Origin: Candidatus Micrarchaeota archaeon
Lineage (GTDB): Archaea > Micrarchaeota > Micrarchaeia > Micrarchaeales > CABMGC01
DNA length: 49,455 nt
Assembly (NCBI GenBank): GCA_021817505.1
Contig: JAKAUU010000015.1
Coordinates: forward strand, 1 to 49,455
Direction of reading: 5' to 3'
A model generated the notes under the pieces. That model was not told where the DNA came from, did no database searches, and saw nothing but the letters and a program-made list of their open reading frames with translations. Within the stretch, counting starts at the first letter, position 1; each line of letters opens with the position of its first letter. Shown here piece by piece: positions 1 through 49,455 of this stretch. The translations under genes and the position numbers were made by a program.

Positions 1-1143
1 CCTTGCAACCCTGCTGTCGCAGAAGAGCTGTCCTACAGGAGAGATCAGCGAGTAGCCGAAGCCGCCGTGGATCTGCACGGCACGGTCTGCGGATTCGAAT
101 GCAAGCCTGCTTGCTATCCTCTTTGCAGAAGCTGATTTGAGATCCGTATCCAGAAGCAGCTCTTTGTTGTCCCTGTTCTTGTCGTATGCCTCCATGCTGA
201 TCGCAGCATTGTAGACAGGCCATTTTGCCATCTCAAGGTTCTGCTTTATTGCAGATATGTGCTGCTGTATCAGCTGGTGCTTGCCTATCTCCTTCCCGTG
301 CTGCACCCTTGATTTTGCCCTTTCGATAGAGGCCTTTAGAGAACCTTCAATGACGCCTATGCATGCAGAGCCTATCCCTATCCTTCCATTCGTGAGAGCG
401 CTGTAGGCCACCCTGAGCCCGTTACCAATGCCCCCAAGAATCTCCGATTCCGGAACGGTGATATCTTCCAGGTTTATCATCGATGTGTCTGCTGCAAAAA
501 GGCCTATCTTTTCCCTTAACTGCGCCTCTACGGAATAGCCGCTCTCTTTCGGATCGATTACAAATGCGGTTATCTCTTCGTCCCTATCAGAGGATTTTGC
601 AAATAGTATCATGTAATTGCATATGGATCCGTTTGATATCAGATACTTCTCCCCGTTTATCACATATGAATTGCCTTCCTTCCTGTAAGTGGTCTTCATT
701 GACGATGGATCGCTGCCTGCTTCCGGCTCCGTCAGTCCGAAAGAGAATATGTATTCGCCTGTTCCGGATTTCGGCAGGTACTTTTTTTTCTGCTCCTCTG
801 TTCCCCATCGTGCTATGGATGGCTGAGATATGAAGGTCTGGACATCAAACAGAGTTGGAAAACTCAGGCCGCTGTGTGCGAGCCTCTGCTGGATTAGCGC
901 ATGTATTATTGGCCTCACGCCGTTTCCGCCATACTCCCTCCCGACGTTCATTGCGAATAAGCCGTACTTCTTCGCTGTTGCAATCGCATCATTGTTGAAC
1001 TCATGCTTGAGGTAGTGCTCGTACTCTGATAGTGATATCTCTTCTGCAGCTTTATCTGCATTCTCAAGCATGCGCTTCTCTTCCTCTGAAATGAGTCCAA
1101 GCCTTGATAGCTCATCTACATCAATACTGAATATACTATCCAT
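1..1143 (-). CDS. Acyl-CoA dehydrogenase, paralogue 2 (3' end runs off window)
   Basis: Manual translation from ATG 1143 is open to the window edge (missed by the ORF track): MDSIFSIDVDELSRLGL...FGLTEPEAGSDP...NGEKYLISNG...QIHGGFGYS...CDSRVAR. Confidence 0.92.
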   Translation of the reverse strand, partial: MDSIFSIDVDELSRLGLISEEEKRMLENADKAAEEISLSEYEHYLKHEFNNDAIATAKKYGLFAMNVGREYGGNGVRPIIHALIQQRLAHSGLSFPTLFDVQTFISQPSIARWGTEEQKKKYLPKSGTGEYIFSFGLTEPEAGSDPSSMKTTYRKEGNSYVINGEKYLISNGSICNYMILFAKSSDRDEEITAFVIDPKESGYSVEAQLREKIGLFAADTSMINLEDITVPESEILGGIGNGLRVAYSALTNGRIGIGSACIGVIEGSLKASIERAKSRVQHGKEIGKHQLIQQHISAIKQNLEMAKWPVYNAAISMEAYDKNRDNKELLLDTDLKSASAKRIASRLAFESADRAVQIHGGFGYSLISPVGQLFCDSRVAR

Positions 1144-1144
1144 C

Positions 1145-1663
1145 TTATCTTCCATCTTTAATGTACCTGTTCTTCAGTTTAACATACTCCTTCCAGTTCT
1201 CCGTTATGCGTTGCTTATGCTCCTTGGTTACTTTCGCCTTTACCTTTGCAGGAACCCCGACCACTATGCTGTTTGAAGGTATCTTTGCGCCTTCAAGAAC
1301 GACAGCCCCTGCAGCTATTATGCACCAGTCGCCTATCTCGGCACCTTCCAGTATTATGCTGCCCATCCCTATCAGGCAGTTTGAACCCACTACGCAGCCA
1401 TGCACTATCGCGTTATGCCCTATTGAGACATTGTCCCCCACGATAGTCGGGTATTTGTTTGCAGTGCCGTGCATTACTGAATTATCCTGGACGCTGACAT
1501 TCCTGCCTATCCTTATATGGTGCATATCTCCCCTCAGCACTACGCCTGGCCATATGCTTGAATCTTTGCCTATTTTTACATCTCCGATGATCGTTGCGCT
1601 CTTTGCTATTAATGCAGATCTGTCGATTCTTGGTTTCTTCCCGTCAAACTCCTCCAATACCAT
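1145..1663 (-). CDS. Gamma-carbonic anhydrase / CaiE-PaaY-like hexapeptide-repeat protein
   Basis: IGDVKIG..SSIWPGVVLRGD, NVSVQDNSVMH, IGHNAIVHGC with three metal-ligand His. Start moved to ATG 1663 (MVLEEF) to avoid overlap with the ACAD gene. Confidence 0.9.
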   Translation of the reverse strand: MVLEEFDGKKPRIDRSALIAKSATIIGDVKIGKDSSIWPGVVLRGDMHHIRIGRNVSVQDNSVMHGTANKYPTIVGDNVSIGHNAIVHGCVVGSNCLIGMGSIILEGAEIGDWCIIAAGAVVLEGAKIPSNSIVVGVPAKVKAKVTKEHKQRITENWKEYVKLKNRYIKDGR

Positions 1664-1667
1664 AATA

Positions 1668-2888
1668 TCACTTATACGCGGCAAACTCTCTTCCAAGTAG
1701 GCTCTCCGCGATCTTAAGATCCTGTATCTCGTCCGTCCCTTCGTATATCCTTGCAACCCTGCTGTCGCAGAAGAGCTGTCCTACAGGAGAGATCAGCGAG
1801 TAGCCGAAGCCGCCGTGGATCTGCACGGCACGGTCTGCGGATTCGAATGCAAGCCTGCTTGCTATCCTCTTTGCAAGAGAGACTCTCAGTTCTACTTCCT
1901 CCATAAGCTGCTTGTCATCATGATTGTGCTCATACTCTGCCTTTCTGAATGCTGCGAAGTAGACCGGCCATTTTGCCATCTCAAGGTTCTGCTTTATTGC
2001 AGATATGTGCTGCTGTATCAGCTGGTGCTTCCCTATCTCCTTCCCGTGCTGCACCCTTGATTTTGCCCTTTCGATAGAGGCCCTTAACGAACCCTCTATC
2101 ACACCGACGCAGCTTGCTGCGACACCGAGCCTTGCATTCAACAGTGCAGAATATGCTACGTTCATGCCCTTCCCGACAGGGCCCAGAACATTCTCCTTTG
2201 GAACAGATACATCGTCAAACTCGATCATCCCCGTGTCTGATGTGAAGAGACCGATTTTCTCATGAAGCTCCGTCCTGCTTATGCCGTTTGCTTTTGTGTC
2301 GACTATGAAAGCGGTTATCTCCTTTTGCGATCCCTTTTCATGTGCAAAGACGATCATGTGATCGGCGATGGTGCCGTTTGAGATCAGGTACTTTGTCCCG
2401 TTTAGCAGATAGTTTCCGCTCTTTTCTTCATATGCAGTTTGCAATGAGGCAGGATCGCTGCCTGCTTCAGGCTCCGTCAGTCCAAAGGCATAGACTCTTT
2501 CACTCTTGACGGCTCTTGGCAGATGCTCTTCTTTTTGCGCAGTATTCCCCCATCGCTGTATGGTCTGCGCGCACAGGAACATCTGAACGTTTATGAAGCT
2601 CGATATGCCAAGGCCCAACTGCCCAAGCCTTTGCTTCACAAGGACGGAGACTATTGGATTCATTCCAAGGCCCCCGTATTCCTTGCTTATCGGGATTCCA
2701 AGAAGGCCATACTTTGCAAGTATTCCGGGAGCTTCTTTGTTGAATTCATGTTTCAGGTAATGCTCGTACTCAAGGATAGAGAGTTCCTCTGCAGCTTTAT
2801 CCGCATTCTCTACTGCTTTCAGCTCTTCGGCGCTTAACTTGTACAAACTACGCATATCATTTACCGATCTGCTGAAGGTTTCTTCCAT
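1668..2888 (-). CDS. Acyl-CoA dehydrogenase, paralogue 1
   Basis: AFGLTEPEAGSDP, NGTKYLISNG, QIHGGFGY and IYEGT (catalytic Glu). Confidence 0.95.
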   Translation of the reverse strand: MEETFSRSVNDMRSLYKLSAEELKAVENADKAAEELSILEYEHYLKHEFNKEAPGILAKYGLLGIPISKEYGGLGMNPIVSVLVKQRLGQLGLGISSFINVQMFLCAQTIQRWGNTAQKEEHLPRAVKSERVYAFGLTEPEAGSDPASLQTAYEEKSGNYLLNGTKYLISNGTIADHMIVFAHEKGSQKEITAFIVDTKANGISRTELHEKIGLFTSDTGMIEFDDVSVPKENVLGPVGKGMNVAYSALLNARLGVAASCVGVIEGSLRASIERAKSRVQHGKEIGKHQLIQQHISAIKQNLEMAKWPVYFAAFRKAEYEHNHDDKQLMEEVELRVSLAKRIASRLAFESADRAVQIHGGFGYSLISPVGQLFCDSRVARIYEGTDEIQDLKIAESLLGREFAAYK

Positions 2889-2892
2889 ATGT

Positions 2893-3333
2893 TCAACTCT
2901 TGCTTATCTCCTGCTTGGCATTGGTTATTATCTTTTGAACGTATTCTTCTGTTATCTTGCGTATCACAGGTTCGCCTATTCCGCCCATTATGCCCTTGAT
3001 CTCTATTACGCTCTTCCATTTTACCCCTGTCGCACCGCCTTTGGAATAAGGATTGATCGTCAGAGTCACTTTCACCTGGCTGCCTAATCCCTTCCCGTCT
3101 ATCAGATAGGTGTATGCATCGCCATCGGTTGAAAGGCTGCAGTTAAGCGGGAGAGAACCTTTTACTACTCCCAGTCCAGGCTCTATGTTCATTGTAAAAT
3201 GAGTGTCATCCTTCTTTGAGAAGTTGCCTGAATCAGGTATGCAGGCCGCCACCTTTTCCACGTTCTTTACAAAGTTGCGCACGGCTTCTATCGATGCATT
3301 GAACTCTTCATCCCCTCCAAAATCTACCTGCAT
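2893..3333 (-). CDS. CoxG / SRPBCC (START-like) family protein
   Basis: 146 aa; VAACIP motif, beta-rich core and C-terminal helix (GGIGEPVIRKITEEY) typical of CoxG; in an operon with the ACADs. Confidence 0.75.
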   Translation of the reverse strand: MQVDFGGDEEFNASIEAVRNFVKNVEKVAACIPDSGNFSKKDDTHFTMNIEPGLGVVKGSLPLNCSLSTDGDAYTYLIDGKGLGSQVKVTLTINPYSKGGATGVKWKSVIEIKGIMGGIGEPVIRKITEEYVQKIITNAKQEISKS

Positions 3334-3400
3334 GCTTTCCTATTTCCTCTAAAGCTTTAATACTTTCGTGTATTTTAGAGGGAAGCAAATTGATTTGTGA

Positions 3401-3447
3401 TATCTACCACCTATAAATGGCGTGGGATTTCCCGCTCACTTTGTTAA
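3401..3447. mobile_element. Possible degenerate IS200/IS605-type end hairpin (solo end)
   Basis: Imperfect palindrome CCAC-C-TATAAAT-GGC-GTGGG followed by TTTCCCGCTCAC in an intergenic region; no transposase nearby. Confidence 0.3.
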
Positions 3448-3572
3448 TCTTTTTACTGCAATAGAGATTACGGGAAGGTTGGATGTTTGCTTTTAGACAT
3501 ATTACAGAGGAATATTTTTCGTAGAGTATTTAAGAAGCATCTCTGACACTTACCTTAGAAGTTGGTAAGTGG

Positions 3573-5081
3573 ATGGGCAAAAAGGCAAATGCCAAAAAGG
3601 GTTTGGGGAAGAAGCCCGCAGTTTCGGGAATCAGGTCCGCCGGCAAGATCATTGAGTCGGTTTCCGAAGATGCGATGATACACAAGCTGCCTTCCTATGC
3701 GAACAGCTTCTTCTACTCGCTTGGCTTCCTTATGCTTGTATGTTTTGTGATACTGGTAATAACAGGGATGACCATGCTTTTCTTCGGGCAGGCGTGGTGG
3801 CAGCTCGCCCCCCTGGGCATCTTCACCCGCAGCGTCCATCTCTGGGCCGCGATGGCGTTCGCATTCTTCCTGGTATTGCACGCGTTCGTCGGCTTTTCGA
3901 CCTCTTCATTTAAGTCGACACGAAAGCTGCTGTGGGTTCTTGGCAGCATAATGCTGTTCATAGTGCTGGTGCAGATAGAGTTTGGATACGGTCTGCGAGG
4001 GGACTTTTCTTCCCAGTACAGGGCGCTTGCGGGAGCGGACTTCTGGAACGGGTCGGGACTGGGAGCATGGTTCAACGTGCTGAACTACGGGCAGCTGCTG
4101 TCGGTCCACACTGTGATAATTCCAATAATACTGATTGCGATAATAGCGCTGCATTACTCAATCGTTAAGAAGCTCGGCATTGCCAAGCCCTACAGGAAAG
4201 ACGTCCATTACAAGATGGTGCCTGCCGACCATGTTTCAATGGGAGTGAGGGCAGCAGCAGTCATTGTCATCATACTCTTTCTTGCCAGGACCGTTCCTTC
4301 CCCGTATATTCCTCCTGTGACCATCCAGCAGATAACTGCCAGCAATCCGCAGCTCATAGCAACTACTCTCATGTCGGAGTTGAATGGTACATCAGGTACG
4401 GCCACATACATGGATAACATAGACCCGTATACCTTCAACACGGCGCAGATATACGTGATAACCCCATATCTGGAATACGTGAATATGACAATGGTCAATA
4501 ATTCATATGCCATCTTCAACTCGGAGAACTCCTCGACGCAGAAGAAGAATATGGATTATGCTTCGGCGTACTTTGCGCGCAACGGGAGCATGAACTACAC
4601 CAACAACACAGACCCGGTAATAGCCATGGTGAGCGCAGTGGAGCTTGAGGCCAGGAGCGGCGTGTATGATTACTATCTTGAGCACGCAAGCCCCGCGGTA
4701 AATGACGAGACCTACGAACTCAGGTTTCTCTCAGACACGGGATACCTTGATGAAAAGGCGGCGCAGGTCGGCATAAACCTCACCGAGTACGGGATGGTAA
4801 AGGATGAGTATGGCTCAGGGCTGCTGCCGCCTAACTCATGGTGGATGCTTCCTTACAACGTCATAGACAATACAATATGGGCAAACGACCCGAACCAGGA
4901 CGCTGACGGGGCGCTCCTGCTGCTGCTGGTCTGGCTCGCGTTCGTAGCAGTACCTTGGATACCATTTGTGAACGAGCTTCCTGACAGGCTGGGCCTTTAC
5001 AAGCTCTTCTGGAGAGAACGCCCTGGGCATGAGCATTATCCGAAGGACTGGGGCAGATTGTTCAGGAAGAAGCGCAAATGA
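3573..5081 (+). CDS. Cytochrome b/b6-like membrane protein with a large extracytoplasmic insertion
   Basis: YSLGFLMLVCFVILVITG; His pairs RSVHLW...VLHAF and SVHTV...ALHYS; C-terminal WWMLPY and hydrophobic helix resembling subunit IV. Confidence 0.8.
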   Translation: MGKKANAKKGLGKKPAVSGIRSAGKIIESVSEDAMIHKLPSYANSFFYSLGFLMLVCFVILVITGMTMLFFGQAWWQLAPLGIFTRSVHLWAAMAFAFFLVLHAFVGFSTSSFKSTRKLLWVLGSIMLFIVLVQIEFGYGLRGDFSSQYRALAGADFWNGSGLGAWFNVLNYGQLLSVHTVIIPIILIAIIALHYSIVKKLGIAKPYRKDVHYKMVPADHVSMGVRAAAVIVIILFLARTVPSPYIPPVTIQQITASNPQLIATTLMSELNGTSGTATYMDNIDPYTFNTAQIYVITPYLEYVNMTMVNNSYAIFNSENSSTQKKNMDYASAYFARNGSMNYTNNTDPVIAMVSAVELEARSGVYDYYLEHASPAVNDETYELRFLSDTGYLDEKAAQVGINLTEYGMVKDEYGSGLLPPNSWWMLPYNVIDNTIWANDPNQDADGALLLLLVWLAFVAVPWIPFVNELPDRLGLYKLFWRERPGHEHYPKDWGRLFRKKRK

Positions 5082-5104
5082 TATTATGTGTAAGATGTGA
5101 TAAG

Positions 5105-5749
5105 ATGGTTTTGTCCCAAATTGAAACGGAACTCTCGACAGCGCTGTTCTTCATTCTGAGCTTTTCGCTTGCATACATGCTGACGACAAAATATACACAG
5201 ACCAAGCAAGGGCGTTTCCTCTTCTGGGCTCTTGGAATGTGGGCGTTTTTCATCGGAGACGTTCTTGAATTTGTATTTGCAACAGGCATCTACAGCGTCT
5301 TTCTTGCGGATATCTACCTCTTTGCGATAGCGATACTGCCCGGACTCCTGGCCATAGGCTCGATGCAGTACGTGAAGTCAGGTCTTGTTCGCCGGGGTTA
5401 TTATATATTCAACATGCTCGCGGCGGTCCTGCTGCTGTACTATCTTGCTACCGAGAATGTTGGAAACATGATGGTCAGTTATGTGGTTGCAGGCATGCCG
5501 CCTATGGACGTGATCAACGCATCCACAATCATCACCGTGCCAGCCACGATAGTGATAGTGGTCGCAGCTCTTCTCTCGTACAGGCGCAAGAAGGACATAT
5601 GGCTTCTGAGCATAGTGGTCGGGATACTCGGGTTTGCAATCGCGGGCAGCCTTTATGCATTGAACGTGGCACCGCTCTTGCTGTACTATGCAGAGTTTGT
5701 AGGGCTCATCTTCCTGTGGGCAGGGTTTTACAAGTCAACCTACAGATGA
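5105..5749 (+). CDS. Hypothetical polytopic (~7 TM) membrane protein
   Basis: About seven hydrophobic segments; start at MVLSQ. Confidence 0.7.
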   Translation: MVLSQIETELSTALFFILSFSLAYMLTTKYTQTKQGRFLFWALGMWAFFIGDVLEFVFATGIYSVFLADIYLFAIAILPGLLAIGSMQYVKSGLVRRGYYIFNMLAAVLLLYYLATENVGNMMVSYVVAGMPPMDVINASTIITVPATIVIVVAALLSYRRKKDIWLLSIVVGILGFAIAGSLYALNVAPLLLYYAEFVGLIFLWAGFYKSTYR

Positions 5750-5761
5750 CATCATAGATTC

Positions 5762-5794
5762 GCATGGCATAGCCCGCCATGCATTTTGCCTTTT
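5762..5794 (+). terminator. Hairpin plus T-tract terminator candidate
   Basis: GCATGGC-atagccc-GCCATGC followed by ATTTTGCCTTTT, just after the stop at 5749. Confidence 0.4.
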
Positions 5795-5854
5795 GCATAA
5801 ACGGATAATGGACAATCAGGCATAGATTAAAAGGATTAATGCAAATCTGTTATC

Positions 5855-6742
5855 ATGACCACGGGGGTTTATGCAGACAGGGTTACAAAATTGTTCAGGA
5901 AGACGGTGGCTTTGGACAAGACCAGTCTTTCCATAGACAAGGGCATGAACATAGTCATAGGCCCTAACGGAGCAGGGAAGAGCACGCTGCTGAGATGCAT
6001 CGGGGGATTATACAAACCGGATTCAGGAAAGGTGAGGATCTTCGGCAGTGATCCGTATTATGATGATGATGCCAGGGGCAGGGTCTCCCTTCTCTCCGAT
6101 AACTATGCACTGTATGACAAGCTCTCTGTAATGAAGAACCTGCTCTTCTTCGGCAAGCTCTATGGGAACAGCAATGCTGAAACTGTTGAGATATCAAGAA
6201 CATTTCTCAAGAAGCTTGATGCCTACCAGTACATAGACAAGAAGGCCGGAGAACTTAGCAGGGGTACGAAGCAGAAGATAGCCATCTGCAGGGCGCTGCT
6301 TGGAGACCCCGGCGTCTTCCTGCTTGACGAGCCTACCGCTTTCCTTGATGCAGCCTCTGCCGAGAAGGTTCACCTTATGCTTGAGGAATTTGCCTCAAAC
6401 GGCAAGATAGTGATATATGCCACACAGAGGCTTAACGAGGCTGCTAGGTTCAACGCAAATCTCTTCATAATCAAGAGAGGAAGGATATCGAAGACGCTCA
6501 AACATAGCGATCTTTACGGCAGCATACTGAGAGATGCCAAGATCAACATAAAACTTGCGGATCCTGTGAATGCATCTATTGCGAATAAGGTCCCACATTT
6601 TGAAGAAGCACTGGGTTCTAACATAAGGATAAAGGTCAGGAATTACAAGGACATAAACGATTCGGTAAGATACCTTATTGACAAAGGAGCGTATATCATC
6701 AGCATAGATTATACCGAACCTCTTATAGAGGACATGTTGTGA
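5855..6742 (+). CDS. ABC transporter ATP-binding protein
   Basis: Walker A GPNGAGKST, signature LSRGTKQK, Walker B FLLDEPT. Confidence 0.93.
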   Translation: MTTGVYADRVTKLFRKTVALDKTSLSIDKGMNIVIGPNGAGKSTLLRCIGGLYKPDSGKVRIFGSDPYYDDDARGRVSLLSDNYALYDKLSVMKNLLFFGKLYGNSNAETVEISRTFLKKLDAYQYIDKKAGELSRGTKQKIAICRALLGDPGVFLLDEPTAFLDAASAEKVHLMLEEFASNGKIVIYATQRLNEAARFNANLFIIKRGRISKTLKHSDLYGSILRDAKINIKLADPVNASIANKVPHFEEALGSNIRIKVRNYKDINDSVRYLIDKGAYIISIDYTEPLIEDML

Positions 6743-6746
6743 TTGG

Positions 6747-7526
6747 ATGGATTTGAAGAAATCATATGCAGTAATGGTTAACGACCTTAGCGAGGTATTC
6801 AGCAGCAGGGCGATATACATGCCCATGATTGCCGTTCCTGTGTTCTTCGCGCTGCTCTTTCCCATACTTACATTTTACATAAGCACTTACAACCTAAGCG
6901 GCATTGCCACCCGTATAATAGGCACGGCAGAGCAGATATCCAGCACGCAGGTCAACGGCGCGGTGTTCATGTCATATTTCGCCATATACGTCCTGGGCCC
7001 GACCTTCATGACTATGCCGATATTCACCGCTTCGGTGATAGCTGCGGACAGCTTTGCCGGTGAAAAGGAGCGTAGAACCTCGGAAGCGCTTCTCTCCACT
7101 CCGATAAAGACATCGGAATTGCTTGTAGGCAAGATATTCGCTTCGCTTCTGCCAACAATTCTTTTGACTTTGGTCGTATTTGGAATATACGGATCGACGA
7201 TAAATTACCTTGCATTCAAGGCCTTCGATACCTATCTGCTCCCTACAACCTCATGGATACTGATAATACTGCTATCGCCGTTCCTCTCTCTTGCAGCAAT
7301 AGGAGTGGTAGTGCTTGTATCATCGCATGTAAGCGGCATAAAGGAGGCGCAGCAGATAAGCTCACTTGTAGTTCTCCCTGTATTGGTATTGCCTTTTGCC
7401 TCGATATTCGGGATATTTGACCTTACGCCAACATTCTTCTACGAATTACTTGCACTGCTGATTCTCTTTGATGCGGTGATAATATACATAGGGATAAAGA
7501 GCTTCAAGAAGGAGAATATCCTCTGA
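6747..7526 (+). CDS. ABC-2 type permease
   Basis: SFAGEKERRTSEALLSTP motif, six TM segments, adjacent to the ATPase. Confidence 0.9.
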   Translation: MDLKKSYAVMVNDLSEVFSSRAIYMPMIAVPVFFALLFPILTFYISTYNLSGIATRIIGTAEQISSTQVNGAVFMSYFAIYVLGPTFMTMPIFTASVIAADSFAGEKERRTSEALLSTPIKTSELLVGKIFASLLPTILLTLVVFGIYGSTINYLAFKAFDTYLLPTTSWILIILLSPFLSLAAIGVVVLVSSHVSGIKEAQQISSLVVLPVLVLPFASIFGIFDLTPTFFYELLALLILFDAVIIYIGIKSFKKENIL

Positions 7527-8261
7527 TTATCTTCGTGTTCCAAACCAGTCTATGAGCAGCGCTATGAACTCCTCCTGCCACTCGGGATTTGAGAACTGGT
7601 GGTCTGCGCCTTTGATTACTACGTGCTTGAGGGATTCCGGTTTTGCCGTCTTTATTATCAATTCGATTATCCTGTGAGGGATCACCTGGTCGTGCTCCGC
7701 CGTTATGAGCAGTATCCTGTTTCTGAATGCGGATATTGAATTCAGTGCAATATTATTGCGCGGACCTTCTCCTTCTTTTGCAAGGCGCATCGATTGCATC
7801 GAATTCTTTGCCTTGCTGCTGTATTCATCAGTGTATATTGCAGGTACACGGAGCACAATTGACCCTATCTTCCTTTTTGATGCGAGTACAGATGCTAAGT
7901 ACCCACCGTAACTAGTGCCCACCACGCTTATTTTGTCTTTGTCCACATTTTCCTGTGAAGCAAGGAAGTCATACGCTGCCACTGTAGCGCTAATGTTTTC
8001 ATTTAATGTAACTGTTTCCAGGTTTCCTGTGCTGTTTCCATGTCCAAGAAGGTCGAATGTCAGACAAATGTAGCCAAGCTTTACAAGAGGCTCTGCCCTT
8101 TTTGCGTATCCTGATTCATTGCTTGACCATCCGTGTATGAACAGCACTGCCGGGCATTTTCCAGTTGCGTTTTCAGGAGTGAATACAGTACCGCTTACAG
8201 TGCCGTCCCCTACTGCAAAACTTATCTTCTTCGTTGGCATTTTACCATCGCTTTTACGCAT
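7527..8261 (-). CDS. Alpha/beta hydrolase (S9/esterase-like)
   Basis: HGW oxyanion motif, GHGNS, nucleophile GTSYGG, D (EHDQVI), H (GADHQF). Confidence 0.88.
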   Translation of the reverse strand: MRKSDGKMPTKKISFAVGDGTVSGTVFTPENATGKCPAVLFIHGWSSNESGYAKRAEPLVKLGYICLTFDLLGHGNSTGNLETVTLNENISATVAAYDFLASQENVDKDKISVVGTSYGGYLASVLASKRKIGSIVLRVPAIYTDEYSSKAKNSMQSMRLAKEGEGPRNNIALNSISAFRNRILLITAEHDQVIPHRIIELIIKTAKPESLKHVVIKGADHQFSNPEWQEEFIALLIDWFGTRR

Positions 8262-8288
8262 GTTAAGGAATAGACACAGAGGCAGTAT

Positions 8289-8624
8289 TTAATTCTCTCT
8301 CTTATGTCTTGCGAGAAGATTTATCATTGCGGAACATGCCCTTGCACTGTCCCAGCTGTTTAGTGCACGAAGATTGGCCACCCTGTTGCTCATCTCCAAG
8401 CTGCCTGCCATGGCCCTGGCCTTTTCCTCAGTACTTTGTAGCAGCGTAGCAAGCTTTCTGCCATGCCTCTCTGCCATTATGAAATCGTCTATAGCTTCCG
8501 ATGCCTTGCCTTCCACCAGCGCATTGACTCCTTCCCTGTCATATGTCTCGAATGCTATCCTGTGCAGTTCGGTAAATTTCTTGCTACTGTATAAGGTAGT
8601 GTGTCCCAAACTAATCACTTCCAA
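8289..8624 (-). CDS. Hypothetical helical protein
   Basis: 111 aa ORF filling the gap between genes; no recognised motif. Confidence 0.5.
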   Translation of the reverse strand: MEVISLGHTTLYSSKKFTELHRIAFETYDREGVNALVEGKASEAIDDFIMAERHGRKLATLLQSTEEKARAMAGSLEMSNRVANLRALNSWDSARACSAMINLLARHKREN

Positions 8625-8715
8625 AACAATTATGCCTTTTTTGATTTTTAAAGCTTACTTGCCATACGGCATTATACCCTAATAACGGTTTTATAGCCTT
8701 AAGGAATTGCAACTA

Positions 8716-8756
8716 TGGGCCCGCGGAGAGTCGGACTCCAGTTGCTACCGTGTGAA
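8716..8756 (-). repeat. att-like copy of the tRNA-Val 3' half
   Basis: 37/41 nt identical to 9601-9641 (anticodon loop to discriminator). Confidence 0.9.
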
Positions 8757-8784
8757 TTGGGCTGTCTATCTGGAGCTTTTATTA

Positions 8785-9585
8785 TTAATCAAGAATGTCT
8801 GATTTTGATTTGTAAGTAAGCATCGATTTTATGTTTTGGGCTTTTATATTCTTTTTTAATTCTTTTTCTATGAACATAAGCGATTCACTAGCTAATCTTA
8901 ATGAAGATGTATAGACTTTCGCAGTGTCGGTTGTGCCAACTAATGCAAAACATATAGGATAATCTATGGCAAAGTGTATGGGTTTCTTTTTTGCTGCGGA
9001 TAGTTGATCCCAAAGTATGTTTTCGCTTACGATACGCATGTTATTTGCAATTATTATGGGATTCTGTGAAGCTTCTGCTATCATATATGCTGCATATCTT
9101 ATCAAACGCGTATCATTTGCAATCTTTCCATTTCTAACCTTGCCTGCATATTCCAATAGATTTCTACAGGAATGCTCCAACATACTCTGTATATCTTCAC
9201 TACTGGCGTGTATTGTTCTAATTTTATCTAAAATTCTTTTGACGTTCCCATTCTTGTCAAAAAGTATTAGGTTACTCTTAGCGCTTCTGTCATATTGCAC
9301 ATCCAAACCTTTTGGGGTACTATATTTATCTATTGCCATAAACCATATGTCGACCTGAATCTTATCATCGAAATAGAAAAATTTCTTAAGCTTAGATTTT
9401 GGCTTCGTTAATGCAATAATATCAATGTCACTATATGGACCTTGGTCTCCCCTAGCTACACTGCCGTTAACTATTATACCTAAAACATTAGGATCTTTTT
9501 TCAGAATATTCTCTCTTGCATGATTTAGGGCTTTATTAAAACGTTTTCTTAGCGATTCCCTATCTAATCTCATATTTTTATTCAT
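8785..9585 (-). CDS. Kanamycin nucleotidyltransferase (ANT(4')/KNTase)-like protein
   Basis: GSVARGDQGPYSDIDI and LLEYAGKVRN resemble KNTase GSLGRQTDGPYSDIE and LFEYAGKWRN; markedly AT-rich (one sampled 60-nt line was 28% GC). Confidence 0.75.
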   Translation of the reverse strand: MNKNMRLDRESLRKRFNKALNHARENILKKDPNVLGIIVNGSVARGDQGPYSDIDIIALTKPKSKLKKFFYFDDKIQVDIWFMAIDKYSTPKGLDVQYDRSAKSNLILFDKNGNVKRILDKIRTIHASSEDIQSMLEHSCRNLLEYAGKVRNGKIANDTRLIRYAAYMIAEASQNPIIIANNMRIVSENILWDQLSAAKKKPIHFAIDYPICFALVGTTDTAKVYTSSLRLASESLMFIEKELKKNIKAQNIKSMLTYKSKSDILD

Positions 9586-9600
9586 CGTATCCCGATTCAG

Positions 9601-9671
9601 TGGGTCCGCGGAGAGTCGGACTCCGGTCTCTACCGTGTGAAGGTAGCGTCTTACCGTTGGACTACGAACCC
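9601..9671 (-). tRNA. tRNA-Val(CAC)
   Basis: Cloverleaf GGGTTCG...CTACC-TTCACAC-GGTAG...CGGAG-TCCGACT-CTCCG-CGGACCC-A. Confidence 0.93.
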
Positions 9672-9786
9672 ATATCCTTATGTCATCCTGACGATAGTAA
9701 GCTATTTAAACCTAATCATATAATAAAATAGCGCTGTCTGTGGTTTCTTCTACAGATAGTTGTGAAAATTCCTAATGGGAATTAGA

Positions 9787-9804
9787 TGTAGGCTTGAGCA
9801 ATGC
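9787..9804 (+). other. 5' arm of the pre-16S processing stem (pairs with ~11399-11415)
   Basis: ATGTAGGCTTGAGCAATGC is nearly complementary to GCATGCTCAAGCTACAT downstream of the 16S. Confidence 0.6.
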
Positions 9805-9845
9805 AAAGGAAGCTCGCGATACAATTGCAAAATAATTAAGTAATA

Positions 9846-11329
9846 ACTCCAGTCGATGCTGCTGGAGGACACTGCTATCAGATTTCGACAGCCATGCAAG
9901 TCAGCTTACAGACTTCTGTGAGCGGCGTACGGCTCAGTAACGCGTGGTCAATCTACCGTAGAGAAGGGGATAACCTTGGGAAACTGAGGCTAATACCATA
10001 TAGGATAGGGATTCTGGAATGAGCCCTAACTCAAAAGGTTGCGAATTGGAGCATTACCGCTCTACGATGAGACTGCGTCGGATCAGGCAGATGGCGGGGT
10101 AACGGCCCACCATACCTTTGACCCGTAGGGGATATGAGAGTAAGAGCCCCGAGAAGGGCACTGAGACAATGGCCCTAGCGCTACGGCGTGCAGCAGGCGC
10201 GCAATCTCCACAATGCGCGGAAGCGTGATGGGGGGAGTCTGAGTGATGGACTTCGGTTCATCTTTTGCCAAGTTTAGCAAGCTTGGAGAATAAGTGCTGG
10301 GTAAGACCGGTGGCAGCCGCCACGGTAATACCGGCGGCACAAGTGGTGTTCACTATTATTGGGCTTAAAGAGTCCGTAGCCGGCTAAAACCGTCTTGTGT
10401 GAAATATTGGTGCATGACGCCAATACGTGCATAAGATACCTTTTGGCTAGGGAGCGGGAGAGGTCAGGAGTATTCATGGGGTAAGAGTAAAATCCCGTAA
10501 TCCTATGAAGACTACCGGTGGCGAAGGCGCCTGACTAGAACGCATCCGACGGTGAGTGACGAAGGCTAGGAGAACGAATCGGATTAGATACCCGAGTAGC
10601 CCTAGCAGTAAATGATGCAGACTTTGGTGTTGCAACTGCCACGTGTGGTTGCAGTACCGTAGGGTAACTGTTAAGTCTGCCGCCTGGGGAGTACGGCCGC
10701 AAGGTTGAAACTTAAAGCAATTGGCGGGGGAGCACAACAAGGGGTGGATGCTACGGTTTAATTGAATTCAACGTCGGGAACATTACCTGGAGCGACGGCA
10801 GAATGATGGTCAGGCTAAAGACCTTACTAGACAAGCCGAGAGGTGGTGCATGGCGATCGTCAGTTCGTGGTGTGAACTATCCGGTTAAGTCCGGTAACGA
10901 ACGAGACCCTCATTTACAGTTGCCACTGGATTAGCGATAATCCAAGCACTCTGTCAAGACCGCCTTCGTTTAAGGAGGAGGAAGGAGAGGGCAACGGTAC
11001 GTCAGTATGCCCCGAATCTCCAGGGCTACACGCGGCATACATAGGCTGGCACAATGGGCTGCAACTCAGAGATGAGGAGCCAATCCCTAAAACCAGTCCC
11101 GGTCCGGATTGAGGGCTGAAACTCGCCCTCATGAAGTTGGAATCCCTAGTAATCGCTTGTCACTAACGAGCGGTGAATTTGTCCCCGCTCCTTGCACACA
11201 CCGCCCGCCAAGTCATCCAAGTAGGGCCTTAGTGAGGCAGCATCTTTAGATGCTTTCGAATTAAGGTTCTGTGAGGGGGGCTAAGGCGTAACAAGGTATC
11301 CGTAGGGGAACCTGCGGATAGATCACCTC
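9846..11329 (+). rRNA. rrs: 16S rRNA (divergent archaeal, Micrarchaeota-like; no intron)
   Basis: AGCCATGCAAGTC, GGATTAGATACCC, GAAACTTAAAG, CACACCGCCCG, GTAACAAGG...GATCACCTC; ~1484 nt. Confidence 0.98.
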
Positions 11330-11551
11330 AAAATACAATAAATGGATCACCTAAAAATAACCATTTCGTGTGCATAAAGCTGTTCGCGTTTTTCTGGCGC
11401 ATGCTCAAGCTACATTCATATTTTTTCTTTTCATCAGCACATAGCGCAAGCCATGTTTGTTTTTAAGTTTTCTAGACGCAGATTTGTATTCGGATTCTCT
11501 TCTGCGAGCACGCATATTTAATACAGAAGCTGCATATAAGAAAGCAGTCAG

Positions 11552-14500
11552 GTGTATAAAATAAGTTTTGCAACACGTTCATTGTTTTTTGTACTGCTTA
11601 TTTGCATGTCTGCAGGCATTGCAATGGCTTCAGGATTCGTAATCCCAAATAGCATAGTACATTATTCAAACCTTAGCATCTCCAACTCCCAGTCCTCTGC
11701 AACTGTGAAAGGTCTTCAGATAATGATCCCCTTCAATGCCCTAGCATATCAAACTTATGAGTCGAATTCCTTGAATAATATTGAATTCTTCTATACTAAC
11801 AACGGCACGGTTGTACCATCATGGATGGAGGGCAACCAGCTGGACTGGTATCAGCCTGCGAATACCCTTTACACGAGCCAGAATGTAATCTTCTGGATAA
11901 AGTATGCCCCTTCGATATCGGCAGGTTCCTCTGCAGTGAATACTGTCGCTATAGGATTTGCAAGCAAAACTGTAAATCTTCTGGATAATGTTGATACTGG
12001 AGAAGCTCCGCAGCTGTCATGTTCAAATCCTGCAAATACAATAACGTGCAATTACGGCAGATATGACGATGGCAGTAATGTATTCAATAATTATTGGAAT
12101 TTCTCCAGTAACAATACATGGTATAAAGGAGGACCTGGATACGGCCCTGCAGGCATAGAGTATGCAGACAATGGGATGAGAGTACAGGGATGGACATTTG
12201 ACAATGTCAAGGGGATAACCGCTGTTGGGAATATAATCACGACTCTTGTAAATGCGACAGGATATTCTGGGACAACTTGGGGAGGAGCATTGATACTTTC
12301 TAACAGCAGCGGCGGAAATGGTTTTGGAGATTATCCAGGGGTTGGCAGCATTACAGGAGTATACACGTACAGCCCTGTGATAAACCTGTACCATGGCCAG
12401 TATTTTACGCATCTGCAATTGGGTTCAAACATAACTGATCTTAACGCCCCGCATACAGTAAGCATAGGATTCAACAGTTCTGGGGAGATAAATTACACCT
12501 CGATTAATTATGGGAGCAGCATGGGAAGTGAGACATCCAACATGCTTGCACTGTTTCCAACAGGCTATTATAATCAGGGAGCATATGGCACAGGTATGCT
12601 TGCATGCACCAACTTTACCATAGCGTCAGCGCATGCGGAAATAACAACCATAAAGATAGAATGCTCAGGCAGATTCAGCAATAATGGCATTTTGTATGCA
12701 GGTGAAGGAGCAGATGGATGTGGCGGTGTGAGTTCCGCAGGAGGCAATGGAGAAAATTGCATAGGCAGCATCGGCTCTTTTGGAGGAAGCGGCGGGGCAG
12801 GAGGGGGAAATGCCACTCTTGGACTCATAGGAGGCTATGGAGGAAATACGCTTGCTAATGGAGGCATAGGAAGCACAGGTGCAGGCGGGAACGGAGCTGC
12901 TGCCCGGGCGCCATCTGTGATAGATGCTGCAAATGTTGCCTTGTGGGGAGGTTCACCTTCAACATATTTGTCAAGCGGAGGCGGTGGAGGGGCTGCAAAT
13001 GCTGGAGGAGCAGGAGAAGGAAGTTCCCAGGGATTGTTTATAGAGGGGAAGGCAGTTAATGCCGGAAATGTAATTGCAAGGCCTGGATTTAACGTAGGTT
13101 CCGGGTCAGGAGGGGCAGGAGCAGGAGCGTTGCTTATAGCATATGGAAATGGAGGGTATACTCCTGGAACTTATAACTTGTCAGGAAGCAGCGGAGGGGC
13201 TGCCGGGTCAGGCTGGGCTGCAGGCGGGAACGGAGGCGGCGGGCAACTTATCACTTATGATTATGGATCTAATTCCGTGCCTGTAAACGTTATTTTCCCA
13301 AAACAAACAACAACATATCCCATATTAGCTTCGTATCAAGGAAACGCATCTTATTATTACTTATATTCCAGATATATGCCACCGCTTGGCAGGATGCCTT
13401 CAGTAAGTTTTAGTAGCGCGCACATCACCCCATCATGTTCGGCATTCATCACAGATCCATCCAATAGCGTAGTTGATGTTGGACAGTATGAATCCTTCAC
13501 TGTTTCAGAGGGCAATTGCACGGCTCCGTACACATACAACATATTGGTTTCTAGCAGTGCAAAGCCTTCAGTTACAATACACGATTATTTGGTAACCGGG
13601 AGCAGTTCAAGATCCATAGTTTATTCGTTTCAGACAAATACTCTTGATCAGTCAAATTCTCCCGAAGTTGCAAACGTTATTGTAACCTCAGGCAGCAACT
13701 CAGTCGTATCGGCATATTCTTCTTCTTTTTATGTAAATCCACCATTATCTTTCGTGAGCCTGTCTTCTTCTCCCACGCTGCCTGTAACAGAATATACTGG
13801 AAATGCAGTAAAGTTCACTGCAAACATAAGCGGAGGCTCTGCCCCTTATTCCTACAATTTCCTTATTTATAATATAACAACTGGGAGCATAGTTGGCAAT
13901 TACCTGGCATCCAACTCTTCTACAAGCAACACCGTTTCATGGCAGATACCTTATTCGGTAGGGAACAATGCCCTTGAAGTAAATGTAATAGTGAGTGATG
14001 GGAGCTATGGAGGGGCTGAAAAGGTAAATAGCACATATATCAAACCGCTTTATACCAAAAGCATCGTTTCTGTTACAAACGTATTTCCAGATTCCTGCAT
14101 CTCGAACGGCGGTTGCGCAGTTACAGTAAGCGGCGCAGGATTTGAGAATGGGACATCTGTTATTTTCGGCAGCAACAGCGTAAATGCAATCAATGTTACA
14201 AATTCCAGCAGCATGCAGGTAACGGTACCTGCAGGTACTGTGAACAGCATTGTTGATGTGAGTGTAAAGAACCAGTTTGGCTCAACTGCCACTTGGAACG
14301 GCACATTCTACTACGGATGGATATTTATCTCTGATAACTTCTCCACTGGCAATTTTAATGGATGGAATGAAACTGGAAGCTGCTGCGTCACAGGAGGTAG
14401 TTTGTATGTTGTATCGGGTGGTCAGACAACATTCAGCAATACTTTGACACCTGCGCCCATATCAGGCAATACAGAAGCCATGATATGGTATCCATTCAGG

Positions 14501-16828
14501 CAGGGGATTGTGGATATAAATAGTACTAAGATGACGCTTGTAAGCGGCAATCCTTTTTCCCCAGGATGGGATTCTAATAATGGCGGTAGTGTTTATCTTG
14601 GAGGTTATTATGGCATAGTGACGAATAATGCAAGTGTTCTCCACTGGTTATATGGCAGTAAATTCTTAACTAATGGCAATTGGGCTGGAAACAATATTAC
14701 TATCTTTGAAGCGCGCAAGACAATAGCTTCAGTAACAAATTCGATATCGATGACATTGACAAGTTCTGCAGGAGGAAATAGCGGATACTTCCTTGCGGAT
14801 AAATGGTGGGAAGGGTTACAACAAAATATCGAATCATGTGCAAGTTCAACAGAATGCACCCTTACAAGTAATGTAGGGATAGAAAATAATATACCTTATA
14901 TAAGCGGAACAGATGATATAAATAATTTCTTTGGACAATCCTTCCTTAATAATGGACCTACAACCATGTTCGTAAGGGGCTATGTATACTTCCAAGCACC
15001 TACCCATGGGGGAGTGTATGGGCAGAGAAAGGTATACTACCTAAAAAATGAGTGCGGCGGCTCTTCAGGCCTGCCTTGTATAGGGATAGCATATATACTC
15101 AGCAGCTTTGTTTACAATCCGGAATATGGAAATGTTAGCATAAATGGCAATTCTGTAACTCTATTGTCTGGAGACGGATTCCCAACTGACGGAAGTTGGA
15201 ATGGTAAAGGAATACTGATAAATGAAAGCACAAACTATACTATCGCTTCCGTTAAGAATGGAACATACCTTACACTTACATCAAATGCAGGAAGGTATAC
15301 CGATGTAGGATATCAATCGTTAGCTAATGATATAGCTCTTACAAGCGATCTTCAATCCAATATCAACCCCGCTACGGGAAATTTGACAGATAGTGACCAT
15401 TATATGGCCGTTCCGTACCTTAACTTCAATCAGTGGTACGAGATACAGGTAGAGGCGGCGCTTAACACCCCTGGAGAAGCAAATGGTTATGTGAACGTTT
15501 GGATTAATGGCAGGTATAGGCCAGATCTGTCATTGTCCGGAATAGAATGGAGAAACTCAAGTAATGATGGAGGATGGCAGTATGTTGAAATAGGAAGGCA
15601 GCTTGATGCGGGCAATGGAACTGCTAGAACTGCCTGGACTAACGAATATAGATTCTGGGATGACGTAGCACTCTCTAATGCCGATACCCCAACACCTGTT
15701 CAGCTCCAGCCTATAAATACAACATTTAAAACGACAACTACTATTTCAGTATCTTCAACCTCTTCTACAACAACTGTTGGGACCACATCCCCGACAACCA
15801 TGCCTGTAACCACGGTTACATCAAGTGGAAATAGTGGTGGCGGAGGGGGAGGAGGGGCTGGAGGCGGTGGAGGATCCGGAGAGCCAGTGGTATTGGCATA
15901 TAACACCTCTTCGTTTAATGGGTGGAAAATACTTAACTTTACACAGGACAATTCTGAGAATCTGGTGATAGGCGGAAGATTATTTGGAATAACCTTGAAT
16001 TCCATATCGCCCACATTGGTAGATATTACCGTGAATGGGGTGGCGTATACGCTGCATGTCGGCACACCTTTGGCAATAGGCAGTAATTACTACCTTAATC
16101 TCAGTTCGATATCTTATCTCCCAATACTGGAGACTGCTTCTATTGAGTTGTATGTTAACAATACGGCGTCAAAGACCGTATCCTCAAGCAATTCATCTTC
16201 ACAGAATTACAACGTATCCATAAGCCTGAATGGCAGCAGTTTTGCTTCTGGAAGTTCACAGTACATAACGGCGCGGGTGGCAGACCCTTCAGATACGGTT
16301 GCAATATACACGAATGGTGTTCTCCAGGCAGAAGGTGAAGGAAGCGCAACATTCAACATCAACGTACTTTCAAAAGGGAATTATACCCTGCAGGCATGTG
16401 ATATAAGTGTATCTCCCAGAGCCTGCAGCGCTATAGAGAAGTTCTCCATACTTGCACCTTCTACTGCTGCCACGACTACCATATCCCAGGTCACAACTGT
16501 TGGCCAGACAAACACCTCATCTTCAACGGCATCTGAAACTGATGATATAGTACTGATGGTTGTTGCCACGATTGCAATAGGAACAATAATAGCATTCACG
16601 TTGCGCTACCGCAGGCATATGGGAAAAATGAGAGGCAATGACGGTGCAGGGCCTGAGCATGGCAGATTAACATACTCTTCTGAACAGCCTAAACAGGTTA
16701 ACCGGGCAGAAGAGCCTAAAGAAACAGGACCAACGCCTCCGGATGTAATTGGACAGCAGAATGAGGATAAACCTGATGAAAGTGCTGCAGGAACTTCTGC
16801 AGAACCTACAGGAGCAAAACAAGATTAA
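11552..16828 (+). CDS. Large cell-surface glycoprotein / adhesin (1758 aa)
   Basis: Signal peptide; DUF2341-like N-domain (NIEFFY..PSWME..IFWIK); Gly-rich tract; Ig/IPT-TIG-like domain (VTVSGAGF..VIFG..VTVPAG); LamG/lyase-like domain; Thr-rich and poly-Gly linkers; C-terminal TM then RYRRH; many NxS/T sequons. Confidence 0.85.
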   Translation: MYKISFATRSLFFVLLICMSAGIAMASGFVIPNSIVHYSNLSISNSQSSATVKGLQIMIPFNALAYQTYESNSLNNIEFFYTNNGTVVPSWMEGNQLDWYQPANTLYTSQNVIFWIKYAPSISAGSSAVNTVAIGFASKTVNLLDNVDTGEAPQLSCSNPANTITCNYGRYDDGSNVFNNYWNFSSNNTWYKGGPGYGPAGIEYADNGMRVQGWTFDNVKGITAVGNIITTLVNATGYSGTTWGGALILSNSSGGNGFGDYPGVGSITGVYTYSPVINLYHGQYFTHLQLGSNITDLNAPHTVSIGFNSSGEINYTSINYGSSMGSETSNMLALFPTGYYNQGAYGTGMLACTNFTIASAHAEITTIKIECSGRFSNNGILYAGEGADGCGGVSSAGGNGENCIGSIGSFGGSGGAGGGNATLGLIGGYGGNTLANGGIGSTGAGGNGAAARAPSVIDAANVALWGGSPSTYLSSGGGGGAANAGGAGEGSSQGLFIEGKAVNAGNVIARPGFNVGSGSGGAGAGALLIAYGNGGYTPGTYNLSGSSGGAAGSGWAAGGNGGGGQLITYDYGSNSVPVNVIFPKQTTTYPILASYQGNASYYYLYSRYMPPLGRMPSVSFSSAHITPSCSAFITDPSNSVVDVGQYESFTVSEGNCTAPYTYNILVSSSAKPSVTIHDYLVTGSSSRSIVYSFQTNTLDQSNSPEVANVIVTSGSNSVVSAYSSSFYVNPPLSFVSLSSSPTLPVTEYTGNAVKFTANISGGSAPYSYNFLIYNITTGSIVGNYLASNSSTSNTVSWQIPYSVGNNALEVNVIVSDGSYGGAEKVNSTYIKPLYTKSIVSVTNVFPDSCISNGGCAVTVSGAGFENGTSVIFGSNSVNAINVTNSSSMQVTVPAGTVNSIVDVSVKNQFGSTATWNGTFYYGWIFISDNFSTGNFNGWNETGSCCVTGGSLYVVSGGQTTFSNTLTPAPISGNTEAMIWYPFRQGIVDINSTKMTLVSGNPFSPGWDSNNGGSVYLGGYYGIVTNNASVLHWLYGSKFLTNGNWAGNNITIFEARKTIASVTNSISMTLTSSAGGNSGYFLADKWWEGLQQNIESCASSTECTLTSNVGIENNIPYISGTDDINNFFGQSFLNNGPTTMFVRGYVYFQAPTHGGVYGQRKVYYLKNECGGSSGLPCIGIAYILSSFVYNPEYGNVSINGNSVTLLSGDGFPTDGSWNGKGILINESTNYTIASVKNGTYLTLTSNAGRYTDVGYQSLANDIALTSDLQSNINPATGNLTDSDHYMAVPYLNFNQWYEIQVEAALNTPGEANGYVNVWINGRYRPDLSLSGIEWRNSSNDGGWQYVEIGRQLDAGNGTARTAWTNEYRFWDDVALSNADTPTPVQLQPINTTFKTTTTISVSSTSSTTTVGTTSPTTMPVTTVTSSGNSGGGGGGGAGGGGGSGEPVVLAYNTSSFNGWKILNFTQDNSENLVIGGRLFGITLNSISPTLVDITVNGVAYTLHVGTPLAIGSNYYLNLSSISYLPILETASIELYVNNTASKTVSSSNSSSQNYNVSISLNGSSFASGSSQYITARVADPSDTVAIYTNGVLQAEGEGSATFNINVLSKGNYTLQACDISVSPRACSAIEKFSILAPSTAATTTISQVTTVGQTNTSSSTASETDDIVLMVVATIAIGTIIAFTLRYRRHMGKMRGNDGAGPEHGRLTYSSEQPKQVNRAEEPKETGPTPPDVIGQQNEDKPDESAAGTSAEPTGAKQD

Positions 16829-16960
16829 TGGAACAGAAATGGCAGACAGATCATTGCGCTGTTATTAAAAGTTCATTGACTGACTGCCATGCTCGCTTCT
16901 ATCCGATCAAAAAGACGTAGTATTAGCTTGATTTAAATAACGTAGTGGTTATTTGTAATC

Positions 16961-17443
16961 ATGAAAGTAAAGCTTGGGCCTAGTGCATATTACATCGCAG
17001 GTCTCTTATCCAAAACAAAGGAGGAGAACAACGCAATAGGAGTAAAGACAGGGATGCCGGAACTTGAGGAGCGTTTTGTTGAGATAGCGATAAAGGATTT
17101 CAAGATAGATTCAAAGAAGATACTCTTTGAGAAAGGTGAAAGGCACGTGCATGTTTACTTTTATCATTCGCAGATAGCGAAACAGCTGAAAGCGGTGATA
17201 AAGAGTTCTACTAAGATCTTTACAAAGAGGGATATCAAATCGGCGAGCTATCTCGCAGGCATATTTGATGCTGCCGGGCATGTAGGTAGGAACGAATTCA
17301 AGATAAACGGGCTGACAGCTGCGGATATTATGGTTCTTGAAAACCTCGGAGTGCATACGCATGGAGACAAGATAGTAAATATCGGTAGTTTTGTGCAACT
17401 GGTTAAAGACAGGAGCGTGATACTGAAACAGCGAAACCTGTAG
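16961..17443 (+). CDS. Degenerate LAGLIDADG-fold protein
   Basis: AYYIAGLLSK and SYLAGIFDAAG helices; catalytic acidic residue missing in both. Confidence 0.6.
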   Translation: MKVKLGPSAYYIAGLLSKTKEENNAIGVKTGMPELEERFVEIAIKDFKIDSKKILFEKGERHVHVYFYHSQIAKQLKAVIKSSTKIFTKRDIKSASYLAGIFDAAGHVGRNEFKINGLTAADIMVLENLGVHTHGDKIVNIGSFVQLVKDRSVILKQRNL

Positions 17444-17537
17444 TCCTTCTACAGCGGTTCGTTTTTTGTCTAATTAACAGATGTTGTTTAAATATGACTT
17501 TTGTCATTATTTATCTCTGATTTAGAGGGTGTGAGCT

Positions 17538-18530
17538 ATGAGCATCATAATGATAGACTTCAAGAATAAGAGGCGTGTAGCTAGTCTTCTAGATGCTCAT
17601 AGGAAGGATGACAGTGAGGAAAAGGAGAGAAAGACTGAGAGGCATGCGGCTTTTACGGGATTTGTGGCTGGGACCTTGATGGCAGTTGCAATAGCGGTGG
17701 GAGTGCAGGACATGCACGATGCGAATCATAACTGGCAGGCGGCCAGAAATAATAATACGGAGTATAGCGTGACGAAGACGGGCAGCTTTAGGGAGCGCTA
17801 TATGCAGAGGAACCTTTTAGGCACATTAAACCTTGAGGACTCAAGATATGGAGTGTCATTTAATTGGGCAGGATATGAAATAGACGGCAGCAATGGTGCC
17901 TTTAAAGGCGTATCTGCGTCCTTCACGGTGCCTACGGCAATGTGGGATGGAAATAAGGCAATAGATATGTGGACTGGGCTTGGAGGTAGCCCCTCAGAGG
18001 GACTGATACAGGCAGGAGTGGAGGTTTCAGGAAGTAAGGTGTTTCCATGGGTAGAGGAACTCCCGAAAGCCCAGAGCAGGATATCGGGGATCGAAATAAG
18101 CTCGGGAGACAGCGTAAGCGTAAGCATAGATAGCAGGAACAAAAGCGGAATTGGAAATTTGTGGACCATTAGCATTGTAGACAATACCACAGGTAAAAGG
18201 TTTTCCGAGACTCTTGATTATAAAGTAGGTACAAAATCTGCCGAGTGCATAGTTGAAAGCCCAAGAACGGATATAAGGGCAGGCGGCCCTATCCTTAACA
18301 GAATGCCTGATTTCGGCACCGTGAGCTTCGGTTCATGCGTCCCTGTTTTTACAAAACAAGGGGTTAAGGATGCAGAGAGTACAATGGACAGGGAGAGTGA
18401 TTCGGTAAAGGTTATGCGCATGTACATACTTAGGAGAGATGGCAGACTGGCAACAAGCATGTCTGGGATAGGCAGCCGTGGAAGTTTTGACGTAAATTAT
18501 ATTCCAGGACCTGAATCAAAAAGAGTATGA
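17538..18530 (+). CDS. Glutamic peptidase, family G1 (A4), membrane-anchored
   Basis: SFNWAGY, MWTGLGG, LIQAGV (catalytic Q), SAECIVESP (catalytic E), PDFGTVSF. Confidence 0.85.
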   Translation: MSIIMIDFKNKRRVASLLDAHRKDDSEEKERKTERHAAFTGFVAGTLMAVAIAVGVQDMHDANHNWQAARNNNTEYSVTKTGSFRERYMQRNLLGTLNLEDSRYGVSFNWAGYEIDGSNGAFKGVSASFTVPTAMWDGNKAIDMWTGLGGSPSEGLIQAGVEVSGSKVFPWVEELPKAQSRISGIEISSGDSVSVSIDSRNKSGIGNLWTISIVDNTTGKRFSETLDYKVGTKSAECIVESPRTDIRAGGPILNRMPDFGTVSFGSCVPVFTKQGVKDAESTMDRESDSVKVMRMYILRRDGRLATSMSGIGSRGSFDVNYIPGPESKRV

Positions 18531-18598
18531 TCCATTTCTGCTAGAAAGTACCTTCGGATAAACTGCGCGTTTCCTTTATCTTTGCAGTAAAAAGCAAA

Positions 18599-18673
18599 TG
18601 GGCCCGGAGAGATTTGAACTCTCGGCCTTTCGATTATCAGTCGAACGCTCCGACCAGGCTAAGCTACGGGCCC
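18599..18673 (-). tRNA. tRNA-Ile(GAT)
   Basis: GGGCCCGTAGCTTAG...TTCGA-CTGATAA-TCGAA...GTTCAAATC...CGGGCCCA. Confidence 0.96.
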
Positions 18674-19669
18674 TTAAGCGCTTATAGTATGTGCATCTTC
18701 CTTTTTATCCTTTTTCAATTCTCTTGAGGCGAGCTCCAGGTCGCTTTTCAGCATGTGCTCGTTCTTTGGGAACCTCAAAATTGCAGATGGGTGAAGTGTT
18801 ATGATATACCTGATCCCATTATTTTCCATTATTTTGCCCCGGTTATCTGAGATGGAGTCTTTCCCGAGTATTGCCTTTGCGGCTACTCTCCCAAGCAAAA
18901 CCACATACTCTGGTTTGATTATTGAGAGTTGTCTCTCTATGAAAGGCCTGCAGAGTGCAATCTCATCTTTAGAAGGCTCCCTGTTCTTCGGCGGGAAGAA
19001 CTGGACCACGCTTGTAATATAGGCATTCTCCCTGCCTATTCCGCTCTCTTCAAGAAGCTTGCTCAGAAGTGCGCCGCTCCTTCCTATGAATGGCCTCTTT
19101 TGTATATCCTCATTGGCACCTGGAGCCTGGCCTATTAGCATTATCCTTGCATTCAGCGGGCCCTCCCCCGGCACAAAGGTCTTCGAAAGAGACCATCCTT
19201 TGATGCTGCCCGGAAGCCTTGAATACTCTGAATTTAGCGTGTGCATCTCCTCATATCTGTCTATGTAATCCCTTATATCAGGAAGTATGTGCAGCATCTC
19301 CTTGTGTTTTAGAAGTTCGCCTGCCTCATTGACAGGACACCACAGGTATGCAATATGCTCCTCTGATATTCTTACTTTTTGGTCTCCACTCTTTGCCAGG
19401 AATAATCTCACGTGCTTCGACACCCTTTCCTTATGGTCTTCAAATATGTAATGTATGGATGTGCTGAAATACGGGAAGAGATTGACAGCAAGCCCGGTTT
19501 CCTCCTTTATCTCACGCAGGGCTGCTGCTTCTTCAGATTCCCCTCTCTCCACATGCCCTTTAGGGAGATCATATGCCTCTCTTCCCTCCTTTTTAAGCAG
19601 AAGAAGGCTTATCCCAGACGGATCGGACCGGTATATTATGGCTCCTGCAGAATACTCTGACCTCATCAT
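18674..19669 (-). CDS. NUDIX hydrolase fused to family-4-like uracil-DNA glycosylase
   Basis: Nudix box PKGHVERGESEEAAALREIKEETGL; UDG motifs IGQAPG, PFIGRSG, LHPS; start moved to MMRSEY. Confidence 0.9.
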   Translation of the reverse strand: MMRSEYSAGAIIYRSDPSGISLLLLKKEGREAYDLPKGHVERGESEEAAALREIKEETGLAVNLFPYFSTSIHYIFEDHKERVSKHVRLFLAKSGDQKVRISEEHIAYLWCPVNEAGELLKHKEMLHILPDIRDYIDRYEEMHTLNSEYSRLPGSIKGWSLSKTFVPGEGPLNARIMLIGQAPGANEDIQKRPFIGRSGALLSKLLEESGIGRENAYITSVVQFFPPKNREPSKDEIALCRPFIERQLSIIKPEYVVLLGRVAAKAILGKDSISDNRGKIMENNGIRYIITLHPSAILRFPKNEHMLKSDLELASRELKKDKKEDAHTISA

Positions 19670-21183
19670 CACACCAGAGAGCTGTATACGCAGTATCTTC
19701 CGTTTATCTGTGCCATTTCCACCGGATTGTATGCAACTGGATTGAATACGTTTAACAGGTATGAATGCCAGTCTATAGGCTGGCAACTATTAACGCGTAT
19801 TGCGGAAAATACTCCTTGCGGCATGATTACATACTCCTTTATCTCCGTGTAGCTGCCGGGGCTTATCTCATAGACGCCTGAGCTCTGGAAGACGTAGAGC
19901 TCTGTCGAGTTGGAATGCAATTGATAATAGGTGGTGGTGAAGCCGGAGCTGTTTATGAAAGTGAACTGCTCAGTGGAAGATGAATTTCTAAGAAGATTCA
20001 TTATCGGATTGTCATAAGGTCTTGTGAGGATTGCAAGAGTGACGTTCCTGTCGGTGGTGGTCCTGTTGTACAGGTAGAGGGCGGCTGCGCTGTTGTTCGC
20101 ATATATGAGTATCTCGCTGGTGTAATTTCTCATTTTTATAGCGTTGTTGAAGTATTGCACAGTATTGTTCTGGGAAAAGTTAAACTGGCGGTTTATGCTG
20201 AGGTTCATCGGAGATATGTAGGTGTTGCCATAGCTGAACATCGCATAGTAGGTAATTGCAAGAAGGATAGCCGCTGCAAGAGCATACCTGTATTCCCTTA
20301 CCTTCTTTCCCTTGACGTTGTTGAATGTTGGAACCTCAAGATTGAACTTTCTCGCGGCGAGCAGCATCACTATTATGGTCATATAGAATAGCAGTACTCC
20401 GACGAACAGATGAACTGTTATGAGAGCCTGGGACGGGCCATATGCAAACCATAATGCGGTTATTGCAGACATGCGGATTATATTCAGTATCAGGAGAAGC
20501 GCTATGCCTGAGGCAATCCATACGCATCTGCTCTTATTAGTGCCATCATAGAAGTATGCTATAGGCACAAGGAGGAAGAGCAGGCCGAGTATCGCACCTA
20601 GGCCTACACAGGACTGGCCGATCCCTATGCTTAGGCCATTGAGGGTTAATGTTATAGGCGGGGAGAAATTTATTGCAGGTATGAACACTTTTGCTATATC
20701 ATACACTATAATGCTGTTGATAGAGGTGAATGCCTGGTTCTGCAGAAGCAACGGCAGAAGGACTATCGGAGACGTAAATATCGAGTATATGATTACGGAT
20801 CTGAACCGTTTCAGGTTCTTTGTCCCGAATGCGAGTATTGCCAATGCAGCCACCGATACCGGCATCAACAGGAAGCCTATGCCGTATGCCGAGAATTCGA
20901 ATGAGAGGGCAAACTTGGTATATTCCGTAATTATGATGCCGATTGCAAAGAGAAGAACGCCTATTGCGATATCCTTGGCTTTCACTTCGGGAAGTATCTT
21001 CTCCTTTAGCTTGAATATGAAGAATATCGGTAGCATCAGCACAGGTATGATCATGTAAGTGGATGGATCGGTGTCGCTTATCCCGGGCTGCACTGCGTTT
21101 ATGTATGCAGCAATTATGACCAGGAGTGCGGCAACGACTATCGCAGTAGACCATAATCCTGACTTTTTCATCAGAAGCACCAT
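19669..21183 (-). CDS. Exosortase/archaeosortase family protein with C-terminal extracellular domain
   Basis: Multi-TM; Cys-Arg-His triad in IGQSCVG, LNIIRM, TVHLFVG. Confidence 0.8.
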   Translation of the reverse strand: MVLLMKKSGLWSTAIVVAALLVIIAAYINAVQPGISDTDPSTYMIIPVLMLPIFFIFKLKEKILPEVKAKDIAIGVLLFAIGIIITEYTKFALSFEFSAYGIGFLLMPVSVAALAILAFGTKNLKRFRSVIIYSIFTSPIVLLPLLLQNQAFTSINSIIVYDIAKVFIPAINFSPPITLTLNGLSIGIGQSCVGLGAILGLLFLLVPIAYFYDGTNKSRCVWIASGIALLLILNIIRMSAITALWFAYGPSQALITVHLFVGVLLFYMTIIVMLLAARKFNLEVPTFNNVKGKKVREYRYALAAAILLAITYYAMFSYGNTYISPMNLSINRQFNFSQNNTVQYFNNAIKMRNYTSEILIYANNSAAALYLYNRTTTDRNVTLAILTRPYDNPIMNLLRNSSSTEQFTFINSSGFTTTYYQLHSNSTELYVFQSSGVYEISPGSYTEIKEYVIMPQGVFSAIRVNSCQPIDWHSYLLNVFNPVAYNPVEMAQINGRYCVYSSLV

Positions 21184-21298
21184 TTGTCCTCAGCCGATAT
21201 GGACTTCATCATATCTCAGCAGTTACTCTTGTCTTCACAGGACAGTATTTAAAGGTAGGGAAAGATTATATACTGTCCGTTAATCTCTGGCGGGTTCT

Positions 21299-21736
21299 TT
21301 GATGAAAGGTTTCAGATATGTCAACCATACTGCAGATATGGCATTCGTTGCGAATGGGAAAAGCGTCGAAGAGTGCATAGAGAATGCATGCTCCGCAATG
21401 CTAAATGCGATGCTGGACCTTCCGAAGATTAAAGGCATAAAAGCTCCGGCAAAGAGCATAGTCATAAATGAGAGCTCCGACAGGATAGAGTATTTAATCT
21501 GGTTCACCCTCGAGCATGTCCTTGAAGAGGTTGATGAGAAGGCGCTGAATGCCTTTGAGTTCAGGGTGGACAGGCTTGTTGAAGGCAAGAGCAAGATTAG
21601 CCTTCGCGGCAGGCTTTATTACAAGGATGAAAAAAAGGACTGCAGGCTGTTGAGCATAAAGGCAGTAACTCCCCATGGGATGAAAATGGTAAGGAAGGCG
21701 GGAAGATTCAGCATTAAGGTAACCGTCGATATATAG
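21299..21736 (+). CDS. Archease
   Basis: HTADM, KAVTPHG and C-terminal VDI. Confidence 0.92.
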   Translation: MMKGFRYVNHTADMAFVANGKSVEECIENACSAMLNAMLDLPKIKGIKAPAKSIVINESSDRIEYLIWFTLEHVLEEVDEKALNAFEFRVDRLVEGKSKISLRGRLYYKDEKKDCRLLSIKAVTPHGMKMVRKAGRFSIKVTVDI

Positions 21737-21745
21737 AGTGGTTTT

Positions 21746-22435
21746 ATTTCAGAGAGAATAAATAGCTTATTTACGAGGATCCACAAGCGCTATGACCTTA
21801 TGAATCACCTCTTCAGCCTCGGGACGGACAAATTATGGCGAAGAAGGGCAGAGATCCTTGCACTCTCCAAAAGCCCCTGCACAGATATTATCGACATAGG
21901 GGCAGGCACCGGCGATCTTTCAATAGGGATTGCGCTGCGCGCAAGAAGGGATTCAAGAACAGTGCATATTGAAGCTGTTGACATGAACAGGAAGATGATG
22001 GGCATAGGGAAGAAAAAGGCCGCGTCAAGGAATATCAGGAACATAAGATTTGCTGAGGGAGATGCATTAAGGATGAAGTATGCGGATTCTTCCTTCGATG
22101 CAATGGTGTCCTCATTCATGCTAAGGAACCTTGATGATTTTGGCAGATTTGCAAAAGAAGCACATAGGGTAGTCAGGCCCGGAGGGAGGATAATACTGCT
22201 CGATATGGCGATGCCTGACGGCCCTTCGAAGTATCTCTTTGCGGCGTATTTCAGAATTATGCGGATCGTAGGGAGAATCGTTGATAAGGAAGCCTATGAG
22301 TGGCTTACCAGCAGCATCACAGCATATGATAAGGAAGAAGCTGCACGGACTCTTAGAAAGAGCGGATTCGGCAATGTCAGCATAGAGAGTGTATTCCCGG
22401 GAGTGGCCTTCATCATACTTGGCACACGTCAGTAA
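21746..22435 (+). CDS. menG: MenG/UbiE demethylmenaquinone methyltransferase (start uncertain)
   Basis: FTRIHKRYDLMNHLFSLG..KLWRR, DIGAGTGD, FMLRN, RVVRPGG, AYEWL..SI; the conserved N-terminus lies upstream of ATG 21800. Confidence 0.85.
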   Translation: MSERINSLFTRIHKRYDLMNHLFSLGTDKLWRRRAEILALSKSPCTDIIDIGAGTGDLSIGIALRARRDSRTVHIEAVDMNRKMMGIGKKKAASRNIRNIRFAEGDALRMKYADSSFDAMVSSFMLRNLDDFGRFAKEAHRVVRPGGRIILLDMAMPDGPSKYLFAAYFRIMRIVGRIVDKEAYEWLTSSITAYDKEEAARTLRKSGFGNVSIESVFPGVAFIILGTRQ

Positions 22436-23274
22436 GAGGAGAGCATCCCCGCGTATCGCGATAGCATATCCCTTATCCTTCTGTCCTTTATGCCCGATAG
22501 CCCATCTGCAGCATATCTTTCCATTATGGATTCGGCCTTATCTGCGGATGCCTTATTGTCCATGCCTTCATTTTTTGCTATTGAGAAGACAATGTTTGGC
22601 TTGCGGCGCCCGGCCTTGTCTTCAGACTTGTAATCCGATAGGTCATCCTTTATCTGGAATGCTATTCCGAAGTTTATCCCGAAATTGTAGAACTCCTTTG
22701 CACCCCTGCTCTTAAGATGTATTGGCACGGAGGAACATGATGCACCTATGAGGGAAGCGCTCTTCAATCTGGCTATCTCAAGGTACTGGTTTAGGTTAGG
22801 AGTCTTGCCCTCCTTATAGAATGAGTAATCCAGAAGCTCGCCTGCACACATTTCAAGCGCAGCGTTTGCCATTGAGTCCATGACCTGCTTCCCGTATTCC
22901 GATGAGAACTGTATTGCTTTTGATATGAGTGCGTCTCCGCCGAGTATCGCAGGCTCTACGCCATACTTTACATGGACCGAAGGTACGCCTCTCCTGACTC
23001 TATCCTTGTCTATTATGTCATCATGAACCAGTGAAGAGGTGTGAAGAAGCTCCGCAGCAGTTGCCAGATCGACATACTCCTTAGGATCCGCGCCTATCGC
23101 ATAGGCTGAAAGAAGAACCAGTGTTGGCCTGAGATACTTGCTCTTCCTGCCGAGTAGATGCGCAGATGGCATGTAGAGCTGGCTGTTAACGAAATCGGCC
23201 TTATCAAGCAATGCTATTTGCCTTTTTACTGCTGATATTGACCTTGAAACGCTTGTTGGAACGGATATTGCCAT
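22429..23274 (-). CDS. Polyprenyl diphosphate (GGPP) synthase
   Basis: SKYLRP, LVHDDIID..RRG (FARM), FQIKDD (SARM). Confidence 0.92.
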   Translation of the reverse strand: MAISVPTSVSRSISAVKRQIALLDKADFVNSQLYMPSAHLLGRKSKYLRPTLVLLSAYAIGADPKEYVDLATAAELLHTSSLVHDDIIDKDRVRRGVPSVHVKYGVEPAILGGDALISKAIQFSSEYGKQVMDSMANAALEMCAGELLDYSFYKEGKTPNLNQYLEIARLKSASLIGASCSSVPIHLKSRGAKEFYNFGINFGIAFQIKDDLSDYKSEDKAGRRKPNIVFSIAKNEGMDNKASADKAESIMERYAADGLSGIKDRRIRDMLSRYAGMLSSY

Positions 23275-23320
23275 AAGTATCAGTTGTTTGCTAATTAATA
23301 TCTTGCAATTAGTTTATAAT

Positions 23321-23767
23321 TCATGTTGTCTTTCCTAAATTCCCAATGCTTATCTTATCCCCTTGCCTTATTCCAGAGGAACCGGCAACTCCGCTGCAGA
23401 GCTCTATGACATACATCGCAGGCTTTGAAGGAGAGTAGCTCCTTGCTCTGAATATTGATTTTGCAGGGCGTGCGTCCCTGGTTATATCCACTACGCGAAG
23501 CTGCTTGTCCAGCCATATGAGGTCTATGCTGAACCGCATGTTTAGCATCCAGAAAGCGTACCTCCTTTCAGAATCGAATATGAAGAGCATGCCTTTTGCT
23601 TTTTGCATGGATCTCCTGTACATGAGGCCCTTTGCCCTTTTGTAAGAGTCATCGGCTAATTCCAGATCGACCTTCAGCCTGCCGATCCTCGCCTGCGAGC
23701 GCTTGTATCTGCCATCGGAGAAAAGCTTGAGAAATTGAAGGTATAGGCTCTCCAAACTATCAGCCAA
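23321..23767 (-). CDS. DUF192 protein
   Basis: KGLMYR..GMLFIF..FWMLNMRFSIDLIWLD..YVIEL..G. Confidence 0.9.
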   Translation of the reverse strand: MADSLESLYLQFLKLFSDGRYKRSQARIGRLKVDLELADDSYKRAKGLMYRRSMQKAKGMLFIFDSERRYAFWMLNMRFSIDLIWLDKQLRVVDITRDARPAKSIFRARSYSPSKPAMYVIELCSGVAGSSGIRQGDKISIGNLGKTT

Positions 23768-25376
23768 CTATCGAGAGGCTCTGCTCTCTCATGAACTGCT
23801 GCAGATAAAACTTGCTGCCTGTGCCTTTGCCAGTAAGTCCGCTGCCCTTCCAGCCTACGAAGGTATGCAGGCCGACTATCGCTCCGGTCGTTGCGCTTGT
23901 CTCCCTGTTTATGTATACTACTCCTGACTGTACGGCCTTTGCATAGTCTCGTATCTCGCTCTTTTTCATGCTGTACATCCCTGCAGTAAGTCCATACTCG
24001 GAATCGTTTGCCTTCTCTATGGCTTCCGGCAGCTTCTTGTAAGTGTCTACCAGCAGAAATGGAAGGAAGAGTTCCCTGTGAAATAGCGGGTTTGAGTGAT
24101 CGGCCTCCGCGAGTACAGGTTCCACATATATTCCGCTCTGCGAGCGGACGATGTTTCCGCCGTATATCAGTCTTCCGGTCTTGCTTATCTCATCCACGCA
24201 TTGCACGTATCTCTTCAGAGCGCTTTGGCTTATCAGAGGCCCAAGGTAGTTCTCCTTTTTGAGAGGGTCGCCTATCTTCAGGGCGCGTATGTTGTCAAGC
24301 ATCTTTGAGACAAGCTCCTCCTTTACCGTTTCCTGCACGTAGACGCGTGAAGCTGCACTGCACTTCTGCCCGCAGTAGCCATATGCTGCACTTACTATGC
24401 CTGAGGCTGCGGCGTCAAGGTCCGCATTCTTCGATACTATTACCGCATTCTTGCCTCCCATCTCAACTACAAAACTCTTCTGCATGCCTGCTGAGAAGCT
24501 CTTTGCGATCATGGATAAGCCGGTGCTCCTTGATCCGGTGAAGACTATCCCGCTGACCTCTCCGCTCATCACAAGTTCGTCGCCTACCTCCGAGCCCGGT
24601 CCGGTAACATAGTTGAAGACTCCCGGAGGGACTCCTGCTTCTGCAAATATACGGTATATCTCAAGCCCCGTCATCATAGTCATATTGTCGGTAGATGAGG
24701 GTTTGAAGACAACGGTATTGCCAGTTATAAGGGCCCCGGAAGACATTCCTACAGATATGGAAATGGGGAAGTTGAACGGGGCTATGACGCCGAATACACC
24801 GTAGGGTTTCATGGCTATCGTTACCTTCTCAGCCCTGCCCGGCGCTCCCTGAAAGGCAGCTTTGACATGGACTTTGCTCTCGGTAAGCTTTGTCTTTCTC
24901 GCATATCCCTTGTTCCTCTCAAGCTCGACAGAATAGTAATTGAGGAAGTCTATCGCCTCGTCAACCTCGCCTATTGACTCGTATCTTGTCTTACCGTTCT
25001 CTATGCTCAGTATCGCAGCCACCCTGAACTTGTTCTTTGAAAAAAGCTCTGCCGCTTTCCTGAAGATGCTTATACGATCCCTGTAATCTGTCTGCGACCA
25101 GCTTGCAAATGCCTCGGATGCGGCCTTTATCGCAGCTGATGCCTGTTCCCTGCTTGCCTTCTGGAACTTGCCTATAAGAATGCCGTCTATCGGAGAGTAC
25201 TCGGATATCTCCTCGCCGGAGTAGACATCTTTCCCATTTATGTATAACGGGTGCCTCTTCCCCAGAATATTCCTTTTTACCGAGTCTACAGCCTCATCAA
25301 AAAGCCTGTCGAACTCCTGCTCCCTGCCGGATTCTGAGAGCCTCTTGAAAGTAGATTCGTTCCTGAAGACAAACAT
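23760..25376 (-). CDS. Aldehyde dehydrogenase, P5C-dehydrogenase (RocA/PutA-like) type
   Basis: PFNFP, KPS, FTGS, EMGGKN, GQKCSA, ELFLP, YGLT, TGAIVG. Confidence 0.9.
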   Translation of the reverse strand: MFVFRNESTFKRLSESGREQEFDRLFDEAVDSVKRNILGKRHPLYINGKDVYSGEEISEYSPIDGILIGKFQKASREQASAAIKAASEAFASWSQTDYRDRISIFRKAAELFSKNKFRVAAILSIENGKTRYESIGEVDEAIDFLNYYSVELERNKGYARKTKLTESKVHVKAAFQGAPGRAEKVTIAMKPYGVFGVIAPFNFPISISVGMSSGALITGNTVVFKPSSTDNMTMMTGLEIYRIFAEAGVPPGVFNYVTGPGSEVGDELVMSGEVSGIVFTGSRSTGLSMIAKSFSAGMQKSFVVEMGGKNAVIVSKNADLDAAASGIVSAAYGYCGQKCSAASRVYVQETVKEELVSKMLDNIRALKIGDPLKKENYLGPLISQSALKRYVQCVDEISKTGRLIYGGNIVRSQSGIYVEPVLAEADHSNPLFHRELFLPFLLVDTYKKLPEAIEKANDSEYGLTAGMYSMKKSEIRDYAKAVQSGVVYINRETSATTGAIVGLHTFVGWKGSGLTGKGTGSKFYLQQFMREQSLSIVG

Positions 25377-25475
25377 AGAAACCTATATGATTTTGATAAA
25401 AAATATATAAAAGGTAGCATAGGAACAGGGCTTTTCAACAGCAAGGTATTTATTTTATCGTTGCATTGGTTATTC

Positions 25476-26168
25476 ATGGCGATCCAGGGAATGATTGAGG
25501 AAGCAGAGCAGAGGATAGACGTTGTCAGCCTCGTCTCAAAGGAGCCTACGTGGAAGGAGCTCCTCATAGAGCTTGTTGATAAGAACAGGATCGACCCGTG
25601 GAACATGGATATAGCGCAGATAGTTGACAATTATATGGAGGCTATAAAGGGGATGAAGAGCCTCGACCTCAAGGTTCCTGCAAACATAATGCTTGCCGCT
25701 TCAATACTGCTCAGGATGAAGAGCGCTTTGCTTGTGATAGCTCCAGAGGAGCCGGAGCCTGAACCGTATTATGAGAGCAGCGGCATAGAGAGGATAGAGG
25801 TAGAGCCTCTGAGCTTCAGATCAAGACTGCCCCCGAAGAGAAGGGTATCGCTCGATGAGCTCATAGCAGCCCTTGACGAAGCCATGAAGATAAAGGAGAG
25901 GAGAAGCTCGATCGCGTCTTTCGTCAGGCCGCCGATATCGTTTGAGGTGGGGAGCACCGATATAAAGGCAGATGCGGAGAAGGTCTATTCATACATAAAA
26001 GAGAGTGCTGATTCTGAGAATGTTGCCCTTTTCAGCTCCCTGGCCAAAGGCAGTGTGAACAATATCCTTCTGGGCCTTTTCATACCTATGCTATATCTGG
26101 CAAGCGAGGGCAGGATAGGCATTCGGCAGGATAAATTCTTTGACGAGATATTCATAACTGTAAATTAA
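25476..26168 (+). CDS. scpA: Segregation/condensation protein A (kleisin)
   Basis: IDPWNMDI, ANIMLAASILLRMKS, VSLDELIAAL, QDKFFDEI. Confidence 0.9.
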   Translation: MAIQGMIEEAEQRIDVVSLVSKEPTWKELLIELVDKNRIDPWNMDIAQIVDNYMEAIKGMKSLDLKVPANIMLAASILLRMKSALLVIAPEEPEPEPYYESSGIERIEVEPLSFRSRLPPKRRVSLDELIAALDEAMKIKERRSSIASFVRPPISFEVGSTDIKADAEKVYSYIKESADSENVALFSSLAKGSVNNILLGLFIPMLYLASEGRIGIRQDKFFDEIFITVN

Positions 26169-26179
26169 AAGGTGGGAGT

Positions 26180-26641
26180 ATGGATCAGGATAACGAGTAT
26201 AAAAAATTCATCGAAGCCGCTTTGTTCATGTCTTCAAATGCATTAGGGGCAAAGGAGATATGCAGCATTACCGGGATAGCCTCTCCAGGCATGGTGAACA
26301 AGCTGCTCAAGGATCTCCAGAATGATTATCAGGTAAGGGACAGCGCGATTGAGATAATAGAGATAGATAACAAATACATGCTTAGCCTTAGGGAGCCTTA
26401 TTCCAGAAAAGTAAGTTCGATGGCGACAGCTCCGGATATAAGCAGGGGTGCATTAAGGGTTCTTGCATATATCAGCAAGAACAACGGGGTTATGCAGAGC
26501 TCCCTGGTTAAGTCCTTCGGGTCAGGAGTGTACGAGTACACTAAGGAACTGGATGAGAAAGGATTTGTAGAGCGCAAGACCGTGGGAAGGAGCAGGAAGC
26601 TCATGGTGACGAGCAAATTCAGGGAGTACTTCAGCGCATGA
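26180..26641 (+). CDS. scpB: Segregation/condensation protein B
   Basis: IEAALFMS, ALRVLAYI, VTSKFREYF; directly follows scpA. Confidence 0.9.
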   Translation: MDQDNEYKKFIEAALFMSSNALGAKEICSITGIASPGMVNKLLKDLQNDYQVRDSAIEIIEIDNKYMLSLREPYSRKVSSMATAPDISRGALRVLAYISKNNGVMQSSLVKSFGSGVYEYTKELDEKGFVERKTVGRSRKLMVTSKFREYFSA

Positions 26642-26642
26642 C

Positions 26643-27185
26643 TCAGTATTTAGGATGCTTCTCGGTTATGCCTGATTTATAGTTGGCATATAGCGCCGCT
26701 ACGAAAAGATATGATGAGAGCCTGTTCACGTATTTTCTGGCAGTATCGTCTATTTGATACCCTTCGGATGCCTTTACAAGGTCCCTCTCCGCTCTCCTTG
26801 CGGTGGACCTTGCAAGATGCAGGCTTGCCGCACCTTCACTGCCTCCTGGAAGAACAAACTCTTTCAGATCAGGCAGCTCTTTTGACATGCGGTTTATGCT
26901 CTCTTCGAGCCGCTTCACAGCGCCTTCATTTAGTACTGCCTTATCCAGACTTGGATTGGACAGGCTGGCAAGATTCGCGCCTATTATGAAAAGGTCGTTC
27001 TGGATTGATTCAAGCTCGCTTTTTACAGATTGCTCTTCAACCTTGCAGCAGGCCACTCCTATCGCGCTGTTCAATTCATCGACAGCGCCTATCGCCTCTA
27101 TTATGGCACTGCCCTTTGACACCCTGTTGCTGGAGATTATACCTGTATCTCCGTTATCCCCCGAACCCGTATAATATTCTGGCAT
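26643..27185 (-). CDS. PduO-type ATP:cob(I)alamin adenosyltransferase
   Basis: YYTGSGDNGDT, GAVDELNS, FVLPGG, LHLARSTARRAER, YVNRLSSYLF. Confidence 0.93.
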   Translation of the reverse strand: MPEYYTGSGDNGDTGIISSNRVSKGSAIIEAIGAVDELNSAIGVACCKVEEQSVKSELESIQNDLFIIGANLASLSNPSLDKAVLNEGAVKRLEESINRMSKELPDLKEFVLPGGSEGAASLHLARSTARRAERDLVKASEGYQIDDTARKYVNRLSSYLFVAALYANYKSGITEKHPKY

Positions 27186-27188
27186 ACT

Positions 27189-28172
27189 TTACTCGCGCCT
27201 CTGGTCCTTAATATGCTTGCCGCCCTTCTTTATGGCCTTATCCGCTTTCATCTCGATTTCTGCGCTTTTAAATGCATCGTCCCTGAATGTGCCGACCTCT
27301 GCACGGGTTATTTCCATGTGGTCCTTAAGCATCTTTGGCTTCTCCACGTAACTTATGCCTGATCCCTTCTCAACGTGCCCAGGTATGCTCTCCGGAGCCG
27401 CTATCACGCATGCGCCCATTGCGCAGTCGACCCCCCTCACGCTCATGGCTTCGGACATCCTTTGGAGAATGGTCCTTACATTTTTTTGCACTTTTTCAGG
27501 ATTGCCGCTTGGAACTGTCGCTATGACCACGAATTCGTCGCCTCCTCGCCTGTAGCTGCCATCGAATTTGTATATTGAATCCTCGCTTCTGGTAGTCTCT
27601 TTTATCGCATCGGCAGCGTTGATGATGAGTTTGTCGCCTTCTGCATAACTTTTGTTGTCGTTCGTTGCCTTGAGGTTATTCAGGTCTATCACTATCAGTA
27701 CAAGATTGAGATCATGCCTCATTGCTGTTCCGAATGCCCTTGGGAAACCTATGTGATTGAATACTTCGACTCTCTCCAGCCCCGTTAGCCCGTCAATATG
27801 TGCGAACTTCTTCAGACGGTGGTTATCGTCTTGGAGCCGCTTGTTTTCCTTTTTTAATGTCTCGTTTTCGGCTGAAAGTGCCTTTATGTACTGTTCAGAC
27901 TCGTGCTGACGCACTGCAGCATCCGCAACTGTCTCTATAAGTTTCTGTTTGTCAGAATTCAGAGCTGCCGTTTCATCCACATTGCTTCTGTGTGAGATTC
28001 TAAGCTCATCCTCAAGTTGCTTTATTGTCTCCCTGAAAAATAACCTTTCCTGGTTGTGTGGCGAGAGGTGCGTCCTGTCTGCGTGTGCGCCATGCTGGTT
28101 TGTTGCTCTGGTCTTGCAATCCGTGCCTCTCCCTTCTGTTGCATCATGTGGTGTTTGCTTCTTTGTTGTCAT
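27189..28172 (-). CDS. GGDEF-domain diguanylate cyclase with N-terminal coiled coil
   Basis: DGLTGL, IDLNNLKATND, EGDKLI, YRRGGDEF. Confidence 0.88.
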   Translation of the reverse strand: MTTKKQTPHDATEGRGTDCKTRATNQHGAHADRTHLSPHNQERLFFRETIKQLEDELRISHRSNVDETAALNSDKQKLIETVADAAVRQHESEQYIKALSAENETLKKENKRLQDDNHRLKKFAHIDGLTGLERVEVFNHIGFPRAFGTAMRHDLNLVLIVIDLNNLKATNDNKSYAEGDKLIINAADAIKETTRSEDSIYKFDGSYRRGGDEFVVIATVPSGNPEKVQKNVRTILQRMSEAMSVRGVDCAMGACVIAAPESIPGHVEKGSGISYVEKPKMLKDHMEITRAEVGTFRDDAFKSAEIEMKADKAIKKGGKHIKDQRRE

Positions 28173-28249
28173 TTTAACAATTCCTCAGTTTAATATGTAT
28201 TATCATGAAATATGTAAAACCCGGTCGCCTGCTGGTCCTAAAAGGACAA

Positions 28250-28335
28250 AAATAAAGCAGATGAGATGGAGTGGTGGGTTGGTTGGGGATACAAGAACAA
28301 GGCCCTTTCGGGCTTGCGTCCATCTCATCTGACTG
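28250..28335 (-). ncRNA. Candidate structured small RNA (~80 nt)
   Basis: Perfect 13-bp terminal stem 28258-28270/28319-28331; GAAA-tetraloop hairpin on the minus strand; TTTATATA box ~25 nt upstream; TTTATTTTT immediately downstream. Confidence 0.55.
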
Positions 28336-28358
28336 GAATAGATATGAAATATTTAGTA

Positions 28359-28366
28359 TATATAAA
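28359..28366 (-). promoter_or_regulatory. TATA box for the candidate ncRNA
   Basis: TTTATATA on the minus strand, at archaeal promoter spacing from ~28335. Confidence 0.5.
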
Positions 28367-28545
28367 CGAGCCCTTCCATGCTGCCTATAAATAGGGTTTA
28401 TCCTTTTTGAATAGGCATATTTCCATCTTTTACCCTATTTATTAATTAAAATCTGGTGCTTCATTACCCATCTACCTTGTTATTATCCGAAGGGCATATT
28501 TCAAAGTGTTACTTTTAAATATTAGTAGGCATAAGGTAATATCAG

Positions 28546-29958
28546 GTGGAGTTTTTGCCTAAGAAACTGCCTGAGAATATAGATAGAGCCGTTAAGAGGA
28601 TCAGGAAGGAGTACGGCCATTATGTAGAGGCGAAAATGCTCAGGGGCAGATACAGGCTCTTCCAGGCCACAAGCGTGTACAATCCTGAAAAGGGCAGGTC
28701 CGACAAGATAACAAAGTATTTGGGGTGGTTCACCGATGAAGGCCTGCTGATACCTGCAAACAGGAGGGATCCTGGTTCAAAGGAATTCATTGAACGCGAG
28801 CGCGAGGAGAAAGAGAGGATAAAGGCATTGGAAGAATCGGTAAAGAGCCTTGAGCAGAAGCATGTTGAAGAGAGCGTGCGCAAACGGGAGACTGAGAAGC
28901 ATGAGATGAACATACTGAAGGCACTTAGCATGGATGCACGCTCCACGATACCAGAGCTTGAGAAGGCTACGGGCATAAAGAGCACCGCGGTCAGCTACCA
29001 TAAGAGGAATCTGGAGAGGAGATACAATATCAAGTATACGCTCGAGATAGATATAGAAAAGTTCGGATACATAAACTACGTCGCATTTGCAGATTTTAAG
29101 GACAAGAAACCCGCATATAAGGAGATGAAGGGAGAGCTCGAGAAGCTTCCTTACGTACAGGCGGCGATGACCACGAACGGTACGCATGACATGGTAATCT
29201 TCCTTGTTGTCGAGGCTACGAGCAACGCAAGAGCCACTCTTTATCAGCTCACAAGGCATGCCTTCCCCTCATATGACATAGAATGGACGATGTCGCCGAT
29301 CTACTTCAGCAAGGGATTTGTGCCACTGCGTGATGAGTTCTTCGATATGCTCAAGGACAAGATATGGACAAGGACCAGGGCGAGGCCACGGCCCGGGCAT
29401 GACCAGATAACCGTGGTGGAGTATGATGTGCTTAAGGCTATGAACAGGAATGCTTCCTCCGATTTTGCTTCCATAGACAGGGCAATAGGTGCGGAAAGGG
29501 GCAGATCGAATTATGCTTATCACAGGCTTCTCGACAGAGGCATAATAAAGCGTGCCACGATAAACATGGAGAACCTTCACTCGAAATTCGACGTGCTTCT
29601 TGTAATGGACATAGTGAACATGAAGAAGTGGGAGCCCGCAAGGACGGAACTTCTCCTTGATGTTATAAGATGGAATAAGCGGCATTCTGACAAGTACTCT
29701 TTCGCATGTGACATAATGGCCCCGAAAGGGATGCTTGCGCTTACCCATGTTTTCGAGGGAGAGGATTTGGAAGAGGCCTCGGGAGAGCTTGCAGGAAAGA
29801 TGACAGGCGCAAAGATAGACAGTATGATAATTACAAAAACGCTGATAGGCTCTGCTGAGAACAGACTGTACGATCAGGAGCAGACTGTGCAGTATGAGAT
29901 ATTGATATCAGATTACAACTACACTCAGGATATGATACGCAGGGCTCTTGGCAACTGA
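28546..29958 (+). CDS. Tandem Lrp/AsnC-type regulator with an extra N-terminal domain
   Basis: Two HTH units (ILKALSMDARSTIPEL..; YDVLKAMNRNASSDF..LLDRGII), each followed by a RAM-like domain; N-terminal beta domain plus coiled coil. Confidence 0.75.
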   Translation: MEFLPKKLPENIDRAVKRIRKEYGHYVEAKMLRGRYRLFQATSVYNPEKGRSDKITKYLGWFTDEGLLIPANRRDPGSKEFIEREREEKERIKALEESVKSLEQKHVEESVRKRETEKHEMNILKALSMDARSTIPELEKATGIKSTAVSYHKRNLERRYNIKYTLEIDIEKFGYINYVAFADFKDKKPAYKEMKGELEKLPYVQAAMTTNGTHDMVIFLVVEATSNARATLYQLTRHAFPSYDIEWTMSPIYFSKGFVPLRDEFFDMLKDKIWTRTRARPRPGHDQITVVEYDVLKAMNRNASSDFASIDRAIGAERGRSNYAYHRLLDRGIIKRATINMENLHSKFDVLLVMDIVNMKKWEPARTELLLDVIRWNKRHSDKYSFACDIMAPKGMLALTHVFEGEDLEEASGELAGKMTGAKIDSMIITKTLIGSAENRLYDQEQTVQYEILISDYNYTQDMIRRALGN

Positions 29959-30153
29959 TGGATCAACCGGCCACTCCTCCTCCCATTTCGCCTAGCATAC
30001 ATATCATTTTATTAGTGATATTTAGTTTTAAAAATCTTTTGTACATGTTTTTTACCATTCGTCTCTTTTCCAGTGCCTGCCTCCGAGTTTTAAATCTATC
30101 CTGCATATCAATATTGCCATTTAATATGTGGATAACTGAAGCAGAGTGTTTGG

Positions 30154-30555
30154 ATGAGAGAGGAGCTTGAGAAGATATCCCTCGGGAAGCTGTTCAGCAT
30201 ACTTACCGAGTCTATGACCAAGATGGTCGACGGACTCAGAGGGCTCGTGAGCAGCAACAACCGGGTTGAAGACAGGGAGATAAGGGAGCTGAGGGAGCAC
30301 ATAAAGGAAAGGCTCGACAAAGGGGAGGAGCAGGTTGACAACCAGAAGATACTTAAACTGCTTAATCTGTTCTCGGAGAACAAGGAGGTAATCGAGTTCA
30401 TAAAGGAAGAGACTGAAGAGTGGCTGGAGCTTGTCGAGGCCATTGAGAAGCATGTCGAATCCGGTGGGAACAAGCTTACGAAAAGCGAGGAAGAGGAGAT
30501 AGAGGAGCTTAAGCTCCTTACAAAGAAGATAAGCAGCGCCTTGCGTAGCGAGTAG
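30154..30555 (+). CDS. Hypothetical acidic coiled-coil protein
   Basis: 133 aa, E/K/L-rich. Confidence 0.65.
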   Translation: MREELEKISLGKLFSILTESMTKMVDGLRGLVSSNNRVEDREIRELREHIKERLDKGEEQVDNQKILKLLNLFSENKEVIEFIKEETEEWLELVEAIEKHVESGGNKLTKSEEEEIEELKLLTKKISSALRSE

Positions 30556-30583
30556 CGGATACGTCGCACGCATAGCTTATTTT

Positions 30584-32959
30584 TTATTCCAGGTTATGGC
30601 ATGCCTTCAGGTCCTTTGAGAATTCAGCCAGTTCGGCAGGAATGCCCATCCCTTCGATCTTCGCATTTAGGGCTATGCCCTTCTCCTTCTTCGCCTTCCA
30701 TACCATTGAGTTGAATTCCTTTATCAGCTGTATCGAGGAGATATCCGAATTGACCTTCTCTGCCTTCGGAAACACCGCATTCTGCAGGTCAATGCCATAT
30801 CTTTCGCCTATTATCGAGCAAACCTGAGGTATTATCGGGTATTCCAGGATTATGAACCTCTCGAAGATATGGTATAGGGAGTATATTGCTGAATTCTTCT
30901 CCTGCTCCGTGAACCTGTTATCGGTATTGTAGGCCCTGTTCTTTACCATCTCCACATAATTGGATGCAAATTCCTCCCAGAGGAACTGCTTCAGTCCCAG
31001 TGCAGGCCTGAAGAAGTCGTACCTCTCATACTCCCTGTCGGCATACGAAGTAATGTCCTCGATATAATCTATGAAGAGCCTGTCAAGTTTCGTCAGCTCC
31101 TGAGGCCTCTCCGGCTTCTTGAACTGGAGTATGAACCTCGCTACATTCAATATCTTGTTTATCGTCTTGGCTTCGCCGCGTATCTTTTCCTTTGTGCATG
31201 AGATGTCCTGCTTGGATATGTCGCCTTCGCTTGCAACCCAGAGCCTGAACGCTTCTGCCCCGTACTCTTTTAGTATCTCCTGCGGATCCACCACATTTCC
31301 CAGGGATTTTGACATCTTCTGTCCCTTGTCATCCACTATGTGCTGGTGTATCCATGCGTCGTTGAAGCATGCCTTTCCTGTCTGCAGATAGCCCCTGAGC
31401 AGGGAGTAGTAGAACCATGTCCTTATGATCTCCTTGCCCTGCGGCCTCAACGATACTGGATAAGCTCGCTTGAATAAAGAGTCGTTGGAGCCGTATTTTG
31501 TTATGAACAGGTCGGATATCGATGAGTCGAACCATGTGTCGAAGACGCGCTCCTCGCCAGTCCATTTCGCATCCTTGAAATCGGAGACCCTTCCTATGTG
31601 CTTGCCGTTTCGCATCACATCGCTATCTTCAGGAGGGCCCTCCTTCCATGGCCTGAAGTATCTTCCTGGTTTAGGCAGAGCAACCATGTCTCCGGAATAC
31701 CATAAAGGTATTTCTGTGGCATAGAATCTTCTCCTAGATATGGGCCAGTCTATTGAGATCTGGTCTATCCATGATTCGAGGATCTTCCTTGCCTCTTCAG
31801 GATAGAAGTTTATCTGCTTCTGGAGCTTTAGCATATGCTCCTTGAGCTCGACCTGGCTGAGGTAGAATTCTGGCATTGCTATGAACTCTATCTCCACCTT
31901 GGACCTCTCCGATATGGGAGTCCTGTGCATTATCCTCTCCTGCTTTACTAGAAGGCCCTTCTCCTTGAGCGTTGCGATCATCTTCTCCCGTGCATCCTTG
32001 ACCTTCAGGCCTTTTAGGAAGCCGGCATTTTCATTCATGGTGCCATCCTTTTCTATGGCTATGACCACGTCCAGACCCATCTCCCTGAAGAATCTTATGT
32101 CGGTAAGGTCTCCGGCAGAGCACATCATCACGAGCCCGGTGCCCTTCTCCACCTGGGCGAAAGGATGCGGCATTATCCTGACCTCTTTCTCGAATATCGG
32201 AGTTATGGCAGTCTTGCCTTCCAGATGCCTGTAGCGCTCGTCATCAGGATTGTATATCACCATCTTGCATGTTGCTATCAGCTCCGGCCTTGTTGTCGCC
32301 ACAACTATCTTCTCCCCTGTTTCCTTAACGGCCCATTGAACGTGGTTGAATGTAGACTCTACATCGATATAGTCTATCTCATTGTCAGCAACCGTAGTCT
32401 GCAGCTTCGAGTCCCAGTTGCTAACCCTGTTGTCCTCGTAGACAAGGCCGCGCTTGTAGAGGTCTATGAACGTGGACTGGGTCAGCGACCTGAACTCCTG
32501 CGAATCCGTGAAATATACTGCGCCTATATGGCTTCCTGTCTTATAGGAAGTAAATGATATGCCGAGTTTTTCGAAGCTGTCAATAGTAGTAAGGGAGGTT
32601 TCCTCGAGGAGCTTCTCGCATGCGTTTATGAACTGCTCCCTGCTCACCTTAAATGCAGATATGTTGAATTTTTTCTCCGCGGCTATCTCGACAGGAAGCC
32701 CGTTCCTGTCAAGGCCCAGAGGGAATATGACTTCATAGCCCTTCATGCGCCTGTACCTGACGAACATGTCCATCATCGCATATGTCGAGGCATGGCCGAT
32801 GTGTATCGGCGAGTTTATGTAAGGGGGAGGAGTGTCTAGGGAGTATATCGTTTTTTTGGTATGCTCATTGAACGCATAGCGCTCTGCGTCGCGCCATTCT
32901 CTCGTTATCTCCAGCTCTGTGGATACGGACCAGTTCTTTATATCGTCAAATTTCACCAT
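30584..32959 (-). CDS. valS: Valyl-tRNA synthetase
   Basis: DTPPP, HIGH, ATTRPE, GTGLVM, DWPISRRR, DTWFDSS, KMSKS. Confidence 0.96.
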   Translation of the reverse strand: MVKFDDIKNWSVSTELEITREWRDAERYAFNEHTKKTIYSLDTPPPYINSPIHIGHASTYAMMDMFVRYRRMKGYEVIFPLGLDRNGLPVEIAAEKKFNISAFKVSREQFINACEKLLEETSLTTIDSFEKLGISFTSYKTGSHIGAVYFTDSQEFRSLTQSTFIDLYKRGLVYEDNRVSNWDSKLQTTVADNEIDYIDVESTFNHVQWAVKETGEKIVVATTRPELIATCKMVIYNPDDERYRHLEGKTAITPIFEKEVRIMPHPFAQVEKGTGLVMMCSAGDLTDIRFFREMGLDVVIAIEKDGTMNENAGFLKGLKVKDAREKMIATLKEKGLLVKQERIMHRTPISERSKVEIEFIAMPEFYLSQVELKEHMLKLQKQINFYPEEARKILESWIDQISIDWPISRRRFYATEIPLWYSGDMVALPKPGRYFRPWKEGPPEDSDVMRNGKHIGRVSDFKDAKWTGEERVFDTWFDSSISDLFITKYGSNDSLFKRAYPVSLRPQGKEIIRTWFYYSLLRGYLQTGKACFNDAWIHQHIVDDKGQKMSKSLGNVVDPQEILKEYGAEAFRLWVASEGDISKQDISCTKEKIRGEAKTINKILNVARFILQFKKPERPQELTKLDRLFIDYIEDITSYADREYERYDFFRPALGLKQFLWEEFASNYVEMVKNRAYNTDNRFTEQEKNSAIYSLYHIFERFIILEYPIIPQVCSIIGERYGIDLQNAVFPKAEKVNSDISSIQLIKEFNSMVWKAKKEKGIALNAKIEGMGIPAELAEFSKDLKACHNLE

Positions 32960-33102
32960 GATTTCCTATACTACTTTGAGTAAATAATTATATTGCTGCC
33001 GTTTCTTTCTTGGATTGAGGTTTTATAGCAATACTTATAAACGTTAGCAAGGAATTATATGAGTGCCAAAGCCTGAGCTTTGGTTAGTTCTAAGTGTTTT
33101 TA

Positions 33103-33567
33103 ATGGCAAGAATGCACACTGGAAAGCATGGCAAAGCAAAGTCAAGGAAACCTGCTGCTGAACAGGCAGTACTACCTGAGGGAGCACCCTCGAAGGAAGA
33201 GGCAGCAAGGCTCATAACGGAGTATGCAAAGCAGGGGATGCACCATGCGGCAATAGGCCAGAAGCTGAGAGACGAGCACAACATACCTTATGTAAAGCAG
33301 TATTTCGGGAAGAGGCTGCACTCTGTTCTTGAGGAGCAGGAGGTAGCAGGAGAGTACCCTCAGGATTTCATGGATCTGCTTAAGAGTGCCGTCAAGATAA
33401 GAAGGCATCTGACAAAGAACAAGAACGATAAACACAATAGAACGAGCCTTACGAGGATCGAGTCCAAGATATGGCGCATGTCAAAGTACTACAAGAGGAC
33501 AGGCGCACTGCCCGAGGACTGGAAGTATGATCCTGAGAAGGCCGCATTGATAGTAAAAGGTAGCTGA
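33103..33567 (+). CDS. rps15: 30S ribosomal protein uS15
   Basis: MARMHTGKHGKAKS...IESKIWRMSKYYK...WKY. Confidence 0.95.
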   Translation: MARMHTGKHGKAKSRKPAAEQAVLPEGAPSKEEAARLITEYAKQGMHHAAIGQKLRDEHNIPYVKQYFGKRLHSVLEEQEVAGEYPQDFMDLLKSAVKIRRHLTKNKNDKHNRTSLTRIESKIWRMSKYYKRTGALPEDWKYDPEKAALIVKGS

Positions 33568-33569
33568 TA

Positions 33570-34130
33570 ATGGCACAGAAGAGCGCTGAAAAATGGAAGA
33601 TGAAGAAGTGGCTTGAGGTTTACTCACCGAAGGTATTCGGCGAAGCATCCATAGGCGAGATACCTGCGGATGAAGAAGAGAAAGCCATAGGCAGGATAAT
33701 GAAGGTGAATATGTCCTGGCTGACCCATAAGCCTGAGCACTCATTCCTTGCCGTTGGCCTAAGAGTAACGGATGCAAACAATAACGCTGCCCATACGGAG
33801 CTTGAATTCATGGAGCAGATGTTCAGCTATACGCACTCGCTTGTAAGAAGGCATTCGAGCGTCATATACACTATGGACAAGTTTGCTGACAAAGAGGGCA
33901 AACCTGTAGTTGTAAAGTTAATTGCAGTCTCATTCTCCAAGCTTGCAACCCCTAAGAAGAGCGAGATAAGGAAGAAGCTCGGCGAGTACTGCAGAAAGTA
34001 TATTGCTGAGAGAAACAAGGATGAGATTATAAAGGGGATCATGGACAACTCCCTGCAGTCTGGAGCAAGAGAGTCCATAAAGAACATCACAAGGATGGCA
34101 AAGCTTGAAGTAAGGAAGCTCGAATTCTGA
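33570..34130 (+). CDS. rps3ae: 30S ribosomal protein eS1 (S3Ae)
   Basis: KWKMKKWLEVYSPKVFG...IGR...SLVRR...EVRKLE. Confidence 0.93.
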   Translation: MAQKSAEKWKMKKWLEVYSPKVFGEASIGEIPADEEEKAIGRIMKVNMSWLTHKPEHSFLAVGLRVTDANNNAAHTELEFMEQMFSYTHSLVRRHSSVIYTMDKFADKEGKPVVVKLIAVSFSKLATPKKSEIRKKLGEYCRKYIAERNKDEIIKGIMDNSLQSGARESIKNITRMAKLEVRKLEF

Positions 34131-34235
34131 ATCCTGGTTCTTTAATCCGTCTCCTTTTGTCCTTTGATGCTTTAATTAGATTGAAAGAGTCAGATTGAAG
34201 GAATTAGATTGAAGGCAGTTTTGGCTTTGCAGCAG

Positions 34236-34607
34236 TCACTCTGCCGATTCCTCCATGTTTGCCTCCATATATTCACTTAGCACGACGGCATTGTTGTGCT
34301 CCGTATCCTTTGCAGCATAGAGCAGTGTAACATCGCCCTTCTCTGCAAGCTTGATCAGATCGGATACATGCTTGTTGGATTCCAGCTCCTTTACATACCT
34401 GGCTTTGAAGCTCTCCCATTTCTTAGGATCGTGGTCGAACCATAGGCGCAGTTCATTGCTAGGGGCTATGTCCTTCATCCACAGATCCACATTGGCAGTG
34501 CTTTTCTTAACTCCTCTCGGCCATAGTCTGTCGACAAAAACACGCTTTCCGTCAGTTATGCTCGCCTTGTCATAGATACGCTTGATTCCTACTAACACAT
34601 TGGGCAC
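34236..34607 (-). CDS. DUF488 / YeaO family protein
   Basis: DGKRVFVDRLWPRGVKK, IAPSNELRLWFDH, HNNAVVL. Confidence 0.92.
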   Translation of the reverse strand: MPNVLVGIKRIYDKASITDGKRVFVDRLWPRGVKKSTANVDLWMKDIAPSNELRLWFDHDPKKWESFKARYVKELESNKHVSDLIKLAEKGDVTLLYAAKDTEHNNAVVLSEYMEANMEESAE

Positions 34608-34713
34608 CTGATTATATTCTGCTGTATTTCATTTATATAAGTATTGTAGAGGAGAGCTTCTGTTCGTCATATAACAGAGCACGCCGAAAATTCGTACCCT
34701 TCTTGAGCAGAAG

Positions 34714-34798
34714 TGCAGGGAGAGAGATTTGAACTCTCGAACCCCTACGGGAACAGGCCCTGAACCTGTCGCATTTGACCAGGCTTTGCTATCCCTGC
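34714..34798 (-). tRNA. tRNA-Leu(CAG)
   Basis: GCAGGGA...ACAGG-TTCAGGG-CCTGT, long variable arm, GTTCAAATC...TCCCTGCA. Confidence 0.95.
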
Positions 34799-34849
34799 AC
34801 AATTATGCATTTAGCAGATTAGTATCAGTAAGGAAAGACTAAAAAAGAG

Positions 34850-35320
34850 TTAGGTTATCGCTTTCATGTAAACGCAGCTTACCGCAGTATTGCTCGGGCA
34901 TGAACTCTGGGCCGATATGTTTATCAGATAGGTTCCCGGAGTAGTGACTCCCTGCAGGTTTCCGCTTACAGCCACTGGAACGTATTCCGTTATGTAGCTC
35001 GGCCCTGCTGCGGATTCGACTACGAAGATTACAAGGTTGCCGACACCGTTAGTGGTATTTCCTACATATATGTTGCTGACTCCCGGAGGCACGTTGATGC
35101 TTGTGACGACCTTTGCAGGCACTCCCTCGCTGCCTACTACCGAAGCTACGCTTGCAAGATTAGATGCCGCCTGCTGCGACTCTGCGCTCGATAGGGAGGT
35201 GTTTGCGTTTGACACCTGTATGAATGCTATGACCACTACTGGAAGCAGTATCGCAAGGCCGAATGATAGAGTCAGCAGAAGTTCGAAACTTGACTGGCCC
35301 TTCGTTCGTTTTTGCTGCAT
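34850..35320 (-). CDS. Class III signal-peptide (type IV pilin-like) protein
   Basis: KG|QSSFELL cleavage motif followed by a hydrophobic helix. Confidence 0.8.
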   Translation of the reverse strand: MQQKRTKGQSSFELLLTLSFGLAILLPVVVIAFIQVSNANTSLSSAESQQAASNLASVASVVGSEGVPAKVVTSINVPPGVSNIYVGNTTNGVGNLVIFVVESAAGPSYITEYVPVAVSGNLQGVTTPGTYLINISAQSSCPSNTAVSCVYMKAIT

Positions 35321-35331
35321 ATATGCACCGG

Positions 35332-36456
35332 TTAATCCCTTTCCCTGTTCGTTATTATAAGCTCCTTCTGGTTTTTAATCTTGCTGTATGCTATCTTCTC
35401 CAGCTTCTGCAGCGTCTTGTACAGGTTGAAATCCTCAACGTGCACAGTGGTTATGCCTTTGTTGGTCAGGCCTATCATTGCACGCAGTTCATAGCCCCTT
35501 GATTTCATGCGCTTCACGTTAAGGTGAATGTAGCTTACCTTTATCCCGCTGAACTTGTCTATCTTCTCCGCTATCCTGTCCATCTCGTTGAGTATATCGC
35601 TCTCGTACTCCTTCGTATACTCATCAAGGCCTGAGAGCATTACGTCATAGTTGTTAGTGCTTATCTCCTTTGAAGCCAGTTCGAACAGATTGCTTATTGT
35701 AAGTATGCCTACGGGCTTTCCCTTTCTTGTCGCTATCATCGTGCTGTTCTTGTTGTTTATGAAATCCCTTAGTGCGCTCTCGAGGTTCGAGTCCGCATCC
35801 ACCGTCCTGAAATCATGCGAGGCTATCTCTCCTGCACTCGTGCCGCTCATGCTGATCGTGCCTTTGCTGCTCTTCGAGCTCCTGCTCGCTCCTTTCATCC
35901 CGAACCTCAGTATGTCGCTGTATCTGAGAACCCCGTATATCTCGCCCTTCTCGGATGCGACAGGCAGCTTCTTCACCTTATACTGGTCCATAAGCTCCTT
36001 GGCCCTTCTTACGTCCTCGCTCTCCTCTATTACCAGTATGGGGGAGCTCATCGCCTCGCTTACCTTCTTGTCAGAAAGCATATGCAGGGAGAGTATTGTC
36101 TTGAGTATGTTGCTCCTCTTAAGCATGCCTTTTACCCTGTTGTTCTCCATGTATGGCAGGGCGCTTGCCGCTGACGAGTTGAACTCCTTTATCGCACTGT
36201 TTATGCTTGTGCCTGAGTGCACCACGGCCGTCTTTACCGCAAGCCTTCCTACAGGCAGATTCTGCGATACCGTAAGATTCCTCCTTTTGCCCAGAGCCTT
36301 CCTGTCCACTATCCCGTAATAACGGTTATTCCTTGTCACTATTACTGCCCCTTCCTCGTTTATCTTCTCTACAAGACTTGCAAGAGGGACTTTATAGTCG
36401 TAAACTGATGACTTTGAAACAATCTCCTTCGGTATGGTCTCGAACGCTATCGCCAT
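35332..36456 (-). CDS. CBS-domain protein with C-terminal HPF/RaiA-like domain (candidate ribosome hibernation factor)
   Basis: Four CBS repeats, then YDVMLSGL..KIDKF..IHLNVK..YELRAMI..VHVEDFNLYKTL. Confidence 0.75.
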   Translation of the reverse strand: MAIAFETIPKEIVSKSSVYDYKVPLASLVEKINEEGAVIVTRNNRYYGIVDRKALGKRRNLTVSQNLPVGRLAVKTAVVHSGTSINSAIKEFNSSAASALPYMENNRVKGMLKRSNILKTILSLHMLSDKKVSEAMSSPILVIEESEDVRRAKELMDQYKVKKLPVASEKGEIYGVLRYSDILRFGMKGASRSSKSSKGTISMSGTSAGEIASHDFRTVDADSNLESALRDFINNKNSTMIATRKGKPVGILTISNLFELASKEISTNNYDVMLSGLDEYTKEYESDILNEMDRIAEKIDKFSGIKVSYIHLNVKRMKSRGYELRAMIGLTNKGITTVHVEDFNLYKTLQKLEKIAYSKIKNQKELIITNRERD

Positions 36457-36547
36457 TTAAAACACCACTCACCCTTAGCAGGGCAAATTTATTAAGCAAT
36501 CTACCTTTATAATATGTGGTTTCTAGATTTACTCTTGTGCTACTTTT

Positions 36548-36618
36548 GCCAGGATGGCAGATCGGCTATGCGTCCGCCTGCAGAGCGGAGTAGAGGGGTT
36601 CAACTCCCTTTCCTGGCT
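36548..36618 (+). tRNA. tRNA-Cys(GCA)
   Basis: GCCAGGA...TCCGC-CTGCAGA-GCGGA...GGTTCAACT...TCCTGGCT. Confidence 0.93.
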
Positions 36619-36756
36619 TTCTGTACAGGGGTTATCTTTTCCCCACTATGGTGCCTGTTACATGATAGCTACGGCAATATTGTACATGCGGTTTAGGAAA
36701 TTGAGAGAGATGAGCTATTAAGTTTGCCATTCACAATGATTGCAGGACTGGGGCAT

Positions 36757-37269
36757 ATGGCAATCATAATAAGGAAGGCAGGAAAAGGAGATGCAAAAGG
36801 AGTGGCTAGACTTTGGGATGACGGTTTTGAGAGAGGATACTTCGGATACACCGGAACAAACAGGCGTAGAACTGTTAAAGACATCAGAAGATTTGAAGAG
36901 GTATATGCAAAAAATAAAAGAAACGAATTCGTATTTATTGCAATAGACAGCGTGAATGGGAAGGTTGTCGGCTCATGCACATTTTTTGCTAAAAAGGAGG
37001 GAAGGACCAGGCACAGGGGTGAAATGGGCTGGGCGATCCATCTGGATTACAGCAGGCAGGGGATAGCCACCAGGCTGGTTAAGAGAACGCTGGAAGAGGC
37101 GAAGAGGAGAGGGTTCAAAAAAGCCGAAGCCGAGGCTGCGGTTAAGAACATAGGCAGCGTCAGGCTTGCTAAAAAATGCGGCTTTAAGATAGAGGGAAGA
37201 AAGAAGAGAGGCCTGCTGCTCGATAGTGGAAGGTATGCAGACACTTATGTATTCGGCAAAGTCTTATGA
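36757..37269 (+). CDS. GNAT N-acetyltransferase
   Basis: HRGEMGWAIH..YSRQGIAT motif A; N..SVRLAKKCGFKIEG motif B. Confidence 0.9.
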   Translation: MAIIIRKAGKGDAKGVARLWDDGFERGYFGYTGTNRRRTVKDIRRFEEVYAKNKRNEFVFIAIDSVNGKVVGSCTFFAKKEGRTRHRGEMGWAIHLDYSRQGIATRLVKRTLEEAKRRGFKKAEAEAAVKNIGSVRLAKKCGFKIEGRKKRGLLLDSGRYADTYVFGKVL

Positions 37270-37582
37270 TTGCAGGATATGGTTAAGAAGTTGGTTAAGA
37301 AGTTGTGTTGAGATATCGCATTCCAATAATGACATGCATCAGGTTAATTTTCTTTTACCAAAACCAAAAAACAAACGCCTGATCCTGGAAGGTAAACCAT
37401 TTTCCGGTTTATTGTTATATGTTATTAGGCCGGGGCAGTTGAGAATGCCACGCCTAAACCATTAGTTAGATTTTGTCTTGGTGAGTACTACGTACAGGTA
37501 AAGGAGTTTTTAAGATAAGTAATTTTACTCATATCTTTTATGTATGCGCATTTACAAAATATGATTAACATTCCTGCACACG

Positions 37583-37600
37583 TCCCTTTCCTGGCTTTCT
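37583..37600 (+). repeat. att-like copy of the tRNA-Cys 3' end
   Basis: TCCCTTTCCTGGCTTTCT, 18/18 identical to 36605-36622. Confidence 0.8.
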
Positions 37601-37694
37601 CTTTTTAGGCGTTTTTTACGGCTTGATCCTGGTCTTTCTTTTTAGAACGTAAACTTGGATAAAACTGCAATGCGCATAGCGTTATAACTATTCC

Positions 37695-39686
37695 ATGCTT
37701 AAACAGAATCTGATTACCATGACGGATGAAGGCAAAAAGATCATAGGATTAAATCCGGATTATATTGACAGGAGCGCAGACCCTAGGAAGGACATGTACA
37801 GATTTGCAAACGGCAGATGGATGGATACTGCCGAGATACCCAAGGACATGACCTCTATAAACGCTTTCGTGGAGCTCGATGAGCTCAATAAGGACAGGCT
37901 GCGAAGGATAGCCGAAGAGTGCGCTGCTGAGAAAGATGGAAGAAACAGGCATGAGAAGCTCGTTGGCGATTTCTACTTATCCGCGACAAATACGGATAAG
38001 CTCGAGGAGCTAAGGTTCAAGCCGATTGAAGATGATTGGAAGCTTGTTGAGGGCATAGATTCAAGGGAGAATCTTGCCCACGCCATATCAGAGCTGCATA
38101 TGAGGGGGGTTGGAGGCTTCTTCTATGTTTTGGCCTCTCCGGACAACAAGAATTCCTCAGTATATGCGCTTTACCTTCAGCAGAGCGGTCTCTCGCTTCC
38201 TGACAGGGAGTATTACCTTAATGGGAAGATGGCAGAGATACGCGACTACTACCTTCAGCATATGGAGAGGATGTTCGGCATGTATGGGATAGCTGCCGAT
38301 AAGGCAGAGGGCATGGCAAAGGCTGTCCTCGAGATAGAGACCGTTATAGCAAAGGCAAGCTGGCCCAATGAGCAGCTCATGGATGACATCAAGAACTACA
38401 ATCCCATGGATATAGAGGCGCTTTGCAAGAGGTACGGCAGCTTATACTTTGCAGATTATCTTAAGAGGTTTGAGGCGCAGCAGGTGCCTTATGTCATTGT
38501 GGGACAGCCTGACTTTTTTGATGAGATAAGCAGGATAGTAGCTGAAGAGGACATCGGAAAGCTTAAGGCATATCTCTCATGGAAGGTGATCAACGGATAT
38601 GCATCTTTGCTGCATAAAGAGGCTGATGATGAGCACTTTGACATGTTTGGAAGAAAGCTATCCGGGCAGAAGGAGCAGAAGCAGAGGTGGAAGCGTGCGG
38701 TTGGTGCAATCAATTCGTGCATCGGCGATTCAATAGGCAGGATATATGTGGAGAGATACTTCGATGCAGAATCGAAGGCCTTGATTGAGCAGATGGTTGC
38801 CGACCTGATAAACGTATTCAGGAAGAGAATACTGGCCCTTGAGTGGATGGGCGAAGAGACAAAAAGAAAAGCGGTTGAGAAGCTTGACAGAATGGTAGTA
38901 ATGGTAGGCTATCCGAAAAAGTTCAGGGAGTATGATGGTCTTGTTACGGATCCTGATGATTATGCAGGCAATGTCAAGCGTGCATACAGGGCAGAGCTTT
39001 TGAGGGATATGCATAGATTGGGGAAGCCTGTGGACAAAGACGAATGGTTCATGAACCCGCAGGATGTCAATGCATATAATTCCCCGCCTGACAACAGGAT
39101 AGTCTTTCCTGCAGGCATACTGCAGGCTCCTTTCTTCGATAAGGGCGTGGACCATGCGGTCAATTATGGCAGTATCGGCTCCACGATAGGGCATGAGATG
39201 ACCCATGGGTTCGACAGTACGGGCAGAACGCATGATGCAGATGGAAACCTGAGGGATTGGTGGACTGCTGAAGATGAGAAGAAATTCAATGAGCTTGCAG
39301 AAGAGGTCGTAAAGGAGTTCTCGTCTATTGAGATACTTCCCGGCATGAAGATAAACGGCAGGCTGACGCTCGGGGAGAACCTGGCAGACATGGGTGGTCT
39401 GAATATAGCTTATGATGCATTGATGGAAAGGCTTGCCTCTGGGGTTTCTGACAGGCATAAGATAGATGGTTTTACGGTAGAGCAGCGCTTCTTCATAGCA
39501 TATGCGCAGTCGTGGAAGAACAAGATAAGCGATGAATCTGCCATGAGGAGATTGCTGACAGACCCGCACTCGCCAGAGCGCATTAGGGCAATGGTACCAT
39601 CTGTTAACAACCCTGCTTTTGACATAGCATTCCCTCCTGATGCTTCTGCAGCTAAGGAAAAGAGGAAGCTGATAGGAGTATGGTAA
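37695..39686 (+). CDS. pepO: M13 (neprilysin/PepO) metallopeptidase
   Basis: VNAYN, FPAGILQ, GHEMTHGFD, GENLAD, DPHSP. Confidence 0.95.
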   Translation: MLKQNLITMTDEGKKIIGLNPDYIDRSADPRKDMYRFANGRWMDTAEIPKDMTSINAFVELDELNKDRLRRIAEECAAEKDGRNRHEKLVGDFYLSATNTDKLEELRFKPIEDDWKLVEGIDSRENLAHAISELHMRGVGGFFYVLASPDNKNSSVYALYLQQSGLSLPDREYYLNGKMAEIRDYYLQHMERMFGMYGIAADKAEGMAKAVLEIETVIAKASWPNEQLMDDIKNYNPMDIEALCKRYGSLYFADYLKRFEAQQVPYVIVGQPDFFDEISRIVAEEDIGKLKAYLSWKVINGYASLLHKEADDEHFDMFGRKLSGQKEQKQRWKRAVGAINSCIGDSIGRIYVERYFDAESKALIEQMVADLINVFRKRILALEWMGEETKRKAVEKLDRMVVMVGYPKKFREYDGLVTDPDDYAGNVKRAYRAELLRDMHRLGKPVDKDEWFMNPQDVNAYNSPPDNRIVFPAGILQAPFFDKGVDHAVNYGSIGSTIGHEMTHGFDSTGRTHDADGNLRDWWTAEDEKKFNELAEEVVKEFSSIEILPGMKINGRLTLGENLADMGGLNIAYDALMERLASGVSDRHKIDGFTVEQRFFIAYAQSWKNKISDESAMRRLLTDPHSPERIRAMVPSVNNPAFDIAFPPDASAAKEKRKLIGVW

Positions 39687-39740
39687 TCGTAAAACCTGCA
39701 ACCATTATTAATTTTGGCTGCGGAATATGCTTGTGATAAT

Positions 39741-40001
39741 ATGGGAAAGAGAATAGTGGTGCATGAAAGGGATCATCCTTATGCAGTTAAGCTCAGCGAC
39801 CTTCCTGGCTTCAAGAACCTGACGGCCGATGAGAAGGTATTGAACTATGAAGTGCACATATGCGCATGCGGATTGTCTAACAACAAGCCTTTCTGCGACG
39901 GAAGCCATGCGAAGACCAAGGGAGAGGAAGCGGAGCACGTTTACACCTACAACAAGGAGCATGCAAGATCCGAGGTATACGAAGGGTATAAGGAGGAGTG
40001 A
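39741..40001 (+). CDS. CDGSH iron-sulfur domain protein
   Basis: ICACGLSNNKPFCDGSH. Confidence 0.93.
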   Translation: MGKRIVVHERDHPYAVKLSDLPGFKNLTADEKVLNYEVHICACGLSNNKPFCDGSHAKTKGEEAEHVYTYNKEHARSEVYEGYKEE

Positions 40002-40003
40002 AA

Positions 40004-40075
40004 AGCCACCGGCGAGAATTGGACTCGCGACCTTCTGCTTACCATGCAGACGCTCTACCACTGAGCTACGGAGGC
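40004..40075 (-). tRNA. tRNA-Thr(GGT)
   Basis: GCCTCCGTAGCTCAGTGGTAGAGCG-TCTGC-ATGGTAA-GCAGA...GCGAG-TCCAATT-CTCGC-CGGTGGC-T. Confidence 0.92.
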
Positions 40076-40182
40076 GCAACGTAAGCGTAACGTAAAGATA
40101 AGTATATATACTTACTATTGATAATTAGTAGTGGAAGCTTATTTAAAAAAATCGGTCAGAAACGGCTTCAAACTGTGATCTT

Positions 40183-40848
40183 ATGGTATTACTAGAAATA
40201 GGCATAGCATTGGTTGTCATAGTGTTCCTTGCAATAATAGGCATGATGTACAACGGGCTTGTCGTGAAGAGGAACAGGGTACAGGACGCGTGGGCGCAGA
40301 TAGACGTGCAGCTAAAGAGAAGGTATGACCTGATACCTAACCTGATAGACACTGTCAAGGGCTATGCGAAGTACGAGCGCAGCGTGCTCACCGATGTCAC
40401 AAGGCTAAGAACATCCCTTGTAGCAGGCTCTATCCAGGACAAAGCTGCTGCAAACAACCAGCTCACACAGGCTCTCAAATCCATATTCGCAGTTGCAGAG
40501 AACTATCCCGACCTTAAGGCGTCGGCGAACTTCCAGCAGCTGCAGCAGGAGCTCGCAGCCACAGAGGACAGGATAGCCTTTGTTCGAACCTCTTACAACG
40601 ATTATGTACTTGATTACAACAATGCTACGCAGACCGTGCCTAGTGTCTGGATAGCATCCGCATTCAACTTCAAGAAAGCTGACTTCTTCCAGGCACCTGA
40701 TGAGGAAAAGAAGGTTGTCAAGGTCGATTTCAGCGATCTTTCAGGATCGCAGCAGGCACAGCAGCCTGCGCCTGATCCACAGGCGGCTGCTAAACCTGCA
40801 GCAAAGCAGCCTTCCAAAAAGGCGGATAATAGTCAGGATAGCAAATAG
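40183..40848 (+). CDS. lemA: LemA family protein
   Basis: YNGLV..AWAQIDVQLKRRYDLIPNL, AVAENYPDLKA. Confidence 0.95.
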   Translation: MVLLEIGIALVVIVFLAIIGMMYNGLVVKRNRVQDAWAQIDVQLKRRYDLIPNLIDTVKGYAKYERSVLTDVTRLRTSLVAGSIQDKAAANNQLTQALKSIFAVAENYPDLKASANFQQLQQELAATEDRIAFVRTSYNDYVLDYNNATQTVPSVWIASAFNFKKADFFQAPDEEKKVVKVDFSDLSGSQQAQQPAPDPQAAAKPAAKQPSKKADNSQDSK

Positions 40849-40864
40849 ACATAGATGATCGGTT

Positions 40865-41776
40865 ATGGCAAGCTTCTTCGATGAGATAGCGAGAAACAGG
40901 CTTAAGTCACTGCTGCTCATGGTGCTCTTTTCCCTCCTCTTCTTCGCGATAATATATGCAGTGGTATGGCTCTTCGGAGGAGGTCTCTTCGGCCTGATGG
41001 TCGGAGGGGCGATAGTGGTCGGATATGCCTTCTTCTCATACTTCTATGGGGCAAGCATGGTCCTGAAGATGTCGCGTGCCAAGCCTGCCAGCCAGAATGA
41101 TTATCCTGTGCTTTACGAGGTAGTGGGAGGTCTTGCTGCCGCAGGCCAGATAAAGATGCCGAAGATATATGTCATAGACACAAAGGACCCTAATGCGTTC
41201 GCAACTGGCAGGAACAAGAACAACGCTTCCGTAGCAGTAACCACGGGGCTTCTTGGAATGATGAACAAGGATGAGCTTGAGGGCGTTCTTGCTCATGAGA
41301 TATCCCATATATACAACAACGACATACAGTTCATGATGCTCACAGTTGTCTTTGGCGGAGTGATAGGGCTGATAGCAGCATTCTTCAGGTACTCGTTCTT
41401 CTTCGGGGGCTTCGGAGGCAACAACAGGAACGGAGGACTGCTGATATTGGTGGAGCTTGCACTCGCGATAATAGCACCGATAATAGCGACTTTGCTGAGG
41501 CTGGCGATATCAAGAAAGAGGGAGTATATGGCAGACGCAAACGGAGCCAGAATGACAAGGGATCCTGGGTCGCTTGCAAGCGCACTCGGCAAGATAAGGG
41601 ACTTTACCCAGAACCCGCAGAAGGTTGCGGCTGCGCAGCAGGGAAGCAGTTATGCGAACCCTGTGACAACATATCTCTACTTCTCGAATCCGATAAGCAT
41701 GAAATCCATAGGGAATCTGCTCTCCACGCATCCTCCTATAGAGGAGAGGATAAAAAGACTGCAGAACATGCACTGA
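40865..41776 (+). CDS. htpX: HtpX zinc metalloprotease (M48)
   Basis: PNAFATG, HEISH, SRKREYMAD, STHPPIEERI. Confidence 0.95.
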   Translation: MASFFDEIARNRLKSLLLMVLFSLLFFAIIYAVVWLFGGGLFGLMVGGAIVVGYAFFSYFYGASMVLKMSRAKPASQNDYPVLYEVVGGLAAAGQIKMPKIYVIDTKDPNAFATGRNKNNASVAVTTGLLGMMNKDELEGVLAHEISHIYNNDIQFMMLTVVFGGVIGLIAAFFRYSFFFGGFGGNNRNGGLLILVELALAIIAPIIATLLRLAISRKREYMADANGARMTRDPGSLASALGKIRDFTQNPQKVAAAQQGSSYANPVTTYLYFSNPISMKSIGNLLSTHPPIEERIKRLQNMH

Positions 41777-41786
41777 CCGTGTCTAT

Positions 41787-42131
41787 TTAACGGGATATGA
41801 GCCAGTTAAGGAAACCGTGGCCGGCCCGCTCTTCGTAATAGGCATCTGCCGAACGCATCATTGTCTTGAGATCCTCTACTGATTTTGCGCTGATCCCGTT
41901 TACCCTTACTTCATCCTTTGTTATACATATATCTGTAATCCTGCTGGGATCTTCCCTGCTACAGAGCAGGTGCGACTCCCCTCTGTCAGTCGCAAGCCCG
42001 TATCTCTCCCTTGAGCTGCGGTTCAAAGATATCAGCTCGTTTATCGAACTTATGTGCTTCCCGTCTATCGCAACCCTGTTTCCCGAGATTACTACATCTC
42101 TTCCGAACTTTGCTCCTTCCACAAGTGCCAT
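41787..42131 (-). CDS. Hypothetical protein
   Basis: 114 aa ORF with a weak internal repeat (ISGNRVAIDG / ITKDEVRVNG). Confidence 0.55.
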   Translation of the reverse strand: MALVEGAKFGRDVVISGNRVAIDGKHISSINELISLNRSSRERYGLATDRGESHLLCSREDPSRITDICITKDEVRVNGISAKSVEDLKTMMRSADAYYEERAGHGFLNWLISR

Positions 42132-42201
42132 CTTATCACGCTTGCCAGTAGAATCCCGTGATATAAATAGCTTTGCAGGACAGGCGCTGCTTTGGATAAT
42201 G

Positions 42202-42305
42202 TGCAGGGGGTGAGATTCGAACTCACGAAGGCGCTAGGCCACAGGATCTTAAGTCCTGCGCGTTTTTCTGTGGCTCTTTGCCAAACCAGACTCTGCAACC
42301 CCTGC
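42202..42305 (-). tRNA. tRNA-Leu(TAA) with a 20-nt intron at position 20/21 (42265-42284)
   Basis: CAGGA-CTTAAGA-TCCTG anticodon arm; D-loop insert forms a BHB: TCTG-GTT-TGGC/GCCA-CAGA-AAA. Confidence 0.9.
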
Positions 42306-42318
42306 AGGTTAAGTGCAA

Positions 42319-43053
42319 TCATGCGTACATTGAAGGGCCGCTGGTGCTCTCCGCAGTGCTATTGTACTGTTCATGCGTGTCCTTTACGTTCTTGAGCATG
42401 TCGCGTATCTTCGCCTCTACGAGCTTTGCTTCCTTGTCCAGCTCATCCAGGTCTATATCCAGGTTCATGAGCTTCTGCAGGCCCTGTATTGCAAGTTCGG
42501 CATACTTCGGATCTGTGATTGCAGGATCGACCTCTACGAGGACATTGGCAGCCTTTATGCCGTACTGCTCCGCATTCACAAGTATTATCGCATTGACTCC
42601 GGCAACCGCGCCTTCGTTTATCGGTTTCATGCCGCTTGATACGGCCTTCTTGAGCATATCCTGTGGACCGATCAGGTAGAGGTTGTCCTTTGGCTTCTTT
42701 ATCGCCATGCCGCTTATCGAGAATATCTGCTTTATCTTGTTCCTCTTGCAGAACGAGATTATCTCCATTGCAACGTCGCTTACCGCATCTACAGGTATGA
42801 CGAATTCCGACATGATTATTACTATCTTGAATTTGTCCGATTTGTAAAGTCTTGCAGGGGACATCGGAACTGCATTGTGTATAGCTGCTATTGGAGGGAA
42901 CCTCTGGCTTGCTATATAGCCTATGTATTCGGGCTTAAGCTTGTCTATCATGTAGCTCGCAGCCATCGGACCGACGAGACCCGCGCTTGGGAAGCCCTCT
43001 ATTACAGTATATCCTGATAGATCATAATCCTTGAACAGCTTTATCTCAACCAT
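42319..43053 (-). CDS. PAC2 proteasome assembly chaperone family protein
   Basis: IEGFPSAGLVG, FPPIA, DPKYA, C-terminal HbYX motif (MYA). Confidence 0.9.
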   Translation of the reverse strand: MVEIKLFKDYDLSGYTVIEGFPSAGLVGPMAASYMIDKLKPEYIGYIASQRFPPIAAIHNAVPMSPARLYKSDKFKIVIIMSEFVIPVDAVSDVAMEIISFCKRNKIKQIFSISGMAIKKPKDNLYLIGPQDMLKKAVSSGMKPINEGAVAGVNAIILVNAEQYGIKAANVLVEVDPAITDPKYAELAIQGLQKLMNLDIDLDELDKEAKLVEAKIRDMLKNVKDTHEQYNSTAESTSGPSMYA

Positions 43054-43196
43054 AGCATCAGTAGACTCTGTGCAAGAATATTTAAATAGGCTTTGCAGAT
43101 TTTCCATCTATCCTCGGTTTTACCTCGTGTATAAAACTGTCGTCTTTACCTGTGATATATATAAAAAGCCTTCGACGGATATATTATCGTGGTAAA

Positions 43197-43439
43197 ATGG
43201 CTGAAAGAGTAGGATCAGAAAAGATCCGAAGGGAAGACGGCTATCTATATTTCCTCGGAAAGGATGGCGCAGTCTGGAAGACCCCTATGAAGAATAATCC
43301 GCGAGGTAGAAAGGCCCGAGTGAGCGAAGAGAAGGTAAAGAGACAGGAAGGCTATCTCTACTTTATAGACAAGAGCGGATACGTAGCAAGGACAAAGATG
43401 AACAGAAGGGGAAGAGTTGCAAGAAAGAAAAGGAGATAA
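43197..43439 (+). CDS. Small basic protein with a duplicated GYLYF motif
   Basis: EKIRREDGYLYFLGKDG.V / EKVKRQEGYLYFIDKSGYV; Arg/Lys-rich tail; own TATA box and T-rich terminator. Confidence 0.8.
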   Translation: MAERVGSEKIRREDGYLYFLGKDGAVWKTPMKNNPRGRKARVSEEKVKRQEGYLYFIDKSGYVARTKMNRRGRVARKKRR

Positions 43440-43450
43440 CTCTTCAGAAT

Positions 43451-43502
43451 TGTTTTCTTTTCTTTTCTTTTTTTCTAATTCTTTTTATTTTACCTGTTTT
43501 TT
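43451..43502 (+). terminator. Oligo-T terminator
   Basis: Long T-rich tract directly after the stop at 43439. Confidence 0.6.
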
Positions 43503-43562
43503 GGCATACAGCATATGTTTTAATATCTGCATGCAGATGCTTTCTCATTAGAAGTGCATAAC

Positions 43563-44093
43563 ATGGAGATTAGGACCTTGATAATAATTGCAATAATAGT
43601 TGTCCTGCTCATAGTCGCCTACATATTTATTGTTTCACATAGGAGTACTGCCCAGTCGACTACCTCCACCTCAGGGCCTATAAACGGAACGACGAGTATG
43701 ACCGTGCCCCCTTATATCACTACTTATAACTCGGTCTCAAACAGCAAAAACATAACTAATTTGACAGGATTGAATGTGAAGACCATTTACACAGGGCCTG
43801 CCGAATCTGGCGGATTGTCGTGCAACGGGATAAGCAAGGCTTACTTTATAGACACTGTGGGCAAATTCCACGCAGACTCGAATTTCAGCTTTTACTTTGA
43901 GATAAGCTCGCCAAGCTGCAACTTTACCATAACGAGCATAAATATTGACAATCCGGGGTTCAGGATTGTCAGCGAGCAGCCGCCTGTGCCTTACTACATG
44001 CCGAGCTTCTCCAATATAGAAGAGGTTGTAACCCTGACTTCGCCTGTTGGCAATTTTACAGGGCCAGTCTCAGTAACGATTAATGCGAAGTAA
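43563..44093 (+). CDS. Hypothetical membrane-anchored secreted protein (Ig-like)
   Basis: N-terminal TM, Ser/Thr linker, beta-rich domain, N-glycosylation sequons. Confidence 0.7.
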   Translation: MEIRTLIIIAIIVVLLIVAYIFIVSHRSTAQSTTSTSGPINGTTSMTVPPYITTYNSVSNSKNITNLTGLNVKTIYTGPAESGGLSCNGISKAYFIDTVGKFHADSNFSFYFEISSPSCNFTITSINIDNPGFRIVSEQPPVPYYMPSFSNIEEVVTLTSPVGNFTGPVSVTINAK

Positions 44094-44139
44094 AGCATGG
44101 TCTGATTCTTTGCTCTCGGATATTGGCAAAGGCAGGCGT

Positions 44140-44880
44140 TCATCCCATAAGCGCATATGCTTTTTTAATGCTCTCCTTTGCCTCATGCATATTTGAGATC
44201 CTTCCTTTTATCTGGTCTGCGGACATCCTCTTCGAACATATCATTATGCTGTTACCAGACGCCAATTGGGTCTTCAATGAAAAGGTCTTGTAGTTCTTGG
44301 CAAGGCTGCCCATGTCAACCGTATGCTCTATCGAATTAATCGCGATGATGCCATCGCTTGAGAGCAGCTTGTATGAATCCGTGAAAAAATCCTGGCTCGT
44401 GAAGGCCTTGGGGATCTTGCTCCCTTCGAATGCGTCTAGTATTATGAGGTCGTACCTTGAATCGCTCTCTTTGACAAACTTTGCCCCGTCTCCCACTATT
44501 ACCCTTGCTCCCCCTATGTCAAAATGCTCCTTCGCAAGTTCGGCTATATCGCCGTCTATCTCTACTACATCGAGCTCCAGGTTTGAATATAAGGCGCTGA
44601 GCTGCCGTGCTATCGTCCCTCCTCCCAAGCCTATCATAAGCACTCTCGGCCTTTCATAAAGACCCGGAAGGATTGCGAAAAGGTCCCAGTAATTGTTTGT
44701 ATAGTAGTCGTCCTTGTTTGCTATCGAGTATATGGTTCCTATCCCATGGCACATCATGGTGGTGTTGTTCCTCCTCAAAACGAAGATGCTTCCGCGCTGG
44801 TCGACGACCTTCCAGCCGTTTAGAACATATGCGAATCGGGTCAGCGCGTTTGTTATGCTTACCATGAAAAGCAGCTCCAT
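44140..44880 (-). CDS. Spermidine synthase-like SAM-dependent transferase
   Basis: VLMIGLGGGT, VEID, GDG, YDLIILDAF. Confidence 0.85.
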   Translation of the reverse strand: MELLFMVSITNALTRFAYVLNGWKVVDQRGSIFVLRRNNTTMMCHGIGTIYSIANKDDYYTNNYWDLFAILPGLYERPRVLMIGLGGGTIARQLSALYSNLELDVVEIDGDIAELAKEHFDIGGARVIVGDGAKFVKESDSRYDLIILDAFEGSKIPKAFTSQDFFTDSYKLLSSDGIIAINSIEHTVDMGSLAKNYKTFSLKTQLASGNSIMICSKRMSADQIKGRISNMHEAKESIKKAYALMG

Positions 44881-44972
44881 TCTAGCTCTTTGAACAGAAC
44901 TAATAAATATTTGATTGTTATAAGAACTTATTGTGGAAGGCAGCGAATTGATGATGGTTAGATGGTGGGAGA

Positions 44973-45434
44973 ATGGGAAGAGATGGCCAGGGAAACGTAG
45001 TGAGGATCTACGGCAGGAAGCTGTATGACGAACGTGTAACGGTAGGCAACACTGGGGAGGAGAGAGCGAGCACCTATCTCTACATAGCACGTGGATGGGA
45101 GGACCAGCTCAAGGACCCTTTGAAGATTACTCAGAACAGTGCCAATTCTGCAGAGTTCAACAGCGGTGCGTCAAGCAGATGGGAGAAGGCAGGGGATTAT
45201 GCCGTTGATCCGCATAAGAGGGCAAGCTATTATGAGAGGGCTCTGCGTTTTGCGAAGAGCCTGCCTGAAGAGGAGCGCAGGATAAAGGAGCTGAGGCTGT
45301 CGCTTAAGATGAGGAGGAGCAGTGCACATCTCCATGAAGCCGCTGCCGAGAAGCATGGCGTCGTCATAAATATGGATGCATATAGGAAGAAACATGAAGA
45401 TGGGGATAAGCTCGAAGGCTCGTTGCGTTCATGA
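44973..45434 (+). CDS. Hypothetical helical protein (paralogue of 45479-45916)
   Basis: Shares VVR.Y.RKLY, WEKAGDY and LKMRR with its neighbour. Confidence 0.7.
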   Translation: MGRDGQGNVVRIYGRKLYDERVTVGNTGEERASTYLYIARGWEDQLKDPLKITQNSANSAEFNSGASSRWEKAGDYAVDPHKRASYYERALRFAKSLPEEERRIKELRLSLKMRRSSAHLHEAAAEKHGVVINMDAYRKKHEDGDKLEGSLRS

Positions 45435-45478
45435 GTTGCATTGTTCATTCGGCATTTGCATTATAGAAGGTGATTAAC

Positions 45479-45916
45479 ATGGATGGGGAAAAAGTGGTCC
45501 GCCTTTATAACAGGAAACTATACACAAGCAGGATAGGCATACTTCCAAGGGACAGATCGGATGCATCCGAAGTTTATGAAAGGATGGCCTTGAGCGAAGA
45601 GAAGATGCTCTTGGATCCTGAAAACAGAAGGCATATTGATCCTAAAGCGATAATCGACCTGCTGCGCACCATCTCCGAGGATTGGGAACGTGCAGGCGAT
45701 TATGAACGTGTGAAGGATAGGAAAGGGCACCTTTACGACCATGCGATGAATTCCGCAGAGATACTCGCTGCCAAAGGGGACGATTCGAATGAGAACAGGC
45801 TTCTGCTCAAGATGAGGAGAGATGGCTGCATAAGCGATGTTGGAAGGTATAAGATAAACAGGAGCAACGAGTATGTAACAAAAGAGGCTCTGAAAAAGCT
45901 GCGTGAGAAGAGTTAG
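45479..45916 (+). CDS. Hypothetical helical protein (paralogue of 44973-45434)
   Basis: VVRLYNRKLY, WERAGDY, LKMRR; AGGTGA SD upstream. Confidence 0.7.
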   Translation: MDGEKVVRLYNRKLYTSRIGILPRDRSDASEVYERMALSEEKMLLDPENRRHIDPKAIIDLLRTISEDWERAGDYERVKDRKGHLYDHAMNSAEILAAKGDDSNENRLLLKMRRDGCISDVGRYKINRSNEYVTKEALKKLREKS

Positions 45917-45936
45917 CAGGTATCTAATAGCCATAA

Positions 45937-46024
45937 GCATGGCTGACGCTATGCGTTCTTTCCTAAAATAAAAAATAGGAAAGGAGAAGGAAAGCTTGTT
46001 TGTGTAATGCGTTAGTTGCGGTGC
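45937..46024 (-). repeat. 88-bp direct repeat, copy of the 23S 3' end and trailer
   Basis: Identical to 47348-47435. Confidence 0.95.
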
Positions 46025-46080
46025 AGTGTCTTCGCAATAAGAATTAAGAACTTAAGCACGAATAATTATTAGGTGGAACA

Positions 46081-46317
46081 ATGAAACAACAAGAGATTCA
46101 ATTGGATAACGATAAAGGCATAAATGCCAAACTAGACAATATAACAAAACTGTTGAGTACGATAGCGCTAGAGCTGGAGGAGCTCTCAAATTCAGGGGCG
46201 GAGATAAAGATGAGCAAAAAGGCCAAGGCAGAGATAGAAAAGGGCCTTAGAGAGCTGGAGAGTGGGAAGGGCAGAACATACAAGAACTGGAGCGAATTTG
46301 ATAAAACGTTAGGGTAG
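46081..46317 (+). CDS. Type II antitoxin (RelB-like)
   Basis: 78 aa, C-terminal IEKGLRELESGKGRTY..F motif; directly upstream of a RelE-like toxin. Confidence 0.75.
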   Translation: MKQQEIQLDNDKGINAKLDNITKLLSTIALELEELSNSGAEIKMSKKAKAEIEKGLRELESGKGRTYKNWSEFDKTLG

Positions 46318-46334
46318 TTCCTGTTGGTGATGTT

Positions 46335-46595
46335 TTGTCTTATTCTGTGACGTTTGTGCCGAGAGTCGAAAAGGCATTTGGCAAGGCGAAGAAACGGGAT
46401 ATGGAAACATACAAAGAAATAGCAAGGAAGATAGCGAAGATTCTAGAGGATCCGTATCGCTTTGGCAAGCCTATGCGCAGTGAATATAAGGGATTGTGGG
46501 AAATACATGTTAAGAACAACTTACTTTACTATAGGATAAATGAAAGGTCAAAGTCTGTTGAGATAGTCGCATACCTCGACCATGATACGCTGTGA
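46335..46595 (+). CDS. RelE/ParE/YafQ-family toxin
   Basis: YSVTF..KAF.K..ILEDPY.FGKPMR..YKGLWEIHV..LLYY.I...VEIV...HD. Confidence 0.85.
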   Translation: MSYSVTFVPRVEKAFGKAKKRDMETYKEIARKIAKILEDPYRFGKPMRSEYKGLWEIHVKNNLLYYRINERSKSVEIVAYLDHDTL

Positions 46596-46642
46596 TAATA
46601 TATCAAAGCGGCATAAGGATTTGCCGTGATGTTTTACCGCAG

Positions 46643-47311
46643 TCATTTCCAGAATCGTAAAAGAAAACGCTCTCTTCCTCCAAAATTTTCTATCACTGCA
46701 ATATATCGCCGACTTCCTGCTTTCCCCATAATTCTTCTTATTGTGCTTTTATTGTGGACATACTGAGGCATGGAGCCTATCCCGGCAGTTTTTCCGGTAG
46801 TTATCCGTTTGCCAGACCGCACTGCCTCGTCTCCTACGGATTTGTTTGTGTGAATTTTTGGAACTACCCTCGCATAGCGCATTTCTATAAAAGCAAATCC
46901 GCCTTTCTTTAAAACCCTCAGCATCTCGTTTACCGCCTTCAACTGATCTGCTTCCTTATATAGTTCGCTGAAAGCGTTCCATGTGCATATTATTGCATCA
47001 AAACTGTCTTTCGCATAAGGCAGTCTTCTCATGTCTCCTATTCTAAAATGGATATCCAGGTGCTCTCTTTTGGCAGCTGCCTTTGCATCTTTAACCAGCG
47101 AAGGCGTGATATCCATACCTTCTATCGAATAGCCTTGCCTGGCCAGAGGAATAGTGAATCTGCCATAGCCGCAAGCCAGGTCAAGAATATGCTGCCTTTT
47201 GTTTAACAGCTTTTTTATATATTTCAGCTCTGATGCGGTGTGAAGCGCTGTTTTTCTTTGCTTTAGGCCCTTGGCAGTCAGCTTAGTATAAAACTGCTTG
47301 GATGTCCTCAT
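46643..47311 (-). CDS. Class I SAM-dependent methyltransferase
   Basis: ILDLACGYGR, GMDIT, GDMRRLP, FDAII, RVLKKGG. Confidence 0.9.
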   Translation of the reverse strand: MRTSKQFYTKLTAKGLKQRKTALHTASELKYIKKLLNKRQHILDLACGYGRFTIPLARQGYSIEGMDITPSLVKDAKAAAKREHLDIHFRIGDMRRLPYAKDSFDAIICTWNAFSELYKEADQLKAVNEMLRVLKKGGFAFIEMRYARVVPKIHTNKSVGDEAVRSGKRITTGKTAGIGSMPQYVHNKSTIRRIMGKAGSRRYIAVIENFGGRERFLLRFWK

Positions 47312-47347
47312 AAACTATATATAAGATAGAGCTGTTTTTAAGATTTG

Positions 47348-47435
47348 GCATGGCTGACGCTATGCGTTCTTTCCTAAAATAAAAAATAGGAAAGGAGAAG
47401 GAAAGCTTGTTTGTGTAATGCGTTAGTTGCGGTGC
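47348..47435 (-). repeat. 88-bp direct repeat overlapping the 23S 3' end
   Basis: Identical to 45937-46024; contains the CTTTCCTA-N10-TAGGAAAG inverted repeat. Confidence 0.95.
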
Positions 47436-49455
47436 GCTCACAGGTCGCGTGAGCTCCCTGCTTACACGCCCGCCCTATCAAGGCCATGTACTATGGCCGC
47501 TCTGAATGTCTCGTTTCGGATGCGGCTTCGTCCTTATATGCTTTCAGGACTTATCCGCTTAGCGCGTGGCTACCCGGCAATGCCATAATGACAACCGGTA
47601 CACTAGAGGCGCCGAACTTTCGTTCCTCTCGTATTAAAAAGTTCTTATCCTCTGACACTTACACTCCCAGTAGTTGCTACCGTACTGTCTCGCGACGTAC
47701 TGAACTCAGCTCGCGTATCTCTTTAATGGACGAGCAGTCCAACCCTTGGCGGCTCCTGCACCGCCAGGATGAGATGAGCCCATATCGGTGTATCAAACGG
47801 CGGGGTCGATGTGAACTCTCACCCGCCACGAACCGGTTACCTCTAGAGTAACTTGTTTGACAGCTTGGTGCCCCATTAAAAGAGCATCCAACGTTCGTTA
47901 AGTCACTGTTTCCAGTCTGCATCTCCCGCTTTTCGAGATACAGTCAGCCCTGCATTTGCCTTTATGCTTAACGCTGGGTTTCCAACCCAGCTAAGCAGAG
48001 CATTGATCACTTTCGTTTCTTTATCGAAAGCAACCGCCCAGTCCAACTATCCACCTGCTGTTGTCCCTTGTTGGGTTAGCCGAGTAAAAAGCGCAGAGTG
48101 GTGTTACATTGTCGCTCCACCCGAACCGGAATCCGGGCTTCGACGCTCCCACTTACACTTTGCAGCACTTCTCACTCAGCAGCAACAGGCTATAGTCAAG
48201 TTTCATAGAGACTTCGCTACCCACTGAGAGAACGTGGCATGTACACCACGTAGTAATTTCACCAGGTCCCAGGTCGGGACAGTAGAAGAGTCGTTACGCC
48301 ATTCATGCAAGTCACCTATTAAGTGACGAGGTATTACGCTACCTTAAGAGAGTCAGAGTTACTCCCGCTCTTTGCTAGCGCTTAGTCCCGTTGAATTGGG
48401 GTTTCGCGGACTAGCGGTGAGCAGGCGTCACCCGCTGTACTAAGCCTTACGGCTTTGCGGCGAGTTGTGTTTTTGATAAACAGTCGCTCTTCCCTTGTTA
48501 ATGCTATCTGCGCTTACCAAGCGCAGACATGGTTTGTAGAAAACATACACCACTATTTTGCCGATTTCCCTGACCTGAGTTCTCCTGACACGCCTTGGCT
48601 TTTTCAGCCAGCAGCACCTGTACTGGTTCTTGGTACGATCTAGAACGATTGTTGCGTATTCCCTTTTCACGGGCTCAAGAACTTGGCCATTGTCAGTTCA
48701 TTTAGCTGCATCTCCTCATAATAAGACTCCGCAGCCATTTGGACCTGTTTTCAGACCTATCCTCAAGCGTCAGAAATACGCCTTGTGTTACCACGCCTAC
48801 GTTCTAGGCGCATGAATATTAACATGCTTCCCTTTCGCCTGGTAGTGATTAGCTCCAGGCTTAGGATCGGCTAACTCCCAGCTGACGATCATTGCAAGGA
48901 AAACCTTGTGCTTTCGGCGTAGGGGATTCTCACCCCTATATGCTGTTACTTATACCAGGATTTTCACTGCTGCGCAGTCCATGCGGCCTCAAAGCCACAC
49001 TTCTGCCCGCACAGCACGCCCTCCTACCCGCCTCTCGGCGCTAGGGTTTCGGTACTTGGTTTAGCCCCGTCCATCTTCAGACTGTGCTGTCTCAATCGGT
49101 ACGCTATTACGCGTTTTTTGAAGGATGGCTGCTTCTGAGCCTACCTCCCGACTGTCTACGACAACACCTTCCTTTGATGCACTCAACCAAGATTTAGGGA
49201 CCTTAACCCTAGAAACTGTCATTTCAGCAACGGGACGCTAGCTTACCCAACGTCCCCGACTCCTTGGGTCTACGCAGCATCTGCATTCGGAGTTTGACAA
49301 GAGTGTAGGGCCTTTCGACCCAGAGCACTCTGATCGGTCGCTCTACCGCAGATGCAAGCTCGCCAAAGGCTATCCTAAAGATACTTCGGAGGGGACCCGC
49401 TATTGCCATGTTCGAGTGGTCTATCGCCCCTAATCGCAGCTCACCCAACAGGATA
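47410..49455 (-). rRNA. rrl: 23S rRNA, 3' ~2 kb (5' part outside window; 3' end approximate)
   Basis: Minus strand has CTCTCTTAAGGTAGCG, GCATGAATGG, PTC loop, TACGAGAGGAAC (SRL) and CTGAAAGCATATAAG. Confidence 0.97.

Follow-up and report, generated by a model that had tools for sequence, protein, structure and literature searches.

Three gene islets behind stable-RNA genes

The window analyzed here, a stretch of 49,455 nucleotides, belongs to a Micrarchaeota archaeon from acid mine drainage, whose genome (<1 Mb) is metagenome-assembled, distributed over 34 contigs, and 84% complete. Many small gene packets of 0.6–2 kb are inserted precisely where tRNA genes or the 23S rRNA gene end; a copy of the docking gene's end brackets each packet, and no integrase is found inside. 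The three direct repeats that the original prediction had placed at the 3′ ends of tRNA-Val, tRNA-Cys, and 23S rRNA in the window were recovered with the predicted positions and lengths. Pfam scans likewise supported the assigned cargo, namely a nucleotidyltransferase, a GNAT acetyltransferase, and a SAM-dependent methyltransferase together with a ParE/RelE-type toxin, and the first cargo gene is, as proposed, co-oriented with the RNA gene in 3/3 window islets.

Islet 1 is docked at a tRNA-Val(cac) gene (9600..9671, minus strand) that is identical over 71/71 nt to the tRNA-Val genes of five same-genus genomes. Its 3′ 41 nt (9601–9641) form the proximal repeat, while a partial copy of its 3′ half is found at 8716..8756 on the same strand, with 37/41 nt identical (90%; blastn E = 6e-8 against the whole genome). 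All of the mismatches (4/4) are in the distal copy, the last one being 5 nt from the end. The 844 nt between the repeats are mostly taken up by an 801-nt ORF (8785..9585, minus strand) encoding a protein of 266 aa, for which kanamycin nucleotidyltransferase is the nearest relative of solved structure (E = 2.6e-6). Between the end of tRNA-Val and the start codon there are 15 nt without any T-run, and the GC content of the cargo is ~0.34 compared to ~0.45 in the flanks. No close homolog of this nucleotidyltransferase was detected in 400 other genomes of the phylum, and a set of 5.8 billion proteins contained six homologs. The distance from tRNA-Val to the next host gene is 153–189 nt in three same-genus genomes but 1037 nt here, and the host flank beyond the distal copy aligns with the sequence directly after tRNA-Val in relatives.

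Islet 2 follows a tRNA-Cys(gca) gene (36548..36618, plus strand), which is again identical over 71/71 nt in four same-genus genomes. Its repeats (36605–36622 and 37583–37600, plus strand) are composed of the final 14 nt of tRNA-Cys and 4 further nt, and they match over all 18 nt (100%); this 18-mer occurred in 0/100 dinucleotide shuffles, and a short inverted repeat flanks the distal copy. The cargo is a GNAT acetyltransferase gene (36724..37269, plus strand; likely start ATG 36757), and tRNA-Cys is separated from an M13 peptidase gene by 1113–1337 nt, as opposed to 122–380 nt in four relatives. A GNAT paralog with an internal deletion (~330 nt lost) is located on contig C18 behind a tRNA-Thr(tgt) repeat, so that a GNAT gene is found 134 nt past the core at both docks, tRNA-Cys and tRNA-Thr(tgt).

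Islet 3 is docked at the 23S rRNA gene (47404..49455, minus strand; 3′ end at 47404, cut by the window end). The proximal repeat (47348..47435, minus strand) comprises the last 32 nt of 23S rRNA and a conserved trailer of 56 nt that includes a T-rich hairpin, and its 88 nt are repeated with 100% identity at 45937..46024 (minus strand), 20 nt from the stop codon of a host ORF (45470–45916). In a limited literature search, no earlier case of docking at the 23S trailer was found. In between are the SAM-dependent methyltransferase gene (46643..47311, minus strand) and, at 46081..46595 on the plus strand, genes for a putative antitoxin (78 aa) and a ParE/RelE-family toxin (86 aa; 46335–46595); the 78-aa ORF ahead of the toxin had no Pfam match. 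Read-through expression from 23S rRNA looks unlikely, judging from the sequence, because the T6/T4 hairpin inside the 88-nt repeat stands between 23S rRNA and the methyltransferase gene. In public contigs from runs X9 and X10, a strain variant carries 8 nt in place of the 751-nt methyltransferase module (46597–47347), leaving a 580-nt islet with the toxin-antitoxin pair alone. No additional repeat copy accompanies this difference, and at least the change in the methyltransferase module therefore arose another way.

Sequence similarity to the sister species ends exactly at 47348, and the 23S site of one genome (G002) is cleanly empty, with 127 nt compared to 117 expected. Indeed, comparison of orthologous sites, as proposed in the original prediction, uncovered empty or differently filled sites rather than identical fixed cargo. 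Since same-genus genomes have all three sites empty or occupied by other cargo, the islets are recent, lineage-specific insertions.

Recurrence of the islets within the genome and the genus

The expectation of a recurring pattern also held beyond the window, with further islets in this genome and in the genus. A four-unit array is present behind tRNA-Ser, whose four junction units share 80–86% identity across 80–125 nt surrounding the tRNA-end copy, and a two-unit array behind tRNA-Thr contains three cores, one of them within an imperfect inverted repeat; at tRNA-Thr(tgt), the assembly forks into two contigs. Further islets, at tRNA-Glu and tRNA-Asn, are present in two sister genomes. In G004, the tRNA-Glu site holds an islet of 0.66 kb with a toxin-antitoxin pair (51-nt repeat, 98%), and in G006 an islet of 1.35 kb with a single ATPase gene (18-nt repeat), which is followed by the orthologous host flank.

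Both repeat copies are kept in all nine modules of this genome and in three modules of sister genomes. Across the 36 tRNAs of G000 and the 30 of G004, duplicates of the 3′ end were found exclusively downstream of tRNA genes, and none upstream. Repeat cores can be as short as 13–24 nt, and short inverted repeats flank those at tRNA-Cys and tRNA-Thr. No motif was common to the arms beside the repeats of different docks, which shared only 9–10-mers at chance level. By hand count from ORF lists, the first cargo gene was clearly co-oriented with the RNA gene in 8/12 modules, a bias that is not significant. Overall, the cargo is accessory and encompasses modifying enzymes of the ANT, AAC, and APH types along with toxin-antitoxin pairs and a methyltransferase.

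Recombinases in this genome and its relatives

None of the three window islets contains a recombinase according to Pfam scans of the cargo and tblastn, as had been claimed. The suggested search for an unlinked tyrosine recombinase or XerA gave 0 matches to PF00589, PF16795, and PF00239 at E ≤ 1 in this 84%-complete genome, TnpB had no match above the cut-off, and tblastn with two integrases from G023 revealed no integrase remnants. Either the missing part of the genome or an unbinned element could encode an integrase.

Of 41 genomes searched, 24 contained PF00589 matches. A tRNA gene was present within the ~1.5-kb flank at 7 of the 10 best-scoring integrase loci, and in the six loci whose coordinates were compared, it was situated just upstream of, and co-oriented with, the integrase gene. 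In relatives, intact integrases accompanied by repeats of the type seen here lie directly behind tRNA-Cys, tRNA-Thr(tgt), and tRNA-Glu(ttc). The complete genome G023 has integrases after both tRNA-Cys and tRNA-Thr(tgt), and the last 13 nt of its tRNA-Cys are repeated 9.9 kb away, at a position matching the 14 + 4-nt core here. In the same-genus genome G003, a 5.07-kb integrase-bearing element behind tRNA-Glu(ttc) terminates with a copy of the 3′ part of the tRNA (55 nt, 89%), and an integrase occupies this site in G005 as well; the cargo of the small tRNA-Glu islets is unrelated to that of the G003 element. In the 41 genomes searched, no integrase was found at the 3′ end and trailer of 23S, at tRNA-Val(cac), or at tRNA-Ser(gct).

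Probable origin of the islets

We consider it probable that the islets are attachment site-flanked, integrase-less mini-elements akin to the cis-mobilizable elements (CIMEs) of bacteria, and that they were made by RNA-3′-end-specific tyrosine integrases from other elements. Such an integrase would recombine a circular DNA, comprising the cargo and a copy of the RNA gene 3′ end as attachment site, into a stable-RNA gene at its very 3′ end, whereby the resulting islet would be bounded by attL and attR. The RNA gene would be left intact, and the element-side copy would become the distal repeat beside the old host flank. The integrase might stem from integrase-bearing elements at the same tRNA sites in the lineage or might once have been part of the islet; tandem arrays would arise when one site is used repeatedly, and toxin-antitoxin pairs could help the packets persist. 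The insertions, their repeats, the empty sites, the lack of a recombinase in the 84%-complete genome, and the integrases at the same tRNAs in relatives are direct observations, from which we infer that a tyrosine integrase was the maker of these islets and that they could still be mobile. The islets may travel as small units or may have shrunk in place. Public contigs contained no circular form, repeat-skipping joint, or empty-site variant, though contigs drop rare variants.

Several observations speak against this reading, among them the failure to find an integrase at tRNA-Val(cac), tRNA-Ser(gct), or the 23S trailer in any genome searched and the strain difference in the methyltransferase module. 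The nearest homolog of the islet 1 nucleotidyltransferase outside the lineage (64% identity) is encoded behind a seryl-tRNA synthetase gene without flanking repeats, and a GNAT homolog adjoining tRNA-Cys in another genus is inverted and likewise repeat-free. Moreover, direct-repeat-flanked modules are present at two protein-coding genes too, meaning that RNA genes are not the sole docks.

The original prediction had also postulated a trans-acting system that captures genes. A tyrosine integrase acting in trans is plausible, because relatives have intact integrases, with repeats of this type, behind tRNA-Cys, tRNA-Thr(tgt), and tRNA-Glu(ttc), but nothing, such as a shared arm motif, ties the islets to one dedicated system. 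It is doubtful whether these symbiotic archaea have a whole cassette economy, in which packets of one or two genes with a tRNA- or rRNA-end mimic would be moved by a recombinase in trans between strains and species and would dock at conserved RNA-gene ends, including the 23S trailer, with the tRNA promoter possibly expressing the first gene, as a functional analogue of integrons.

The insertions could alternatively have been driven by homology, if circles with an RNA 3′-end stretch entered through host homologous recombination and stable-RNA genes were the only DNA conserved enough between species. The 71/71 identity of tRNA genes across the genus compared to 65–80% in neighboring coding DNA would fit, as would the perfect 88-nt and 18-nt repeats, the lack of a detected recombinase in the genome, and dock arms without a common motif beyond chance. 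We nevertheless regard this explanation as unlikely: the exclusively distal tRNA-Val mismatches, the last of them 5 nt from the end, would leave a homologous crossover no more than the final 4 nt, provided that the mismatches in the distal copy did not arise later; cores go down to 13–24 nt; those at tRNA-Cys and tRNA-Thr are flanked by short inverted repeats, as at recombinase core sites; relatives carry integrases at the same tRNAs; and the model gives no account of how a circle with one homology segment would arise in the first place. Distinctly unlikely, in our view, is an integron-like platform with RNA 3′ ends as fixed docks, an RNA-end mimic on each cassette, one trans-acting recombinase, and read-through of the first cassette. 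The compact modules, which hold one or two genes and scarcely any other DNA (as in islet 1), the start codon so close to tRNA-Val, the conserved junction units in arrays, the variant of islet 3 reduced to its toxin-antitoxin pair, cargo classes common in integron cassettes, and the constant GNAT spacing at two docks all resemble such a platform. However, the genome has neither IntI nor another detected tyrosine recombinase, the repeats copy the local target instead of a common attC-like site and the docks share no motif, the first gene is clearly co-oriented in just 8/12 modules, a T-rich hairpin splits 23S rRNA from its first cargo gene, and the internally deleted GNAT gene reflects ordinary decay within islets.

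Decay also underlies the idea that each islet is an immobile leftover of an ordinary integrase-bearing element after deletions. Small genomes are expected to shed non-functional DNA fast, the GNAT gene on contig C18 lacks ~330 internal nt, the tRNA-Val repeat has diverged by 10%, and relatives harbor integrase-bearing elements of 5–10 kb at the same sites. Yet nine modules here and three in sister genomes retain both repeats with no integrase fragment in any islet, the perfect 88-nt and 18-nt repeats point to recent events, and the small tRNA-Glu islets carry cargo unrelated to that of the G003 element, which makes dead remnants a very unlikely explanation. Finally, chimeric joins in the metagenome assembly, for which the 34 contigs and the fork at tRNA-Thr(tgt) might be cited, are an extremely improbable source of the repeats and islets. 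Indeed, spanning sequence, as sought by the original prediction, exists in independent public contigs: those from four runs of four studies cover islet 2 through both junctions, and one crosses the distal 88-nt repeat into islet 3 with 3 differing letters over 3064 nt.

Comparison with known mobile systems

According to PMC5704250, CIMEs of streptococcal ICE/IME systems are elements that still have attL and attR after losing their genes for integration and transfer. The islets are similarly integrase-less, bounded by direct repeats that include the RNA gene 3′ end (at the three window islets, the tRNA-Ser and tRNA-Thr arrays, and the sister-genome islets), and arranged in tandem arrays at one site; Pfam scans, a genome profile search, and tblastn found no integration or transfer genes inside them. 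Related elements with an integrase occupy the shared site in other genomes at tRNA-Cys and tRNA-Thr(tgt) (G023) and at tRNA-Glu(ttc) (G003, G005); at tRNA-Val(cac), tRNA-Ser(gct), and the 23S 3′ end, none was found among the 41 genomes. Unlike CIMEs, the islets reside in an archaeon with a genome of <1 Mb and no conjugation genes in view, are much smaller (0.6–2 kb, one or two genes), and have a 23S rRNA trailer as one dock.

CALINs, which are integron cassette arrays without an integrase, include archaeal ones, and action in trans has been proposed for them (PMC9668308). The same source names toxin-antitoxin, methyltransferase, and acetyltransferase genes as common in integron cassettes, which agrees with the earlier view of the islet cargo as typical of such cassettes. 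Units of one or two genes in series, cargo rich in these classes, and the absence of a local integrase are shared features; in contrast to CALINs, the islet repeats copy the local RNA gene end and are not attC, and there is neither IntI nor a motif common to the docks. We could not assign the islets to integrons or CALINs: an IntI-type recombinase with attI was not recovered (0 matches to PF00589 at E ≤ 1 in the 84%-complete genome), and no imperfect-palindrome attC architecture common to the cassettes was apparent, with repeats copying the adjacent RNA end and arms sharing only chance-level 9–10-mers.

A review (PMC8371274) deals, among other subjects, with archaeal integrative elements whose tyrosine integrases are located at tRNA genes. 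With these, the islets have in common the duplication of the tRNA 3′ end, the archaeal host, and foreign genes fixed beside tRNA genes. 'Gene capture' by split SSV-type integrases was reportedly described by She et al. 2001. The present case differs from both in that no split or whole integrase gene is found in or beside the islets and the integrases of relatives are intact and adjoin the tRNA. An SSV-type 'suicidal' integrase element, whose integrase gene is divided into N- and C-terminal parts flanking the insert, did not fit, with 0 matches to PF16795, no remnant by tblastn, and cargo ORFs that are not integrase-like. Xer-exploiting integrative elements (IMEX), which enter the chromosomal dif site by means of the host's Xer recombinase, did not fit either: the islets are inserted where RNA genes end, and the 84%-complete genome yielded no Xer-type recombinase (PF00589).

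Implications for gene gain in ultra-small archaea

The capacity of ultra-small symbiotic archaea to acquire genes is generally considered limited. In these genomes, accessory genes enter behind stable-RNA genes at precise points, in packets the size of integron cassettes and without a detectable recombinase. The conserved 23S rRNA trailer as a dock would add rRNA to the targets of integration, and the cargo, with relatives of all three classes of aminoglycoside-modifying enzymes, may hint that members of acid mine drainage communities wage chemical warfare. If the packets are still mobile, they would serve as a principal route for gene flow in these lineages, and the duplicated RNA 3′ end would be a simple marker of accessory genes.

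Three islets bounded by copies of stable-RNA 3′ ends

The genome that contains the window (G000, GCA_021817505.1) is a metagenome-assembled genome of 839 kb in 34 contigs, rated 84% complete, and window DNA was found in runs from nine studies of mine-drainage, mine-tailings and sediment metagenomes. The original prediction described three direct repeats in the window (the opening 49,455 bases of contig C30), each a duplicated RNA-gene 3′ end enclosing a small islet, and all three are present exactly as described. The repeat of islet 1 (8716-8756/9601-9641) comprises the 3′ 41 nt of tRNA-Val(cac), with 37/41 positions identical. Islet 2 (36605-36622/37583-37600) is bounded by an exact repeat that combines the terminal 14 nt of tRNA-Cys with 4 further nt, an 18-mer that did not recur in any of 100 shuffles. 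The repeat of islet 3 (45937-46024/47348-47435), made up of the 23S rRNA's final 32 nt and 56 nt of its trailer, is exact over 88 nt.

The cargo classes, too, were those that had been named. Islet 1, which is markedly AT-rich (GC 0.34 vs approximately 0.45 in its surroundings), encodes a nucleotidyltransferase whose nearest solved relative is kanamycin nucleotidyltransferase; no close homolog was found in the 400 other genomes of the phylum, and a set of 5.8 billion proteins yielded only six homologs. Islet 2 carries a GNAT acetyltransferase present in 8 of 401 genomes, G000 included, and islet 3 a SAM methyltransferase together with a ParE/RelE toxin, the toxin gene being preceded by a small ORF. 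A search of viral contigs returned relatives of neither the methyltransferase nor the GNAT, and the distal tRNA-Val fragment and the beginning of the 23S trailer were likewise without an exact copy there; JGI metagenome contigs contained no exact match to the 36-nt 23S end. In another Micrarchaeota genome, a homolog of the islet 1 nucleotidyltransferase lies downstream of tRNA-Glu, and the 458-aa ORF in between was suspected to be an integrase; this ORF encodes a seryl-tRNA synthetase and the locus has no repeat.

The window has further features of its own. Its 16S (9846-11331) and 23S (47404-49455) rRNA genes are unlinked, lying 36 kb apart on opposite strands, and tRNA-Val is on the strand opposite the 16S gene, 175 nt upstream of it. 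Positions 42206-42308, which have very high contig depth, contain segments that match parts of two tRNA-Leu genes exactly; neither ARAGORN nor Rfam calls a tRNA here, and this may be a tRNA-Leu gene that has an intron or is otherwise unusual. Positions 1-2810 hold a gene-sized segment in two tandem copies approximately 1.75 kb apart, which are 79-85% identical overall and share an exact 127-nt stretch.

Occupied and empty sites in relatives and other strains

We compared the three sites with those of related genomes; an unpublished genome (G038) enters the tallies of relatives only, and no claim depends on it. From tRNA-Val to the homolog of ORF 8289-8624, the distance was 153-189 nt in three same-genus genomes vs 1037 nt in the window, the extra distance equals the 885-nt spacing of the repeats, and the sequence beyond the distal copy aligns with the flank in relatives. 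At the same site, a fourth relative (G002) has about 1.1 kb of different genes and no repeat. The tRNA-Cys gene and the M13 peptidase gene are separated by 122-380 nt in four relatives vs 1113-1337 nt in G000. For islet 3, the outer edge of the 88-nt repeat marks the exact point at which similarity to the sister species (98%) begins, and the conserved 23S trailer ends in the same 12 nt in all species before diverging completely. Beyond this point the site is cleanly empty in G002, holds a 78-aa ORF in G006 and contains a Nudix gene with a 60-aa ORF, without repeats, in G004. Judged from these comparisons, the islet DNA at these RNA-gene ends is inserted DNA.

Islet 3 also varies between strains. 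Two public runs from two other studies (X9 and X10) had almost no depth over the methyltransferase, and a contig from X9 carried a 580-nt packet consisting of the toxin-antitoxin pair only, in which the distal repeat leads into the toxin gene, through 8 other letters and back into the repeat. Since the methyltransferase module (46597-47347, 751 nt) has no repeat of its own, it was gained or lost by another route.

Recurrence elsewhere in the genome and in sister genomes

A genome-wide scan for duplicated tRNA 3′ ends, proposed as a check of the original prediction, showed that the pattern recurs at tRNA-Ser(gct) and tRNA-Thr(tgt). When each of the 36 tRNAs called by ARAGORN was blasted against G000, 3′-end duplicates were found downstream of four tRNAs and upstream of none. 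A stricter scan using 20-nt probes with up to 3 mismatches recovered just tRNA-Cys and a true Gly-Gly tRNA pair and was thus too strict. The 3′ end of the 16S rRNA gave no duplication.

Downstream of tRNA-Ser(gct) (contig C4:7793-15560), four junction units occur at approximately 1.2, 3.0, 5.0 and 8.9 kb, each containing a duplicate of the tRNA's final 13 nt together with a T-rich run. These units are 80-86% identical to one another over 80-125 nt, and none was found in 40 relatives; a promoter-like or T-rich segment surrounds the tRNA-end copy, and the modules between units measure 1.2-3.9 kb. The array encodes a ParE-like toxin, an APH-family kinase, a PIN toxin and three GNAT proteins. At tRNA-Thr(tgt) on contig C18, a 22-24-nt core, composed of 12 nt of the tRNA and downstream bases, occurs three times; the first module carries an internally deleted paralog of the window GNAT and an APH-family kinase, the second HicA and a HicB-like ORF. 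The tRNA-Thr(tgt) gene and its upstream 50 nt are identical at C18:24388-24509 and C26:1060-1181, and the two contigs diverge right after the tRNA end, one branch leading to the GNAT-remnant/APH and HicAB islets and the other into an S51 peptidase gene; this fork means either that the dock is polymorphic among strains or that the gene is present twice. Taken together, the islets on C30, C18 and C4 encode predicted kin of all three aminoglycoside-modifying enzyme families, namely one nucleotidyltransferase, GNAT acetyltransferases and two APH-family kinases. A contig end lies within 5 kb downstream of 11 of the 36 tRNA genes vs 3 of 36 upstream, with approximately 7 expected either way, which hints that assemblies break in the variable DNA behind tRNA genes.

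Direct repeats were also found at protein-coding genes. A 53-nt pair (C14:9950-10002/11798-11850) delimits a 1.85-kb module with a ferredoxin, a serine hydrolase and an ORF of unknown function, and repeats of approximately 45 nt (C24, ~4484-4560/~5387-5463) flank a lone NIF3-family gene. RNA genes are therefore not the sole docks.

In the sister genomes, we scanned 30 tRNAs each, over 1.5 kb downstream only. The tRNA-Glu(ttc) gene of G006 is followed by a 1.35-kb islet with a single co-oriented ATPase gene and an 18-nt repeat, and that of G004 by a 0.66-kb islet with VapB-like and PIN-like ORFs and a 51-nt repeat at 98%; G004 has a further 0.97-kb islet at tRNA-Asn, with AbrB-like and RelE-like ORFs and a 71-nt repeat at 96% (these four G004 names were read from the sequence, not from Pfam). 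Upstream controls in G004 yielded nothing but a true Gly-Gly tRNA pair. In genome G039, two copies of tRNA-Val separated by 2.2 kb were rejected as an islet, given that the whole gene neighbourhood is duplicated segmentally: the 2.17-kb tandem duplication (G039:C1:555954-558190) includes the whole tRNA-Val(gac) gene and an adjoining serine/threonine-rich surface-type gene.

Gene orientation and read-through

The original prediction also proposed expression by read-through from the RNA genes. The 15-nt spacer between tRNA-Val and the nucleotidyltransferase gene lacks a T-run and would permit read-through, while the T6/T4 hairpin predicted in the 23S trailer argues against it at the 23S site. 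In a hand count of 12 modules from ORF lists, the first gene was clearly co-oriented with the RNA gene in 8 and ran the opposite way in 3, with 1 module ambiguous.

Integrase genes beside tRNAs in related genomes

No match to tyrosine, SSV-type or serine recombinases (E ≤ 1) was found in G000, as far as its 84% completeness extends, nor any match to TnpB above the cut-off; the incomplete genome G004 gave no tyrosine recombinase match. Tyrosine recombinase matches were present in 24 of 41 genomes. Among the ten best-scoring integrase loci, seven had a tRNA within the approximately 1.5-kb flank, and in all six loci whose coordinates were compared the tRNA lay just upstream of the integrase and was co-oriented with it, an arrangement also seen at an eleventh locus, in G005.

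The complete genome of a relative, G023, encodes integrases of approximately 400 aa directly after tRNA-Cys and tRNA-Thr(tgt). An SSV-type split of the tRNA-Cys integrase was considered and rejected, as each of the two is an intact protein with a start codon of its own. At the G023 tRNA-Cys element, the tRNA's last 13 nt recur as the bounding repeat, and the joined site lies within an imperfect palindrome; the tRNA-Cys core in the window occupies the same position and is likewise flanked by a short inverted repeat.

The same-genus genome G003 carries a 5.07-kb element downstream of tRNA-Glu(ttc); it encodes an integrase, a DNA methylase and an HNH nuclease and terminates in a 55-nt, 89% copy of tRNA-Glu. 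As read from its sequence, this copy resembles the 3′ portion of a distinct tRNA-Glu that can still fold, with a matching stem and a CTC anticodon. A 389-aa ORF of this element was rejected as a relative of the G006 ATPase (E = 2.5). Since the host flank beyond the copy is orthologous to that beyond the G006 islet, one tRNA-Glu(ttc) site within a single genus accommodates both an integrase element (G003) and integrase-less mini-islets (G004, G006).

Possible origin of the islets

The simplest account would be that site-specific recombination takes place at the RNA gene's extreme 3′ end, presumably catalysed by tyrosine integrases, which are common in the lineage and would be encoded outside the islets. 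The original prediction envisaged a trans-acting or homology-driven capture system; its pattern was confirmed and extends beyond the window, and its interpretation is supported in part. A single dedicated system is disfavoured, because no motif above chance level is common to the arms at different docks. The nearest described kind is found in bacteria: cis-mobilizable elements, whose integrase is lost, keep both att sites and undergo tandem accretion with incoming elements (PMC5704250). In a limited literature search, we found no paper describing integrase-less mini-islets in DPANN archaea, and the phrase 'end of the 23S' was absent from the papers searched for it; 'rRNA' does not occur in the available text of a review of archaeal tyrosine recombinases (PMC8371274).

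The islets may come in as small units or may have shrunk in place. Arrival as small units is favoured by their very tight packing, by the conserved arms of the tRNA-Ser array, by the perfect 88-nt and 18-nt repeats and by the finding of no integrase fragment within the islets, while the internally deleted GNAT on C18 speaks for decay. As read from the sequence, the distal copy of the tRNA-Val repeat carries all four mismatches: two fall in the variable loop and two create G-U pairs. Either a tRNA mimic carried on the element or subsequent decay of a displaced host copy would fit this pattern. The contigs examined, which are uninformative on rare forms, had no joint that skips an islet and no circular junction; joints with sides below 30 nt (e.g. 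40078 to 47423) were treated as cross-organism noise. The corresponding sites of relatives are empty or filled differently, and the ends of these three RNA genes are thus hot spots for small, species-specific cargo.
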